Assembly (NCBI GenBank): GCA_045535665.1 | Contig: JAZSMD010000003.1 | Coordinates: forward strand, 8,306 to 72,305 | Direction of reading: 5' to 3' | Length of the DNA stretch: 64,000 bases | DNA from: Eubacteriales bacterium | Lineage (GTDB): Bacteria > Bacillota > Clostridia > Oscillospirales > UBA644 | Shown here: positions 1 through 64,000 of the stretch, one piece after another | How positions within the stretch are numbered: the stretch's first letter is position 1 | Layout: each line of letters begins with the position of its first letter | The notes under the pieces: model-generated | The model's input: only the letters and a program-made list of their open reading frames with translations | Told to the model about the DNA's origin: nothing | Database searches by the model: none | Position numbers and translations under genes: made by a program

Positions 1-1
1 A

Positions 2-670
2 GCAGTAGCTCTCCCCCGAAGTGTTGCAGGCCTTATTTACGGTTTGCAGAAATACTCCGATGTTCCCTCCGATATGCTTGAATGGCACGGACATAATGAC
101 TTTTATATGGCTGTCGCAAACGCGGCAACCGCATGGCTTTTCGGTGCAAGTGCAGTAAACTGCTCCCTTTTCGGTATTGGCGAAAGAACAGGAAATATTC
201 CCCTTGAAGCAATGGTTATGCAGTATGCTTCCCTTAAAGGTACGACCGATGGTATGGACACAACGGTCATTACAGAACTTGCAGACTATTATCAAAGAGA
301 ACTCGATTATGAAATCCCACCCATGACTCCGTTTGTTGGCCAAAGCTTCAATGTTACCAGAGCAGGAATACATGCTGACGGGCTTCTGAAGGATGAAGAG
401 ATCTATAATATTTTTGATACAGGAAAGATACTGAACCGTCCTGCAAATGTTTCTATAAACAATGTATCGGGACTTGCGGCTATTGCATTCTGGATAAACA
501 ACCACTTCAAGCTTCCCGTTGAATGTTGGGTTGACAAAAAAGACGAACGTATAGTTAAAATGAAAGAGTGGATCGATGCTCAGTATCAGGACGGAAGGCA
601 GACTGTTATCAGCGACGAAGAACTTCTCTACCTCGTTGGCGAATATATGCCCGAGCTTCTTGAAGAATGA
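2..670 (+). CDS. Re-citrate synthase / isopropylmalate synthase-like (DRE-TIM) enzyme, 5'-truncated by window edge
   Basis: Frame is open from position 2 (AVALPRSVAGLIYGL...). Motifs EWHGHNDF, GIGERTGN and TRAGIHADG; followed by a GntR gene as in clostridial citrate synthase loci. Confidence 0.8.
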   Translation, partial: AVALPRSVAGLIYGLQKYSDVPSDMLEWHGHNDFYMAVANAATAWLFGASAVNCSLFGIGERTGNIPLEAMVMQYASLKGTTDGMDTTVITELADYYQRELDYEIPPMTPFVGQSFNVTRAGIHADGLLKDEEIYNIFDTGKILNRPANVSINNVSGLAAIAFWINNHFKLPVECWVDKKDERIVKMKEWIDAQYQDGRQTVISDEELLYLVGEYMPELLEE

Positions 671-681
671 TAAGGTGCAAT

Positions 682-1344
682 ATGGAAAAGATAAACACAT
701 CTGAACAAGGATCCCTCACAACAAAAGTCTTTAAAATATTGGAAAAAGCAATCCTCAAAGGAGAATTTCTTCCGGGCGAAGCATTGACAGAGCAAAGCCT
801 TTCAAACCAATTGGGAGTAAGCCGTACCCCCGTAAGAGAAGCTTTAAGACAACTGGAGCTTGCAGGTCTGGTAAAAACCGTACCAAACAAAGGTGCAGAA
901 GTTGTAGGTATTTCCGAAAAAGACGTTGATGACATTTACACCATAAGAGTTCACATTGAAGGACTTGCTGCACGTTGGGCGGCAGAAAATATTTCGGAAG
1001 AAGATATAAAAAAGCTTAGAGACACATTGGAATTACAGGAATTCTATGCCTCTAAGGGGGATACCGACAGAGTTAAAAGCCTTGACTCATCTTTTCACGA
1101 AGCCGTATACAAGGCAAGTGAAAGCAATCCTTTAAGGCAGATACTTTCTCAACTTCACAATTATATTCAAAGCTCAAGAGGACTCTCCATAGATTCCGAG
1201 GGAAGAGCAGTTGCGGCTGTTGCAGAACACCGTAAGATCTTTGAAGCAATAGAATCAGGGAACGGAGACCTTGCGGAAAAAGAAGCTCAGACCCATATAA
1301 TCAACGCAAAACAGAGTTTATTGAGAGTAAAGAATAATAAATGA
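682..1344 (+). CDS. GntR family (FCD domain) transcriptional regulator
   Basis: wHTH motif LGVSRTPVREALRQLE plus FCD-type FHE...EH..I...I; start moved to ATG 682 after SD AAGGTG. Confidence 0.92.
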   Translation: MEKINTSEQGSLTTKVFKILEKAILKGEFLPGEALTEQSLSNQLGVSRTPVREALRQLELAGLVKTVPNKGAEVVGISEKDVDDIYTIRVHIEGLAARWAAENISEEDIKKLRDTLELQEFYASKGDTDRVKSLDSSFHEAVYKASESNPLRQILSQLHNYIQSSRGLSIDSEGRAVAAVAEHRKIFEAIESGNGDLAEKEAQTHIINAKQSLLRVKNNK

Positions 1345-1386
1345 ACGCCTCTTTTGTACATATCGCAGGTCTTTTTTAAAACAGTT

Positions 1387-1428
1387 AAAGAGTTCGACTC
1401 AAATAGCTTAATGAGTCGAACTCTTTTT
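1387..1428. terminator. Bidirectional intrinsic terminator between convergent genes
   Basis: Inverted repeat AAAGAGTTCGACTCA / TGAGTCGAACTCTTT followed by a T tract. Confidence 0.85.
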
Positions 1429-1441
1429 ATATCACTGTTTG

Positions 1442-4400
1442 TTATTTTGTATTAGTAAATCTAAAATCATCAAAGTAGAACATGATACTTTGACCATCAT
1501 GTGTAAAGATATACATTCTGATATAGTTAAAAGATTCAGAATCAAACTCTCCTCCGGATATTCCAGCCTCAGCAAGTGGCAAATACAATTCATTCCAGCC
1601 TGAAACTGTAATATATTGTGTAACACTCCAATTCAACTCGTTCCTATCACAATCTCCGCTCGATGTTATTTCAATTTGTCCTTCTCTGAGCTTTGAAACA
1701 TCATCAACCCATATCCATATGTGAAGATATCCGTTTTCATATTGAGAAACGTTAATATTCTCCGAATACCTATATTTTATTATTTCCTGTGAGCCACCGA
1801 CTATCCTCCAAGAACCTTTACCCTCTTTGACCATTTCGGATTCTTTTATTAATCGTACACCTGATACAGCTACATTTTCGAGAGTATCGCAGGTATCAAC
1901 TATAAGATCCCCGGATTTGTTTAAATCTCCGATTTTATAGCCTAAATCCGAATCAGAAACTATAGAATTACAGAAGTAGATATCGTCTATATAATAATTT
2001 CCGTAAGTTCTGTCTTTTGTTGACATCCAAAGCCTGATGAAATTTAGTCTGGTAGGATCAAATTGATCAAGAGAACCGACTTGAGTTTCAGACAACGGTA
2101 CCCAAATCTCATTCCACCCCTGCCTTGAAATATATTGATTCGGAAGCCAAATGATCTTTTGTTTATTATTCGTACCGCTTGAAGTTAATTCGAGTTGACC
2201 ATTGGTAAAAGTCTCTACGTCTTCAACATATAACCAGAAATGCAGATATCCCGTATTCATTATCTCTGAAATATCCAAGCTGTTGCCATCATCAAATTTA
2301 AACGCAAAAACATCAACATTTTTTCTCTCTCCATCTTTTGACATCAAAGAATGTTCACCCTGTTTTACATATGCAGGATCATCGTTAACGTAAAAAGTTA
2401 TACCATCTGCCGCATTTGAATTATCTTCACACTCTGAAACATAGATATATTCAAAGCCTTCGTCGAGTGTCGGCTTCATTGTTGACATTGGCGGTTTGGG
2501 AGAAGTTTCCTCAATGATCGGAGACTGTTCAATACAATAACGGACAATATCTGATTCTGCAGTACAGAAATAAATGTCATCAAAATACGTTATCTCTTGC
2601 TCAAGAAAAACACTTGATTCTGTGTATATTCTTATGCAGTTAACCTTTTGACCCGAATAATCACCACGTTCATGGGCAGTCTCCAACGGCAACCACAGTT
2701 CATTCCAACCTTGATGAGTGATACAAGATGTAGGAACCCAATATCTTGCTTTATTTTCGGGGTTTTCATTACTGATCTCAATAGCTCCACCCCAAAGATG
2801 AGTTCCCATTTCTTCTATCCAAACCCACATGTGCAGATAACCTTTTTCATTTATGAATTGAGAAATATCCATTTCTTCAAACTCTCGGTAATAAATCACT
2901 TCCATTTGATTAGTTCTCTGAGGATCATGTTTATGAGAAAAACTTCCGTCTTTAATGTAAGTTGGGTCTGTATTTACAGAAGAGCCGGCCTCTGAAGCAG
3001 GAGACTCTTCATCCCCAACAGAAATACGGTCGATAACAGTATATTCATACTCATCGACATAACTTCTCGAAGTGTGGAAGTTCCCTTCGTAAGGTATAAC
3101 AGTATTTATTCTATTGTAAAAATCTACTGTGACAGTCTCATCGCAAATGATAGAATCACCTGCAGAACGAAGTGCGTTTACAATAGAGACTTTAGAGTTA
3201 TTCGTTATACTGTATACAGAGCCCATACCTACGAAATCTGCGGATGTGTTTATTATTGACGCACTTGAATTGGTAGTCTTAATCAATTCATAGGGTGCAT
3301 ACATGAATACGTTGTGGATAGATTCTTCTGTCGCATTTACAACTTCGATCATTGTACAGTAATCACGCAATATCTCATCTCTAAGCAATGCAAAACCCGC
3401 AGAGCCGCCCATACCTGCTTCGTTTTGGTTTGAGCAATTTAACCATGAGTTAACGTCTGCATATTCAGGATTGCAGTAACCCATTTCCGCATAGATTTGG
3501 CGGTTGACAAAATGCGGATTGCATAAACAACTTTCCACAACACCGTTCTTTCCGCCAACTTTAGCAAATGTATTATAAGTACAACCAAAAGTCTGTTTAA
3601 TAAGATGATCATCACAGTCGGAAAAATCTATGCCGATAAAAGTGGATGTGACTCCGACATTATATGTATAAACGCCTGAACCTAAACCTCGTATACCGAT
3701 ATTTGACTCCGTCATCGGATCATTGTTTTTAAGCATCTCGTGAGCTTTGAAAACATCATAAACAGGGCAAAAGATTCTCAAGCCGTAGACTCCAGCTCCT
3801 GCAGAAAGCTCTATGCAAGAACCGTCAGTTACATATGACATTAAAACTGTTCCGTCAGGATCCCCTGAAGCTGAATCCCTGATAAAAACGGGGGACGAAC
3901 CTCGAAGCTGAACGTTTTCAGGAACGCGCAATGTAGTATATATGCTGTAAACACCTGCAGGAATATACACAACTCCTCCGGTTTCAGCAGCAACGTCCAA
4001 TGCTTCCTGAATAATGGGAGCTGCATCTTCAAGTTTTCCCGAAAGGTCTTTAACTTGGGCATTATAGAGGTAAGAAGCCGGCTTTTTATATGAACCGTAT
4101 TTAATTTCATAATCGGAGATATCACTTTCCTTATCCCACATTATGCGACCGCCCTCTGCACATACCGTACCTTCTCCCGTCAGCTCGATTCCGCAAAGTT
4201 TAATGGTTCCCATATCGGAACTGTTTACGATAGCCTTCAAATCAGCATCTATCCTTGCATTCGCAATTGCTGTACCTAAAGAAGGGCAGACTTCTTCGGC
4301 AACTATTCCGTACATACAGTCTACAATATCAACATCGTAGATTACGCCCCAATAGCCTTGGGAAATATTCGGAGTTTCAGGCAGATAAATAGCCGTACGA

Positions 4401-5314
4401 CAAGATTCAAAATAAAGAGAGCTGAAATGCTCATCATCAAGATCATTAAAAACGAAGCCTAATGTATTTTCTTTACAGTATGCTCTTAAAGCTTCGGGAT
4501 CAGAACATTTGAAATCACGGCCTGCATTTATCCAAAAAGCAGGTGATACAACTACATTCACCGTATTTCCGACCTCTGATGATCTATACATCTCCAAAGC
4601 TGTGTCCAAAGCACAAATACGAAGATTCTCATTCTGTATCAACTCGTGTGTAGATGCCAATTTCGTACCGATTCCGATGCCTCTGTATGAATTCACCATC
4701 GTTATATTGCGCAATGCGGCAATTCTCGGAGCTTCGCTGTAGATCGTGTATCCATACGGGATAGGATCTTCGATTGTCTGTTCGGGATAGTAGAATGTCA
4801 AACCAACGAGTCCGCAGCCACTTTCAATGTTAAACAAGGGCTCTGCGGCACGGTTCTTGACTTGACTCGGGACCAACGCATTTGGCTTTGCGATTATAAT
4901 TGTACCGTATTCGGGTTCAGAGGTTGAAATAGGATCTTGCCAATCACCTTGAAGTATTACGCCTGAAGGCACATATATAGTATCTGTCACAAGATAATCC
5001 CCGGCAGGCAGAAAAACAACTCCTCCACCCAGATCTTCGACTGCATACAATGCTTTCTGAATAGCATCCGTAGCATCGGTTTTTCCTGTAGGGTCAGCAT
5101 TGTAAGGTTCTTCAGTTGCTACGACATCGGCAATCACTACATCATCTGTCGTATATATCGTCTTAACCATAACAGCACCGTCTCCCACGGTAACAGGATC
5201 CTGAGCTTCAATTTGATCTGTTTCATCATCGACCGGAAACTCGTCATTTCGGTCGCAAGATGCAACGAAAACAAACAGCATAACGACAAGCAAAAACAAG
5301 GATATCTTTTTCAA
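1442..5314 (-). CDS. Large lipoprotein: tandem beta-helix (pectate_lyase_3 / GH55 / GH28-related) glycosidase with three C-terminal CBM-like repeats
   Basis: Lipobox FVASC; two D(A/T)..AIQ.AL....GGVV..PAG.Y motifs; three repeats of GYLH.W..../GWNE...PL/DD..F. TTG start with SD AGGAGG. Confidence 0.75.
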   Translation of the reverse strand: MKKISLFLLVVMLFVFVASCDRNDEFPVDDETDQIEAQDPVTVGDGAVMVKTIYTTDDVVIADVVATEEPYNADPTGKTDATDAIQKALYAVEDLGGGVVFLPAGDYLVTDTIYVPSGVILQGDWQDPISTSEPEYGTIIIAKPNALVPSQVKNRAAEPLFNIESGCGLVGLTFYYPEQTIEDPIPYGYTIYSEAPRIAALRNITMVNSYRGIGIGTKLASTHELIQNENLRICALDTALEMYRSSEVGNTVNVVVSPAFWINAGRDFKCSDPEALRAYCKENTLGFVFNDLDDEHFSSLYFESCRTAIYLPETPNISQGYWGVIYDVDIVDCMYGIVAEEVCPSLGTAIANARIDADLKAIVNSSDMGTIKLCGIELTGEGTVCAEGGRIMWDKESDISDYEIKYGSYKKPASYLYNAQVKDLSGKLEDAAPIIQEALDVAAETGGVVYIPAGVYSIYTTLRVPENVQLRGSSPVFIRDSASGDPDGTVLMSYVTDGSCIELSAGAGVYGLRIFCPVYDVFKAHEMLKNNDPMTESNIGIRGLGSGVYTYNVGVTSTFIGIDFSDCDDHLIKQTFGCTYNTFAKVGGKNGVVESCLCNPHFVNRQIYAEMGYCNPEYADVNSWLNCSNQNEAGMGGSAGFALLRDEILRDYCTMIEVVNATEESIHNVFMYAPYELIKTTNSSASIINTSADFVGMGSVYSITNNSKVSIVNALRSAGDSIICDETVTVDFYNRINTVIPYEGNFHTSRSYVDEYEYTVIDRISVGDEESPASEAGSSVNTDPTYIKDGSFSHKHDPQRTNQMEVIYYREFEEMDISQFINEKGYLHMWVWIEEMGTHLWGGAIEISNENPENKARYWVPTSCITHQGWNELWLPLETAHERGDYSGQKVNCIRIYTESSVFLEQEITYFDDIYFCTAESDIVRYCIEQSPIIEETSPKPPMSTMKPTLDEGFEYIYVSECEDNSNAADGITFYVNDDPAYVKQGEHSLMSKDGERKNVDVFAFKFDDGNSLDISEIMNTGYLHFWLYVEDVETFTNGQLELTSSGTNNKQKIIWLPNQYISRQGWNEIWVPLSETQVGSLDQFDPTRLNFIRLWMSTKDRTYGNYYIDDIYFCNSIVSDSDLGYKIGDLNKSGDLIVDTCDTLENVAVSGVRLIKESEMVKEGKGSWRIVGGSQEIIKYRYSENINVSQYENGYLHIWIWVDDVSKLREGQIEITSSGDCDRNELNWSVTQYITVSGWNELYLPLAEAGISGGEFDSESFNYIRMYIFTHDGQSIMFYFDDFRFTNTK

Positions 5315-5467
5315 TTTCAGTTCCTCCTTAAATATCGATTTAAATTAAGAAATACCAAGTTTATTATACAATAGTTTTAATCAGAATGGAAGCTGTAAAC
5401 TGAAACTTTTTCATGAAATTTCAATGTTACTTTCGTCCCGTGTTTTTCATAATGATTATCGAAATAA

Positions 5468-5509
5468 AAAACGGATATTCATAACCAAAAAAGTCTTGAA
5501 TATCCGTTT
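5468..5509 (-). terminator. Intrinsic terminator after the sensor kinase
   Basis: AAACGGATATTCA / TGAATATCCGTTT inverted repeat with A/T tracts on both sides. Confidence 0.75.
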
Positions 5510-5535
5510 GTTTTTTGTAAAATCCTTGGAAAAAA

Positions 5536-6900
5536 TTATTTTATAGGTAAGAATATCTCAAATATGGCACCTGAACGGTCACCCTGTCGGTTTCTGGCAT
5601 GAACTGCGCCGCCATGAGATGTCACAACAGCTTTTGCAATTGAAAGTCCCAAACCGTGTTTTCCTTTTTTGCCCTTATAGAAACGGTCAAAAATATGGAT
5701 AAGATCATCCTCATGAATTCCGGGGCCATCATCGGAAACAGTAAAGCAAACTCCCTTCGTAACGGGACGAACTTCAATATAAACTTCGCTTTTTGCAAAT
5801 CTTATGCAATTGGAAATAATGTTTGTAAGAGCCACACAAAAGTTGTCCACATCACACATTACATTCATTATGGCAATATCGCCTTTTATGATGCTGATAT
5901 TCTCCGCAACAGCTATACCCTGAACCCTGTCAATAGATTCCTCAATTATTTGAAGTGTCGTGGCTTCTTCCAAAGATACCGCATCTCTTGAAGTTTCCAT
6001 TTTTGTCAGGTACATAATATCTTCAATTATCTTTTCAAGACGGGATGTCTGGTCAAGGATCTCAGTATATATTTCTTCCGTATTATCAAAAACTCCGTCC
6101 CTTAGGCCCTCGGTATATCCTCTGATCGACATAAGAGGCGTTCTTAATTCATGCGATGCGTTTTGCAGGAAGATTTTCTGGCTCAAATCATATTCCTCAA
6201 TACTTTTCGCCATTGCGTCAAATGCCTCTGAAAGATCCCCGACTTCATCATCGGACTCAATTTTTATAGAGCAGTCATATTTACGCTTTGCCAACATGTT
6301 TGCACGGACTTTTAACTTTTTAAGGTTCAAAGTCAAGGTACTTGAGAATATCAACGCAAAACACACTGCAAACAATGCCGCAACGCACAAAGCCATTAAG
6401 TACAAAGTAAACAAGGATCTGTCAATTCCGTAACGGTCAACCTGCATATATAAAACCAATGTAGTCTTTTCATTAGCATCAATATCGTAAAGATGACGGA
6501 TAAAAAGTGCATAATTTCCCGTAGAGTGCTTCAAAACCTCCGCACCTTCACGGTCAAGCTTTGATTTCATGGCATTTTTAAACTCTTCAAGAGATATGGG
6601 AAAAGATTCATAATGAACCCCTGTCTGCCACTCACCATCGTTATCGAAAATAGCAAGTGCGTAGTCATTTTTCCGCATCTCCGTAAATGTTTTTTGAAGC
6701 TGAAATGCCAACGCTAAGTCATTATGTTGGGTGGAAACCGCAACCACCAAATCATCTGCATACTGTTGGAGCTGCTTGTTTGACTCACTGAGAATATAAC
6801 CGTCGGAAAACAAAGAGATAAAACTAGTGGAAATACCCGCCATCATAAAAATGACGGCGGCATATGATAATATCAATTTGGCAGTAATGCTGCTTCTCAT
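5536..6900 (-). CDS. HAMP-domain sensor histidine kinase
   Basis: Two TM segments, HAMP (DDEVGDL), H-box SHELRTPL, G-boxes DDGPGI and GLGLSI. Confidence 0.95.
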   Translation of the reverse strand: MRSSITAKLILSYAAVIFMMAGISTSFISLFSDGYILSESNKQLQQYADDLVVAVSTQHNDLALAFQLQKTFTEMRKNDYALAIFDNDGEWQTGVHYESFPISLEEFKNAMKSKLDREGAEVLKHSTGNYALFIRHLYDIDANEKTTLVLYMQVDRYGIDRSLFTLYLMALCVAALFAVCFALIFSSTLTLNLKKLKVRANMLAKRKYDCSIKIESDDEVGDLSEAFDAMAKSIEEYDLSQKIFLQNASHELRTPLMSIRGYTEGLRDGVFDNTEEIYTEILDQTSRLEKIIEDIMYLTKMETSRDAVSLEEATTLQIIEESIDRVQGIAVAENISIIKGDIAIMNVMCDVDNFCVALTNIISNCIRFAKSEVYIEVRPVTKGVCFTVSDDGPGIHEDDLIHIFDRFYKGKKGKHGLGLSIAKAVVTSHGGAVHARNRQGDRSGAIFEIFLPIK

Positions 6901-6903
6901 GAT

Positions 6904-7623
6904 TTATTCCTTTGCGGTATCTGCACCGTCGGTTACTTTATAACCGTAACCCCAAACGGTCTCAATGCAGAAATCAGTAGCCGCGGCATCCAGCTTTTTA
7001 CGGATACGTTTTACAAGGTCGTCAACAGCTCGTGTGTCTCCGATATATTGATAATCCCAAATATTCGTCAGGAGCTGACTTCTTGTGAAAACTCTGTTTT
7101 TATTGGAAACCATAAAGAAAATAAAGTCGTATTCCATTGCGGTGAGATTAAGCTCTGTTTCAGTACCTTCGGAAACTTTAACAACACGTCTTTCTGTGGG
7201 GAATATCTTAATATCACGGCAGGAATAAACCGTAGTATTTCCTTTATCTCCCTGCATTCCGTCAATTCTGCGGAAAACAGCTTTAACTCTTGCAACCATT
7301 TCTCTGGGAGAGAATGGTTTTGGAATATAGTCATCGGCACCCATTTCAATACCGAGGATTCTGTCAAGTTCTTCATCTCTTGCAGAAACTATAATAATGG
7401 GGACATTTGCCTTTTTTCTGATTTCATTGCAAAGTTCAAATCCGGACATTCCCGGCATCATAATATCAATAATAAGCATATCGGGCATTGCAGAATTAAA
7501 GCCTGCCAATGCATCTTCACCGTTTTCAAATTCGGAAACGGTGTAACCTTCTTTTTCAAGATAAGAACGGATTATCTGACGTATATTTTTTTCGTCATCC
7601 ACTACATAAATTGTCTTAGGCAT
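6904..7623 (-). CDS. OmpR/PhoB family response regulator
   Basis: VVDDE, DIMMPG, GADDYIPKPF; wHTH ending IETVWGYGY; adjacent to the kinase. Confidence 0.96.
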   Translation of the reverse strand: MPKTIYVVDDEKNIRQIIRSYLEKEGYTVSEFENGEDALAGFNSAMPDMLIIDIMMPGMSGFELCNEIRKKANVPIIIVSARDEELDRILGIEMGADDYIPKPFSPREMVARVKAVFRRIDGMQGDKGNTTVYSCRDIKIFPTERRVVKVSEGTETELNLTAMEYDFIFFMVSNKNRVFTRSQLLTNIWDYQYIGDTRAVDDLVKRIRKKLDAAATDFCIETVWGYGYKVTDGADTAKE

Positions 7624-7726
7624 TTACATCTTTCCTTTCATTTATAGGCTTTTCTTTACAATATAATTTTACACTTAAATTGTATCACAATTTTGTGCAA
7701 AAAACACATGTTTTATAAGATTCAGT

Positions 7727-8611
7727 CTATTTGCAAAGAGTATAATCGCTATCACAAAATTCTCTGATGGCTTCTCCCCTGAAATCATAATTTCCGCACT
7801 GATATGCGTGGAAAGCAACAACTTTATTTGTTTCTTTGCTGTATGCAATCATTTGACCGTGAGCGCCTGTCTTGCCGAAAGATCTTGCCTCACATCGATC
7901 AAGACCGTATTCTTTTTCCTCAACAAGCTTTACCCAATCTTCTGATATGATCCTTTGACCTTCAAAAATACCGTTATTGAGATAAACGCTTCCCAACTTT
8001 GCCATGTCAGCTGTGGGACAATAGATCCCTGTACCGCCAACAACATAACCGTAAGGACATTTTGTCATTGCAATTTCTTGGAATTTCAAAGGACGGAAAA
8101 GTCTTGAGCTGAGGTAATTATCCAAAGGCTCTCCGCAAGCTTCAGTAGCCACACGGGTAAGTATATAGTATGCAGCGTCGCTGTAAACTCGTGTAGTACC
8201 CGGTTCGTATGTAAGATTCTTTTTAAATGCCTCTGTAATATGATCTTCACCGCAATCCTCTGCATCAATATCGAGATATCCTCGGTCAATACCCATACTG
8301 TGACCGAGAGCATGTGCAATAGTAACCTTTTCCCAATTGGGATCGTAATCTGTTTTAATATACTTTCTCAAGTAGTCGCAAACCTTATCATCAAGGTTTA
8401 TTTTGCCTTCCTGCCAAAGGAATCCGAAAGCTGTCATTGCAAACATTTTTGTTGCGGAATAACAGTTATTGCTTCTGTTTGCAGGTGTATGCTGATAATG
8501 GTATGCCTTACCGTCCTTATCAATAAAAACTATATCATAAAGATTGTAATCGTTTCTTTTTGCCATTTCGGCACATTTCGCTTCAAATTCCGCATTTTTC
8601 AATAATTCCAT
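7727..8611 (-). CDS. Serine hydrolase, beta-lactamase class C / esterase family
   Basis: SxxK (YSATK), YS motif (PGTTRVYSD), KTG-like GKTGAHGQ; no signal peptide; start moved to ATG 8611 after GGAG. Confidence 0.85.
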   Translation of the reverse strand: MELLKNAEFEAKCAEMAKRNDYNLYDIVFIDKDGKAYHYQHTPANRSNNCYSATKMFAMTAFGFLWQEGKINLDDKVCDYLRKYIKTDYDPNWEKVTIAHALGHSMGIDRGYLDIDAEDCGEDHITEAFKKNLTYEPGTTRVYSDAAYYILTRVATEACGEPLDNYLSSRLFRPLKFQEIAMTKCPYGYVVGGTGIYCPTADMAKLGSVYLNNGIFEGQRIISEDWVKLVEEKEYGLDRCEARSFGKTGAHGQMIAYSKETNKVVAFHAYQCGNYDFRGEAIREFCDSDYTLCK

Positions 8612-8617
8612 AATAAT

Positions 8618-8650
8618 CTCCATTCTACCGCCTTACAACGATTTAAATTT
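8618..8650 (-). promoter_or_regulatory. Pre-SD hairpin motif, copy A (serine hydrolase)
   Basis: mRNA sense: AAATTTAA-ATCGT-TGTAAG-GCGGT-AGAAT-GGAG; the stem here needs G-U pairs. Confidence 0.55.
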
Positions 8651-8664
8651 CATATCTTACTTAT

Positions 8665-8693
8665 AATATATCATATTTGGAAGAATTTTTCAA
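8665..8693 (-). promoter_or_regulatory. SigA-type promoter of the serine hydrolase
   Basis: TTGAAA-17 nt-TATATT with TG extension. Confidence 0.55.
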
Positions 8694-8819
8694 TGTCTCC
8701 CCTGTCATGTTTTAAAAAAAATCACAATTACGATCATACAAGCCCAAACTAAAAAAACTCCCACATTTCTGCCACAGAACAGACCTTGTTATACTTTATT
8801 TTTAGGTTATAATATAAAT

Positions 8820-8963
8820 GTAAATTGATTTGGATATACTCATTGGTGTTCATACCTATTGAAAAACTCCTTTAATCATATTTTCAATTACTATCTCCCC
8901 TCTAAATTTTTTTCTATTCATTTTGAAAAGCCCAAGTTTCTTGCTTGGGCTTTCCTCCTTTTT
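8820..8963 (+). ncRNA. Candidate small RNA with C-rich anti-SD-like motifs
   Basis: TTGTTA-16-TATAAT at 8786-8813; hairpin AAAGCCCAAG/CTTGGGCTTT near 8927-8953; no convincing ORF; CTCCTT, CTCCCCTC and CCTCCTT motifs. Confidence 0.4.
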
Positions 8964-8988
8964 AAGGAATTTTGAAAATATTAACTAT

Positions 8989-9048
8989 TGTGGGAAAACT
9001 TTTTTCTTGTAAAAAAAGTTTTCCCACACTCTTTCAAAAAAGCAAATT
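8989..9048. repeat. REP-like palindrome, copy 1
   Basis: TGTGGGAAAACTTTTTT...AAAAAAGTTTTCCCACA followed by tail CTCTTTCAAAAAAGCAAATT. Confidence 0.8.
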
Positions 9049-9081
9049 AACTTTTTATTCAAATAACAAAATATGAAAATT

Positions 9082-10860
9082 TCAATAGAACCTAAATCCA
9101 AACAACGCATACGGAGCAACAGCACCGTCATCAATCCTTGTTATCGTAAGATAATAACGAATATCCTCTTCCATATAAAAGGGCTCCAATATTGAATCTC
9201 CGCAAACTTCAACAGATAAAATACATGGGTCATCGTCACTAAATCTGTTTTCATAAGCACGTTGCCGCACCTGAATAAGATAATGAGCATCTGTGCTGTC
9301 AGATCGGAAATATTTCAAGATCAATTCTCCATTACCCTCATACAAATTTTGTAGTTTTTCACGAGATACAGCTTCATGATAATCATAATCGCTGTTTTTA
9401 TCCCAATTATAATCATTCAAGGATCGAGTAAATACCTCAAGCTGTTCAACAGAGAAGTCTTTATATATATCAAAACTCACATTGCCAAGTTCATTATAAA
9501 AGATATTCTTTTTGGAAATTGAAAGTTTTTCGGGACTTGAAAGCTTAACCGATATCTGCCATTGGTAAATGAATGAATCGTTATAAAGGAAAATTCGGTA
9601 AGTCTTAGCCGTAAATTCAGCTTCAGGAAGTTCAACATTCAAGGGCTCACCTTCTGTTATTTTGCCGCTATAAAACGGTTCAGCATAGTTTTCAGAATCG
9701 AAAATTCGAAATTCAGCAGTTCCAAAACCGAAACCTTCATCTAAAATAAAGGTACAATCCACCTTATTTTGACCGAGCTCCGCTTCACAATTTACGGGAT
9801 ACTGTGCATATTCAAGATCGATATTTGCCAATACTTTCGGGGCATTCTCTGAATACGACTTCTTTATGCAATTATCCACAAGCTGAACAGATTCATAGTC
9901 TATTTGCGTTGGAACAACAATATCTGTAACAGAGCTGTTCTTGGGGGATATTGCCTTAACAAGTTCAGCATCATAAGTCAACTCTTTGCCGCTTATATCT
10001 ATGGTAAAACGAGCCAAAGCCATTGGTGCTTCATAGCCCTTTTTGACAAATTTAGACTCGTGCACACGTTTATCTTCCTCAGTATATCCTGCATCTTCAA
10101 AATAACGATCAGTTCTGACGCTCAATGGTACGCCAAAATAAAACGGTTTGGAGAATTTTTCCATATCTATACCGGAAATACCGTTTCCGTCATCACCAAA
10201 AAGTAATGTACGGTAAGAATAGTTCATTTCATCGGAAGTAGTTCTCATATACATTCCTTCAAATTTCTTCTGAAGATCCGAATCAAGAGGTTTAATAAAA
10301 GCTTCAAAATCTTCCACAGTCATAAATTTCGGGGGCTCAAATGTCTGATGACCGTTCCGATAACTAATAAAAAAATCCTGTAAAAGAAGAACTTCTATTT
10401 CAACCTTATCTTCAGTCACTTCGGTAAAGCGAACGCCATGCTCCCAAGTTTTCGTATAAGGATCATAATATCCTGAGCCACCGACAACATTATATGTAAA
10501 AACAGTTTCACCTGCCTTATTTACACCGTAAAGCTCAGATCTGCCAAGAGATATCTCTCCGCTATTTTTATTTTCTATACTAAAAGAAAAACCACCGTCG
10601 ATATAAACATATCTAACCGCAAAATTCTCATTTTCAACAAGAGTTACACCTTGCTTTGATTCCGTCTCTTTCGGAACACTTCCCGTAAAAACATAACCTT
10701 CCTTAAATTCATGATATAACTTATCATGTTCATACGCAATAAAGATATCAGCTCCGTAAACGGTCCTTATAGCAGCTCCGACAGCAAAAACAAATGCAAC
10801 AAAAACACATAAAAGTATGTATTTCAGTATGCGGTTTTTATTATCCTTTCTTAAATCCAT
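9082..10860 (-). CDS. Hypothetical membrane-anchored protein; N-terminal half resembles the N-terminal region of the DUF5696 protein in this window
   Basis: N-terminal TM helix; motif similarity by eye to 36024-39002; start moved to ATG 10860 after GGAGGT. Confidence 0.6.
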   Translation of the reverse strand: MDLRKDNKNRILKYILLCVFVAFVFAVGAAIRTVYGADIFIAYEHDKLYHEFKEGYVFTGSVPKETESKQGVTLVENENFAVRYVYIDGGFSFSIENKNSGEISLGRSELYGVNKAGETVFTYNVVGGSGYYDPYTKTWEHGVRFTEVTEDKVEIEVLLLQDFFISYRNGHQTFEPPKFMTVEDFEAFIKPLDSDLQKKFEGMYMRTTSDEMNYSYRTLLFGDDGNGISGIDMEKFSKPFYFGVPLSVRTDRYFEDAGYTEEDKRVHESKFVKKGYEAPMALARFTIDISGKELTYDAELVKAISPKNSSVTDIVVPTQIDYESVQLVDNCIKKSYSENAPKVLANIDLEYAQYPVNCEAELGQNKVDCTFILDEGFGFGTAEFRIFDSENYAEPFYSGKITEGEPLNVELPEAEFTAKTYRIFLYNDSFIYQWQISVKLSSPEKLSISKKNIFYNELGNVSFDIYKDFSVEQLEVFTRSLNDYNWDKNSDYDYHEAVSREKLQNLYEGNGELILKYFRSDSTDAHYLIQVRQRAYENRFSDDDPCILSVEVCGDSILEPFYMEEDIRYYLTITRIDDGAVAPYALFGFRFY

Positions 10861-10874
10861 AATCCACCTCCGGT

Positions 10875-11153
10875 TCATTTAACTTCCAACGTAATATATC
10901 CCTTTTCCGCTGAATCCGTAAAGATTTTCAACATAGTCTCTCCATATTCTCCGAGATTTTTTCTTATTGAAGAGCTGTATTTCAGCTTTATGGTAATATT
11001 TTTATCGTAACTTGACAAAACATCTGCAAGTGCATCAAGATTTTTACCGTAATAAGGGGGAAAACCTTTCTTTTTCGCAAGATATTCATGGGTTTTCTCA
11101 TTGGTTTTGCATCTGCGACCGTCTATTGTAATACTTTTTCTCATAAAACTCAT
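10875..11153 (-). CDS. Barstar family ribonuclease inhibitor
   Basis: Signature FPPYYGKNLDALADVL; directly downstream of a barnase-like gene. Confidence 0.92.
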   Translation of the reverse strand: MSFMRKSITIDGRRCKTNEKTHEYLAKKKGFPPYYGKNLDALADVLSSYDKNITIKLKYSSSIRKNLGEYGETMLKIFTDSAEKGYITLEVK

Positions 11154-11156
11154 ATC

Positions 11157-11726
11157 TTATTCCTCTCCGTAAAGCAACTCAAAACTTTCGTAGTGGTCAT
11201 CTGTATAATAAATAAGACCGTCATTTGAAAAAACTATTCGCTTAGCACCGCGGGAGTTTTTTCCCAAAGTGTCTATATCGCACTCCGTATAGGTTCTGCC
11301 GTCTTTTTTTGGTAAAAGACCTTCGTAATTTCCGAAATAATCCCCACCGATACATTTGCCCTTTGCATAATCTTCAAGACCTCCGCCTTCCCAACCGAGG
11401 GAACGGGCTTCATCTTTTGTAATGAAATTATCGGGGAGCCTACCGTAAGTTCTAATATAAAGAGCAACATCATCTTTAGAGGTATAAACACCGTCCTCTG
11501 CGATCATCGAGCTTTCCACATCTGCAATATCGGACTCTGTCAAAACATCTGAAGACGGATCCGAAACTGTAGGATCATTTTCATAATCCTCAAGAGAATC
11601 ATATGCAACCTCTGCCAGCTCACCGAGAGCATCAAATACTTCACCTATTCCGTCACAAGAGGTAAAAGAAGAAAGTGTCACAAGAGCAGCAAGTAAAAAT
11701 AACAGTAATTTAGAAAACTTTTTCAT
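11157..11726 (-). CDS. Barnase-like guanyl-specific ribonuclease, lipoprotein
   Basis: Lipobox FTSC, acidic linker, LPDNFITKDEARSLGW, IGGDYF, YTECDI, RIVFSNDGLIYYTDDHY (catalytic Glu/Arg/His positions retained). Confidence 0.92.
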   Translation of the reverse strand: MKKFSKLLLFLLAALVTLSSFTSCDGIGEVFDALGELAEVAYDSLEDYENDPTVSDPSSDVLTESDIADVESSMIAEDGVYTSKDDVALYIRTYGRLPDNFITKDEARSLGWEGGGLEDYAKGKCIGGDYFGNYEGLLPKKDGRTYTECDIDTLGKNSRGAKRIVFSNDGLIYYTDDHYESFELLYGEE

Positions 11727-11765
11727 ATAAACAATCCTTTCTTATGGTAATATATAATAAAATCA

Positions 11766-11818
11766 GCGGGGAAAACTTCTTTAACGGGAAAAAAGTTTTC
11801 CCCGCACTTTTTTAAAAA
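11766..11818. repeat. REP-like palindrome, copy 2
   Basis: GCGGGGAAAACTT...AAGTTTTCCCCGC plus tail ACTTTTTTAAAAA. Confidence 0.78.
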
Positions 11819-11893
11819 TAGATGTTGGGTAAATAACTGTTGATCATATATTGACCGGAAAATCTATAAAAGAAATCCGTCTCAATTTTTTAT

Positions 11894-12664
11894 TTAGTTG
11901 AATTCAAGAACCGCACTCACGGGGTAATGGTCAGAAATAAACGCAGCTTCCGTATCGTAATTATTCCAAAGTCTAACGTCAGTAGCCCTTACGTTTTTAT
12001 CTGCAAAAATGTAGTCGATCTTATTTTTACACTGACCGAAATTATGGAATGAATATGCCAGATCTTTTGTAACATCGCAAAGAGGATGTCTTTCAAATGC
12101 AAGAGTTTCTGTTATTGCAACGCTGTCGGGTTCCGCATTGAAGTCCCCTGTCATAATAACGGGGATATCAAAGAGGTCACAGTCCTTTTCGATCTTGGCA
12201 AGGATCTGTCTCATGCCCAACTGACGAGCCTTTTCGCCTTCGTGGTCAAGATGTGTGTTGTAAACAGCAATAAGTCTACGGTCAACCCTGTCATAAAAAC
12301 GAGCCGCAACGCAAATTCTCGGACACATACTCTGTTCTTCAAATCTTGTTCCGGGAATTGACGGTGTGGGAGAGAGCCAAACCATATCAAGCCAACAAAG
12401 GTCAAATCTCTCTTTATTGTAAAGAATAGGATTGCTTTCACCGCGAAGATCCGCATCTCTGCCGCAGCCTATAATACCGTATTCGGGAAACGCAGATTTA
12501 AGCCAATCCTGAGCTTCAGGCTGAACTTCCTGAAAACCGATAAAATCAGCCTTTTCTTCCTTTATGGCAGTATATATGTTAGGCATATGCTTAAAAAATC
12601 TGTCGGGATACCTGCCATGATGTGTGAGAATATTAAACGTACAAACTTTAATTGGAGTGCTCAT
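11894..12664 (-). CDS. Endonuclease/exonuclease/phosphatase (EEP) family protein
   Basis: TFNI, GFQEV, NTHLDH, GDFN, IDYIF and SDHYPV motifs. Confidence 0.93.
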   Translation of the reverse strand: MSTPIKVCTFNILTHHGRYPDRFFKHMPNIYTAIKEEKADFIGFQEVQPEAQDWLKSAFPEYGIIGCGRDADLRGESNPILYNKERFDLCWLDMVWLSPTPSIPGTRFEEQSMCPRICVAARFYDRVDRRLIAVYNTHLDHEGEKARQLGMRQILAKIEKDCDLFDIPVIMTGDFNAEPDSVAITETLAFERHPLCDVTKDLAYSFHNFGQCKNKIDYIFADKNVRATDVRLWNNYDTEAAFISDHYPVSAVLEFN

Positions 12665-12948
12665 TTTTTAAACCATCCTTTTTTCTTAATTTTTTCCTTA
12701 TTTCTTTGAGACGGCGGAACATCGCTGAATGTTTCATCAAAATCTTCGCTTTCCGCAACAGGTTCTATCACACGAATAACAGGATCGTTCATGTTCGGAT
12801 ATTTTGAACGGTATTTCTTCTTTATCTCTGCAATTCTTTCATTTTCGGAATCACTTATATCTGCACCGTCGAAAGATTTACGCAAACCGCAAATACAAAA
12901 ATATCCGTTTTCATCCTCAGTCATCAGCTTACCGCATTTACAAAACAT
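12661..12948 (-). CDS. Small hypothetical protein with a putative zinc ribbon
   Basis: CKCG...CICG; SD AAGGAG; stop overlaps the EEP start (ATGA). Confidence 0.65.
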   Translation of the reverse strand: MFCKCGKLMTEDENGYFCICGLRKSFDGADISDSENERIAEIKKKYRSKYPNMNDPVIRVIEPVAESEDFDETFSDVPPSQRNKEKIKKKGWFKK

Positions 12949-12962
12949 TTATAACTCCTTAT

Positions 12963-14417
12963 TTAATCAATAAGTTCATATATGGGGAAATTGGGAACCA
13001 TATAATCCTCAATAAGTGCGGGATAAATATCTTTAAGCTCTTCAAGAACTACAGCAATAGATCTTGGATCGTCACCATCGATAGCTCCTTTTGCGAACCC
13101 TGCACGCCAAAGGTCGTCAAACCCGTTATCAGAATTATCGCTGAATGTCCAATATGTATAAGTACCGTTTTTATAGGTATTCATTGCATATTCAGCATCT
13201 TCGTAAGTATATACGACATTTGAAGAAAGATATTCAAATCTGTCTTGCTCTGTTTCAAAACCGGTAAAAGGCTCACAAAGCATATCTATGATTGCAAAAT
13301 CAGCTTCGGGATCAAGTGCTGTATAGAAAACAGAGAAAGACTCCGTAGCTTCAATTGCTGAGGGCCACTTTCCGTATTCGCCTTTTGGACCTGTGGGGAA
13401 AGGTGCAACGCTGTAATTCTGAACTTCATAAACGATATCGTTATAAAGTATAGACGCCGCAGTAAGACAAGCAACAGAATTCTGTTCTACGGTAAAAGCT
13501 TCTATGATATCAGGCCAGTCTCCCATATCCGGAGTAAAATTATCTGTATATTTTTCTCTGAGGTCATAGTAGAACTGAGCAGCTTCAATAAGATTATCTG
13601 CACCGAAGTCTGTAGCATAACCGTTTTCTGTTTCATATGCAAGTCTGACGCCGTTACCGTAAGCCAAAAGCTTTACAACGTCCATGCCTCGTGCCGCAAG
13701 AGAATAAACGCTGTTATCGCCGTCAGCATTGGAAGACTCTGCAATAACTGTTTCAAAGGCATCCCAGTTCCATGTTCCGTTCTCAATAAATTCCTTAGGA
13801 TCGGGAGTTGCATACTTTTTCATAAGATCGTCATTAAACACAAGAAGCTCAAGAGCTCTGGGTTGCTTGTACATCCAGGAAATTGGAGATACTGCGTAAA
13901 TATGTCCGTTTACGGCATTCATCTCCTGAATATTTGCAGTTCCGTATTTTTCTGTGTTTTTATAATCGATATAAGAACCATATTCATCGACGATTTCAAG
14001 ATATCCTGCTTCAGCCTGATGCTTCATAAGTGCATGAGAGGGAGAATAAAGCACATCCTGCTGAACATTATCAGCCATAAGCTTTACGGAAAGAAGTTCC
14101 CAAGTGTCTTCCAAAACGGATAATACTATATCGCATCCTTCGGCTTTTTCTATATCTGAAATACGATTAAGAACGGCATCCGCAAGGTCTGTATTTTCCT
14201 TGTATCCGAAAGGGTTGTTTTCATCAATTACAAGACCTGTAGAATCCGAATGAATAGACATGGCTATTGTACAAATAAAATCATCCAGAATCAGCCCCTC
14301 CATACCTTCCTGTATAAAGTTCTGTAAAGTAACTTTCTGAGCGCAGGAAGAAAGAATCACCACAGACAAAAGCATAGAAAGAAGAAGTACTAAAATACGG
14401 TTAAGTGTAGATTTCAT
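12963..14417 (-). CDS. Extracellular solute-binding lipoprotein (carbohydrate type), orphan
   Basis: Lipobox LSSC; FN..L, GTWNWD and PFPTGP motifs; paralog of 17460-18911; start moved to ATG 14417. Confidence 0.8.
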   Translation of the reverse strand: MKSTLNRILVLLLSMLLSVVILSSCAQKVTLQNFIQEGMEGLILDDFICTIAMSIHSDSTGLVIDENNPFGYKENTDLADAVLNRISDIEKAEGCDIVLSVLEDTWELLSVKLMADNVQQDVLYSPSHALMKHQAEAGYLEIVDEYGSYIDYKNTEKYGTANIQEMNAVNGHIYAVSPISWMYKQPRALELLVFNDDLMKKYATPDPKEFIENGTWNWDAFETVIAESSNADGDNSVYSLAARGMDVVKLLAYGNGVRLAYETENGYATDFGADNLIEAAQFYYDLREKYTDNFTPDMGDWPDIIEAFTVEQNSVACLTAASILYNDIVYEVQNYSVAPFPTGPKGEYGKWPSAIEATESFSVFYTALDPEADFAIIDMLCEPFTGFETEQDRFEYLSSNVVYTYEDAEYAMNTYKNGTYTYWTFSDNSDNGFDDLWRAGFAKGAIDGDDPRSIAVVLEELKDIYPALIEDYMVPNFPIYELID

Positions 14418-14431
14418 AATAATACCTCTTT

Positions 14432-16063
14432 TCAATTATTAAGAGCAGCTTCAAGAACATTACCCATTTCGATTCTGACGCTGTTGAAATTTGAGGAATC
14501 ACGGTTGCATTCATCAACAGCAGTTGTAACACGGTTTACGAAGCCCATCGAAACTTCTTTACCAAGAATTTTTTCAACCATTGAAATCAATTCGTAATCT
14601 TCAACACCGTCGCGGCAAGCTTCAAGGCGAACAGATCCACATGGTCCGTTTATTCCGTATTTTTCTCCGGGATAAATAAGTGAGCCGTCCCCGTAAACGT
14701 CATCCGTAAGCCAAGGAACAGTTGCAATATTTTCCCAAGGATCATTTTCTACATATTGCCAATGAGTTGTTGACCAATAAAGGAAACCTGTTGAGCCCAC
14801 AAGATATTGCTGCCAGAATATAATTCTATGGTCAATACCCAATTCATTCACATAAAGATTCATGAAAGGATCTCCGGGTTCCCAGCAAACATATGTCCAA
14901 ACTTCACGATTATCGTATTTTTCAACATAACTCGCCAATCGGTCAGAAAGACTTCCGTAAATATCCTCGTAACCTTTTGTTTGAAGTCCTCCATTATATA
15001 TAAATGAATTTTTAAAGCAAGCAAGTTTTGCACAATAAATATCCATATATGGGAACATTGCTTCAAACCCGTCTATTTTATTCAGATAGTCATAGCTGAA
15101 ATCCTTGAAGAAAGGAGCTATGACACGAATTTCGGGAGCAACACTTTTTATTTCATTGTATAATGCAATAAGTTCGCTTACGGCGTCTTTATTTGAGGGT
15201 TCATCAATAGGATAAACATAAGCTTTAGAAAGCCAATCGGAGTTTGATTTGAGTTTTTTGTAAACATCTTCATTCGCAGAGACTTTAAAATTTGAAACTC
15301 TCGGGTCAGTCATATAAGCTTCGGCTTCTTCGCTGAGAATATTGTATGGAAGATCATATGCAGATATTTTCTGATCTAACAGGAAATCATAGTATTCTTT
15401 GTAATTATCTCGACCATTAACGCCAAAAGCCGTATCAAGAGCGTAATCATCTGAATAAGTAAAATTCCAAACGTGAAGATCTACTTTCAGAGTTTCAAAA
15501 ACGTCACCGTTGGCATTTGTCACAACAACGGGAACCTCATAATCTCCAGCAACTGCATTTTTACCAACGTTGAAACGGATAAGAATATTTTGTAGTTCGT
15601 TTTCATCTAAATCAACGGGCTCGATTCTTATGGGGAGTAATCCATCTGGCCAATTTTCGCCTTCAATAAGATGAGTTTTTTCAATGAAAAGTTCTGCGGA
15701 AACGTCTTCGGGAAGCGTGCCTATCTTAAATTCAACCCCTGATTCTGCAGAAGTTGCGAAAAGGGAAGCAACAACGCTTTCACTTTCATTTTTAGCTGCA
15801 TAAACTTCAATTTCCTTTGAAGCACCTTCATGCTGTTCTTCGGAAAGGATTTTTTCATAGCCCGAATAAATAAAAGCCTTTACGTTTTCAATTTTTTCAG
15901 CCGTTAAATAAGAAGAAACATCTTCACCGTAAACAAGGTCTTTTTCAACGTCAAGCTCAACCAATTTATATTCTTTCGGCTGACTTGCACAAGAAGTTAT
16001 TAAAGGCAAAGTCATTGCTGCAACCAAAACAACAGCAGAAAAGCCTTTTAAAATCTTATTCAT
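14432..16063 (-). CDS. DUF4091 / GH123-like lipoprotein
   Basis: Lipobox ITSC; AAKNESES, DEP, W.YVC, GFLYW, GDGSLIYPG, SVRLEACRDGVEDYE. Confidence 0.85.
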   Translation of the reverse strand: MNKILKGFSAVVLVAAMTLPLITSCASQPKEYKLVELDVEKDLVYGEDVSSYLTAEKIENVKAFIYSGYEKILSEEQHEGASKEIEVYAAKNESESVVASLFATSAESGVEFKIGTLPEDVSAELFIEKTHLIEGENWPDGLLPIRIEPVDLDENELQNILIRFNVGKNAVAGDYEVPVVVTNANGDVFETLKVDLHVWNFTYSDDYALDTAFGVNGRDNYKEYYDFLLDQKISAYDLPYNILSEEAEAYMTDPRVSNFKVSANEDVYKKLKSNSDWLSKAYVYPIDEPSNKDAVSELIALYNEIKSVAPEIRVIAPFFKDFSYDYLNKIDGFEAMFPYMDIYCAKLACFKNSFIYNGGLQTKGYEDIYGSLSDRLASYVEKYDNREVWTYVCWEPGDPFMNLYVNELGIDHRIIFWQQYLVGSTGFLYWSTTHWQYVENDPWENIATVPWLTDDVYGDGSLIYPGEKYGINGPCGSVRLEACRDGVEDYELISMVEKILGKEVSMGFVNRVTTAVDECNRDSSNFNSVRIEMGNVLEAALNN

Positions 16064-16094
16064 ATATTCAAAATCCTTTCCTGTTTTAATTCTA

Positions 16095-17441
16095 TCAATA
16101 ATTTACATAGAAAGCCTTACAAAGATTATGCATCATATAAATATCGGTCTTGGAAGCAAGTTCATAAGGAGCGTGCATAGAAAGCATTGCAACTCCGACA
16201 TCAAGAACTTCAATATTTCTGTCCGCAATAAACTGAGCTACAGTTCCGCCACCGCCAACGTCGATCTTGCCGAGTTCACAGAACTGATACATAACATTGT
16301 TTGCATCAAAAATACCTGCAAGTTTTGCAATAAATTCAGGACAAGCATCTGAAGCACCCGATTTACCGCCACGGCCTGTATATTTACAAATTGCGGGACC
16401 GCAATTTACAAGAGCTGTATTTCTCTTTTCAAAAACAGAGGGGAATGTGGGGTCAAATGCCGCACTTACGTCTGCTGAAATAGCCGCAGAATTCTTAAAA
16501 GCAACTCTTGCGTTGTATCCGTCACAAAGTGCAAGAAGGAAGTCTGTAAAGAAGGAACTTCTCATACCTGTAATACCGGCACTACCTATCTCTTCTTTAT
16601 CAACAAGAACAGCAACGCAAGTTTTTGCAGGTTTTTCAAGTGTAAGGAGTGATGTAAATGCAGGATATGAGCATATTCTGTCATCATGTCCGTAAGAACC
16701 GATAAGACTTCTGTCGAAACCAACGTCTTTTGCCTTTGCGGCAGGAACAATGGTAAGCTCTGCTGTTTGGAAATCACATTCGGAAATACCGTACTTCTCG
16801 TTAAGAATCTTCATAACAGAAGTCTTTATTTTGTTATCTTTTTCATCCTTATCATATGCGGAACCTATTACGATATTAAGGTCTTCACCCTGAATAGGCT
16901 GAGAGTCCTTTGCAAGATGAGGAAGAAGGTCAGTAATATAGAAAATGGGGTCATTTTCATCTTCACCGATATTGATATTAACTGTAGTTCCATCTTTTTT
17001 ACAAATTACACCTATCAAAGAAAGAGGAATTGCAGTCCACTGATATTTACGGATACCACCGTAATAATGGGTCTTGAAATAAGCCATATTACCGTCTTCG
17101 TAAAGGGGATTGGGACGAATGTCAAGTCTGGGTGAATCTATGTGAGCCGCTGTTATATTAAAACCTTTTTCGGGAGATTCTGTGCCTATAACTGCAAAAA
17201 TAGCAGATTTATTTTTCTGATTTACATAAACCTTGTCACCGGGATTGTATTTTTTACCGTCAACAAATTCAACAAAGCCGTTAGCCTTTGCGAGTTCAAT
17301 GGAATATGAAACGCAAGCTCTTTCTGTTTTGCCGTTATCAAGAAATTTTTTGTAGCCTTCGCAATAATCATATGCAGCCTTGATCTCTTCTTCGGAAAGG
17401 ACATCATATGCATTTTTCTGTGTGTATAAAAGTTCACTCAT
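16095..17441 (-). CDS. M18 family aminopeptidase (aspartyl aminopeptidase / ApeA-like)
   Basis: AHIDSPRLD, THYYGGI, GHDDR, DKEEIGS, SADV, SMHAPYE metal-binding motifs. Confidence 0.93.
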   Translation of the reverse strand: MSELLYTQKNAYDVLSEEEIKAAYDYCEGYKKFLDNGKTERACVSYSIELAKANGFVEFVDGKKYNPGDKVYVNQKNKSAIFAVIGTESPEKGFNITAAHIDSPRLDIRPNPLYEDGNMAYFKTHYYGGIRKYQWTAIPLSLIGVICKKDGTTVNINIGEDENDPIFYITDLLPHLAKDSQPIQGEDLNIVIGSAYDKDEKDNKIKTSVMKILNEKYGISECDFQTAELTIVPAAKAKDVGFDRSLIGSYGHDDRICSYPAFTSLLTLEKPAKTCVAVLVDKEEIGSAGITGMRSSFFTDFLLALCDGYNARVAFKNSAAISADVSAAFDPTFPSVFEKRNTALVNCGPAICKYTGRGGKSGASDACPEFIAKLAGIFDANNVMYQFCELGKIDVGGGGTVAQFIADRNIEVLDVGVAMLSMHAPYELASKTDIYMMHNLCKAFYVNY

Positions 17442-17459
17442 TGTTTTTTCTCCTTTTAA

Positions 17460-18911
17460 TTATTTATTGATTATATCATATATGGGCATATTGGGAACCA
17501 TATATTCCTCAACATAGTCCACAATTTTACTTTTGAATTCTTCAACTACCTGCATAGGTGTTTTTTCATTAAGATTACTTGAAGCGCTTCTGTAGAAAGA
17601 ATTTATATTTGTTGAACCGAGAGTCTCTGACCAATAGGAATATCTCGCATGGTCGTGCACATTAAGAATAATCTCAGCATCTTCATTATTGTAGAGAACT
17701 GAGCCTCCAATGTAATTCAAAAGATCTTCCTCGGTTTCATAACCTTCAAGAGGTTCACATATTTCATCCAAAATCGTAATTACGATTTCAGGTTCATCGG
17801 TATTTTTAAAGACAGAAAAACACTCCTGACCTTCAATAATTCCGGTCCATTTTCCGTACTCACCTCTCGGCCCCGAAGGGAAAGGCATCATTGAAATATT
17901 TTTCGCATCGTAAATAATTTTATAATAAACAAGGTCTGTAGCTGTAATTCCACACATAGCATTTCCAAGACAGATTTCCTCCGCAACCGAAGTCTGGTCC
18001 ATAGAATCTGATGTCATACTTTTTGAAAAGGCATCGTTGTTTGTCATTACAACATCCTTATACCATTGCAGAGCTTCCATCATATTTTCACTACCGTAAT
18101 TTCTGATGATCTCCCCATTACTGTCAAATTGAGCCAATTCAACGCCATTACTCTGAACAAGAAGTCTTGCAAGATCAAAGTTTCTTACAGCCATTGCTTT
18201 AATTTCCTTATTACCGTCAACTACATGATACGTTGTAATAATTTCCTCAAGGGCATCCCAATTCCATAAATTATTTTCCAAGAATTCTTTTGGATCAACT
18301 TTTCCGTACTGGGAAATAGGATCCATATTAAATACCATAATTCCGAAAGTTCGCGGTTGTTTATATGGCCATGTAATTGGACAAAGACCATAAATCGATC
18401 CTTTAAAAGAAACAATTTCCTGCACATTTGCTTCGCCGTATTTTGAGGTGTTTTTAAGATCGGCATAATCCATATAGTCCTCAAGTGCAAGGAAAATACC
18501 TGCATCTGCCCCCTCAAGAGTTCCGTCATGGTCTGCTGAATAAACCGCAGCATAATTTATGTTATTTCCCATATAACGCATTATAAGCTCTTCCTGCTCT
18601 ATGTCATCATATTGCAGATTTATAGTACAGTTAAGTTTTTTTTCAACATCACTTAATCGTTTTACTGCAGCATCGCAAAGAGTTGTATTATTAGGATATC
18701 CGAAAAGATTTCCCTTCGTCAAAGAAATTGCTGCTATATCCCCGACCTCAAGCTGCAAAAGATCTAAAACAAATCCTTCATAGCTTTCAGATCCGGAATC
18801 GGTATCAATAAACTCTAAAAGAGAAACTTGCTCTCCACAAGCAGAAAGAGTTGTAATCATCAGTATGACAGCAACTACACCAGATAAAATTTTCCTCAAA
18901 AAACTTTTCAT
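17460..18911 (-). CDS. Extracellular solute-binding lipoprotein (carbohydrate type), orphan
   Basis: Lipobox LSAC; WNWD and PFPSGP motifs; paralog of 12963-14417; start moved to ATG 18911 after GGAG. Confidence 0.8.
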   Translation of the reverse strand: MKSFLRKILSGVVAVILMITTLSACGEQVSLLEFIDTDSGSESYEGFVLDLLQLEVGDIAAISLTKGNLFGYPNNTTLCDAAVKRLSDVEKKLNCTINLQYDDIEQEELIMRYMGNNINYAAVYSADHDGTLEGADAGIFLALEDYMDYADLKNTSKYGEANVQEIVSFKGSIYGLCPITWPYKQPRTFGIMVFNMDPISQYGKVDPKEFLENNLWNWDALEEIITTYHVVDGNKEIKAMAVRNFDLARLLVQSNGVELAQFDSNGEIIRNYGSENMMEALQWYKDVVMTNNDAFSKSMTSDSMDQTSVAEEICLGNAMCGITATDLVYYKIIYDAKNISMMPFPSGPRGEYGKWTGIIEGQECFSVFKNTDEPEIVITILDEICEPLEGYETEEDLLNYIGGSVLYNNEDAEIILNVHDHARYSYWSETLGSTNINSFYRSASSNLNEKTPMQVVEEFKSKIVDYVEEYMVPNMPIYDIINK

Positions 18912-18916
18912 GGTAA

Positions 18917-20548
18917 CTATCTCCAATTATTCTCTATATTATCTAAAATCTTATCGAGTTTTGCTTCAAGCTCGATTAAATTATAATTAACTATAGTGAA
19001 ATCAGCATTTTCAGTATAGAAGCTTTCATCTTTTTGACTCGAAAAACGCTGTTCGGCACGCAAATCGTCAATACCGTCCCTGTTTTTAACTCTTTCAAGA
19101 CGAGTATTTTTATCTGCCGTAACGGCTATTATGAAATCACAAGTAGATTTCGCTCCTGCCTCAAAAAGCGCTGCCCCGTCTATGGCAAAATTGAAATGCC
19201 CCTTGGCCCTGTTTTCATCCATAATTACGGAAACTTCATTCATAATCTCTTTGTGGGCAATAGAATTGAGTTTATTTAAATTTTCGGGAGAAGAAAAAGC
19301 TTTTGCTCCCAAAATTTTCCTGTCAACCTTACCGTTTTCATCGGTGATTTTTCCAAAAACCTCTTCAAGCTTTGGAGCACTCGCATCAATTATCTCATGC
19401 CAGACCTTATCTGTATCAATGTGAATAAACCCTTTTTTTGCAAGTATTCCGCAAAGAGTCCCCTTTCCCGCGCCGCTTTGCCCAGTAACACCAAGAATGA
19501 GACCTTTTGCTGTTGAGTCACAGTCGATCACCGTAAAGCTTGCGGCACGGAGAAGCCTGTTATAAACAGCCAAAAGAACGCCATTTACAAGCTTCTCATT
19601 GATTTCGGGAATCCTGACATAGATCTTTTCGCAATCGGTCTTATCTGCCTGTCTTAAAGCATCAAAAAGATTCTCTGCAAGTTCTTCAAAATCATCGGCT
19701 TTTCCGTAAGGAATCACTCTACAATTTTCATATTTATCCTCTTCACCGCAAAAACAGATAACCGTTTTTTCTTTATTTCCGTCCCGCTTCACATATTTTA
19801 CAGCGTTTTCGCATAGACCTTTAATACAAACGGTTCTTGCTTTTGGGGCGTAATGCTTATGCTTCAATCCGGGAGAAAGGGCTTTTTCGGAGGTTGGAAG
19901 CTCCTTCAAAACAGCTTCGGCTATCTTAAGGTCAGGAATCACTTCTTTAAGCATTTCTGCCGTTATGAAACCGGGTCTGAGTAGACATGGAACTTCACCG
20001 CAAAGACTTATCACTGTGGATTCAACTCCGCATTTACATTTTCCACCGTCAACTACGGCAGCTACGTACGGGTTTTCACCAAAATCATCTGCAACGTGTT
20101 CTGCGGAAGTAGGACTTGGTTTTCCCGAAATATTAGCGGACGGTGCTGCCAAAGGAAGACCGCTTTGAGAAATTATTTCCCGAGCAACAGAATGTTCAGG
20201 TATTCTCACAGCAACAGTATCAAGACCTGCAGTCACCTCCATGGGAATACAGTCTTTTTTGGGCAAGATCATCGTAAGAGGTCCCGGCCAAAATTTTTCT
20301 GCCAATTCATATGCAATTTTATTTGGATAAGCGTATTTTTCCAAATCTTCAACTTTAGAAATATGTATTATTAAAGGATTGTCCGAAGGTCTGCCTTTAG
20401 CCTTGAAGATTTTCGCAACGGACTGAGGATTCAAAGCATTTGCGGCAAGTCCGTAGACAGTTTCCGTAGGAATTGCAACAACATTTCCTTTTTTTAATTC
20501 TTCTGCGGCAATGGATATACCTTCCGCAGAACTCTGGAGCTTTTGCAT
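18917..20548 (-). CDS. sua5-coaE: Fusion of L-threonylcarbamoyladenylate synthase (Sua5) and dephospho-CoA kinase (CoaE)
   Basis: N-terminal PTETVYGL, KGRPSDNPLI, APSAN, SPG.K..HYAP (Sua5); C-terminal GVTGQSGAGKG, ID.D, DRKILG..AF, RL.R...RD (CoaE); one uninterrupted 543 aa ORF. Confidence 0.92.
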   Translation of the reverse strand: MQKLQSSAEGISIAAEELKKGNVVAIPTETVYGLAANALNPQSVAKIFKAKGRPSDNPLIIHISKVEDLEKYAYPNKIAYELAEKFWPGPLTMILPKKDCIPMEVTAGLDTVAVRIPEHSVAREIISQSGLPLAAPSANISGKPSPTSAEHVADDFGENPYVAAVVDGGKCKCGVESTVISLCGEVPCLLRPGFITAEMLKEVIPDLKIAEAVLKELPTSEKALSPGLKHKHYAPKARTVCIKGLCENAVKYVKRDGNKEKTVICFCGEEDKYENCRVIPYGKADDFEELAENLFDALRQADKTDCEKIYVRIPEINEKLVNGVLLAVYNRLLRAASFTVIDCDSTAKGLILGVTGQSGAGKGTLCGILAKKGFIHIDTDKVWHEIIDASAPKLEEVFGKITDENGKVDRKILGAKAFSSPENLNKLNSIAHKEIMNEVSVIMDENRAKGHFNFAIDGAALFEAGAKSTCDFIIAVTADKNTRLERVKNRDGIDDLRAEQRFSSQKDESFYTENADFTIVNYNLIELEAKLDKILDNIENNWR

Positions 20549-20595
20549 AACGTACTACCTTTCGGTTAAAAAATAAATTATAGTGAGGTATATAA

Positions 20596-21336
20596 ATGCT
20601 GTCTTTATATCGGACAGTGCTGTTTTACAGCATATATTTTTTAATTTCACTTCTGTGCGGATGTTTAATTTCCGCAATTGTTCCGTCAGGAAAACTCTGT
20701 CGTCAGATTACAGGTTTTGCCATGGAGTTTTCTTCAGGCTTTACAGTTTCCGTTATTTTTTTAAGCCTGATACCCACCGCACACTCCTTTCTAGGTATAA
20801 CAGAAATAATAATTTTCCTGATGTTGGGGATTCTTACTACAATGCTCTTACAGGAGCATCTAAAATACAAACATCGTACCATGTCTGCTCAGAAAAGACT
20901 GATTGCAACAGAAAAACTTCTACTTTTAGGCTTTGCATTTCGAGGAATAACCCAAGGTTTTTCCGTTGGAACAGGTTTTGGTTTTTCACATAGTCTGAGC
21001 TTAGGCTTGGGTATTGCGGCTGCAATAAAGTCTCTTCCCGAAGGTGCGGTAATTTTTCTGATGAACAAAACAGGCGGGGGCTCATTCCTTCGCCGTCTGT
21101 TAATATGTTTTCTACTGACGGGTCTGTTTTTCTCAGGTACAGTTATAGGAGTCCTTATTGGGAATACGGACGATATAATCTTACTGAGGATGCTTGTCTT
21201 TTCAGGTGGAGTCACCTTATATACAGCAGTCGGAGATATGAGCATTGAATCGAAAATGCTCTATCACGGGCGGTTCCTGCCAATTTTCAATATAGGAGGA
21301 ATGATCTGCGGTACGGTATTGATACTGCTAAACTGA
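20596..21336 (+). CDS. ZIP family metal transporter-like membrane protein (degenerate metal ligands)
   Basis: Multi-TM; FSSG..(S)..F..LIP and SLPEG motifs match ZupT-like topology, but the HN.PEG histidines are replaced. Confidence 0.65.
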   Translation: MLSLYRTVLFYSIYFLISLLCGCLISAIVPSGKLCRQITGFAMEFSSGFTVSVIFLSLIPTAHSFLGITEIIIFLMLGILTTMLLQEHLKYKHRTMSAQKRLIATEKLLLLGFAFRGITQGFSVGTGFGFSHSLSLGLGIAAAIKSLPEGAVIFLMNKTGGGSFLRRLLICFLLTGLFFSGTVIGVLIGNTDDIILLRMLVFSGGVTLYTAVGDMSIESKMLYHGRFLPIFNIGGMICGTVLILLN

Positions 21337-21349
21337 AAACAACTTAAAA

Positions 21350-22384
21350 TCAATTAAATGTCTGGCCCCAAAGCTTCTTTTTGGGAGAATTTACTTTAAT
21401 TCCGGACAGGTCTTCAACAAAGTCAAGTGCAGCACCTGTACCCCTTGCAACACATGAAACAGCATCATCGGCAACATAGACATTTATTCCCACATGCTCA
21501 GCTATCATTTTATCAAAACCGTAAATAAGGCATCCGCCACCTGTAAGTATTATACCGTCAGTGGAGATATCACCTATAAGCTCGGGAGGAGTTCTGCTGA
21601 GAACATCATGAATAGCTTCCGTAATAACTTCTCCCGGTTCAGCCAAAGCCTCAAGCGCATCGTCGGAAGTCATGGTAAACTCCTTGGGCAGACCTGTCGT
21701 AAGATCTCGTCCTCTTATGGTAAGAGAAACTCTTTCGGGGCGGGGTGAAAGACAGCCAATCTTCATTTTGATATCCTCTGCAGTACGTTCGCCGATGAGG
21801 ACACCAAATTCTTTACGGACAAATTTAACTATAGCTTCATCAAACTTGTCCCCCGCAACCTTAACACTTTCTGATACGACAACATCACCCAAAGAAATAA
21901 CCGCAACATCGGCAGTACCGCCGCCGATATCTATGACCATTATACCTCTGGGTTTAGTTATATCAAGTCCTGCACCAATGGCAGCCGCCATTGGTTCTTC
22001 AATAAGTTCAACACTTCTTGCACCTGCATTAAGAGTAGCATCTCTTACTGCACGTTCTTCAACCTCGTTTATTCGTGATGGAACGCAAACAACAACATGA
22101 GGTCTGAAAAGAGATCGTCCGTTTACCTTTCGTATAAAATAACGGAGCATACGTTCTGTCGTTTCATAGTCAGAAATAACCCCGTCACGCAACGGTCTTA
22201 TGGCAACGATATTATCGGGAGTTCTTCCCAACATTTCTTGGGCTTCAGCACCAACTTTAAGGAGCTTACCTGTAGTTCTGTCAATCGCAACAACGGAGGG
22301 CTCTCTGAGGACGATACCTTTGCCTCTGACATAAATGATAACGGAGGCGGTTCCAAGGTCTATTCCAATATTTTTAGCAAACAT
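21350..22384 (-). CDS. mreB: Rod shape-determining actin homolog (MreB/Mbl)
   Basis: IGIDLGTA, EPSVVA, RPLRDGVI, EEPMAAAIG, DIGGGT, LTGGG; no mreCD downstream, so it may be Mbl-like. Confidence 0.92.
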   Translation of the reverse strand: MFAKNIGIDLGTASVIIYVRGKGIVLREPSVVAIDRTTGKLLKVGAEAQEMLGRTPDNIVAIRPLRDGVISDYETTERMLRYFIRKVNGRSLFRPHVVVCVPSRINEVEERAVRDATLNAGARSVELIEEPMAAAIGAGLDITKPRGIMVIDIGGGTADVAVISLGDVVVSESVKVAGDKFDEAIVKFVRKEFGVLIGERTAEDIKMKIGCLSPRPERVSLTIRGRDLTTGLPKEFTMTSDDALEALAEPGEVITEAIHDVLSRTPPELIGDISTDGIILTGGGCLIYGFDKMIAEHVGINVYVADDAVSCVARGTGAALDFVEDLSGIKVNSPKKKLWGQTFN

Positions 22385-22416
22385 TTTTATGTACCAACTT
22401 CCTGAATTTTAAAAAA

Positions 22417-22977
22417 TCAAACACTCACAGAAGATCTTCTTGCTTTTACCGTAAGAGCCACTTTTCTGATACAGCAAAGAGAGATTCCCAGAGCGACAAT
22501 ATATTCAACGTAAAAGTCAAAAATGAAAGTAAGGAAAATACTCAATATTACGGAAACGATCAGAAGAAAATCGTATTTATAATCAATTATCTCCGTAAAA
22601 AGATATTTTTTTTCGGTAATTTCATTCTCTTCGGAATAAAGAGTCATGAAACAAGCCTTAGTAAAAAATACAATTATAGGAGGAATCAATCCCCAGAAAT
22701 CAACCGCATCGTTTGCGTATCCTATGGTGAGATGAACACTGTAGACTGAGACCCATGCAAGAATTACAGAAAATGCCGCAAGCGCGATAAAGCCCACATT
22801 TGCAAGTTTGCTTTTCGGAAAGACTTCGTAAGAAGCAGTACAAAACACACCCACAACGGAATAGAACCCCAAAAAGGTCATTGCAAGGCATGAAGACAGC
22901 AGTCCGAAAATTATTTCAAATATCGCAAACGAAATCTCTGCCAAAATATATTTTTTTGTAAGGTTCATAGTTTTCAA
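22417..22977 (-). CDS. Hypothetical integral membrane protein (possibly a degenerate CDF-type TM domain)
   Basis: About six hydrophobic segments; TTG start with SD AAAGGAAAG and a consensus promoter upstream. Confidence 0.6.
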   Translation of the reverse strand: MKTMNLTKKYILAEISFAIFEIIFGLLSSCLAMTFLGFYSVVGVFCTASYEVFPKSKLANVGFIALAAFSVILAWVSVYSVHLTIGYANDAVDFWGLIPPIIVFFTKACFMTLYSEENEITEKKYLFTEIIDYKYDFLLIVSVILSIFLTFIFDFYVEYIVALGISLCCIRKVALTVKARRSSVSV

Positions 22978-23029
22978 GTTTTTTTACTTTCCTTTCTTTT
23001 TTGCTTTCAGGGTATAAAATCCCTATATT

Positions 23030-23058
23030 ATTATACACCATAAGCGAAGCGGTGTCAA
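23030..23058 (-). promoter_or_regulatory. SigA consensus promoter for membrane protein-mreB
   Basis: TTGACA-17 nt-TATAAT. Confidence 0.85.
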
Positions 23059-23078
23059 GTGTGTTTTTTCAAATAATA

Positions 23079-24002
23079 TCAGACTTTTTTGAAGATTGAA
23101 GATGATCTTTTTTCCGATTGCAAAGTTCCGTAAGAAAAACTATCTATACGGTTTCCACAGAAAAAATAATCATACCTTTCAGGAGGTAAAACAAGTTCAT
23201 CAGAGACGTCAACTATGGAGAGTTTTATCTTCATTTTTTCCGGAACTATATTTTTTATGTATACCGAAACCCCTGTTCCCTTTTTGATATTTCCGTAATT
23301 ACCGACTTCCGCAAGCCCTGAAAGATTGGGAGTTAGTTCAACAAAGATTCCGTAATCTTCAACAGAACGAACACAGCCCGGAACTGTCTGCCCCGGCACA
23401 AAACGGGATGAATTTTCAAGCCATGTACCCAAAAGCTCCTTATGCGAAAGGAAAAATCGTTTATTTTCGTAATCCTTATCTTTTATTACAACTCTAACAT
23501 TCTGTCCTACATAAAATCTATCGGATGAATGGGAAATTCGCGAAACAGAGATATTTTCTATACTGATAAGACCGACTATTCCACAGCCGATATCCGCAAA
23601 AGCCCCGAAACGGTCAAGATGTGTGATCTTCGCCTCAACGACATCTCCAATTTCGTAATGAGAAAACATATAATCCAAAGCTTTCTGCTGAGCTTCGGTT
23701 CTGCTCAGTAAAGCAAAGACTTCTCCGTTTATCTGTTTGTAACCCTTTACAAAAAAACAGCAAGTTTTATTCACACGGCTAATGACTGCAATATCACGGG
23801 TCTTACCTTCACGGATTCCCAATGCAGCATCTTCTTTGGGAATAAAGCCTTTCATACAACCAAGGTCAACAATAAGATTGTGATTCTCATCACACATTTT
23901 CACTTTTGCTTCAAGGATCTTGCCTGCGACCATTGCTCTGTCAAGAACTGATTTTGTATAAATAATATTTTGCATAGTTCCTTCGGGTTTAAATTCATTC
24001 AT
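23079..24002 (-). CDS. S1 RNA-binding domain protein (three S1 repeats)
   Basis: FGAFADIG, YGIFVEL and LS.K S1 motifs; start probably ATG 24002 (ORF is open to 24080). Confidence 0.85.
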   Translation of the reverse strand: MNEFKPEGTMQNIIYTKSVLDRAMVAGKILEAKVKMCDENHNLIVDLGCMKGFIPKEDAALGIREGKTRDIAVISRVNKTCCFFVKGYKQINGEVFALLSRTEAQQKALDYMFSHYEIGDVVEAKITHLDRFGAFADIGCGIVGLISIENISVSRISHSSDRFYVGQNVRVVIKDKDYENKRFFLSHKELLGTWLENSSRFVPGQTVPGCVRSVEDYGIFVELTPNLSGLAEVGNYGNIKKGTGVSVYIKNIVPEKMKIKLSIVDVSDELVLPPERYDYFFCGNRIDSFSYGTLQSEKRSSSIFKKV

Positions 24003-24126
24003 AATGCTCACATTCTTTCTTTTCTTATTATTTTCACTGAAAACACGGAGATTTAAAAACTCCGCAAAGCCAAATCTCATTTAAACTGTGCAGGTGGAAC
24101 ATGAAATATTCACTATATCCAATGAA

Positions 24127-24155
24127 AATATATGAATGTAAAAGCTTGAATATGA
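24127..24155 (-). promoter_or_regulatory. SigE-like (sporulation) promoter upstream of the S1 protein
   Basis: TCATATT-14 nt-CATATATT matches the established SigE consensus. Confidence 0.6.
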
Positions 24156-24188
24156 ATTTTTCGACTTTACATATTTACGGAATATGAA

Positions 24189-24228
24189 GGAAACCTTCGG
24201 CATTTCAACTGAAAAGCCAAAGGTTTCC
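24189..24228 (-). terminator. Stem-loop downstream of the DUF4838 gene (terminator or divergent REP-like copy)
   Basis: GGAAACCTT.GGC.TTTCA / TGAAA.GCC.AAGGTTTCC. Confidence 0.6.
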
Positions 24229-24278
24229 CAAACAATTATCTTTTAATTTTGTATTTGATCCGTCTCTGAACAAACCTA

Positions 24279-26471
24279 TCAATCAAACCAATTATTAGGA
24301 GTTGTTTCAAAATTTACAGCATCCAAATTTGTCAAATACTTATTTATTACCACATAATTTATTCCATAAGAAAGAAGTTTCTCTGCCAACGCCCTGTTGT
24401 AAGCGGAATAAGAACCGTAAGCTTGCGCTCTTGAGAGCTTAACTATTGCCATACGGAAAGTATCCTGCTCCTGCTGTGTAAATTCATCGGGGTTTGCTTT
24501 AAAGAAGTTTATCATTATCTTACCCAAAGCAGAACCTCCGTAACCCAATTTCTTACCAATATAGAAAGACTTCAGATACTCAACCTGAGTATAAGATTTA
24601 TCTATATATTTTTTCTGAAGATCAGTCTCGGCCTTTTCCATTGCAAGAGCAAAAAGTCTTTCACCTTCCGAAATTATTGACGGAGCATCTCCCGGAATAT
24701 CTCTGAAAAAGTTCCAATATTTTGTCCAATCAACCGTTTCATAATTTCTTATCATATCTGCCGTAAGGTCTTCGGGGAATTCTTTCTGTTTATGCATTTC
24801 CTGAGCTTTACCCAGATCAAAGATATCGGACATATCGCCTTCAAAACAGCCGAAGTGAACATCCGCCGTAACATCATGTATAAGATCAAAATACTCTCTT
24901 ATATATGTCCAGCCGGGGCCGTAAACACCTTCAAGAAACTCATTGATATAGCTGTTGTATTCCTCTTCTGTCATATACGGATTCCAAAGGACTTTCGCCT
25001 GTAGATATATTCTGAGGTCTGAAAATTCCCCTGCATTGGCTCCACTGCCACCCGGACCTTCGTGGAATATACCCGTTACATTATGGTCTGCGTAGTATCT
25101 TTCATTTTTCAGCAGTGTATCCATATTCGGGAAAGGTGCCGGATAGTTATCATAGTTGCAGGTATAGTCCCAAATAAATATCTGATCAGTAAATTTTGCC
25201 CATTCTTTAATTTCAATGGCAGCTTTTACGCCACTGTCGCCTTCTGCAGGCTCAGTACATTCCTCCAAAGGATGAGAGAAACACTCTTCAATAAACGCCA
25301 TTCTTACCACTACATTTTCAGCCGCTTTTACGGATGTAGGAACGGGTCTTGTATGGAAATAAGAAAGGAATTCGAAAGTAACATTGGGAAATTCGTCTTT
25401 CAACGCAGTAGCAACAGCATTTACAACACGGAGATGCATATCTGTCGTATTATTATCTGCAGCATAGATCGCTTCACATTCGGGGCATCGGCAATAATTT
25501 CTGTTGTCATTTATGGAAAGAGAGAAGTACCCCTTAGGATCATCCGAATAGTTTTTCAAAAAGCTTCTTGTTTCTTCAATCAATACCTGTGTAACTTCAG
25601 GATTTGACAAACAAAGCTGAGAGTCAAGTCCCGCATTTCCGTATTCTCCGCCTATTCTATTTCCGTCTTCATCCATTGCATAATATTCGGGATGTTCAGA
25701 AAAATATTTGGAAGGAGGCATCAATGTCTGAAAAGTATGGCACCATAAAATAAAGCCAAGATAATTACCGAAACAGCCTCCATATTCATCACTTATCATA
25801 CTGCCGTTAATTCTATGCTTAACTCTGATATTATTAGTAACGGTTTCAGAATTATACCAGTCTGTTTCTCTGTAGACAAAAACAGGGATCTGTTTATCTT
25901 CTTCTATCTGATCAAGGAAAATTGTTTTGGTTTCGGGAATTTTTTCAACTTCAGAGGTATAGAAACCGCATCCGAGATATGATTCCAAGAACTCGTAAAC
26001 TCCGTAGAGTGTTCCTCTTTTTTCACCACCTACAATGTAGAGTTTTGAATCGGTGGTTTTAATAACAAACCCCTCATCCCCGAGTTCTTCACGGTCAAAC
26101 TCACCGTCTACTTCACGGTTTGTTTTACCTACAACTATTTCCTTTTCAATGGGTTCGGTGATATCGGTCACAATGGGAATCTCAAAGCCCGTCATCTTCT
26201 TCAGATAACTTTGAAGCTCTGTAGCCGCTGTAATTTCTGAAATATAAGCATTTTCGCCTCTGACGATAACGTATTCCGACAAACCGTCAACTACAATATC
26301 AAGAGTCTCGGGCAAAACAGCTTCTTCATCACCCTGATTTTCATCAGAATTCGTATCTTCCTGCTGATCTTTGGAGTTTTCCACATCTTCAACAGGTTGG
26401 TTGTTACATGCCGCAAGCATGGCCAACACCATGGATAAAGCCATAAGCATACTTAAAATTTTCTTTGTCAT
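24279..26471 (-). CDS. DUF4838 domain lipoprotein with a GH20/GH67-type N-terminal domain
   Basis: Lipobox LAAC; GGEKRGTLYGVYEFLE, HTF..L, HPEYYA, QLCLSNP, CRCPEC, WDY, LWNP. Confidence 0.85.
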   Translation of the reverse strand: MTKKILSMLMALSMVLAMLAACNNQPVEDVENSKDQQEDTNSDENQGDEEAVLPETLDIVVDGLSEYVIVRGENAYISEITAATELQSYLKKMTGFEIPIVTDITEPIEKEIVVGKTNREVDGEFDREELGDEGFVIKTTDSKLYIVGGEKRGTLYGVYEFLESYLGCGFYTSEVEKIPETKTIFLDQIEEDKQIPVFVYRETDWYNSETVTNNIRVKHRINGSMISDEYGGCFGNYLGFILWCHTFQTLMPPSKYFSEHPEYYAMDEDGNRIGGEYGNAGLDSQLCLSNPEVTQVLIEETRSFLKNYSDDPKGYFSLSINDNRNYCRCPECEAIYAADNNTTDMHLRVVNAVATALKDEFPNVTFEFLSYFHTRPVPTSVKAAENVVVRMAFIEECFSHPLEECTEPAEGDSGVKAAIEIKEWAKFTDQIFIWDYTCNYDNYPAPFPNMDTLLKNERYYADHNVTGIFHEGPGGSGANAGEFSDLRIYLQAKVLWNPYMTEEEYNSYINEFLEGVYGPGWTYIREYFDLIHDVTADVHFGCFEGDMSDIFDLGKAQEMHKQKEFPEDLTADMIRNYETVDWTKYWNFFRDIPGDAPSIISEGERLFALAMEKAETDLQKKYIDKSYTQVEYLKSFYIGKKLGYGGSALGKIMINFFKANPDEFTQQEQDTFRMAIVKLSRAQAYGSYSAYNRALAEKLLSYGINYVVINKYLTNLDAVNFETTPNNWFD

Positions 26472-26505
26472 AAAGGATTCCCTCCGGAAATTTTCTTACA
26501 ACAGT

Positions 26506-26598
26506 ATTTTATCATATGTCACATTTTTTGTCAATATGTAAAACCTACATATTATAAAAAAAATAGGACTTGACAAGGGTTTTTGAATATGGTAAAAT
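26506..26598. promoter_or_regulatory. Divergent SigA promoters with an intervening palindromic operator candidate
   Basis: Minus strand TTGACA-17-TAAAAT at 26534-26506; plus strand TTGACA-17-TAAAAT at 26570-26598; both have TG; palindrome AATATGTA-N5-TACATATT at 26533-26553. Confidence 0.75.
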
Positions 26599-26645
26599 AA
26601 CTAAAAGGTATTATTATTCAATTTTTTTAATTAAGGAGCGTTAAC

Positions 26646-28184
26646 ATGACTTTTGATATGACAAAAGAACTTTTACAAGGACTTCCCCTTTATGAAAACG
26701 GCAAAATTTCTCCAAATCTTTACGATGCAGGCGGAGGCTTCTATGATGACAGAAAACTTCCCAAGGTTGGAGATTCTGTTTTCCCCCGCAGATTTATGGG
26801 TGATGAACCTCGTCCCATTCCCAGAGAATTTTTTGATATGTTCGTACAAAGAGCCGCAATTCGCGGAGAAAAAGTCTCTGTGGAAGAAACAGCAAACGGA
26901 ATGAAAGCTGTTATGGAGAGAAAACTCGGTGAAGTAACTCTTAACTGGAAAAATGATGAAACCATGGAAATGGTCTATACCAAAGTTTTCGACAGAGAAA
27001 CTTTCCCCGATAAAAAGACCTTCATGAGAACAGTTACAGAGACTTCAGCTGAAGCTTTCGAAGCATACATCTGCAAACTTTGTGAACTCGGCTTTGAAAA
27101 GATATTTGAAAACCGTATTGAAGATAATATTTACTATCAGCTCCAACAAAATGAACGTCTTATTTATGCATATTTCATGAAAAATACAGCAACAGCAAGA
27201 TTTATTGATGATGTTGCAAGTATGAAAGTATCTGATTTCGGTTATACCTATAAGAAAAAAGAAGGAGACTTCCCTGCTGTTATTCAATATGCACTCTATC
27301 ACTCACCCGACAGCCGTGTTGACGGTGTACGAAGCGACTGCGGAATGTTTTATATAATCAAATTGACAGACAATTCTGTATTGCTCATTGACGGAGCCGC
27401 AATGGAAGAATGTACAGAAGCGGCAACAGCCGAAGCAATGAGACTCATAAGAGAATTGACAGGAGTTCCCGAAGGAGAAAAGGTCAGAGTCACATGGTTC
27501 TGCACACACGCACACGGAGATCACATCGAGCTTTTCAGCAAACTTGTCAGAGTTTACCATGACGAGCTTGATGTTGAACGAGTTTTTTACAATTTCACCT
27601 CCCCTGATATTTTTGCGGCAATGGCACCCTCATATAATCTCATGGACAGACTCAATAAATACTATACGAATATCAAGTATCTGAAATGCCACAGCGGTCA
27701 GAGCTTTGAATTGGGCGGTGTAAAATTTGACGTTTTACAGACCCATGAGGACGGCACGGGCGTTGAAGGTAATGAGGTAATCGGAGGATTCAATGACACC
27801 TCTACAATTCTCCAGATCACATTTGACGGGCTGAAATTCATGGTTTTAGGTGACATGGATAACCCCGCAGAAGAAATTATCGTAAAAAATTATTCTCAGG
27901 CAACATTAAAGAGTGATATTGTACAAACAGCACACCACCTGATGAATAATCTTGAACTGATGTATCCTGCAGTTTCACCCGAAATTGCACTTGTTCCGCA
28001 GCATCCCGTATTCAAAGTTGACCATAACAAGTATAAATATGAAACTCTTTGCCGCAGTGTTAAAGAGGAAAACATCTATTTCGACACCCTCGGAACTGTC
28101 GGATTCAGAGAAAAAGACGGAAAACCAGAAAAATTCCTGCACAACCCCATGGTTGGCGGGGAATATGACGGAAGCGAAGTATAA
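26646..28184 (+). CDS. Metallo-beta-lactamase fold hydrolase (ComEC-like MBL domain)
   Basis: LIDG, THAHGDH, NDTS, LGD, Q.AHH motifs; SD AAGGAG; no signal peptide. Confidence 0.85.
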   Translation: MTFDMTKELLQGLPLYENGKISPNLYDAGGGFYDDRKLPKVGDSVFPRRFMGDEPRPIPREFFDMFVQRAAIRGEKVSVEETANGMKAVMERKLGEVTLNWKNDETMEMVYTKVFDRETFPDKKTFMRTVTETSAEAFEAYICKLCELGFEKIFENRIEDNIYYQLQQNERLIYAYFMKNTATARFIDDVASMKVSDFGYTYKKKEGDFPAVIQYALYHSPDSRVDGVRSDCGMFYIIKLTDNSVLLIDGAAMEECTEAATAEAMRLIRELTGVPEGEKVRVTWFCTHAHGDHIELFSKLVRVYHDELDVERVFYNFTSPDIFAAMAPSYNLMDRLNKYYTNIKYLKCHSGQSFELGGVKFDVLQTHEDGTGVEGNEVIGGFNDTSTILQITFDGLKFMVLGDMDNPAEEIIVKNYSQATLKSDIVQTAHHLMNNLELMYPAVSPEIALVPQHPVFKVDHNKYKYETLCRSVKEENIYFDTLGTVGFREKDGKPEKFLHNPMVGGEYDGSEV

Positions 28185-28208
28185 TTATATTAAAATATAA
28201 TTAAATTT

Positions 28209-28252
28209 GTGGGAAAACCTTTCTTTACTCATTAAAGATAAGGTTTTCCCAC
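28209..28252. repeat. REP-like palindrome, copy 3 (between convergent genes)
   Basis: GTGGGAAAACCTT...AAGGTTTTCCCAC. Confidence 0.75.
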
Positions 28253-28254
28253 TT

Positions 28255-29331
28255 CTATTTTTTACCAATATTACCGATTTCCACAGCACTAATTCCGCTT
28301 CTCATCACAATAAAACGCAACAGCGGAGAACAAAGAACAAAAGACTTAAAGCGCTTAAATCGGAGTTTTAACCGTAACATTCGCATTTTTTGCATATATT
28401 CGGGCAAAACAGAATTTTCGGGGGTGAAAACTCGCCCCAATTCGTAGCCGCTTTTAAGAGCACTACTGATACCTTCCAAAGAGCTGGGACTGATAAGTCC
28501 TGCGGCTTCTCCCACAAGGTAAATTTTTTCACCTTTAGCACCAAACAAGAATTTTTGCGTAATTTTACCGAAAACAACCATACACGCCTCTGTTGAAAGA
28601 TGTTTTCCAAAAGTTATTCCATATTTTTCAAGCTTCTTCTTTTCAGATTCAAACCGTTCACGGGAATTTTCTTTCGGATATGCTCCGCCAAATGCTATTT
28701 TATCTTCTTTTGTAAAGCTCCATGCATAAGAATCTGAAACGGAGTTATCAAAAATGCAGGAAAAGGCATTTTCATTATCATGCCCAGAACATTCAGAGGC
28801 ATAAAACCATTGTTGAATGGCAACATACATATCTTTTCGGTGTTTTTCCGCAGTCATATTTCGTCTTATAACGGAATTTGCTCCATCTCCACCGATAATA
28901 CTGCGGCAAAGCAAGCTTTTTTCCCCATCTGAATCCAAGAATTTCACACGGTAATTATCTCCGTATTTTTCAAATCCAATACAAGTACCTTCAAAAAAAT
29001 CATGTTTTTCCGATGATACCGACAACAACCATGAGTCAAATCTTTCGCGATCAACATTCACGTAATTCCTCGGATAATAACGGGTAAAGCCATCACGGAT
29101 ATCCATTGTACGAATAACCTTGATTTCAGGTATAACTTTTATGTCTTCCGGAACAGAAAGCCCCATTTTAGACAGCTCACGAACGGCTGAGGGCGACAAA
29201 AGCCCCCCGCAAACTTTGCGGGAAGCTTTTTTATTTATGACTGCAATTTTATAACCGTCAGAAACGGAACTCAGGAATGCGGAAGCCGCAGGTCCTGAAC
29301 CGATCACAACAGCATCATAAATTTTTACCAT
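28255..29331 (-). CDS. FAD-binding oxidoreductase, CbrA/YidS-like (geranylgeranyl reductase superfamily)
   Basis: VIGSGPA, KVCGGLL, Y.NVDRERFDSWL, GGDGANS, YVAIQQWF, GEAAGLISPSSLEGIS. Confidence 0.8.
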   Translation of the reverse strand: MVKIYDAVVIGSGPAASAFLSSVSDGYKIAVINKKASRKVCGGLLSPSAVRELSKMGLSVPEDIKVIPEIKVIRTMDIRDGFTRYYPRNYVNVDRERFDSWLLSVSSEKHDFFEGTCIGFEKYGDNYRVKFLDSDGEKSLLCRSIIGGDGANSVIRRNMTAEKHRKDMYVAIQQWFYASECSGHDNENAFSCIFDNSVSDSYAWSFTKEDKIAFGGAYPKENSRERFESEKKKLEKYGITFGKHLSTEACMVVFGKITQKFLFGAKGEKIYLVGEAAGLISPSSLEGISSALKSGYELGRVFTPENSVLPEYMQKMRMLRLKLRFKRFKSFVLCSPLLRFIVMRSGISAVEIGNIGKK

Positions 29332-29929
29332 TAAGTATCTCCTCGGAGACTTTTTCCACAGCTTGTGGAAGAATTATCCATTCACAGTTTTCCATAACCC
29401 TGCGCTGGAGAATTTCAGGGGTATCTCCATCAAGTATATCAACAGCTTTCTGTGCAATAATTCTGCCACCGTCAACAACCTCGGAAACGAAATGAACCGT
29501 TGCGCCCGTAACTTTAACACCGTATTCGAGAGCTTTTTCGTGGACTTTAAGACCGAAGAAACCTTCACCGCAGAAAGACGGTATCAAAGAAGGATGAACA
29601 TTTATTATTTTCTCAGGATATGCGGCAACAACCTCATCGGAAAGTATAGTAAGGAAGCCTGCAAGAACTATAAGCTCCGTGCCGTTTTGACGAAGAACTT
29701 CAAGAAGAGCCTTGCCGTAACCCTCAATATCCTTTCCGAAATCAGAACGAGGAACAACAGCAGTAGCAATTCCTGCTTTTGAAGCTCTGTCTAACGCTTT
29801 TACTCCGGGTTTATCGGAAATAACAAGAGAGATTTCGCCACTATGAAGAATTCCGCTGTTTTGTGCATCAATAAGTGCTTGAAGATTCGTACCACCGCCT
29901 GATACGAGAACTGTAATTTTAGTTTTCAT
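29315..29929 (-). CDS. purN: Phosphoribosylglycinamide formyltransferase
   Basis: SGGGTNLQA, LAGF, INVHPSL, GATVHFV. Confidence 0.97.
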   Translation of the reverse strand: MKTKITVLVSGGGTNLQALIDAQNSGILHSGEISLVISDKPGVKALDRASKAGIATAVVPRSDFGKDIEGYGKALLEVLRQNGTELIVLAGFLTILSDEVVAAYPEKIINVHPSLIPSFCGEGFFGLKVHEKALEYGVKVTGATVHFVSEVVDGGRIIAQKAVDILDGDTPEILQRRVMENCEWIILPQAVEKVSEEILNGKNL

Positions 29930-30972
29930 TATTTGATTATAACTTCCTTATCGCCTTCAACTATTTCACCGAGAACAAATGCATTTTCGCCTGCGGACTT
30001 AATAGCCTCGATAGCTTTATCTGCATCTTCTGCATTAACAACACAAGCCATACCAACGCCCATGTTAAATGTGTTGAACATATCTCTTTCAGGAATGTCG
30101 CCAACCTTCTGGAGTACAGAGAAGATTGCAGGTCTTTCAAAATCCTTCTTGCAAACGATGGAAGCACCGTCGGGAAGCATTCTGGGAAGATTTTCATAGA
30201 ATCCGCCACCTGTAATATGAGAAATAGCTTTAACTTCAACAGCAGAAGTAAGTGCTGCAATAGCTTTCACATAAATCTTTGTGGGAACGATAAGAGCCTC
30301 ACCGAGAGTTGTACCGAGTTCTTCATATTCTGTCATGAGGTTATCATAAGCCTTATCTGTGTTAAGACCGAAAACCTTACGAACAAGAGAGAAACCGTTG
30401 GAATGTACACCGGAAGAAGAAATACCGATAACAACGTCACCTTTTTTAACTTTTGAGCCGTCGATAACCTTAGATTTGTCAACCATACCAACAGTAAAGC
30501 CCGCAAGGTCGTATTCATCTTCGGGATAGAATCCGGGCATTTCAGCTGTTTCACCACCGATAAGAGCAGCTCCTGCCTGACGGCAACCTTCTGCAACACC
30601 GCTTACGATTGAAGCAATTTTTTCGGGAATAAGTTTACCCGTTGCAATATAGTCAAGGAAGAAGAGGGGTTTTGCACCACAGCAAAGTACATCGTTTACG
30701 CACATTGCAACACAGTCGATACCAACTGTATCGTGCTTATCAAGAAGGAATGCAAGCTTAAGTTTTGTGCCAACACCGTCTGTACCGGAAACGAGAACGG
30801 GTTCGCCAACACCTGTAAGGTTAGGCATAAAGAGACCGCCAAAGCCACCGATATCCTGAAGAACTCCGTCATTATACGTGCTCTTAACGTGCTGTTTCAT
30901 CAATTCTACACTTTTATAACCGGCTGTAACGTCAACGCCGGCACTTTTGTAACTGTCGCTATAACTTTTCAT
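29929..30972 (-). CDS. purM: Phosphoribosylformylglycinamidine cyclo-ligase
   Basis: [35 protein letters not shown]. Confidence 0.98.
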
Positions 30973-30985
30973 GTCCTGTATCTCC

Positions 30986-32416
30986 TCAAATTTCTTTTAT
31001 TTTCTGTTGATATTTATTTTCTGTTTGATTAGTGGGAATAGCTATCGGATATTCACCTGTGAAACAACCTGCACAAAGACCTAAGTTACACCCTCTTGCA
31101 ATATTGAACACTGATTCGACATCAAGGAAACAGAGAGTGTCTGCACCAATCTGTTTGCAAATTTCATCAATTGTAAGTCTGCACGCAATAAGATTTTCTT
31201 TAGATTCTATATCCGTACCGAAATAGCAGGGATTAATAAACGGAGGTGAAGAAATTCTCATATGTATTTCTTTTGCACCGGCTTCACGGAGAAGTTTTAT
31301 GGTATTTGCGGTCGTTGTACCTCTTACGATAGAGTCATCAACAACAACTACACGTTTGCCCTCAACTGCAGATTTAAGTATATTAAGTTTGATTTTTACC
31401 GAGCGCTCACGCTGCGATTGAGTTGACTGAATAAATGTTCTTCCGATATATCTGTTTTTAATGAAACCTACTCCATAAGGTATACCGCTTTCAAGTGAAT
31501 AACCCAATGCAGCATCAAGACCTGAGTCGGGAACACCGCATACTATATCAGCATCTACGGGAAAAGCTTTTGCAAGATATCTTCCTGCTTCCTGACGTGC
31601 AAAATGAACAGAAGCACCGTCTATTACAGAGTCAGGACGTGCTGTATAGATATATTCAAAAACACAAAGTCCGCACTTGGATCTGTCAATAGTTTCATCT
31701 TTTATTTCAGTAATTCCCTCATCGGAAACAACGACTATCTCACCGGGTTCAATATCTCTGATAAATTCAGCACCGAGAGTATCAAATGCACAGCTTTCGG
31801 AAGCAAAAACAACACTTTCGCCAATTTTACCCATACAAAGAGGTCTGATAGCCTTCGGATCGCGGGCTGCAATAAGCTTGCTGGGACTCATAAGAACCAA
31901 AGAGTATGCACCTTCAAGCTTTTTCATAACATTTTTAAGAGCCATTTCAATGGAAGGGCATTTAATTCTTTCTCTTGCAAGAAGATACAACATAATCTCA
32001 GCATCGTTTGTTGTCTGGAAAATAGCACCGGAGTTCTCAAGCTCTGCTCGAAGTGCGGCAGCATTCACAAGCGTACCGTTATACGCCAAAGCAAGTGTAC
32101 CTTTTATGTATTTTGAGACAAGAGGTTGAGCATTTTCTCTGTTTGCAGATTTTGATGTTGCGTAACGGCAGTGACCGACAGCTATTCTGCCACCTTCAAG
32201 ATGTTTCATAACCACAGGGTTGAAAACATCGGGCACAAGGCCAAGATCTTTGTAAGAAACTATTATACCGTTATCATTTACCGCAATACCGCAACTTTCC
32301 TGACCGCGGTGCTGGAGGGCAAACAAAGCAAGATATGCCTCTTCCGCAACTTTTAATTCCGCATCTTTGGAAAAAATACCAAATACACCACATTCTTCAT
32401 GAATTTCATCAAACAT
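30986..32416 (-). CDS. purF: Amidophosphoribosyltransferase
   Basis: EECGVFG propeptide/Cys1, [21 protein letters not shown], Fe-S cysteines (CAGC). Confidence 0.97.
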
Positions 32417-32427
32417 TTATTTATAAT

Positions 32428-32460
32428 CCCCATTCTGCCGCTGTTGCGGCATTTAAATTT
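32428..32460 (-). promoter_or_regulatory. Pre-SD hairpin motif, copy B (purE-purF intergenic)
   Basis: AAATTTAAAT-GCCGC-AACA-GCGGC-AGAAT-GGGG. Confidence 0.65.
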
Positions 32461-32482
32461 AATAATCCTTATAAATTAAAAC

Positions 32483-32971
32483 TCAGATCATTTCGTTGAT
32501 TTTGGAATCCTTTTCCAAAATCTCTTTTTCCATATCTGCTTTATATTTAACCAATTTTTCGTTGAGTTCAGGCTCACTTAGAGCAAGCATCTGAACAGCA
32601 AGAAGAGCAGCATTTGCACTTCCGTCAATTGCTACAGTTGCTACCGGAATACCCTTAGGCATCTGAACTGTGGAAAGAAGGCTGTCCAAGCCGTCCATTG
32701 TAGAACTTTTTACCGGAATACCGATAACAGGAAGAACTGTATTTGCAGCCATTACGCCTGCAAGATGTGCAGCTTTTCCTGCGGCACAAATAAGACATCC
32801 AAAACCGTTAGCTGCAGCATTTTTGGAAAACTCTTCTGCGGCACGGGGAGTTCTGTGTGCGGAGTAAATATGAGCTTCAAACTCAACTCCGAATTTCTTT
32901 AAAATATCAAATGCGGGCTTAATTACGGGAAGATCGCTGTCACTACCCATTATAATAGCTACTTTTTTCAT
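32483..32971 (-). CDS. purE: N5-CAIR mutase
   Basis: IMGSDSD, SAHRTP, AGKAAHL, VQMP.G.PVATV; start moved to ATG 32971. Confidence 0.97.
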   Translation of the reverse strand: MKKVAIIMGSDSDLPVIKPAFDILKKFGVEFEAHIYSAHRTPRAAEEFSKNAAANGFGCLICAAGKAAHLAGVMAANTVLPVIGIPVKSSTMDGLDSLLSTVQMPKGIPVATVAIDGSANAALLAVQMLALSEPELNEKLVKYKADMEKEILEKDSKINEMI

Positions 32972-32977
32972 TTTAGT

Positions 32978-33010
32978 CTCCAATCCGCCGCCTTTGCCGC
33001 GGCTAAAGTT
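32978..33010 (-). promoter_or_regulatory. Pre-SD hairpin motif, copy C (purE)
   Basis: AACTTTA-GCCGC-GGCAAAG-GCGGC-GGATT-GGAG. Confidence 0.65.
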
Positions 33011-33100
33011 CTTCTTTTATTTTAAAAATGCGTTGAAACCTTTGATTTCGCGCTATTTTATTTCACGATGAACACATGAATGATCCATACAGTCCTTATT

Positions 33101-33183
33101 AAAAATCGCAAAGATGCTGCAATCGTAGTACGACGCAACATCTTACTACAGTTTATTATATAATATATAATGAATCTTTTCAA
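33101..33183 (-). promoter_or_regulatory. pur operon promoter and 5' leader hairpin
   Basis: TTGAAA-17-TATAAT at 33183-33155; long hairpin at 33144-33111 just after the predicted start site. Confidence 0.7.
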
Positions 33184-33232
33184 GAGGTAGAATCGCTATT
33201 TAACATTTTTTTCGTTTTTAATGAAGAATCTG

Positions 33233-33847
33233 TTACGTTCTTCTGCGAATTTCTGAAGAGATTTCAGTTATTTCAGCACGTCCATACCATTGTTCTTCTA
33301 TTGTACGGGCAATTTCAGGATATTTTTCTCCGGGAATTTCAACATAGAGGGTAACTGTATCGGAAAATTCACGGTCAAGAGGTTCAAGCCCTTCCAAACG
33401 GAACAATCTTTCAATACTGCTATGAAGATCATACCCATAATTTACAGCAATTGTCTTATATTCAATGACATCGGTTTTCCCTGCCTCTTCAATCGCACCT
33501 GCCGCGCCCTTGGAGTATGCGCGGACAAGACCTCCTGCCCCCAAGAGGATTCCACCGAAATATCGGGTAACAGTACAAACAACATCTGCCACACCATTAG
33601 TATCAAGTACATGAAGAATTGGCATTCCCGCAGTACCCTGTGGCTCTCCGTCATCAGAAGCCCTTCTTTGAGTTCCCCCGCAGACAGAATAAGCCCAGCA
33701 TACATGAGTTGCATCAGGGTGAGAGTCTCTTACAGACTGAACCTTTTCCATAGCCTCATCTATTGTTTTTGCATAAAATACCTGACCGATAAAAACGGAT
33801 TTTTTCTCCGTAAACTCAAATACAGAATCTTTCTTAACTGTTATCAT
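33233..33847 (-). CDS. yigZ: YigZ / IMPACT family protein
   Basis: KKSVFIG, DATHVCWAY, SDDGEPQGTAG, RYFGGILLGAGGL. Confidence 0.93.
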   Translation of the reverse strand: MITVKKDSVFEFTEKKSVFIGQVFYAKTIDEAMEKVQSVRDSHPDATHVCWAYSVCGGTQRRASDDGEPQGTAGMPILHVLDTNGVADVVCTVTRYFGGILLGAGGLVRAYSKGAAGAIEEAGKTDVIEYKTIAVNYGYDLHSSIERLFRLEGLEPLDREFSDTVTLYVEIPGEKYPEIARTIEEQWYGRAEITEISSEIRRRT

Positions 33848-33981
33848 AACTTCTCCAATTTAATATTTCAAGTGATATTTAATATTTTTCATATTACCTG
33901 CGAATTTTCTGACATGGAAAATAATATGTTCAATTTAAACTTAACATTTTATTTTCCACAACTAAAAATCTTCAGAAGAGA

Positions 33982-34036
33982 TTCGGGGAAACTTCTTATA
34001 AAAAAACTTTCCCCGAAATTCTTGCACTTTTTAAAA
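33982..34036. repeat. REP-like palindrome, copy 4 (degenerate)
   Basis: TTCGGGGAAACTT...ACTTTCCCCGAA plus tail GCACTTTTTAAAA. Confidence 0.65.
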
Positions 34037-34062
34037 CACAGGTCGGCGGAAAACCGCCGACC
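34033..34062 (-). terminator. Intrinsic terminator of the ABC cluster
   Basis: GGTCGGCGG-TTTT-CCGCCGACC followed by TGTGTTTT on the minus strand. Confidence 0.7.
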
Positions 34063-34075
34063 CATAAAGTTTTGT

Positions 34076-35068
34076 TTAACCAACAAGACCGCTTCGTTCG
34101 ATACCCTGTACGAAATATCTCTGTGCAAAAAGGAACACAATGAGAAGAGGAGCGATCATCAGCAAGGAACCTGTATCAAGGAGTGTCTGCTGCTGCAGAA
34201 TATCTTCAACACCCTTTGTAACCTTAAAGAGTGTGTTAGAGAGCACTACCATTTCAGGCATAAGCATGCTGTTGTATGTTGTGTCTGTCCACTGCCATGT
34301 AAATGAGAAGAGGAAGACTGTGATCATCATGTTGAATGCGTTGGGAACCATGATGGATGCGAATGTTCTGAAGGGACCTGCACCGTCAATGTACGCAGAC
34401 TGTTCAAGTTCCTTAGGCATACCTCTGAAGAACTGTCTCATAAGGTAGATGTAAAGACCGTTTTTAAGACCGAGACCTGTAGCGGACATTATAGCCAAGG
34501 GCCAGAATGAGTCGATAAGACTAAGATTACCGATGAAGTATCTGAAACGCACATAAAGAGGAAGCATGATTGTCTGGGGAGGAATAATAAGAGTAACAAT
34601 AACGATAAGGAAGAGGATATTCTTACCCTTAAAATTAAATCTTGCAAAACCGTAACCAACAAGCAAGCTTACGAGAAGCTGGAATATGGAAACGAGGAGA
34701 GACAACCATGTGGAGTTGATCAATGCGGGCCAATAGTTCATGTTCATGACAGCTCTTTCGATAAAGTACGTTGAGCCTTCACGGGGAATAAACATAACCG
34801 TTTTATCGGTAAGGTCATTTGTCGACATGAACGAAACGATAACTTTTACAAGGAAGGGATAAAGAATCATGAAGCAGATACCGATGATGATAATTGCTCT
34901 TACGATTGCCCAACAGAATCTGCCAAGACCACCGAGTGTAAGGTTCTTTCTCTTCCATCTTGCCCAGTCAATGCCCTCAAATTTCTTGGGAGCAATCTTT
35001 TCAAGGAACTTCTCAAAGAAGTTTCTGTTATCTACATGGACTTCGGATTCATAATTGATTTGTTTCAT
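34076..35068 (-). CDS. Carbohydrate ABC transporter permease (MalG-like)
   Basis: GYGFARF.F.GK and EAA-like loop ELEQSAYIDGAG. Confidence 0.93.
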   Translation of the reverse strand: MKQINYESEVHVDNRNFFEKFLEKIAPKKFEGIDWARWKRKNLTLGGLGRFCWAIVRAIIIIGICFMILYPFLVKVIVSFMSTNDLTDKTVMFIPREGSTYFIERAVMNMNYWPALINSTWLSLLVSIFQLLVSLLVGYGFARFNFKGKNILFLIVIVTLIIPPQTIMLPLYVRFRYFIGNLSLIDSFWPLAIMSATGLGLKNGLYIYLMRQFFRGMPKELEQSAYIDGAGPFRTFASIMVPNAFNMMITVFLFSFTWQWTDTTYNSMLMPEMVVLSNTLFKVTKGVEDILQQQTLLDTGSLLMIAPLLIVFLFAQRYFVQGIERSGLVG

Positions 35069-35082
35069 TTAATTTTTCCTCC

Positions 35083-36027
35083 TTAATCCTGATAAATAAC
35101 CATTCTGTTGATCAACAGGAATACTATGCCAACGAAGACAAGTACAACCAATGTGTAGATCCATGAAAGTGATGAAGCAAGAGCGTAAGCACTTGAGTTA
35201 GCCAATTTCTGGCTGATGAATGTAACTGCCATGTTATCAGCTTTAAGGAACTGGTCGATAACAGTATAGATTGTGTTAACGAGAATGAGGGGGCTGACAT
35301 AGGGGAAGGAAATTTTCCAGAAAACTTCCCAACCTGTAGCGCCTTCAACCTGAGCAGCTTCATACATACTGGTGGAGATACCCTGAAGACCGGAAAGGAA
35401 GATGAGCATCTGAACACCGGAGGATGTGATGATTGAATAAAGACCGTCAATAGCGCCAAGAACGATATTGGCAAGATCTGTATTGTTAAGAGTTTCAATA
35501 ATCAGGTTTGCAAGAGCAGCGTAGTTGAAGACATTACCTGAACCTGAAGCAGAGCCGATTTCCATCTTTTCAGCAGAGGAGTAAATGTCGATCATGGAGC
35601 TCATGCCTTCTACTTCTGCGATAATACCTGTTGAAATAATAACGGGTACGAAGAAGATAACACGGGCAGCTGTCTTACCAAAGAAGTTCTGATTAAGCAC
35701 GTTAGCCATGAAGAAGGAGAAGATAAGAATAATAGGAATCTGAATCAAGATACCACCCGTTGATTCAACAACGGTTCTTATAAAACCGTCTTCTACGAAT
35801 AACGCTTCGTAATAGTTATCCCAACCGCAGAATACTGTTTTAAAACCGTTATCGGTTACTTCAATATCGCTGAAGGAATATATAAGAGACTGAACTACGA
35901 CGGGAATGTAAATAGCTGCAAGACCTATGATGATAGGCAGAACAAATACATAACCGTAGAGATTCTGCTTTCTTTCAAGAGAGAATCTTTGTCTCTTAGG
36001 CATTTTTTCTATAGTTACTTTACTCAT
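35083..36027 (-). CDS. Carbohydrate ABC transporter permease (MalF-like)
   Basis: EAA loop MYEAAQVEGATGWE.FWKI; multi-TM. Confidence 0.93.
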   Translation of the reverse strand: MSKVTIEKMPKRQRFSLERKQNLYGYVFVLPIIIGLAAIYIPVVVQSLIYSFSDIEVTDNGFKTVFCGWDNYYEALFVEDGFIRTVVESTGGILIQIPIILIFSFFMANVLNQNFFGKTAARVIFFVPVIISTGIIAEVEGMSSMIDIYSSAEKMEIGSASGSGNVFNYAALANLIIETLNNTDLANIVLGAIDGLYSIITSSGVQMLIFLSGLQGISTSMYEAAQVEGATGWEVFWKISFPYVSPLILVNTIYTVIDQFLKADNMAVTFISQKLANSSAYALASSLSWIYTLVVLVFVGIVFLLINRMVIYQD

Positions 36028-39002
36028 TTTACCTTCACCTCCAAATAACCTTTAGCAGGAATTACCGTGGTCTCATCGGCAAGTTCAACATCATAGTCAT
36101 TGTAGTTTACAATGAATTTAACGGAGTCACCGTATGTTGTTGCATAAACACCGCTTGTGGGGATTCTATTGTAGGAAGCATTAAGTTCGCCATCAACATA
36201 GTTTTCATCACCTTCAGCATAGTATGTTCTTTCGCCATCATATACATGATATGCTTCAAGAATTTCATGTGCTGTCATGGGTTTATTAGCAACTTTATTC
36301 ATAAGACCGGAGATTTCTTTATAAAGCTCAACGGCAATATCAAAAGAATCCTTGTAATTTACAGAGTACCAATCCTGGAATACATAGTCTGTATTGTTGA
36401 GGATGCTGTTATCAGCGCCCATCCACTTGAAGTATACGCCGCTACCTGTTTCAAGCATTTCAAGAATTGCCGTAGAGTAGTCAGCAGATTCGTTCAGAGG
36501 AGAACTTGCATAGTCAATATAACCGTGAAGAACCATCTGAATGAAGGGGATAGCTTCGGATGTGGACATATACTGGCTGGAACCCATGGGGAGGTTGAGA
36601 ATATGAGATGCATATTTCCAGGTATAATCGTTACCTGTTTGAACCATCATATCGTAGCCGTCAAATGTTTCGATAGCCTGAATATGATATTCGAGAGCCT
36701 GTGTACGGTTCTTGATTCTACCAATCTTATAGTTGGAGTTGATAACAGAACCGATATCGCCAAGAGAAATCTGTTTGTTGGAAACGAGGTTTTCAAGATC
36801 AGATTTGAAGCCTGCCGCAAGATTGGGGATCTTATCGGGAGCAATAACTGTTTTATCAAAACCTGACTTCCAAATATAACCGGTAGCATAATCTCTTTCA
36901 AGATCTCTTGCAACTGTCATATCGAGACGACGTGCTGCATCCTGAGAATAATTCATAGAGTCAAATGCTTCGTCTTTTACAACGTAGATAAAGTTTGCAT
37001 CGGGATAGAAGCCGATCTTACTGCTCTGGAGAGCTTCGGAAACTGATTTGAGTTCAGATTTGGAACCAAGAACAGAAACGGGATCTGCACCGTCAAATAT
37101 TGTGTTGTAATAACCGTCATTTGCCCAATAGAGATATCTGAAATTAATGTTTTCAACGCCTTCAGCAAGGAGGGCATCTGCAATTTCCTTAACCTGGTTG
37201 TAAGTTGTAAGAGCTACAACGTGGTCAACAGGAACACCTACTACAGATTCTGTCTTATTGATAGCACCGAGGAGGTCTACATAGAAAGGAACTGAGGAAT
37301 CGGATTTAAGACTTGCAGGGAGAATCTCATGTTCAATGAGATAATCTCTGTAGAATTCAGCATATTCGGAATATGTCATGTCGCCCTTTGTGAAGAAGTA
37401 ATCAACTGTGAAGACAGCAATATTATCTTCTTTAGAAAGGATAGCACCGGCACTGGATGTATCGTCGCTCTTTGTGCTGCCTGAGATTTCTTCAGAACCA
37501 CCCTGACCACCGGAATATGTGAGGTAGCTTCGTTCAGCATAAACGAGGTCATAGTTGATAGATGCTGTGGGGTTATTTGTAGTATTGGAAGGTCTTGCAG
37601 AAGCGTAGGCCTGAGCACCGCCATTTGAAAGAATCGCAACCATACCACCTAATGTTGAACGGTCAAACGCCAGGAACGGAGTTACAACCTGTTCTTCGGG
37701 GGTAATATCATATTCAACCTGGAAGGTGTCATCCAAACCGTATACACGACCTGTATATACGTCTTTTGTAAGATCACCTGCAATAGGCATGATAGCACCG
37801 GAACCATCGGGAATGATGATATACTGATCGTTCTGAATGATCTTATCTTTTGTACCAAGGATCTTGCTTCCGACTTCTACAGGCATGATAGCACCGAGAG
37901 TTCTGTACAAATAGATTTTGTACATCTTCTGTTTCTGAGGAGCAAGGATAAGATTTGAGTCAACTGTTACGCTGAGACCTTCTTCTGTAAGAGTAAGATC
38001 AACGGGAATTGTATACATAACGGCTCTTGCGGGACCGCTGTATTCAACTGCGTCCATTTCTTTTTTAAGCATATCAGCATTGAAGCCTGCCATTTCCATG
38101 GACTCTTTAACGATCATTTTCTGACGTACGTTAAGTGTACGAACGATCATCATGGGGAACATTTCGATTGTGGGATAGTCATCAATAAAACGTTCTTTAT
38201 CTTCAAGCGTAAGCCCATCAGGTGTAACAGACTTATAACAGTTCCAAAGTTTTTTGTACTGTGATTCACCGCCATCTTGTTTTTCAAGTCTTGTTTTGAT
38301 CCATTCCCAAGTTTCCATTGTAACAACAGGAGGAACAAGGTCGGAGTCGGGGTCATTACCGATTGTGTAGATAACGCGGATAGTGTCATCGTCAACCTTG
38401 GTAATTGTAAGACGTTTGGAATCAGCACAATGCTGCATATAGTTAAATTCATAACGTTTGTTGGAAACGTCATAAGCTTCAAGGGCAATGGGAGAAACGA
38501 TGGGTTCGAAAACTTCTGGTTCTACACCTTTACCGTTTGAATATGTACCGGTGAAGTTATAGGGGTCAGAATGGTAAACATGACCTGTATTTTTATCAAC
38601 GATACAAATAGCACTCATTCTTTCCTGATCTGTCTTATATGTAAGATCCATATAAAGCTCAAAGTTATCATTTTCAAGAATAAGAGTCATATTTTCGTTA
38701 CCGCGTCTGATACCGTCAACTACAGAGTTTTTAGAACCGACAGTGTTATCATATTTCTTTGCGATAACCCATTCTTCTTCTGTTTTAACGATTTCCATGC
38801 CGGTATCGTCAATTTCAGTTGTTTCTGTCTTAACGTTTTCAGCAATTATTTCGCTGTCACCGATAAGAGTGAGAATATGTTCTTCTCTCTGCTCATCTGT
38901 AATGTAACCTTCATTTACATCTTTTTCACTGCAGGAAGTGAAGGATACAAGAGATGTGATCATAATAGAAAGCAGCAGAACGAAAGAAAGTATTTTTTTC
39001 AT
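36024..39002 (-). CDS. DUF5696 domain lipoprotein
   Basis: Lipobox FTSC; IPDGSGA, VYGLD, TTY.Q, GFYPD, IPF.QMVLHGYIDY, TYG...FIVNY; position within the SBP-permease-NHL-Yip1 cluster; start moved to ATG 39002. Confidence 0.8.
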   Translation of the reverse strand: MKKILSFVLLLSIMITSLVSFTSCSEKDVNEGYITDEQREEHILTLIGDSEIIAENVKTETTEIDDTGMEIVKTEEEWVIAKKYDNTVGSKNSVVDGIRRGNENMTLILENDNFELYMDLTYKTDQERMSAICIVDKNTGHVYHSDPYNFTGTYSNGKGVEPEVFEPIVSPIALEAYDVSNKRYEFNYMQHCADSKRLTITKVDDDTIRVIYTIGNDPDSDLVPPVVTMETWEWIKTRLEKQDGGESQYKKLWNCYKSVTPDGLTLEDKERFIDDYPTIEMFPMMIVRTLNVRQKMIVKESMEMAGFNADMLKKEMDAVEYSGPARAVMYTIPVDLTLTEEGLSVTVDSNLILAPQKQKMYKIYLYRTLGAIMPVEVGSKILGTKDKIIQNDQYIIIPDGSGAIMPIAGDLTKDVYTGRVYGLDDTFQVEYDITPEEQVVTPFLAFDRSTLGGMVAILSNGGAQAYASARPSNTTNNPTASINYDLVYAERSYLTYSGGQGGSEEISGSTKSDDTSSAGAILSKEDNIAVFTVDYFFTKGDMTYSEYAEFYRDYLIEHEILPASLKSDSSVPFYVDLLGAINKTESVVGVPVDHVVALTTYNQVKEIADALLAEGVENINFRYLYWANDGYYNTIFDGADPVSVLGSKSELKSVSEALQSSKIGFYPDANFIYVVKDEAFDSMNYSQDAARRLDMTVARDLERDYATGYIWKSGFDKTVIAPDKIPNLAAGFKSDLENLVSNKQISLGDIGSVINSNYKIGRIKNRTQALEYHIQAIETFDGYDMMVQTGNDYTWKYASHILNLPMGSSQYMSTSEAIPFIQMVLHGYIDYASSPLNESADYSTAILEMLETGSGVYFKWMGADNSILNNTDYVFQDWYSVNYKDSFDIAVELYKEISGLMNKVANKPMTAHEILEAYHVYDGERTYYAEGDENYVDGELNASYNRIPTSGVYATTYGDSVKFIVNYNDYDVELADETTVIPAKGYLEVKVK

Positions 39003-39018
39003 TTTAAACCACGGCCTC

Positions 39019-39702
39019 CTATTCATTAAGTCTGAAGCTTATTTCTGTGTAGAGAGAGGAAACAAAACCGAATACCTGCTGGCACAAGTAGAAAATAAGC
39101 ACGAAAATAAAGATAATTACCAACATACCGACAATTGAAAGAACTGCGGTAGCGATAGCTTTTGATACTGAATACTGGTGAGTAACGAGCATTCCGAGGA
39201 ATACCATACCGTAACACCAAACGTAGCTGAAACCAACGATGAAGAGGTAGATTCCTTCTTCTTCGAGAGTTACGAAGTTACTGATGGGAACAAGGAGGAA
39301 GTTACAGATAGTCATGGGCAATGTAGCAAAAGCTGTTGCACAGAAGATATCTCTGAGGCTTCCGTCACCGTCCATAAGAGAGGTGAAACACCAGTTAGCA
39401 ACTGAGAACAAAAGGAACGGAGCTACCGCTTTGAGGATTTCCAAACCTATGTTCAAATAGAGCTGAGTACCGGTACTCTCTGTGAACAAATAGCCTGTAA
39501 GCTGTCTCTTAACAATAGAGGAGATAGCCAACATAACGAGGAGGAAAACAGAACCTGAAACAGTTCTTCTTTTCGGGTCGTTTTTCAGATCAAAGAATCC
39601 GTCGAAAGGATGAGCGAGGATGTAGAAAGCATATCCAAGTCTTTTGAACATAGTCGCTGTTCCAACGCCGAAATTTTTAATGTATGAACCGATAGACTTC
39701 AT
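39019..39702 (-). CDS. Yip1 family membrane protein
   Basis: HPFDGF.DLK, ANWC.TSLMDG.G, H.YS..K; about five TM helices. Confidence 0.85.
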   Translation of the reverse strand: MKSIGSYIKNFGVGTATMFKRLGYAFYILAHPFDGFFDLKNDPKRRTVSGSVFLLVMLAISSIVKRQLTGYLFTESTGTQLYLNIGLEILKAVAPFLLFSVANWCFTSLMDGDGSLRDIFCATAFATLPMTICNFLLVPISNFVTLEEEGIYLFIVGFSYVWCYGMVFLGMLVTHQYSVSKAIATAVLSIVGMLVIIFIFVLIFYLCQQVFGFVSSLYTEISFRLNE

Positions 39703-39704
39703 TG

Positions 39705-41336
39705 TTAAGCACCCCTTTCATGTTTTTTCTTTTTTCTGATTTTGGAAACTACATACAATGCAATTATACCAACTGCAATTATACCGATAACACCGATGAT
39801 CAAACCGAAGTTTTCGGAAAGGCTGTCTTTACGGAGTTCCTTGAATGTCTTGGAATAGTAAGATTTTTCATTCGCAAGAGTAAAGTATTCAAGAGCCTGT
39901 TCATAACCTTCAAGGTCGGAGTCTGCCATAGCAATTCTCATCTGAGCTTTGCCAAGACCTGTGTAAGCAATGTAAAGACCGGAGTTCATTTCAAGAACTT
40001 TCTTCCACTCTTCAAGAGCTTCTTCATAACGGCCGTTTGCACTTGCGCTTACAGCTTTATTGATTGTGCTTGCATAGTCTGTAATCTTATAAACTGTGAG
40101 GGTGTCATTACCTGTATCGGAAACAACGATATCATCGCCAAAGAGTGCGATAGATGCAGCGTTCTTAACTCTACCGTACTGGTTAGTGGAAGAACCGCCT
40201 GCGATGTAAAGAAGGTTACCGTCAACATCATATGTAAAGAATCTGCCAGTTTTAGCATCGAGTGCTGTATATCTGCCGGAAGTTTCTTCAATTGCTACGT
40301 CAACCATCTGTGGAGGATTCATAATGGAGAATTCAAGGTCGCCAATAGGAGAGTACATACCGTTCCTTCTAAGAACGTCAGAACCGGAAGGACTGAGTTT
40401 CTGAATAGGAGCACCTGCACCTGAAACTCCTGCAGCACCTTCAGCTGTTGTTACATAGTTGGCAGACATTGCTTCAGCGTCAACTGTAGCGATAGTTGAA
40501 TAAATAAATCCTTTGCCATCGATACAAATGTTAGAGAATTCTGTAGGAACGTTTCTTACGAGCTTTTTCTTCTGTTCGTCGGAAGCGATGAGTCTCCAGA
40601 ACCAGTCTGCAGCATTAAAGCTTACAGCGGGGGCACCGAAGAATGTACGGAATTCACCATCAGATGTAATTTCCAAAAGACCTCTGTTTACTGAGTAAGC
40701 TACAACCTGCATTGAGCCTGTTCTGTCAACGGTGATCTTAAGGGGTTTGAAAATATAGTTATCAAGAACTGAGGGGCTGATACCCTGATAGATGTTATAA
40801 ACATTACCGTTTTCATCGCAAACTACGATACGACGGTTTTCTGTATCAGCTACATAGATCATGCCTTCGTCTGTAACGAAGATACCTTCGGGTTTGTTGA
40901 ATGTCTTGGGGTTATTGTTGGAAACAGTAACGTCTTCTTTTTCGTCACCATGTTCGTTGATTACCCATTTGTAAATGTTGGGGATTTTAAAATCAGCAGT
41001 ATCCTTAAGAGCCTTGATAGTCTTAACTGTATTATAAGTTTCATCAAGAACGAGGATCTGGCTGTTGCCCTTATCAACTACATAGAGTTTGCCGTTTCTT
41101 GCAAAAAGATCAACAGGTTCAAAACCGACACCGCCTGCAACACCGAGGTCAATTGCGGAAATAACGCTGCTTGCTTTGTAAGCTACGGGAGCTTTTACGG
41201 AAACACCGTAATAGTCGTATATGTAGTTATCTGTAATGTCGGTATTCATGGGAAGGGCAAAAGAGGTCAATGCTGTGGAAGCAAGCATTATGATGAGCAT
41301 TGCGCCTGTAAGCAGTGATTTTACGTGATTTTTCAT
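39705..41336 (-). CDS. NHL-repeat (beta-propeller) protein with TPR and C-terminal membrane anchor
   Basis: Signal peptide; FNKPEGIFV...IYVADTENRRIVV; EEW.KVL..N....AY.GLGKA; C-terminal TM plus basic tail. Confidence 0.85.
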   Translation of the reverse strand: MKNHVKSLLTGAMLIIMLASTALTSFALPMNTDITDNYIYDYYGVSVKAPVAYKASSVISAIDLGVAGGVGFEPVDLFARNGKLYVVDKGNSQILVLDETYNTVKTIKALKDTADFKIPNIYKWVINEHGDEKEDVTVSNNNPKTFNKPEGIFVTDEGMIYVADTENRRIVVCDENGNVYNIYQGISPSVLDNYIFKPLKITVDRTGSMQVVAYSVNRGLLEITSDGEFRTFFGAPAVSFNAADWFWRLIASDEQKKKLVRNVPTEFSNICIDGKGFIYSTIATVDAEAMSANYVTTAEGAAGVSGAGAPIQKLSPSGSDVLRRNGMYSPIGDLEFSIMNPPQMVDVAIEETSGRYTALDAKTGRFFTYDVDGNLLYIAGGSSTNQYGRVKNAASIALFGDDIVVSDTGNDTLTVYKITDYASTINKAVSASANGRYEEALEEWKKVLEMNSGLYIAYTGLGKAQMRIAMADSDLEGYEQALEYFTLANEKSYYSKTFKELRKDSLSENFGLIIGVIGIIAVGIIALYVVSKIRKKKKHERGA

Positions 41337-41353
41337 CTCATTTGCTCCTTTCT

Positions 41354-42328
41354 TTAGTCTTTCATACCGGATGTAGCCATTGTTTCGAGGATATTACTCT
41401 GTGTAATAACGAATGTTATAACAGGAACGATCATCATTACAACTGAGATAGCCATCGCAACGCCCTGACGTGCGATACCAGCAGCTGCAACCTGGCTAAG
41501 TGCATAGTTAAGAGTTTTAAGTTCTTCTCTGTAAATATAGATCGTGGAACCCATGTTCCAATATTCCTGAACCGCGAAAACGATAAGTGTCATCCAAGCG
41601 GGTTTCAAGTTAGGCATAACGATCTGGAAGAAGAGTCTGAATTCGCCTGTACCGTCGATTCGAGCAGCTTCAAGAACCGCATCGGGGAACTGGTCAACGA
41701 AGTTTTTAACAAGGTAAACAGCCATGGAAGAGCCGATAGCAGGAACAAGAACTGCCCAATATGTATCGATCCAACCGAAAGCAGACATTGTCATATAGTT
41801 AGCAATAGCCGCTGCGGGAGCCGCGAACATAAGAGAAAGGGATACAGTCTGCATGATAACAGCTTTACCGGGGAACTGTCTCTTTGAAAGAGGATACGAT
41901 GCCATCGTACCGAAAATAACTCTGAGAGTTGTACCTACGACTGTGATAAATACAGTATTGAATATGTATTTAGACATAGGAACCAATGAGTTGGACATGA
42001 TGTTAACAAGGTCCGTATAGTTCTTAACCGTAGGGTTCTTTACGATAAGGTTCGGGGGGAACAGGAACAACTCATAAAGAGGTTTAAGTGAGTTACTGAT
42101 TGCGAAGATAAGGGGGAATGCCATGAACGCACCACCGATGAGGAGGAACGCAAACATAAACAGGTCGCCGCCGAAACTTCTGTTAACTCTGGATTTGAAG
42201 AGCTTCTTCTTTTTATAGTGAATTTCTCTGCCTTCTGCGTCGTACTTAGGTCTTTTCTTAAAGATACCGACCATTTCTTGCTTCTGAACAACGCCGTCAA
42301 CAATTACGACATTTTTCTTTTTAGCCAT
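41354..42328 (-). CDS. Carbohydrate ABC transporter permease (MalG-like)
   Basis: EAARIDG EAA loop; SLKP..ELF.FPP. Confidence 0.94.
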   Translation of the reverse strand: MAKKKNVVIVDGVVQKQEMVGIFKKRPKYDAEGREIHYKKKKLFKSRVNRSFGGDLFMFAFLLIGGAFMAFPLIFAISNSLKPLYELFLFPPNLIVKNPTVKNYTDLVNIMSNSLVPMSKYIFNTVFITVVGTTLRVIFGTMASYPLSKRQFPGKAVIMQTVSLSLMFAAPAAAIANYMTMSAFGWIDTYWAVLVPAIGSSMAVYLVKNFVDQFPDAVLEAARIDGTGEFRLFFQIVMPNLKPAWMTLIVFAVQEYWNMGSTIYIYREELKTLNYALSQVAAAGIARQGVAMAISVVMMIVPVITFVITQSNILETMATSGMKD

Positions 42329-42342
42329 CTGTTTTCCCCTCC

Positions 42343-43266
42343 TTATTTACCGATTCTGCCGAGGATGAACTGGAATACTTTATTCGCTGCGAAAGAAATT
42401 ACGAAAAGGATAGTTGCGATTGCACAAGCGTAACCCATTTCAAAACGAACACCGCCGTAGTCATCCAAGTGGTGCATGATTGTGTGAAGTGCATAACCGT
42501 TTGTCGGGAAACCGAAAACGTTTGTAATAACGGGACCGATACCGAATGAACCGGAGATGTTAAGAACCGCACCGAAGAGCAACTGACCTCTCATGGAGGG
42601 GAGAGTGATAAAGTAGAGTTCCTGCCATCTGTTTTTAATACCGTCAACCGCGCCTGCTTCATAAAGAGTACGGTCAACTGTCTGAAGACCTGCGATAAAC
42701 GTAAGGAACGTTGTACCGAGAGCCTGCCAAAGAACGATGATAACGCACACGATAAACATCCAAGCTTCATCTTTAAGCCAGATGATCGGTTCTGTAAGGA
42801 TACCGAGGTTCATAAGGAAACCGTTGATGTAACCGTAGCTGTCACCTGAGAACATGAGCTGCCAAACGTAAGCGAAACCACCCGCAAGTGAAGGTGCGTA
42901 GAAAAGAAGAGTCAAGAACGCACGGGGCTTCGGAGGAACTTCGTTAATGAGCCACGCGAATGCGAAACACATAATATATGAAAGAGGACCTGTGATAAGA
43001 GCCAGGATTATTGTGTTCTGCATAGCCTGAGAGAAGATGTCGTCATTGAGGAACAACTTCTGATAGTTTGCAAGCCATACCATATCAGGCATTTCAAGCA
43101 TGTTAAAGTTTGTAAGACTGATAAAGAGTGAAATGAAAACGGGGAGAATAGTAAATATAAAGAATACTAAAAGGAACGGACCAAGGAATACTACAACGTC
43201 CAAATTCTCAAATCTTTTGCTCTTTTTAATTTTGTTGACCTTTACAGCGTCATTTTTACTTTTCAT
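42343..43266 (-). CDS. Carbohydrate ABC transporter permease (MalF-like)
   Basis: LYEAGAVDG EAA loop; RFEMGYA. Confidence 0.94.
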   Translation of the reverse strand: MKSKNDAVKVNKIKKSKRFENLDVVVFLGPFLLVFFIFTILPVFISLFISLTNFNMLEMPDMVWLANYQKLFLNDDIFSQAMQNTIILALITGPLSYIMCFAFAWLINEVPPKPRAFLTLLFYAPSLAGGFAYVWQLMFSGDSYGYINGFLMNLGILTEPIIWLKDEAWMFIVCVIIVLWQALGTTFLTFIAGLQTVDRTLYEAGAVDGIKNRWQELYFITLPSMRGQLLFGAVLNISGSFGIGPVITNVFGFPTNGYALHTIMHHLDDYGGVRFEMGYACAIATILFVISFAANKVFQFILGRIGK

Positions 43267-43284
43267 TTGTAAATTCCCCTCCTA

Positions 43285-46167
43285 TCAATCTGTTATATAA
43301 GGAAGACCGAGTTCATCACGTTTGTATTCAAGTTCGTCGTTGATGGGGTTGATGGAGTCGAGAATAACTTCACGAGGATCAAGGTTAGAAACAACAACGT
43401 CGTTGAATGCGAAGTCGAGATAACGGGTTACCTGGTAGCTGCCGACATACTGGGGATAGCCGACTGCGGATTCAAGCTGAGCAAGGAGAGATCTGAGTTC
43501 AGATGCTTTCCAAGGCATAGCTTCCATAGCTTCAATGTTAGCTGTGTTGTAACGAGCTGCAGAACCGAGGATGGATTCGATTTCTTTACCGAATTCGATC
43601 TGAGCATCTGCGCCTGTCCACCACTTCATAAATTCCCAAGCAGATTCTTTATCTTCAGCGCCTGCCATCATTACACAACCGATATAGTTAGCAATAACGG
43701 AATTGTTGATGGAACCGTCTTCCTGTTCAACACCGGGAACTGTGGTGAAGGACCAAAGACCTTTGATTTCGGGAGCAAATACGGAAATCTTGTTATAGAA
43801 ATCGAAAAGCTGCATACCGATAGGCATTTCATTGAACCTGAAACGGTTGGAGAAGTCAAATGCAATGGGGAGTTTATAACTTGTATAAAGGTCGGTCCAC
43901 TGGATAAATGTCTGGATAGAAAGTTCATCATCCAAGTTGATCTGAGAACCGCTGTTCTTATAGAGTTCTCCGCCGTTCTGATAGAGAAGTGTCAGATAAT
44001 CCGGGGGAGCGAAGTCCATATATTGCTTCTGGAGAACTGCGATGATATCGTAAACATCGTCCCATGTTTTGGGAAGTTCGATACCAAGATCTGCAACCGC
44101 GTCTTCACGGTAGAAGAGTACGTTATAAGTAACTGTTTCGGGAAGAGCATAGTCACGAACATCGCCGTCGCCCCAATCTACGAATGTGGATTCAAACGCA
44201 GATTTATGGAATGAAGACTTAACTTCATCAAGGTCATCAAACATGTTGAGTTCCTGGAGAGCATTACGAGCTGCATAGTTAACGATGTTTTCAGCTGTAA
44301 GGTTCATCGCCACATCAGGTCCAACACCTGCAAGAACTGAGGGAAGGAGAGATGCTGCGGGAACGAGCTGAAGATCAACGTCGATCTCGTAGGTAGGAAT
44401 AAAGCTTCTATCTACGATCTGTCTAAGGATCTGAGCCTGGTCACGAGCGTTTGTCATCCAAACTGTAACCTGTTTATCATAAGATACTTCGTTTACAGCA
44501 GAAATAGCATTAACGTCGGTGAAGAAGGACGAGAAGAACATGGAGATCTGGTGACCCATATTTGCAAAGAAACCTTTTTCAGCTTTAGGTGCTTTGTAAT
44601 CGGGATCTGCAACCAAGATATAGTCGAGTTCGAGAGGCTGTTCTCTTGCGGTAATAAGCCAAGAACCGAGTGTACCGATGTTATTCTTGAATGTGCTGTA
44701 ATATTTAGCAATATTTTCGGGATCTTCATGCATCTTATAAAGATGTTCGATGATCGTATAAAGCTGAGCTGTCTGAGAACCTGTTTCACCGAGGAGGTTT
44801 ATAAGCTCATTGTATATTTTCGTGAGGGTGTCAGCCTGTGCTTTAAGGTCCGCGATAACTTCGGGGATTTCATTTTCAAAGTCGTAGTCTCTGTACTGGT
44901 CGGGAGTGTTACCCATAAGCATTACGAACTTACGGTTGTCGATGTTGAGCTTTTCGATAACAGCTTCGACAGCGTTAACGATATCTGTCATTTCACCAAG
45001 AACAGCTTTAACTCTGATAGTGTTTTTACCGGATTCAAAATGGAACAATACGGGAGCGTTGTATTCGTCCATAGGTGTAACCATCTGCCAGTCGGAAGAA
45101 TAATTAAATCTGATAGCAGAAGATTCAGCATAGGGAAGATTACCGTTGATGGAAACTTCACGGCTGGAGAACGCACCACTGTTAACATTCTGTCTTGCAC
45201 GGAAAACAAGTTTGTAATCGCCTGCAGCAGGGATGTCAACTTCGTATTCAACCCACTGACCTACAGTCTTCCATGTAGCAGAACCGTTTGTACTACCGAG
45301 GATATTCATTTTAACAGTACCTGCAGAAGCGGGGCTTGTAGCAGCTGAAGCTCTGTCTGTACCTGCAAAAAGAGTAGCATCGGACTTAGCAACGGGATAT
45401 TCGGATTCAACAGTAGCGATAAGTTCGCTGCCACCGAAGTTCACGGGAGCGTAGTCTGAAGTTGATTTACTACCGTCGAGCCACATTGCGGAAATAGCAA
45501 GAGGTTCTCTTACGGATTTGATTGTGATTGTATTCTCGCCTTTTGTAAGATAAAATCTGAGCGCACCGGAATAGCTGCCGGATGAATCCTGATAGTACGC
45601 ACTCTTAAGCCAAACAGGCTCTTCAATCTGAGATGGTCTGATCTGGTTGCCGGAAGCGTCTTCTGTGAAATAGTTTTCACGGTCGGAACGATCTGCGACG
45701 TTATCTACATAACGACGGTCGAGAGAAGCAGCATTAGCTTCTGTATAGGGTACTTCACCGTTGATAGCGATAGATCTTTCGATAGCCGCGCCTTTACCTT
45801 CAATGGGGTAATAGTCGAGGAAGATCGAATATAAACCTTCACTGGGAACATTAACAGTGTAAGTGACGGAGCTTTCTTCTGTTGTGATAAGGCAGTTGGG
45901 AACACCTGCAACAGTACCGGTGGTAACATCATCGGTAGCTTCGGTGTAACCGTGAATATCAATATCAACTTTCTTGGAAGCAACAGCTGCTCTCAAGTAA
46001 GTTTGCAAATATTCACCGTACGAACCTTCCTTGTAAACAGGAACGAAAGCGGTTAAAGCGGATTCCTCCGTAATAGATGAACTTGCTGAGAAACCTACAG
46101 CGAACAACTGAATGATCATTGCCACCATAAGAAAAACAGCCGTACATTTACTCTTGCGAATCTGCAC
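43285..46167 (-). CDS. Very large solute-binding protein with N-terminal CBM-like beta-sandwich domains
   Basis: Signal peptide without a clear lipobox; two CBM6/35-like units (Y.V..P..G.Y ... G.NTI); C-terminal SBP_bac_1 motifs (LFYR.D, PKTWDD, AWEFMKWW); start probably GTG 46167. Confidence 0.88.
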   Translation of the reverse strand: MQIRKSKCTAVFLMVAMIIQLFAVGFSASSSITEESALTAFVPVYKEGSYGEYLQTYLRAAVASKKVDIDIHGYTEATDDVTTGTVAGVPNCLITTEESSVTYTVNVPSEGLYSIFLDYYPIEGKGAAIERSIAINGEVPYTEANAASLDRRYVDNVADRSDRENYFTEDASGNQIRPSQIEEPVWLKSAYYQDSSGSYSGALRFYLTKGENTITIKSVREPLAISAMWLDGSKSTSDYAPVNFGGSELIATVESEYPVAKSDATLFAGTDRASAATSPASAGTVKMNILGSTNGSATWKTVGQWVEYEVDIPAAGDYKLVFRARQNVNSGAFSSREVSINGNLPYAESSAIRFNYSSDWQMVTPMDEYNAPVLFHFESGKNTIRVKAVLGEMTDIVNAVEAVIEKLNIDNRKFVMLMGNTPDQYRDYDFENEIPEVIADLKAQADTLTKIYNELINLLGETGSQTAQLYTIIEHLYKMHEDPENIAKYYSTFKNNIGTLGSWLITAREQPLELDYILVADPDYKAPKAEKGFFANMGHQISMFFSSFFTDVNAISAVNEVSYDKQVTVWMTNARDQAQILRQIVDRSFIPTYEIDVDLQLVPAASLLPSVLAGVGPDVAMNLTAENIVNYAARNALQELNMFDDLDEVKSSFHKSAFESTFVDWGDGDVRDYALPETVTYNVLFYREDAVADLGIELPKTWDDVYDIIAVLQKQYMDFAPPDYLTLLYQNGGELYKNSGSQINLDDELSIQTFIQWTDLYTSYKLPIAFDFSNRFRFNEMPIGMQLFDFYNKISVFAPEIKGLWSFTTVPGVEQEDGSINNSVIANYIGCVMMAGAEDKESAWEFMKWWTGADAQIEFGKEIESILGSAARYNTANIEAMEAMPWKASELRSLLAQLESAVGYPQYVGSYQVTRYLDFAFNDVVVSNLDPREVILDSINPINDELEYKRDELGLPYITD

Positions 46168-46276
46168 TGTGAACACCTTCCTTAAATGTATTCTTTACTG
46201 ATTTTTTTCCGGAACAAACTAATTTTCCGGAGCAAAAAGAGCGCAATACCACATATTTTATGGTTTGCTTAATAAT

Positions 46277-46305
46277 ATTATAATACTTTTCCGTCCAAAT
46301 GTCAA
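46277..46305 (-). promoter_or_regulatory. SigA consensus promoter of the ABC cluster
   Basis: TTGACA-17 nt-TATAAT. Confidence 0.88.
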
Positions 46306-46614
46306 GAACACGACAGATTTCTTCCGAATTTAAAAAAATTGAAATTTCAGTCATTTTAGTCAAAACAACCAAAAACATCTCTTTAGATAACATAAATTTA
46401 TGAAATATTACACATCGGCAAAGATTGTTTGTTATGCATGATTTACAGGGCAAACACAATATATAGAATTTTACATCAATTTTGCTCTTATTAAAACAAC
46501 ATATGGTATGCGCCCCGTGTTTTTGACAAAATCTTGTTGTGCAAATCTACCAAAGTTTTTCAATTTTTAATATTATGCGCAATTCAGAAGAGACTTTTTA
46601 CTGATTTCCCCGAT

Positions 46615-47985
46615 TTAATCATGATATTTGCGGGTTATAAGCTCTGCCGCAAGATAAATATTACCGCAGCCGAGGGTTATAAACAGGTCTCCGGGCTGAG
46701 CTATAGCCTTAACCCTGTCGGCAATATGCTCAAAATCGGGTTGATACTCTGCATTGGGCAAAAGTGCCACAAGATCTTCTGCATAAACGTTGTATTGGTC
46801 ATTTGTTTCACGTGCCGCATAAATGGGTGAAACTATAACATGGTCAACCCGGGACAAAACCTTTGCAAAATCATTCATCAACATTTTTGTCCGTGAAAAC
46901 GTATGAGGCTGATGAATTGCAATAACACGTTTGAAGCCAAGCTCACGGGCTGTTTTGAAAGTGACCTCATAAGCATCAGGATGATGAGCATAATCGTCAG
47001 CTATTACAGCTCCGTTTACGGTACAATGATACTCAAAACGACGTTTTGTACCGGCAAAATCGTGAAGTCCCTGACTGACCGCTTCGGGAGAGAATCCCAA
47101 TACGATTGCCGCCGCTGCTGCTGCCAATGCATTTTTCACATTATGCTCACCGGGAACGGAAAGAGAAACATCACAGAATTTCTCACCGTGATACATGACT
47201 GTAAAGCCATAAAGTCCATTTCTCGAAAAAATGTCAGAAGCTGTTACTTCTCCTCTTACAATTCCGTACGAAACTTTTTGCCCCTTATAGTCGTCTATCA
47301 TAGTGAGCGAGTTTTCACACTCGGCATTATAAACAACCGTACCGCCCTCTTTTGTATTACGGAGATATTTCTTAAATGAAGAGATAAGGTTCTCTAATGT
47401 TTTGAAATACTCCATATGGTCCTCCGCAATATTCAATATGACGGAAACAAAAGGATTGAAGCTGTGGTAAGAATCTTTATACTCACAGCTTTCAAAAACA
47501 CAGTAGTTATCTTCTCTACCTATTATATAAGAAGAATCCAGCTGTTTTACCTTTCCCCCGATTATTGCACTGTAATCTGCACCCGAGGCGGCAATAACAG
47601 AAGCGATCATTCCTGAAGTTGTGGTTTTGCCGTGCGTGCCTGCAACTCCTATTGGTGCTTTATATCCGTCAAGAATCAAGCCTAAAAGCTCTGCACGCCT
47701 GTGTACGGGAATTCCCGCCCTAAGCGCATAAGAGATCTCAGGATTTGTTTCCATAACAGCGTCTGTCCGAACAATAACATCGGGCATTTCGTTTTTCACA
47801 TTGTCCTCGGAGTGTCCGATATAAACCTTTATTCCGAGAGAGGAAAGTCTGTCCGTTGTTGCGGAATTCTGCATATCCGAACCGCAGACTGAATAGCCTC
47901 TGTTATGAAGAATTTCGGCAAGACTGCTCATGGAAGAGCCTCCGATTCCTGCCAGATAAACTTTTTTTACACCTTCAAGAGTCAC
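46615..47985 (-). CDS. murC: UDP-N-acetylmuramate--L-alanine ligase
   Basis: GIGGSSMS, GTHGKTTT, DH, GEHNVKNA, RRFE, DDYAHHP, QPHTFSR. Confidence 0.97.
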   Translation of the reverse strand: MTLEGVKKVYLAGIGGSSMSSLAEILHNRGYSVCGSDMQNSATTDRLSSLGIKVYIGHSEDNVKNEMPDVIVRTDAVMETNPEISYALRAGIPVHRRAELLGLILDGYKAPIGVAGTHGKTTTSGMIASVIAASGADYSAIIGGKVKQLDSSYIIGREDNYCVFESCEYKDSYHSFNPFVSVILNIAEDHMEYFKTLENLISSFKKYLRNTKEGGTVVYNAECENSLTMIDDYKGQKVSYGIVRGEVTASDIFSRNGLYGFTVMYHGEKFCDVSLSVPGEHNVKNALAAAAAAIVLGFSPEAVSQGLHDFAGTKRRFEYHCTVNGAVIADDYAHHPDAYEVTFKTARELGFKRVIAIHQPHTFSRTKMLMNDFAKVLSRVDHVIVSPIYAARETNDQYNVYAEDLVALLPNAEYQPDFEHIADRVKAIAQPGDLFITLGCGNIYLAAELITRKYHD

Positions 47986-48222
47986 AGCAAAAGCTCCTTT
48001 TACATGTTATATTTTGCAGCGAAGGACTTCGCCTCCGCATCTTTGGTCTCCGTTACAGTTTATGTTCGACCTGAACGGAATATTTGACGTTTTAAATAAC
48101 ATAATATCATTATGGTATTATAGGGTGACAGGAGTTATCCGAACCCTAATCGTTTGTCCTTTGTCCTGCACATACAGCGTTCAAAACAAAAAAAATCAAC
48201 TACCATGGAGGAAAATCAACAA

Positions 48223-48495
48223 ATGGAAATCACAAATGTTAATGTCAGAAAAATTTGCAGCAACGACAAAATGAAAGCCGTATGCTCCGTAACCTTCGAC
48301 GATATGCTCGTCGTTCATGACATCAAGGTAATAGAAAGCGAAAGCAAAACTTTTATAGCCATGCCCAGCAGAAAAAACAAACAGGGACAATACTCAGATG
48401 TCGCGCATCCTATAAATGCAGAGTTGAGAAACGCCCTGGAAACTGCTGTTCTTGATGCTTATAAAGAAGCTCTCGATTCTATGAATGAAAACTAA
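48223..48495 (+). CDS. spoVG: Septation regulator SpoVG
   Basis: MEIT.V.VRK, KA..SVTFD, VHDIKVI, FIAMPSRK, D.AHPIN; ATG 48223 after GGAGG. Confidence 0.95.
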   Translation: MEITNVNVRKICSNDKMKAVCSVTFDDMLVVHDIKVIESESKTFIAMPSRKNKQGQYSDVAHPINAELRNALETAVLDAYKEALDSMNEN

Positions 48496-48534
48496 TACGT
48501 CTGTATAATACAACTCAAAAGCCAATTTTGTTAT

Positions 48535-48584
48535 GGGGAAAACTTTTTTTGTGAAAAAGAAGTTTTCCCCTCATTTTTTCAAAA
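48535..48584. repeat. REP-like palindrome, copy 5 (between convergent genes)
   Basis: GGGGAAAACTT...AAGTTTTCCCC plus tail TCATTTTTTCAAAA. Confidence 0.78.
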
Positions 48585-48629
48585 TCTGATTTGAGGATAA
48601 ACGCATAGTTCCACAGTCAATAAAACTTA

Positions 48630-49205
48630 TCAGCTTTCAAAAACATCAAGCTTTTTTGTTGAATAGTAAAAAATCAACACAAAAGCAATGTTTACGGGTA
48701 AAGCAATTAAATAAGAACTGAACGGAAGTTGAACAAACTGGAAAATCACAAAGGCAACAGCCAACGCAACATAAAGCATGAAAAATACTGTATATGTTAC
48801 AGACCAGCCTCTGTGGGAAATACTGTCAGCCTCGGCCATCATCGCAAGGCTGAAAAATGCGGTACAGATCATAGTGATCGCATAAATTATGCTGTCAATA
48901 TGACTTATACTGCTTTCGAGAAGCTTCACAAACACGGCAAATACTTCAGAATCGATACTGCCGGTCCATGAACTAAAGAAAAATCGGATCTGGGATATAA
49001 AAGTCAAAACTGTTATAACCAACATTCCGGTGGAAAAAACCTTTACTTCCCTAAACCATCTGTTTGAGGATTCAACTTTGTCCAAAGAAAGGCACAAAAG
49101 AAGATATCCGACGAAATCAGGGAGTATATCAACAACAACGGAAGAGCCGATACTCATATTGTAGTTAAAAAGGACAAATATAAGTCCTAAAAAAACAAGT
49201 CCCAT
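48630..49205 (-). CDS. Hypothetical integral membrane protein
   Basis: Five to six TM segments; DILPDFVGY motif near the N-terminus. Confidence 0.75.
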   Translation of the reverse strand: MGLVFLGLIFVLFNYNMSIGSSVVVDILPDFVGYLLLCLSLDKVESSNRWFREVKVFSTGMLVITVLTFISQIRFFFSSWTGSIDSEVFAVFVKLLESSISHIDSIIYAITMICTAFFSLAMMAEADSISHRGWSVTYTVFFMLYVALAVAFVIFQFVQLPFSSYLIALPVNIAFVLIFYYSTKKLDVFES

Positions 49206-49209
49206 AAAT

Positions 49210-49240
49210 AGCCTTTCCGTCGCCTAAGGCGACATAACTT
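49210..49240 (-). promoter_or_regulatory. Pre-SD hairpin motif, copy D
   Basis: AAGTTAT-GTCGC-CTTAG-GCGAC-GGAAA-GGCT; stem covaries (C-G to T-A). Confidence 0.55.
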
Positions 49241-49258
49241 ACTTATTACACAAAGTAA

Positions 49259-49423
49259 TCAGATATGTTTAAATTCATAAAGAACTCTCATACACTTAGC
49301 GTCCTCTTCAAGAGAGATCCGGAAGGGGTTGCCATCGTGAAGCTTTTCATAGAAGTCTGAAATAAGAAGAGTATGAGCATTGCCCCAATAAACCTTTTCT
49401 CAGGTTTCAGCAGCTTCGTTCAT
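49259..49423 (-). pseudogene. Decayed duplicate of the last 54 codons of the Gfo/Idh/MocA oxidoreductase
   Basis: Translates MNEAAET*EKVYWGNAHTLLISDFYEKLHDGNPFRISLEEDAKCMRVLYEFKHI*; 43 of 54 positions identical to 51019-51183; in-frame TGA at 49400-49402. Confidence 0.92.
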
Positions 49424-49465
49424 AACGACTTCTGCCATTTCGACCTAAATACAGACGCCTAACCT

Positions 49466-50983
49466 TTATGATTCATCATCAGCAATTTTGTGGACTACGG
49501 AATTTGTAAAGCAAGCCTCTCCTCTTTCAACAAAAAGCCCTATTTTTCCGTGGCGACGTTCCGTGATATAGTGCACCGTCAGTACATTGTCCACATAAAC
49601 CTCGATGGTATTACCTACAACAAGCACCTTCAGATTATAGCTGTCTTTTTCAAAGTCAAACCTTCTTGCATTGATTTTCGGATAATTTCTTGCGCTTGTA
49701 AGCCAGACCTCGTTTTTCAAATAATCAAGAAGAACTACACGGTTCAAGTTATACAGCGCGTCTGCGATGACATCGAAGATCACTCCTGCACTGATGGCGT
49801 TCTTACGCTGTACGGTAGTTTCGATAACAAAGTTTTTAGCCTTTACGTCAAATATCTTTACCGCTACGTCGGATTTAGCCTTGACGGAGACTTTACCGTC
49901 TTCAAAGTGCCAATCATTCAACGAACCCCATTTGCCTGAATTATACGTATTTTCTTTACACAGAGGCACATCTTCCGTATAGAGGGATTCGATTCCCGAA
50001 AACCACTTCACACGTAGTTTGCCGTTTTCATCCACATCAATCTCTTTGGGGTAGGACATTGCATTTTCAATATTTCTGCCTTCACGCCACAGAGACTGTG
50101 TATAAAATATATACCTTTTCCCATTATGCAGTACGGTTTTGGCACAAGCTCCACTCATGTACATGGAACCTATGGCTACGTTATCCTCAAAGCACTCGGT
50201 ATACGGACCTTCAGGTCTGTCCGCCATAGCATACAAAGTAATATTTCCGAAAAGATTAGGGTCATACGTGGGATTTCTTTGCCCATACTGATTTCCCGTA
50301 AGGCACAGCATATACCATTTATCTCCGATTTTAAACACATCCGGCGTTTCAACGCAATCGTATTTATCGGGACAGAAACACGGCGGCAACTGTTCCCAAT
50401 GCAACAGATCGTATGATCTGGCAAGTCCTATACAACAAGTATTGCTACACTCATTCGCAGGTTTTCTTGCGGCGAAAAATCCCCACCAAAGCCCCTTCTC
50501 CTCGTCCCTTACAACGCAAAGGTCTCTGCATTCCGCATTGTTTTTAATAGGACGGTCTTCTATGGTAAGTATCGTTTTTATATCATCCTGACAATAAAAC
50601 CGCTTATCGGGAACTATAATAGGATTGTTTTCATATTTCACCCAATTAACGCAATCATCGGAAACAGCCACACTTATGGTGTTACCCAGATGATCTGTAT
50701 CCCGTCTTGATGAATAATAGAGATAATACTTCCCGTTGTGTTCAACGGCACAGCCCGACCACAGATCAAGAGCATCATAACAGCCTTTCTCTCCGCGTTT
50801 CAAAGCAGGAGACAGTTCTTCCCAATGCAAAAGGTCATCACTTACAGCATGGCCGATTGCGCCGCTTTCATCGTCAGCAAAATAATCATTACTTATTCCC
50901 TGCAGATAAAAGCTGTGTATCTTTTTCCCATCGGAAACTTGCCACGTATCTCCAATATTATATTTTTCAGGTTTATAACTCAC
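49466..50983 (-). CDS. Glycoside hydrolase family 32-like (clan J) enzyme
   Basis: GD.W (nucleophile region), GHAVSDDLLHW, WSGCAV, CRD, ETPDVF; C-terminal beta-sandwich (IEVYVD); no signal peptide. Confidence 0.85.
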   Translation of the reverse strand: MSYKPEKYNIGDTWQVSDGKKIHSFYLQGISNDYFADDESGAIGHAVSDDLLHWEELSPALKRGEKGCYDALDLWSGCAVEHNGKYYLYYSSRRDTDHLGNTISVAVSDDCVNWVKYENNPIIVPDKRFYCQDDIKTILTIEDRPIKNNAECRDLCVVRDEEKGLWWGFFAARKPANECSNTCCIGLARSYDLLHWEQLPPCFCPDKYDCVETPDVFKIGDKWYMLCLTGNQYGQRNPTYDPNLFGNITLYAMADRPEGPYTECFEDNVAIGSMYMSGACAKTVLHNGKRYIFYTQSLWREGRNIENAMSYPKEIDVDENGKLRVKWFSGIESLYTEDVPLCKENTYNSGKWGSLNDWHFEDGKVSVKAKSDVAVKIFDVKAKNFVIETTVQRKNAISAGVIFDVIADALYNLNRVVLLDYLKNEVWLTSARNYPKINARRFDFEKDSYNLKVLVVGNTIEVYVDNVLTVHYITERRHGKIGLFVERGEACFTNSVVHKIADDES

Positions 50984-51018
50984 ACCGATTCACCCCCTTC
51001 GATATTCATTTTTCATTA

Positions 51019-51999
51019 TTATATATGTTTAACTTCGTGCAACACTCTCATGCACTTCGCACCTTCTTCGAGGCTGATCCAGAAGGGTTTGCCGTCATGG
51101 AGTTTTTCATAGAAATCTGAAATAAGAAGAGTATGTGCGTTACCCCAATAAGCCTTTTCACCGGTTGCAACGGTCTCATTTTCAAAAGTTTCAACAGTAC
51201 CGTCTTCATGAGCTACTTTAAGAGTCTCGCAAAGAGTAAATACAGCCTTTTCAGTAACAACTTCCAAAAAAATGGGAGAATCCTTGACATAACCGACAGT
51301 CGCATAGAATATACCTCTTGCACCGTTTGCAAAGTCTATCATAATTTCTGCAGTATCTTCAGTATCATTGATATGCTTGAATCTGTGATTCAATGCAGTA
51401 CCTTCAACCTTTTCGATATCACCCAAAACCCATTGCATAAGGTCAAGAGTATGTATGGACTGATTGATAAGAACGCCGCCGCCTTCAGTCGCCATCTGTC
51501 CTCTCCAGCCGCTTTCAGTGTAGTATGCATCTCCTCTGCACCAGGTAACAAAAGCTCTTGCCCCAAGAATTTTTCCGTACTTGCCGGAAGATACATACTC
51601 CTTAAGCACCTGAGAAGTTTTATTGTATCTGTTCTGGAAACAAATACTGATTTTTGCAGAACTGTCCTTTGCGATTTCGCAAAGTTCAAGTGCCTGCGGA
51701 TAAGTCATGGTTGAGGGTTTTTCCAAAACTACGTTGATATTTCTTTTGAGACACTCTGCAGACATTTCAAAATGAAGATAATGGGGAGTGCAGACATGAA
51801 CAACTGTAGGTTTGACCTCATCAAGCATCTTAACATAATCGGTATAAGCCTTGCATCCAAACTTTTCAGCAGCCGAATTTGCCCTTTCGGGTTTGATATC
51901 GCAAACTGCCGCAAGCTCGGTTTTTCCTGCAAGTGCTTCAATGGCTTCCAAATGTTTGGAAGAAATTGCACCGCAGCCGATAACACATGATTTTTCCAT
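51019..51999 (-). CDS. Gfo/Idh/MocA family oxidoreductase
   Basis: VIGCGAI, VCTPHYLH, EKP, FQNRYN, GGGVLINQSIHTLD. Confidence 0.93.
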   Translation of the reverse strand: MEKSCVIGCGAISSKHLEAIEALAGKTELAAVCDIKPERANSAAEKFGCKAYTDYVKMLDEVKPTVVHVCTPHYLHFEMSAECLKRNINVVLEKPSTMTYPQALELCEIAKDSSAKISICFQNRYNKTSQVLKEYVSSGKYGKILGARAFVTWCRGDAYYTESGWRGQMATEGGGVLINQSIHTLDLMQWVLGDIEKVEGTALNHRFKHINDTEDTAEIMIDFANGARGIFYATVGYVKDSPIFLEVVTEKAVFTLCETLKVAHEDGTVETFENETVATGEKAYWGNAHTLLISDFYEKLHDGKPFWISLEEGAKCMRVLHEVKHI

Positions 52000-52012
52000 A
52001 TTGATAACCTCC

Positions 52013-53041
52013 TTATTGGATTATTTTTATATTTACATATCTTACACCTTTCGGCAAAGATAAAGTTTCAACAGTTTTGGTTTTAATTCCGTACTTCTTT
52101 TCAATATACAGTATATTTCTTCGTTTTTGACCGTTCATTTTGGAAATACAGCCTTTTTCAACCTCGAAAAGAGCTGTTTTGCCGCTGACTTCTGCCGAAA
52201 GTTGTTTTTCAGCTTCTTTCAAATAAAGGCGTGAGATAACCATTTCCCCCAAAGCAGGATGAAAACCTCCGCCGAGAACAGAGTCGTCTCGAACAAGGTC
52301 GGAAGAATGAAGGCCTATACGAAGGATCTTTATATTTCTTTCAATAAAAATCTCAGCCATTTCAGCCGCACGAAAAACCGCCTCATCAACAGTTAAGGGC
52401 TCATACTCTCCCCTATCTGCCATTTCCGCAAGACAGGTATCTTTCACAACGACGCAAGGGTATATCCGCACAGCATCGGGGTAAAGGTCAGCAGCGGATT
52501 TGGCTGTAAAAAGAGTTTTTTCTCTTGAATCTCCCGGAAGTCCCGTCATAAGCTGTAAAACGAGAGAAAAGCCGTATTCTTTTATGAGATTTGATGCATT
52601 TTCAATATCTTTTGCAGTATGTCCCCGTCGGGAAAGCTCCAGAACATCATCACAAAAGCTCTGCGCACCCAATTCTATTGCAGTAACGCCGTATTCTTTT
52701 AATATATCCAGAATCTCACGGGTTATATAATCGGGACGTGTAGAAAGTCGAATTCCTTGTATTTTCGGATTTTCCGCAATCACTCGTTTTGCGGCACCGA
52801 GATATCTGCGAATTTCAAACTCACCGATACCAGTAAAACTTCCTCCGAAAAACGCAATTTCAGCAGAAGTAAACTTTTCATCAAGTTCTGCCGCCGCTTT
52901 TGAAAGAAAACCGTAAACATCACTCATCACTTCCGCAGTTCCGGAAATACGCCTTTGATTACAAAAAACACAATCATTTGGACAAGCAAGATGCGGCACG
53001 AAAACAGGGATATTGGCATGAAGCTCAGCTTTTGCCATCAA
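52013..53041 (-). CDS. Radical SAM protein (Elp3-like, conserved downstream of rnc)
   Basis: CPNDCVFC, FFGGSFT, STRPD, IELGAQS, LRIGL, HPA.GE. Confidence 0.9.
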   Translation of the reverse strand: MMAKAELHANIPVFVPHLACPNDCVFCNQRRISGTAEVMSDVYGFLSKAAAELDEKFTSAEIAFFGGSFTGIGEFEIRRYLGAAKRVIAENPKIQGIRLSTRPDYITREILDILKEYGVTAIELGAQSFCDDVLELSRRGHTAKDIENASNLIKEYGFSLVLQLMTGLPGDSREKTLFTAKSAADLYPDAVRIYPCVVVKDTCLAEMADRGEYEPLTVDEAVFRAAEMAEIFIERNIKILRIGLHSSDLVRDDSVLGGGFHPALGEMVISRLYLKEAEKQLSAEVSGKTALFEVEKGCISKMNGQKRRNILYIEKKYGIKTKTVETLSLPKGVRYVNIKIIQ

Positions 53042-53754
53042 ACTTCAACTCCCATAGCCTTGAGAGTTTCCCTAGCAGCAGCCTGCTCTGCAGCTTTTTT
53101 TGATGAACCTTCAGCAGTTGCCATAACATTGGAATTTATTTTGACACTGCAGATAAATACTTTATCATGAGCAGGTCCTTCCTCACCTATTATTTCATAA
53201 GAGAGCTTATCACCTTTATTTTTCTGCACGATCTCTTGAAGCAATGTTTTATAATCGCGGAATCCTGCGGCAGAAGTCCTCATGGAATTAAGCTTTTCCT
53301 TGATAAAAGGTAATATAAATTTTTTCGCCTTAAGTAACCCTCCGTCAAGATAAATAGCACCCAAAACAGCCTCAACCGCATCGGAAAGAGTTGAAGCCCT
53401 TATTTTTCCACCTTGTGCTTCACCTTTACCGAAAAGGAGAAACTCACCAAGAGAAAGCTCTTTTGCAATCTCATAAAGAGACTCTTCGCAAACAAGAGCC
53501 GCCCTTATTTTTGTGAGACTTCCCTCATCCTCACTTACGGTCATATAAAGAAGTTCTCCTGTAATAAGAGAAAGGACAGAGTCCCCAAGGAATTCAAGAC
53601 GTTCGTTTGACACAGCAATACCCTTATGCTCATTCTGAAAAGAAGAATGGGTTATGGCATCAAACGCAAGTTGTCGATCCTCAAAACGGTAATCTATTTT
53701 TTCTTCAAGGAGCGTAATTTTGCGTTCCGCTTCATTAAGAACGCTTTCCATCAT
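53038..53754 (-). CDS. rnc: Ribonuclease III
   Basis: NERLEFLGDSVL signature; dsRBD DYKTLLQE...SKKAAEQ. Confidence 0.98.
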   Translation of the reverse strand: MMESVLNEAERKITLLEEKIDYRFEDRQLAFDAITHSSFQNEHKGIAVSNERLEFLGDSVLSLITGELLYMTVSEDEGSLTKIRAALVCEESLYEIAKELSLGEFLLFGKGEAQGGKIRASTLSDAVEAVLGAIYLDGGLLKAKKFILPFIKEKLNSMRTSAAGFRDYKTLLQEIVQKNKGDKLSYEIIGEEGPAHDKVFICSVKINSNVMATAEGSSKKAAEQAAARETLKAMGVEV

Positions 53755-53776
53755 TACAAAATCATTCCTTTCCTAT

Positions 53777-54010
53777 TCAACAATTTTTGATGTACTTGCA
53801 AAGATCTCCTACCGTGGAGATCTTTTTCATTTCTTCCTCATCGGGAAGAATATCAAATTCCTCTTCGATAATCATGGAAATTTCCACGATATCGAATTCA
53901 TCCGCACCTAAATCTTCAAAAAGATCCGTTTCGGGTGTAATATCTGAAGCGGGAACATCGAAAATTTCCTCAAGCAACTGAGTTGTTTTAAAAAGTATTT
54001 CAAGATCCAT
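53777..54010 (-). CDS. acpP: Acyl carrier protein homolog lacking the phosphopantetheine-accepting serine
   Basis: Acidic 77 aa protein with DLGAD..D.VE....IEEEFDI...I.TVGD, located between plsX and rnc; reads GADEFD instead of GADSLD. Confidence 0.85.
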   Translation of the reverse strand: MDLEILFKTTQLLEEIFDVPASDITPETDLFEDLGADEFDIVEISMIIEEEFDILPDEEEMKKISTVGDLCKYIKNC

Positions 54011-54027
54011 ATATAAAACCGCCTTTA

Positions 54028-55017
54028 TCAGTCATTCGCGATAGATTTTTCAATATCCTCGATAATTGTACTCTTTGCAAAAGTTACAGCCTGACGGATC
54101 GCACCGAAGAACGCTCTTTGATCACTGCTTCCGTGAGCTTTTACTACGGGCTTGGAAATACCGAGAAGTACCGCACCGCCAACTTCCTTGTAGTCAACCT
54201 TTTTCTTCATTATGCCGACCTCTTTACTTGCAAGAAGATATGCAAGTTTTGTACGCAAATTTGTTTTAAATACATCCTTAACAGCTCCAAATACCATAAG
54301 AGCCGCACCTTCTGTACATTTGAGGATGAAGTTACCCGTAAATCCGTCGCAAACAAGAACATCACACTTGTTGTACATAACATCTCTACCCTCTATATTT
54401 CCGACAAAATTGATCTTCTTATCTTCTTTAAGAAGCTTATGTGCCTCAACGTACATTGGAATACCCTTGGATTCTTCAGCTCCGTTGTTTGCAAGACCTA
54501 CTCTGGGATTTTCAACGCCAAACATCCCCTTGATGTAAACGGATCCCATACGTGCAAAAAGGTCAAGCATTTCGGGGGTACACTCAATATTTGCACCGCT
54601 GTCTGCAAGGATAAATTTACCGTGTACAGAGCAGATAGTAGGAGCAAAGGCCGCACGTCTCACGCCTTTTATGCAACGGACAAAAAGAGTGGAGCCAACG
54701 AGAAGGGCACCTGAGTTTCCTGCACTTACAAAGGCATCTCCCCCACCGTCACGGAGAAGATACAACCCCTTTGCCATTGAAGAGTCTTTTTTATGGCGTA
54801 CGGAAATTGGTTCGTCATCCATAAGAATCTCTTCCTGAGCGTCAACTATTTCAATTCTGTTTTTGGAGAGCTTCTGAGAAGCAAAAACCTCTTCGATCTT
54901 ATCCTGTTTACCGACAATAACTATATCTGTGTCAAGTTGTTCAACAGCCTGAACGCAGGCTTTTACGATTTCAAGCGGTGCGTTGTCGCCACCCATGCCG
55001 TCTACGATAATTCTCAT
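54028..55017 (-). CDS. plsX: Phosphate acyltransferase
   Basis: [37 protein letters not shown]. Confidence 0.97.
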
Positions 55018-56363
55018 ATTTCATTCTCCTCTGTTATAACAGTTATTTCTTTTTTAATAAGTTCGGGAAAATCTCTTTTTAATGTTTCAATAGCTCTGAC
55101 CGAATGAAGAAGCTTTCTGTCTGCCTTTTTCACTTTACGCTTACCCTTGGGGACTTCAATAGGTGGGAACAGACCAAAATTCACGTTCATCGGTTGAAAA
55201 TCCGTTGTCAACGGGTTAGAAATATAAGAAGCAAGAGCTCCGATTGCTGTAGTATTGGGGAATATAATGGGGGTTTCAAGGTCAGGAATCGCATTCAAAG
55301 CTGCAACAAAACCCGATGAGCAACTTTCTATATAACCCTCAACACCTGTCATCTGACCTGCAAAAAAGAGACCTTTTCTTGATTTCGTTTCGTATGTCGG
55401 CAAAAGTTTTCCGGGGGAATCTATGTAAGTATTTCTGTGCATAACACCGTAACGGACAAATTCCGCATTTTCAAGACCGGGAATCATTTTAAAAACACGT
55501 CGCTGTTCGGGGAAAGTCAAATGAGTCTGGAATCCTACCATATTGTAGATGGAAGCTGCCGCATTATCCTGACGAAGCTGAACCACAGCATGAGGTGTCT
55601 TACCTGTTTTGGGATCTTCAAGTCCTACTGGCTTCAGCGGACCGAAAAGAAGAGTTTCTTTACCGCGCTTTGCCATGACCTCAACAGGCATACAGCCCTC
55701 AAAAACATTGTTTTCAAAATCTTTTATCTGAACTTCTTCCGCTGAAATAAGAGCCTCATAAAATCTGTTATATTCTTCTTCGGACATAGGACAGTTTATA
55801 TAATCGGCAGTTCCTTTTCCGTAACGGTTAGCAAAATAAGCCTTCGTCATATCAATGGAAGATGCATCAATAAGAGGTGCTGCTGCATCGAAAAAATGAA
55901 GCCCGTCCATGCCAAAAAACTTACGGATCTCCTCAGCCAAAGCGTCGGAAGTAAGAGGTCCGCTGGCAATTATTGTATTATCATCAAAATCAAGAGATGT
56001 TATCTCCTTTGCAACGATCTCGATATTAGGATGAGAACGAAGACCATCTGTAACGGCTTTTGAAAAACGTTCCCTGTCAACAGCAAGAGCACCACCCGCA
56101 GGAACTCGTGTATCGTCAGCACAACGCATGACAAAAGAGCCCATCATGCGTAATTCTTCTTTAAGAAGTCCTATTGCATTGGAAAAGCCCTCTGCTCGGA
56201 AAGAGTTTGAGCAACACAGTTCACAGAAATCGTCTGAACTGTGGGCTGGAATTCGTTTTTGCGGTTTCATTTCATAAAGAGTTACCTTTACGCCTCTTTC
56301 AGCCAACTGATATGCAGCCTCACTGCCCGCAAGACCTGCACCTACAACATTTACATGTTTCAA
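55014..56363 (-). CDS. trmFO: Folate/FAD-dependent tRNA (U54) methyltransferase
   Basis: [52 protein letters not shown]. Confidence 0.97.
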
Positions 56364-56389
56364 AATTTATACCTCATTAGTCATTATTA

Positions 56390-56423
56390 GGTTTTCCCCG
56401 TACCCCTTTCAAAAAAGCGAATT
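56390..56423. repeat. REP-like element, half copy 6 (right arm plus tail only)
   Basis: GGTTTTCCCCGTACCCCTTTCAAAAAAGCGAATT versus copy 1 AGTTTTCCCACACTCTTTCAAAAAAGCAAATT. Confidence 0.7.
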
Positions 56424-56526
56424 TGGGGGGATTTAATATTATTTTTATTAAGTATTCTTAAAAGGAAGATTTTATATATAAAATCGATTCCAATGCTTTA
56501 CAAATTTATTTTTATGAAATAAAGTC

Positions 56527-57939
56527 TCAATTCCACCATATTTCGGGAAGAAGAATAAACTCATAAATTATACCTACAGGATTTTCGACTCCGTCTATCA
56601 CATTATGAATATATCCGATATAATACATATTTCCATGACGGAATATAAATTCGGGTTCCCCGGTCACCTGAGGGATATATGCCCTTTCGACATAAACGTT
56701 TTCATAATCATGAATCATTATGTAATTCTGAAAATCGCAATTCTTAAAGGGAATTCCGGAATTTCGCAACCAACCCATATCCCAACGGACATCAAAAATA
56801 TAATCCCCTTCAATATACAAAGACTGAGGCGTGCCGTCAGAGTCTCCATATGGCATTTCTTTAATAAGATTAAAATCCTTATCAAAAATATAGTTTTTCC
56901 AATCAGCTTCAACTATAAATCTTTCATTGGCATCATCATATTCCAAACCCCAACAATCTACAGGGATTGAACCGAAGCCCAAAACTTCCATAGTTGCAGC
57001 ATCGATATATGAAAAGCTGCGAATCTTTTCATCGTCACAATGGGCTGCTATAAGTAAGTTTTCATCTTCGATATAGGAAATATCATTTACATGATATACA
57101 ACAATAGGTTCAGAAACTTCCTCAAGCTCCCATTCAGGCAAGGAATATTTAAAAAGCTTTCCAAACTCATCATAACCGTCTGTACCAACATAAGCAAATT
57201 CACCATCTGTACCGCCACCTTGCATTCCTTCCGTATAATCAAGGTATTCCTTTGAAGTTGGCAATGTTGCAACACTTTCAGTTACAGCAAAATAAGGATT
57301 CTTATCTTTTCCGATAAATACTGTGGGATCGGGGAACACATACTCATCATCAGGAAGGATTTTTGTACCCACATCTATAGCATAAGTTTCAGACTCTTCA
57401 ATTTCATTCAAAAGATTGTCTATTGCCCAATAAAGAGCCCATTCATCGGAAGCATTGATATGAAGTCCCGACTCATCAACATACATAGAGTATATACTTA
57501 CATTACCGCAAAACTTATCCCATTCCGACTCAGATTCAAGAACAAAAGGTAAAAGACCGTTATATTTTTCAGTCAGATACTCGACATATAAACTGTTGTC
57601 ATAATCGACTGAAAGGTATACTGTAAAATCAGTAAAGGTAGAAAGAACTCTTTGATCCCCTGTCGTCTGAATGCTATTTCCCGTACGGTAAGTTTGGATA
57701 GGAAGACCGGTCAGAAGAACTGTCGTATGAACGCTGTTTTCTGTAATATCCGAAAGACGTTCCGCAAAAACCTCAGCAAACTCTTTTACAAGGCCATTTG
57801 AGTCTTCCGAATACGCAATATGAACTGTCTGTCTCTCATCTCCGCCTTTTACGACGAAGCTTTTTGGCTTTTCAGCAGAAGCTCCAATTAAAGAAACTAA
57901 AATGAAAAGTACAATACTTAATACACAAAGCTTTCTCAT
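56527..57939 (-). CDS. Hypothetical secreted acidic protein, probable C-terminal beta-propeller
   Basis: Signal peptide MRKLCVLSIVLFILVSLIGASA; MQGGGTDG, H.NDISY, PQSL and EPE blade-like motifs; ATG 57939 after GAAAGGAAAG. Confidence 0.7.
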   Translation of the reverse strand: MRKLCVLSIVLFILVSLIGASAEKPKSFVVKGGDERQTVHIAYSEDSNGLVKEFAEVFAERLSDITENSVHTTVLLTGLPIQTYRTGNSIQTTGDQRVLSTFTDFTVYLSVDYDNSLYVEYLTEKYNGLLPFVLESESEWDKFCGNVSIYSMYVDESGLHINASDEWALYWAIDNLLNEIEESETYAIDVGTKILPDDEYVFPDPTVFIGKDKNPYFAVTESVATLPTSKEYLDYTEGMQGGGTDGEFAYVGTDGYDEFGKLFKYSLPEWELEEVSEPIVVYHVNDISYIEDENLLIAAHCDDEKIRSFSYIDAATMEVLGFGSIPVDCWGLEYDDANERFIVEADWKNYIFDKDFNLIKEMPYGDSDGTPQSLYIEGDYIFDVRWDMGWLRNSGIPFKNCDFQNYIMIHDYENVYVERAYIPQVTGEPEFIFRHGNMYYIGYIHNVIDGVENPVGIIYEFILLPEIWWN

Positions 57940-57959
57940 ATCTATCTTTCCTTTCAAAT

Positions 57960-58712
57960 TTATTGCCATCCTCCGTCAACACCGAGGACTTGTCCCGTTA
58001 CATACGACGGAGAGTTTGCAAAAAACCAAACCGTTTCAGCGACCTCAACAGGTGCACCGAATCTTCCTGCGGGAATCTCATCACACAGAGCCTTCACATC
58101 GGAAGCACTGAGATGTGAATTCATTTCCGTAGCTATAGCTCCCGGAGCAACGCAGTTTACCTGAATATTTGATGGGGCAAGTTCCTGAGCAAGAGCTTTT
58201 GTCAGTCCGATAAGTCCTGCTTTTGAAGCACTGTATGCTACCTCGCAGGATGCACCTTTGACACCCCAAACAGAAGAAATATTAATAATTTTACCTTTTT
58301 TGTTATGAATCATGCCACCAACAACTTCTTTTGAGCAAAGAAATGCTGATTTCAGATTCACATTCATTATCTTATCCCACTCAGATTCGGTAGTCTCATC
58401 AAAAAGCTTGACGAGAGAAATACCTGCGTTATTTACAAGGACATCAATTGTCCCAAATCTTAAAGAAACAGACTTGATCAAAGCAGATATCTCATCTGAA
58501 GACGAAAGATCTGCCTTGAATATTTCTGCGGACAAACCGCACGAAATAAGCTCTTCACGAATATCGTTCGCAGTTTTTTCATTCGAATTATAATGTATTG
58601 CAGTGTTGTATCCCCTTGCAGCGAAAAGTCGTGCAATTGCAGATCCTATTCCGCCCGAAGCTCCCGTTATGAGAACTGTAGGGACTTTTTTTTCGTTAAA
58701 AATATTTTCCAT
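57960..58712 (-). CDS. SDR oxidoreductase, FabG / YmfI (EF-P 5-aminopentanone reductase)-like
   Basis: TGASGGIG, NNAG, ISSVWG..GASCEVAYSASK, VAPG.I.T.MN. Confidence 0.88.
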   Translation of the reverse strand: MENIFNEKKVPTVLITGASGGIGSAIARLFAARGYNTAIHYNSNEKTANDIREELISCGLSAEIFKADLSSSDEISALIKSVSLRFGTIDVLVNNAGISLVKLFDETTESEWDKIMNVNLKSAFLCSKEVVGGMIHNKKGKIINISSVWGVKGASCEVAYSASKAGLIGLTKALAQELAPSNIQVNCVAPGAIATEMNSHLSASDVKALCDEIPAGRFGAPVEVAETVWFFANSPSYVTGQVLGVDGGWQ

Positions 58713-58728
58713 AACAAAATTTCAGTTA

Positions 58729-60954
58729 TCAGTTGTCTTTACCTGCATTTTTTCCTTCAAAAGTACAGCCTTCTTTTTCACAAATAAGCTTACCGAACTT
58801 TTTGAAGAGAGTCGAACCGCACACGGGGCAGGTCTCTTTAGTGGGAAGATCCCAGGTCATGAATCCGCAATCTTTACCTTTTTCACAAGCATAGAAAACT
58901 TTACCGTTTTTGGAACGTCTGACAGTCATCTTTCCTCCGCATTTGGGACAAAATCCATCAGCTTCAACAACTATAGTTTTCGTATTTTTGCAAGTGGGAT
59001 AATTGGGGCAAGCAAGGAATCTGCCAAATCTGCTTACCTTATATACCATTCGGCTGCCGCAAAGTTCACAGATAACATCGCTTTCTTCGTTGGGAACTTC
59101 AATTTTCACGCCATCAAGTTTCTTTTCTGCCTCGGAAAGCTCAACGGAGAAATCCTTATAGAAATCTTTCATGACATCAATATAAGTAGTTTCACCATCT
59201 TCCACCTTATCAAGGTTCTTTTCCATATCTGCGGTAAAAGTCACATCTACTATATTCTTGAAATTCTCTTCCATTATTTCAGTTGTGATAAAGCCGAGAG
59301 CTGTAGGTTTAAGAGATTTCCCCTCTTTTTCCGTATAACGTCTGCCGAGAATAGTGGCAATGGTCGGAGCATAAGTTGAAGGTCTGCCGATACCGTTTTC
59401 CTCCAAAGCTTTAATAAGCGAAGCTTCGGTATATCTTGAAGGGGGCTGTGTAAATTTCTGTTCAGAAACGACCTCTTTAAAATTCAGAAGATCTCCCTCA
59501 TTAAGTTCGGGAAGTTTTTTCTGAGACTCTTCGCCATCTTCTGTATAATTGTAAAGAACTGTAAATCCATTAAAGACAAGCTTGGAATCGGAAGCTTTAA
59601 GAATATAATCTGTATTTTCGGAAGGATTCACAGCACTTACTTCAACATTTACGGTATTATAAATAGCTGAAGACATTTGGCTTGCTATAAATCTGTCCCA
59701 AATAAGCTTATAAAGCTTATACTGCTCTGTCGTAAGACTGTCTTTTATCTTTTCGGGAGGTAAAGTAATGTCTGTGGGACGTATAGCTTCATGAGCATCC
59801 TGTGCAGAGCTCTTTGTTTTATAAATTCTTGGTGTTTTCGGATAGTACTCTTCACCGTAATGAGTTTTAATAAAATCTGACGCTGCAGCCTGAGCATCCA
59901 CTGATATTCTGAGTGAGTCGGTTCTCATATATGTGATAAGACCGATAGTTCCTTTCCCCTTAATATCAACACCTTCGTAAAGCTGTTGTGCAACGCTCAT
60001 GGATTTCTGGGGACGCATATTGATTCTTGAAGATGCATCCTGTTGGAGAGAGGATGTTGTAAATGGAGGCTTCGGTGCTTTTGCCTTTTCCTGACGCTTG
60101 ATACTGCTTACCGTAAACTGAGACTTTTCAAGCTGAGACTTTATCTTGTTTGCTGAAGCTTCATCGTTTATGGCAATTTTACCGTTTTTATCTCCGAAGA
60201 AACTTGCAGACCATGTCTTTTTGCCATTTGCAAATATTACATCAAGAAGCCAATATTCAACAGGTACAAAGGCCTGTATTTCACGTTCCCTATCAACAAC
60301 AAGCTTTGTTGCAACAGACTGAACTCGACCTGCGGAAAGACCTGTTTTAACCTTTTTCCAAAGGAAAGGACTGAGCTTATAGCCTACGATACGGTCAAGA
60401 ACACGTCTTGACTGCTGAGCATTAACTCTGTTCATATTTACAGCCCTTGGCTCGGCAACGCCGTCTTTTACCGCATTTTTCGTAATCTCGTTAAAAGAAA
60501 CTCTGACTTTACTTTCGGGGTCGATTCCTAGAACCTGAGCAAGATGCCATGCAATAGCTTCCCCTTCGCGGTCAGGGTCAGTTGCAAGAAGAACACGTTT
60601 ACTGTCTTTTGCCGCAGCCTTAAGTTCCTTGATAACCGCGGACTTTCCGTCTTTTCGGGGAACAATATACTCAGGGGTAAATCCATTTTCAATGTCCACA
60701 CCGATTCGGGAAGCGGGAAGATCTCTTATATGTCCTTTCGAAGAAAGAACCTCGTATTTACTTCCGAGATATTTTTTGATCGTTTTAGCTTTTGCGGGAG
60801 ACTCCACAATAAGAAGGTTTTCATATGTGGGAGACTTTTTCTTACTGCCCGCAGCTTTTTTTGTTGTTTTGGAGTCGGATTTTACAGCGATCTTTTTTGC
60901 TGCAGAAACATCCTTTCCCAACTCTTCAGGATTATTTGCTTTAGTTTTTGCCAT
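58729..60954 (-). CDS. topA: DNA topoisomerase I with a Lys-rich N-terminal extension
   Basis: IVESPAKAK, ATDPDREGE, SAGRVQS, ITYMRTDS, GIGRPSTY; C-terminal zinc ribbons. Confidence 0.98.
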   Translation of the reverse strand: MAKTKANNPEELGKDVSAAKKIAVKSDSKTTKKAAGSKKKSPTYENLLIVESPAKAKTIKKYLGSKYEVLSSKGHIRDLPASRIGVDIENGFTPEYIVPRKDGKSAVIKELKAAAKDSKRVLLATDPDREGEAIAWHLAQVLGIDPESKVRVSFNEITKNAVKDGVAEPRAVNMNRVNAQQSRRVLDRIVGYKLSPFLWKKVKTGLSAGRVQSVATKLVVDREREIQAFVPVEYWLLDVIFANGKKTWSASFFGDKNGKIAINDEASANKIKSQLEKSQFTVSSIKRQEKAKAPKPPFTTSSLQQDASSRINMRPQKSMSVAQQLYEGVDIKGKGTIGLITYMRTDSLRISVDAQAAASDFIKTHYGEEYYPKTPRIYKTKSSAQDAHEAIRPTDITLPPEKIKDSLTTEQYKLYKLIWDRFIASQMSSAIYNTVNVEVSAVNPSENTDYILKASDSKLVFNGFTVLYNYTEDGEESQKKLPELNEGDLLNFKEVVSEQKFTQPPSRYTEASLIKALEENGIGRPSTYAPTIATILGRRYTEKEGKSLKPTALGFITTEIMEENFKNIVDVTFTADMEKNLDKVEDGETTYIDVMKDFYKDFSVELSEAEKKLDGVKIEVPNEESDVICELCGSRMVYKVSRFGRFLACPNYPTCKNTKTIVVEADGFCPKCGGKMTVRRSKNGKVFYACEKGKDCGFMTWDLPTKETCPVCGSTLFKKFGKLICEKEGCTFEGKNAGKDN

Positions 60955-60995
60955 TATTTAAATTCACCTTTCGGGGATATATTTCAATTTGATGA

Positions 60996-62222
60996 TTATT
61001 CCTTTAATTTATAAAGTCCACCGGGAAGAGATTCAACATAGCCGTTGATTTCAAATCCGTTCAGGATAGAAACCGCTTGAGGGAATATAATTCCCGTAGC
61101 ATCGCATACGGAATCTGCGGATAAAGGGCCATCTTTCAGCGCATTTATAACCGATTCTTCCTTTTCAGATAAAGCACAGTAGAGTATCGGTCGTGGGACA
61201 TTGATCTTTTCAGAGTCACTCTCACATTTCGATTCTTCTGATTGGAAATTTTCACTTTTAGTTGTGGATTTTTCTGAGGAAACAGGATTTACAGTCTCCG
61301 AGGCAATTGAAATCTTTGCCATACGGTCCGGACGTTTAAATTTCTGCCCAAATATAATCTCATATTCTGAGATTATATCCTCGCTGCATGCACAGATACT
61401 CGCACCTGTTCTGATCAAATGGTTGGTTCCTTCACTTGTTTTTGCTCCTGGGCTTCCGGGAACAGCGAAGATAGTTTTACCCTGTTCCAAAGCATGACGG
61501 ACAGTTATCATAGAACCGCCCCTCATATTGGATTCAACAACGACTACTGCATGGGACAAACCACTGATTATACGGTTACGCAAATGAAAATTAAACGCTT
61601 GGCATTGTGTTCCCGGTAAATATTCTGAAATGACTGCACCTGTATCACAAATTCTTGAATACAGCTCTGCATTCCTTTTGGGATAAATAATATCCACGCC
61701 ACAGGGTAAAACAGCAACAGTTTTGCCTCCTGCAAGAAGGGATCCCTTATGGGCATAAGTATCAATACCTTTTGCCATTCCGCTAACTACCACAAAGCCG
61801 GTCCGAACAAGGTCATATGCAAGTCCCGCCGAAAACTTTCCGCCATACAGAGAGCAATCTCTCATACCGATAATTCCCAATGTGGGGCAGCTTTTCATTG
61901 GAGGAAGTTCTCCTTTAACAAAAAGAATTGCGGGAGGCTCTTCAATATCTCTGAGCTGAGAAGGGTATGTCTCATCATAGTACGTAACTATTTTTATGCG
62001 GTTTTTCTCGCAGTATTCAAGATATTTTTCAGCTTTGGAAGTATTTGAAGACAAGAGCGAAGATAACTGCTTTTCTTTAAAACCTGCATCAAGAAATATT
62101 TTTTTATCTGCATTAAATATGTCTTCAGGACTGTCAAATATTTTCAAAATCCTGTATACACTTTTTGAACATTGAGGAAAGCTCGTCACAAGACGAAGCA
62201 TTAAAAAAGCATTATTTTTCAT
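60996..62222 (-). CDS. dprA: DNA-processing protein DprA
   Basis: YP..L..I..PP, VSGMAKGID..AH, RNRIISGLS, AVPG, G.N.LI..GA; upstream of topA. Confidence 0.96.
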   Translation of the reverse strand: MKNNAFLMLRLVTSFPQCSKSVYRILKIFDSPEDIFNADKKIFLDAGFKEKQLSSLLSSNTSKAEKYLEYCEKNRIKIVTYYDETYPSQLRDIEEPPAILFVKGELPPMKSCPTLGIIGMRDCSLYGGKFSAGLAYDLVRTGFVVVSGMAKGIDTYAHKGSLLAGGKTVAVLPCGVDIIYPKRNAELYSRICDTGAVISEYLPGTQCQAFNFHLRNRIISGLSHAVVVVESNMRGGSMITVRHALEQGKTIFAVPGSPGAKTSEGTNHLIRTGASICACSEDIISEYEIIFGQKFKRPDRMAKISIASETVNPVSSEKSTTKSENFQSEESKCESDSEKINVPRPILYCALSEKEESVINALKDGPLSADSVCDATGIIFPQAVSILNGFEINGYVESLPGGLYKLKE

Positions 62223-62965
62223 TTTTCTAAAGATGCACGGTACATAACTATACCTGCCGCAACTGCCGCATTGAGAGACTCAACACCCTCAATGGGAATA
62301 TACAAAGTTTTATCACACATCGAATAAAGTTTAGGAGACATTCCCTTTCCTTCACTGCCGATAACAACTGCAAATTTCTCTCCGAAATCAGATACAGCTG
62401 TTTCAAGGTCACAGGAATATTGGTCAAGGGCCGTGCCGTAAATCTTGTAACCGTGCTGCTTCAACTTTTCCACAATTTCCAACATGGGGAATTTACGAAC
62501 ATATGTCGTCAGACAAGCTCCTGCGGAACTTCTAACTGTTTTTTCAGAAAATGGATCTGCGCCTCCGCCGCAAACAACCCCAAAACCAAAGGCCTTTGCA
62601 GTTCTGACTATAGTTCCCACATTTCCGGGATCCTGAACACAATCCAAAAGCAAAAGTTTATTGGGAATAGGAAGAGGCTTTTTGCAAACCACAGCCAATA
62701 ACGCTGAGGGAGATACCGTGCCCGAAATTTTTTCCATAACCTCAGGAGTCACAACGTAAAGCTGTGCATCCGAAGGAAGTTTGAGTATAAGATCAGAATG
62801 TTTTCCCTCATCGGTAACAAAAAGCATTTTTATAACAGAAGGATCGCTGTCATATATAAATTTTTCACCTTGAAGAAGAAAAGCTTCTTCCGAAGGTTTT
62901 GAACGTATATCATTGATCTTTCCCACTATGGGATTTTTTCTGCTTGTAATATAATATCTCATCAT
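62219..62965 (-). CDS. TrmH/SpoU family RNA methyltransferase
   Basis: QDPGNVGTIVRTA, GSEGKG, ESLNAAVA. Confidence 0.93.
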   Translation of the reverse strand: MMRYYITSRKNPIVGKINDIRSKPSEEAFLLQGEKFIYDSDPSVIKMLFVTDEGKHSDLILKLPSDAQLYVVTPEVMEKISGTVSPSALLAVVCKKPLPIPNKLLLLDCVQDPGNVGTIVRTAKAFGFGVVCGGGADPFSEKTVRSSAGACLTTYVRKFPMLEIVEKLKQHGYKIYGTALDQYSCDLETAVSDFGEKFAVVIGSEGKGMSPKLYSMCDKTLYIPIEGVESLNAAVAAGIVMYRASLEK

Positions 62966-63612
62966 TTTACCAACTTATTTATATCTTCATTTGTTCCTAT
63001 AACAACAAGAATATCGTTCTCAACAAAAACGTAATCGGGAAGAGGTGACACATTTATATCATCGGAATATCTTTTTTTTATGGCAACCACGTTCACCCCG
63101 TAAACCGCACGGATATTCAGCTGCTTAAGAGATTTACCGAAAAATGTTTTGGGTGCTTCAACCTCAACAATAGAGTATTTATCAGAGAGATCTATGTAAT
63201 CAAGAATACTCGTTGCTGTAAGATTCTGTGCCAATTTTTCTGCCATATCCTTATCGGGGAAAACGACTTTATCAGCTCCGACCTGTTTAAGAACTTTTGC
63301 ATGCAGCTCCGTAACCGCTTTACTTACGACACACTTCACGCCTAAGCCCTTAAGCATGGAAGTTATAAGAATACTTGACTCTACTTTTTCGGAAATAGTA
63401 ACTAAAATACAATCAAATTCCGTTATTCCCAAGGCTTTCAATGCAGATTCGTCAAGAGCATCTGTCTGAACTGCATGAGTAACACTATCTGCAACTGCCT
63501 GTACATTTTCCATATCGTAATCTATGGCAAGAACTTCATTGCCCAACGAGGCAAGTCTCAAAGCAAGGCTTCTTCCGAATCTTCCAAGACCGATAACCGC
63601 AAATGATTTCAT
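62962..63612 (-). CDS. ktrA: TrkA/KtrA family potassium uptake regulatory subunit
   Basis: VIGLGRFG, H.KVL..VGAD.VVFP, GKSL..L.IR..YGVNVVAI; start moved to ATG 63612. Confidence 0.92.
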   Translation of the reverse strand: MKSFAVIGLGRFGRSLALRLASLGNEVLAIDYDMENVQAVADSVTHAVQTDALDESALKALGITEFDCILVTISEKVESSILITSMLKGLGVKCVVSKAVTELHAKVLKQVGADKVVFPDKDMAEKLAQNLTATSILDYIDLSDKYSIVEVEAPKTFFGKSLKQLNIRAVYGVNVVAIKKRYSDDINVSPLPDYVFVENDILVVIGTNEDINKLVK

Positions 63613-63618
63613 ATTAAT

Positions 63619-63651
63619 CTCCATTCTGCCACGAAAAGCGGCATAAAACTT
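63619..63651 (-). promoter_or_regulatory. Pre-SD hairpin motif, copy E (ktrB-ktrA intergenic)
   Basis: AAGTTTTAT-GCCGC-TTTTC-GTGGC-AGAAT-GGAG. Confidence 0.65.
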
Positions 63652-63672
63652 CTTTGTATTAAGAATATTTTT

Positions 63673-64000
63673 CTAACCTATTATCATTTTGACTTCGGGA
63701 TACTGTATTTTATTTGAAACTTTTGTCCTACGTATGAATATTGAATATGTCGCAGTCATAAGCCCAACTCTGCCCAAGAACATAAGAATCATCAATAAGC
63801 AAAGAGACAACGGGGACAATGATGGAGTGATTCCTATCGTGACACCAACAGTACAAAAAGCTGATGTAACCTCAAAAAGACTTGAAAGAAACGGAACTCC
63901 GTCAACTGCGGAAACTATAAGCGTTCCCGTAATGATAACAGCAAAAGAAACAGAAATCAACGCAAACGCCTGCATTACAATATCTCTGGAAAAACGGCGG
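63673..64000 (-). CDS. ktrB: TrkH/KtrB potassium uptake membrane subunit, truncated by window edge
   Basis: LFEVTSAFCTVG, MFLGRVG, YPE...IG C-terminus. Confidence 0.9.
   Translation of the reverse strand, partial: RRFSRDIVMQAFALISVSFAVIITGTLIVSAVDGVPFLSSLFEVTSAFCTVGVTIGITPSLSPLSLCLLMILMFLGRVGLMTATYSIFIRRTKVSNKIQYPEVKMIIG

Follow-up and report, generated by a model that had tools for sequence, protein, structure and literature searches.

Several unrelated genes have a hairpin just upstream of their Shine-Dalgarno (SD) sequence. It forms the constant 3' part of a leader repeat that is dispersed and has been gained and lost at individual genes. The motif is real, its stem covaries with a bias towards one strand, it comes and goes between genomes and it is spread through a whole order. 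We think, with a confidence slightly above even, that one order of gut Clostridia harbours a family of dispersed leader repeats with this motif as their conserved 3' module, and that the motif would act in the transcript as a self-contained ribosome-binding unit. The window, by which we mean the whole stretch of 64,000 nucleotides analysed, belongs to a genome of 2.4 Mb (G000, a MAG that is 87% complete). A preliminary description of it had proposed that the element occurs throughout the genome and works on the mRNA strand; this part stands, but the dispersed-repeat nature and the gain and loss at individual genes had been missed. The functions then put forward, a processing or stabilisation site or the site of an RNA-binding regulator, are possible.

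The consensus is formed by wTATTTRT, GCCGC, a loop of 3–10 nt, GCGGC, RGAATGGAGATTA, usually three more nucleotides and ATG, with GGAG placed 6 nt before the ATG. The conserved stretch beyond the stem is an 18-mer, GCGGCRGAATGGAGATTA, which includes the SD. Therefore, the RGAWW sequence noted earlier between stem and SD, although present, belongs to the conserved module and is not a mere spacer. Direct reading of the window sequence confirmed all five hairpins at the positions first given for them, all on the minus strand (Table 1). A hairpin 5' of the ribosome-binding site is thus confirmed as real, and four of the five copies are far beyond chance.

Table 1. Hairpin copies in the window (window positions; parts in the 5' to 3' order of the minus strand; E values from covariance model R1 in G000).
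Copy	Context	Positions	Strand	Parts	Basis
A	Leader of beta-lactamase-family serine hydrolase	8609..8650	-	AU-rich run; ATCGT 8642-8638; loop tgtaag; GCGGT 8631-8627; AGAAT; GGAG 8621-8618; ATTATT; ATG 8611-8609	Sequence and model match (G000:C30:16917-16957, E 2.4e-7)
B	purE-purF spacer	32414..32460	-	GCCGC 32450-32446; loop aaca; GCGGC 32441-32437; AGAAT; GGGG 32431-32428; 11 nt; ATG 32416-32414	Sequence and model match (E 8.2e-4)
C	purE leader	32969..33010	-	GCCGC 33003-32999; loop ggcaaag; GCGGC 32991-32987; GGATT; GGAG 32981-32978; ACTAAA; ATG 32971-32969	Sequence and model match (E 0.004)
D	Leader of 191-aa membrane protein; degenerate or doubtful member	49203..49240	-	GTCGC 49233-49229; loop cttag; GCGAC 49223-49219; GGAAA; GGCT 49213-49210; ATTT; ATG 49205-49203	Sequence only
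E	Between ktrB and ktrA	63610..63667	-	AU-rich run; GCCGC 63642-63638; loop ttttc; GTGGC 63632-63628; AGAAT; GGAG 63622-63619; ATTAAT; ATG 63612-63610	Sequence and model match (E 2.9e-5)

The covariance model R1 was seeded with an ungapped alignment of 7 copies, used instead of a MAFFT alignment of 25 perfect-stem copies that put the 5' arms wrongly. In G000 it finds 53 copies at E ≤ 1 and 29 at E < 0.01, including A, B, C and E but not D. As copy D scores above E = 1, it is at best a degenerate relative of the family; its orthologs in four sister genomes (G011, G002, G006 and G003) have plain GGAGG or AAGGA leaders without a hairpin. The possible sixth copy proposed near 49428-49450 was not borne out, with neither a model match nor a motif visible in the sequence.

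Three of the five window copies (ktrA, hydrolase and membrane protein) occur only in G000 among the sister genomes compared. Copy A, whose stem is weak (ATCGT/GCGGT) and whose downstream gene carries the Pfam Beta-lactamase domain, is missing from the orthologous leaders in G002 and G004, where a plain AGGAG is found. Copy E corresponds to about 57 nt that are missing from sister genomes: at ktrA in G011, G004, G002 and G006, the ktrB stop, AAGGA and ATG lie within about 18 nt, with no hairpin. The purE leader, at the site of copy C, differs in the closest relative, L001. The purF copy, on the other hand, is found in all five genus genomes compared with AGAATGGGGA unchanged in each, whereas the rest of the spacer is unalignable across the five species. 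Its stems are GCCGC/GCGGC, GCCAT/GTGGC, GTCGC/GCGGC, GCCGG/TCGGC and GCCG/CGGT, i.e., they differ by compensatory or wobble changes.

The stem covaries among the copies as well. In an alignment of 62 rows (A3), of which 60 distinct ones were counted, 98% of the 294 stem cells are paired, compared with 21–89% in slid registers. Changes on both sides affect four of the five base pairs, which was equalled in 0 of 500 shuffles, and the loops are not conserved. Taking all 62 rows, G.U or U.G occupies 26 cells and A.C or C.A only 2, which places the action of the hairpin on the sense strand and, most likely, in the mRNA. The idea that the stem changes fit an RNA better than a DNA operator is upheld by the covariation and the 26:2 excess. 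A putative lower stem, TATTT/GAATG, is plausible, but it is paired in only 65–82% of the copies and shows no covariation. No known RNA family had been recognised in the motif, and Rfam agrees: the Rfam 15 covariance models gave no match at gathering score in the 64-kb window, and at E ≤ 1 eight loci of the long element described below gave only an unrelated lysine riboswitch, a tRNA and two chance matches elsewhere.

The motif is frequent in G000 and points at start codons. The core 15-mer, GCGGCRGAWTGGAGA, has 20, 26 and 28 matches at 0, 1 and 2 mismatches (74 in total), against means of 0, 0.24 and 6.45 for 100 permutations of the consensus and 0, 0 and 2 for the reversed consensus. Behind 62 of these 74 matches lies a start codon with an ORF of 40 aa or more, as compared to 129 of 669 (19%) for the permuted consensuses. 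The expectation of a genome-wide element at a fixed distance from the start codons of unrelated genes is borne out by this positional enrichment. The 5-bp stem is perfect in 28 of the 62 ORF-preceding matches, with a hand estimate of about 5% for a chance stem. TATAAT-like boxes are found 16–67 nt upstream in 34 of 50 copies, mostly beyond the shared sequence, and extended -10 boxes in only 8. As a promoter, the motif was compared by eye with the consensus sequences of sigma-70 (with its spacing), sigma-54, sigma-H and the Bacteroidetes -7 box, and its hexamers misfit; the loop varies in length, which makes a fixed promoter spacing impossible. A terminator was also discarded, as the U tract is absent after the stem in the five copies.

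Besides these short copies, G000 contains about a dozen near-identical copies of a longer form, of about 165 nt, situated between the native SD and the ATG of unrelated genes. Eleven copies match a 40-nt core of this long repeat, and the shared sequence amounts to about 175 nt with borders ..TT|AGCGTG and GGAGATT|. The long copies lie downstream of promoters external to the repeat, and are scattered, not arrayed. A clean empty site is provided by GGAGGAATT[165 nt]TTTATG in G000, which reads GGAGGAATATATTATG in G011; the SDs of G002 and G004 are plain at this site. The gene of a DHDPS-family protein gives a second empty site, a long copy in G000 compared with G004. Identity to the query is 87–100% for G000 copies and 69–92% for those of other genomes. 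A conserved leader peptide starting at the GTG of the long repeat was considered by eye, and neither frame nor peptide is conserved in relatives.

Such polymorphism at orthologous sites would also be expected if the hairpin marked the end of a mobile element at the DNA level. It might then be a subterminal hairpin like those of IS200/IS605 or an inverted repeat of a MITE, which a transposase would recognise in single-stranded form, and the SD would just ride along. The long form does have hairpins at each end and an internal inverted repeat of about 18 nt, and near-identical copies occur in bursts in G000, G224 and G200 (in the latter, all six copies at contig ends). We consider this explanation rather improbable, because the SD is aimed at the downstream ORF with fixed spacing (at 36 sites from several genomes and 62 of 74 core matches in G000) and the 26:2 preference for G.U over A.C fits selection on the transcript. 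Moreover, IS200/IS605-derived elements (PATEs) insert 3' of a fixed target of 4–5 nt, and here the left flanks share not such a word but an SD at variable distance (12 of 14 flanks, vs 8.9% at random positions). Searches of G000, within its 87% completeness, gave one truncated Y1_Tnp fragment elsewhere on contig C1, and no intact transposase, TnpB or mobilising gene linked to the repeat; copies with an internal ORF were not found either, so these searches give no autonomous element.

The genes behind the motif have no common function. The 62 downstream proteins consist of 60 singletons and one pair, and Pfam, applied to 37 of them, gives PurE, PurF, KtrA, MreB, DnaB, HolB, a release factor, ArgG, HflX, glycosidases and peptidases; others are a rubrerythrin fusion, GH43, a BlaI-like repressor, a fucosidase and the DHDPS-family protein. 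A metabolite riboswitch or the leader of a shared-pathway regulon was rejected for this reason, together with the higher identity to the query of G000 copies than of those from other genomes. The lack of functional logic in a set that joins DnaB, MreB, PurF and fucosidase also weighs against the 18-mer and hairpin serving as an operator to which an RNA-binding protein or antisense sRNA binds in trans, through which acquiring genes would join one post-transcriptional regulon. We regard this as unlikely: a candidate factor was not identified, and the loops are unconserved. It must be said in its favour that the constraint on the 3' half, GCGGYRGAATGGAGATTA, goes far beyond the needs of an SD, as this half is unchanged at purF in five species and identical across families of the order. 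In addition, the long repeat carries AAATCTCCATCAGCCGCT, complementary to AGCGGCAGAATGGAGATTT, and RNAalifold pairs both in 13 elements; an anti-SD partner thus exists at least in cis, but the G224-type long repeat lacks this strand.

The exact core is present in 47 of 301 genomes of the order (a control read backwards gave 4 hits) and, outside the order, in 4 of 150 genomes of the phylum. Forty-one core sites were fetched from 18 genomes, and 36 of them precede an ORF of at least 100 aa. An exact 15-mer common to 47 genomes is hard to reconcile with convergence, in which each gene would have evolved the same favoured RBS context independently, with no copying of sequence. The near-identical copies of about 165 nt before unrelated genes, the clean empty sites in sister genomes and the virtual absence of permuted cores of the same composition all speak against it, so that we find it very unlikely, even if short copies share merely some 20 nt and AGAAT is the most frequent 5-mer before GGAG in G000 (29 of 656 genes with GGAG). 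The five window copies have only their 3' 18–23 nt in common with any other copy; the short copies were therefore not pasted recently from a master element, and they may owe their origin to selection acting independently on a short sequence.

Pairing with the ribosome was modelled with the 16S rRNA of G002, a genome of the same genus, as this gene is absent from G000 and from four of the five relatives searched. Its 3' end reads GATCACCTCCTTTCT. The predicted pairing is between AGAAuGGAG and the 3'-terminal UCUUUCCUC and begins at the base that directly follows the stem; in the best predicted duplex, AGAA and GGAG pair around a 1x1 loop, at -9.6 kcal/mol. The invariant U of AGAAU is a mismatch to 16S, which the lower stem TATTT/GAATG could explain. 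An unusually strong SD is unsupported, as the predicted SD:anti-SD energy of the module is average (mean -9.4 vs -9.2 kcal/mol). The same applies to an insulator that frees the SD, since the predicted accessibility is 0.37 for 30 module genes vs 0.44 for 200 sampled of 624 non-module GGAG genes.

According to the explanation that we favour, the module would bring its own SD to new genes, the long forms by insertion into the native SD-ATG spacer and the short ones by taking the place of the native SD region. Once settled, a copy would be held by selection, with the 18-mer and its SD fixed and the stem drifting through compensatory and G.U changes. In the transcript, the hairpin would form a GC clamp directly 5' of an interrupted extended SD. 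Its most likely role would be that of a ribosome-binding unit tolerant of any upstream context, and the stem may mark or protect the 5' side of the RBS against 5'-to-3' decay or processing. A more elaborate reading, which we find doubtful, is that the long form is a mobile riboregulator homing to ribosome-binding sites. It would insert between the SD and ATG of a gene, leaving the old SD to drive a GTG mini-ORF at the 5' hairpin and the gene under a new, switchable SD, which could be held by the anti-SD strand AAATCTCCATCAGCCGCT or freed by a decoy hairpin. In this case, remnants kept by selection after decay of the 5' parts would account for the short hairpin-SD copies, and all copies would define a gene set made by a mobile element and placed under one translational control, possibly by one sRNA or protein.

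If the favoured explanation holds, the translation signals of these uncultured gut Clostridia would in part be modules that can be copied, and some 2–4% of G000 genes, including the essential dnaB, mreB and purF, would share one imported ribosome-binding cassette. The long form could even represent an element of a new kind, with ribosome-binding sites as its targets. In our opinion, the family, in which natural stem variants are combined with a fixed SD, would be suited to testing how 5' hairpins beside the SD influence initiation and decay in Firmicutes. There are also practical consequences, as the ATG inside the motif can be taken by gene callers for an ORF start and metagenome assemblies break at the repeat.

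The motif is undescribed in the literature searched on MITEs, SDs and intergenic repeats in Clostridia, STAB-SD and RBS repeats, and a search for the 13-mers of the core returned no paper. Comparison with known systems is nevertheless instructive. Integron attC sites bear the core sites R'' and R' (RYYYAAC ... GTTRRRY) at the borders of cassettes in arrays; no such core sites are seen at the borders of this repeat, whose copies are not arrayed. SD-occluding hairpins comprise fourU-type RNA thermometers and translational attenuators. The present motif is similar to them in that TATTT can pair with GAATG beside the SD, and in the long repeat either the whole SD region or a local decoy is a predicted partner of the anti-SD strand, but here the lower stem does not have the support of covariation. 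In the 5' stabilisers of Firmicutes (STAB-SD and 5' stem-loops), a stem-loop and/or a strong site complementary to 16S blocks decay of the RNase J1 type, hbs reportedly being a case. A tested mechanism of a related kind is that of the cip-cel operon of Ruminiclostridium cellulolyticum, where cleavage is directed upstream by stem-loops whose top is GC-rich and whose base consists of AT pairs, and the transcript downstream of them is stabilised (PMC10311766). The present motif resembles the stabilisers by architecture alone, with its GC top, AU base and adjacent SD; they are single-gene features, whereas it is a copied cassette with a predicted SD strength that is merely average.

Pneumococcal BOX, Correia and ERIC are modular intergenic repeats or MITE-like elements, a group that has been reviewed (PMC3184786). 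Like them, the family is short, structured and modular, lies in transcribed intergenic regions and shows lineage-specific bursts. Unlike them, it has no clear terminal inverted repeats or target-site duplication (the ends of the long form are not mutual inverted repeats, and the flanks share only TT/ATT, too short to call a duplication), it keeps a strict orientation to the gene and it supplies an SD. The closest known kind, by analogy, is that of the RBS-bearing repeats, i.e., the Neisseria REP2 and Borrelia IR class. According to the same review (Delihas 2011, PMC3184786), REP2 and the Borrelia plasmid IR are multi-copy, have internal stem-loops without terminal inverted repeats, and lie directly upstream of unrelated ORFs, to which they give an RBS beside the start codon. 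All of these likenesses are found here, with 62 of the 74 core matches being RBS-containing copies upstream of unrelated ORFs. REP2 and IR also carry a promoter and an ATG, whereas here the putative promoters lie mostly outside the repeat and the ATG is that of the gene. The sequences are unrelated, and, unlike REP2 and IR, the present family shows insertion into the SD-ATG spacer, has an invariant 18-mer with a covarying stem and spans a whole order of Clostridia.

The five hairpin sites of the preliminary description, located on the minus strand of the window in front of the serine hydrolase, purF, purE, membrane protein and ktrA genes, all read exactly as written, and they have more in common than a stem, namely the core GCGGCRGAWTGGAGA. 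In the studied genome (2.4 Mb, 94 contigs, 39% GC, completeness rated at 87%; the window is C30:8306-72305) this core has 20, 26 and 28 matches at 0, 1 and 2 mismatches, versus means of 0, 0.24 and 6.45 for 100 permutations of its consensus and 0, 0 and 2 for the reversed consensus. Of the 74 core matches, 62 lead into a start codon with an ORF of at least 40 aa, versus 129 of 669 permuted-consensus matches; the 62 include at least one false match, which falls within a phosphoglycerate mutase gene. The stem is a perfect 5-bp one in 28 of these 62, and the arm pairs seen are GCCGC/GCGGC, GCTGC/GCAGC, GTCGC/GCGAC, GCCAC/GTGGC, GCCTC/GAGGC and GCTAC/GTAGC. Over the 2039 GC-rich 5-bp hairpins of the genome, the next GGAG, a Shine-Dalgarno (SD) word, is most often 5 nt (26 hairpins) or 6 nt (17) away, and the remaining distances have 3–11 hairpins each. 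By its PurF relatives, the genome is placed with gut Clostridia that are uncultured: the closest sequence, at 93% identity, comes from a goat-rectum 'Clostridia bacterium' MAG, followed at about 62% by Oscillospiraceae and Ruminococcaceae MAGs.

The 62 downstream proteins cluster as 60 singletons and one pair, and the 37 of them compared with Pfam have unrelated functions, which speaks against a regulon. They comprise PurE, PurF, KtrA, MreB, DnaB, DNA polymerase III delta' subunit, a release factor, ArgG and HflX, the GH29, GH43 and GH123 glycosidases, M14 and U32 peptidases, and others, including a glycyl-radical enzyme and a BlaI-like repressor. In 37 of the 62 ORF-preceding matches GGAG stands 6 nt before the start, and at this spacing the real start shares its reading frame with the ATG inside AGAATGGAG. 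A mechanical ORF list began both the hydrolase (298 versus 294 aa) and ktrA (220 versus 216 aa) four codons early, and annotators may likewise begin genes at this internal ATG.

A covariance model seeded with an ungapped alignment of seven copies finds 53 sites in the studied genome at E <= 1, 29 of them with E < 0.01; the hydrolase, purF, purE and ktrA copies are among the sites at E <= 1, from which the membrane protein copy is absent. The proposal that the stem covaries is borne out by 62 model matches from 100 loci of this and 18 other genomes: in this alignment, which is fitted to the model and is biased toward pairing, 98% of 294 stem cells are paired and both-sided changes occur in four of the five pairs. 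The observed values were reached by none of 500 shuffles, and slid registers pair only 21–89% of cells. Wobble cells number 26 for G.U/U.G versus 2 for A.C/C.A; therefore selection on the structure acts on the sense strand, as it would for an RNA, which agrees with the earlier preference for an RNA structure over a DNA operator. The sequence logo reads wTATTTRT, the stem, and R G A A/t T G G A G A T T A. A possible weak lower stem, of the upstream TATTT with GAATG, is paired in 65–82% of copies and has no covariation in the aligned copies because its 3' side is invariant. The suggested check against Rfam gave zero matches to the motif.

Some copies belong to a longer repeat. Its 40-nt core occurs at 11 sites of the genome, within a common sequence of about 175 nt that terminates in the motif, and a twelfth copy lies at a contig end. 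These near-identical repeats of about 165 nt, about a dozen, each occupy the spacer that separates a native SD from the ATG, in front of genes that are unrelated, and are composed, in order, of a 5' hairpin (AGCGTGA-aaaa-TCACGCT), a GC-rich stem, the hairpin CTCCA-tcagccgct-TGGAG, TATTTGTGCTGACGCtttaGCGGCAGAATGGAGATT, 3 nt and the ATG. Identity to the query is 87–100% within the genome and 69–92% in relatives, of which 8 of 30 carry the repeat (6 of 15 of the same genus, two in other genera of the family). At a flavin-reductase/rubrerythrin gene, the leader is GGAGGAATT, about 165 nt and TTTATG in the studied genome versus the empty site GGAGGAATATATTATG in the relative G011; the relatives G002 and G004 have a plain AGGAGG there. 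At a DHDPS-family gene the repeat sits between GGAG and ATG, and G004 has the empty site TAAGGAGaaaatcaaaATG. In the studied genome the left end of the 5' hairpin adjoins an SD-like word in 12 of 14 cases, versus 8.9% at random positions, and taking the repeat out restores a normal SD–ATG spacing.

For 13 elements, taken from the studied genome and seven relatives, RNAalifold predicts pairing of AAATCTCCATCAGCCGCT with AGCGGCAGAATGGAGATTT. The strand AAATCTCCATCAGCCGCT can alternatively form a local hairpin, which covaries (CTCCAT/ATTGGAG, CTTCATC/GATGAAG, CCCCATC/GTCGGGG). The predicted pairing could represent either a switch or a transposon-type inverted repeat; it is absent from the long repeat of the type found in G224, another genome of the order.

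Some further features were observed (see table). The 5' hairpin holds a GTG 6–7 nt past the old SD, giving in the studied genome a mini-ORF, MKNHANQD*, with no conservation of the peptide among relatives. Where this hairpin stands alone, translation would need bridging by the hairpin or coupling from the mini-ORF. In the two module pairs, lying ahead of mreB and of an Fe-ADH gene, the first module is followed only by a very short ORF. For the transposase ORF, a link to the repeat could not be shown.

Locations of features; C numbers are contigs of the studied genome unless another genome is named, and L numbers are extracted loci
Feature	Location	Remarks
Long-repeat carriers	C1, C8, C14, C24, C28, C40, C49, C51, C63, C65, C76	e.g. 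L089:124-283; C65 holds the twelfth copy
5' hairpin AGCGTGAaaaaTCACGCT without rest of repeat, before genes	C78 (two sites); C16:66037	SD upstream, ATG 22–31 nt further, no second SD
Module pair	C31:37995-38035 and 38140-38180	model hits; 145 nt apart
Module pair	C31:3882-3920 and 4249-4287	model hits; 367 nt apart
Truncated IS200-like Y1 transposase ORF	C1:2058-2345 (L240:1435-1722)	95 aa; beside the long-repeat-bearing fucosidase gene
False core match	C16+30973	
ATG inside AGAATGGAG	window 8623-8621 and 63624-63622, minus strand	
purE leader of closest relative	L001:2300-2440	hairpin ACCGC...GCGGT, plain AGGAA SD
Exact copies in G200 (another family of the order)	C32, C88, C100, C70, C137, C157 of G200 (L254-L259)	all six no more than about 50 nt from a contig end
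Lysine riboswitch, RF00168	L145:2753-2918 (genome G018)	92.5 bits; near a long-repeat locus, unrelated to motif

Of 301 genomes examined within the order, 47 have the exact core, with up to 20 copies per genome, the backwards-read control giving four matches in total; elsewhere in the phylum, 4 of 150 genomes have it. Of the 41 distinct sites extracted from 18 genomes, 36 are followed by an ORF of at least 100 aa. Other genomes of the order, such as G224 and G200, have homogeneous long forms of their own with the same two ends, and the five G200 copies that include it have the upstream sequence TTTCATTCCTATTTGTGCTGACGC in common. The repeat breaks short-read assemblies, and therefore MAG copy numbers are underestimates.

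Short copies differ in persistence. Sister genomes lack the ktrA, hydrolase and membrane protein copies in their orthologous leaders. The copy at purF occurs in five of five genus genomes, with AGAATGGGGA unchanged in all and with the stems GCCGC/GCGGC, GCCAT/GTGGC, GTCGC/GCGGC, GCCGG/TCGGC and GCCG/CGGT. The closest relative has another hairpin in its purE leader, which lacks the module, and conserves the purF module 600 nt downstream. Only two of 23 module-bearing ORFs of relatives have clear homologs among the module genes of the studied genome (96% and 59% identity), and both of the latter have just a short, degenerate form. All five window copies match any other copy over the last 18–23 nt only; we think that they are old or reshaped members, maintained by selection for pairing and for the conserved 18-mer.

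With regard to mechanism, the 16S 3' end of a same-genus genome is ...GATCACCTCCTTTCT. AGAAuGGAG can, by predicted pairing, engage the last nine 16S bases from the first base after the stem, the mature end being taken by us to be as in Bacillus. Such pairing agrees with an R at module position 1 (A-U or G.U with the terminal U). The predicted duplex, at -9.6 kcal/mol, is average for the genome, and we infer that the stem stacks on it; in the predictions, the hairpin does not make the SD more accessible. A role in protection or processing, as first proposed, is possible by analogy with a tested precedent: stem-loops of a related clostridial species, GC-rich at the top and with AT pairs at the base, direct cleavage upstream of themselves and stabilise the transcript downstream (PMC10311766). 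Extended -10 boxes 16–35 nt upstream of the stem in eight short copies weakly suggest that the hairpin would be near the 5' end.

The original observation is confirmed and its interpretation supported in part. We regard the motif as most probably the conserved ribosome-binding module of a leader repeat that is dispersed across the order. As such, the leader repeat belongs with the RBS-bearing repeats of the REP2/IR kind (PMC3184786).
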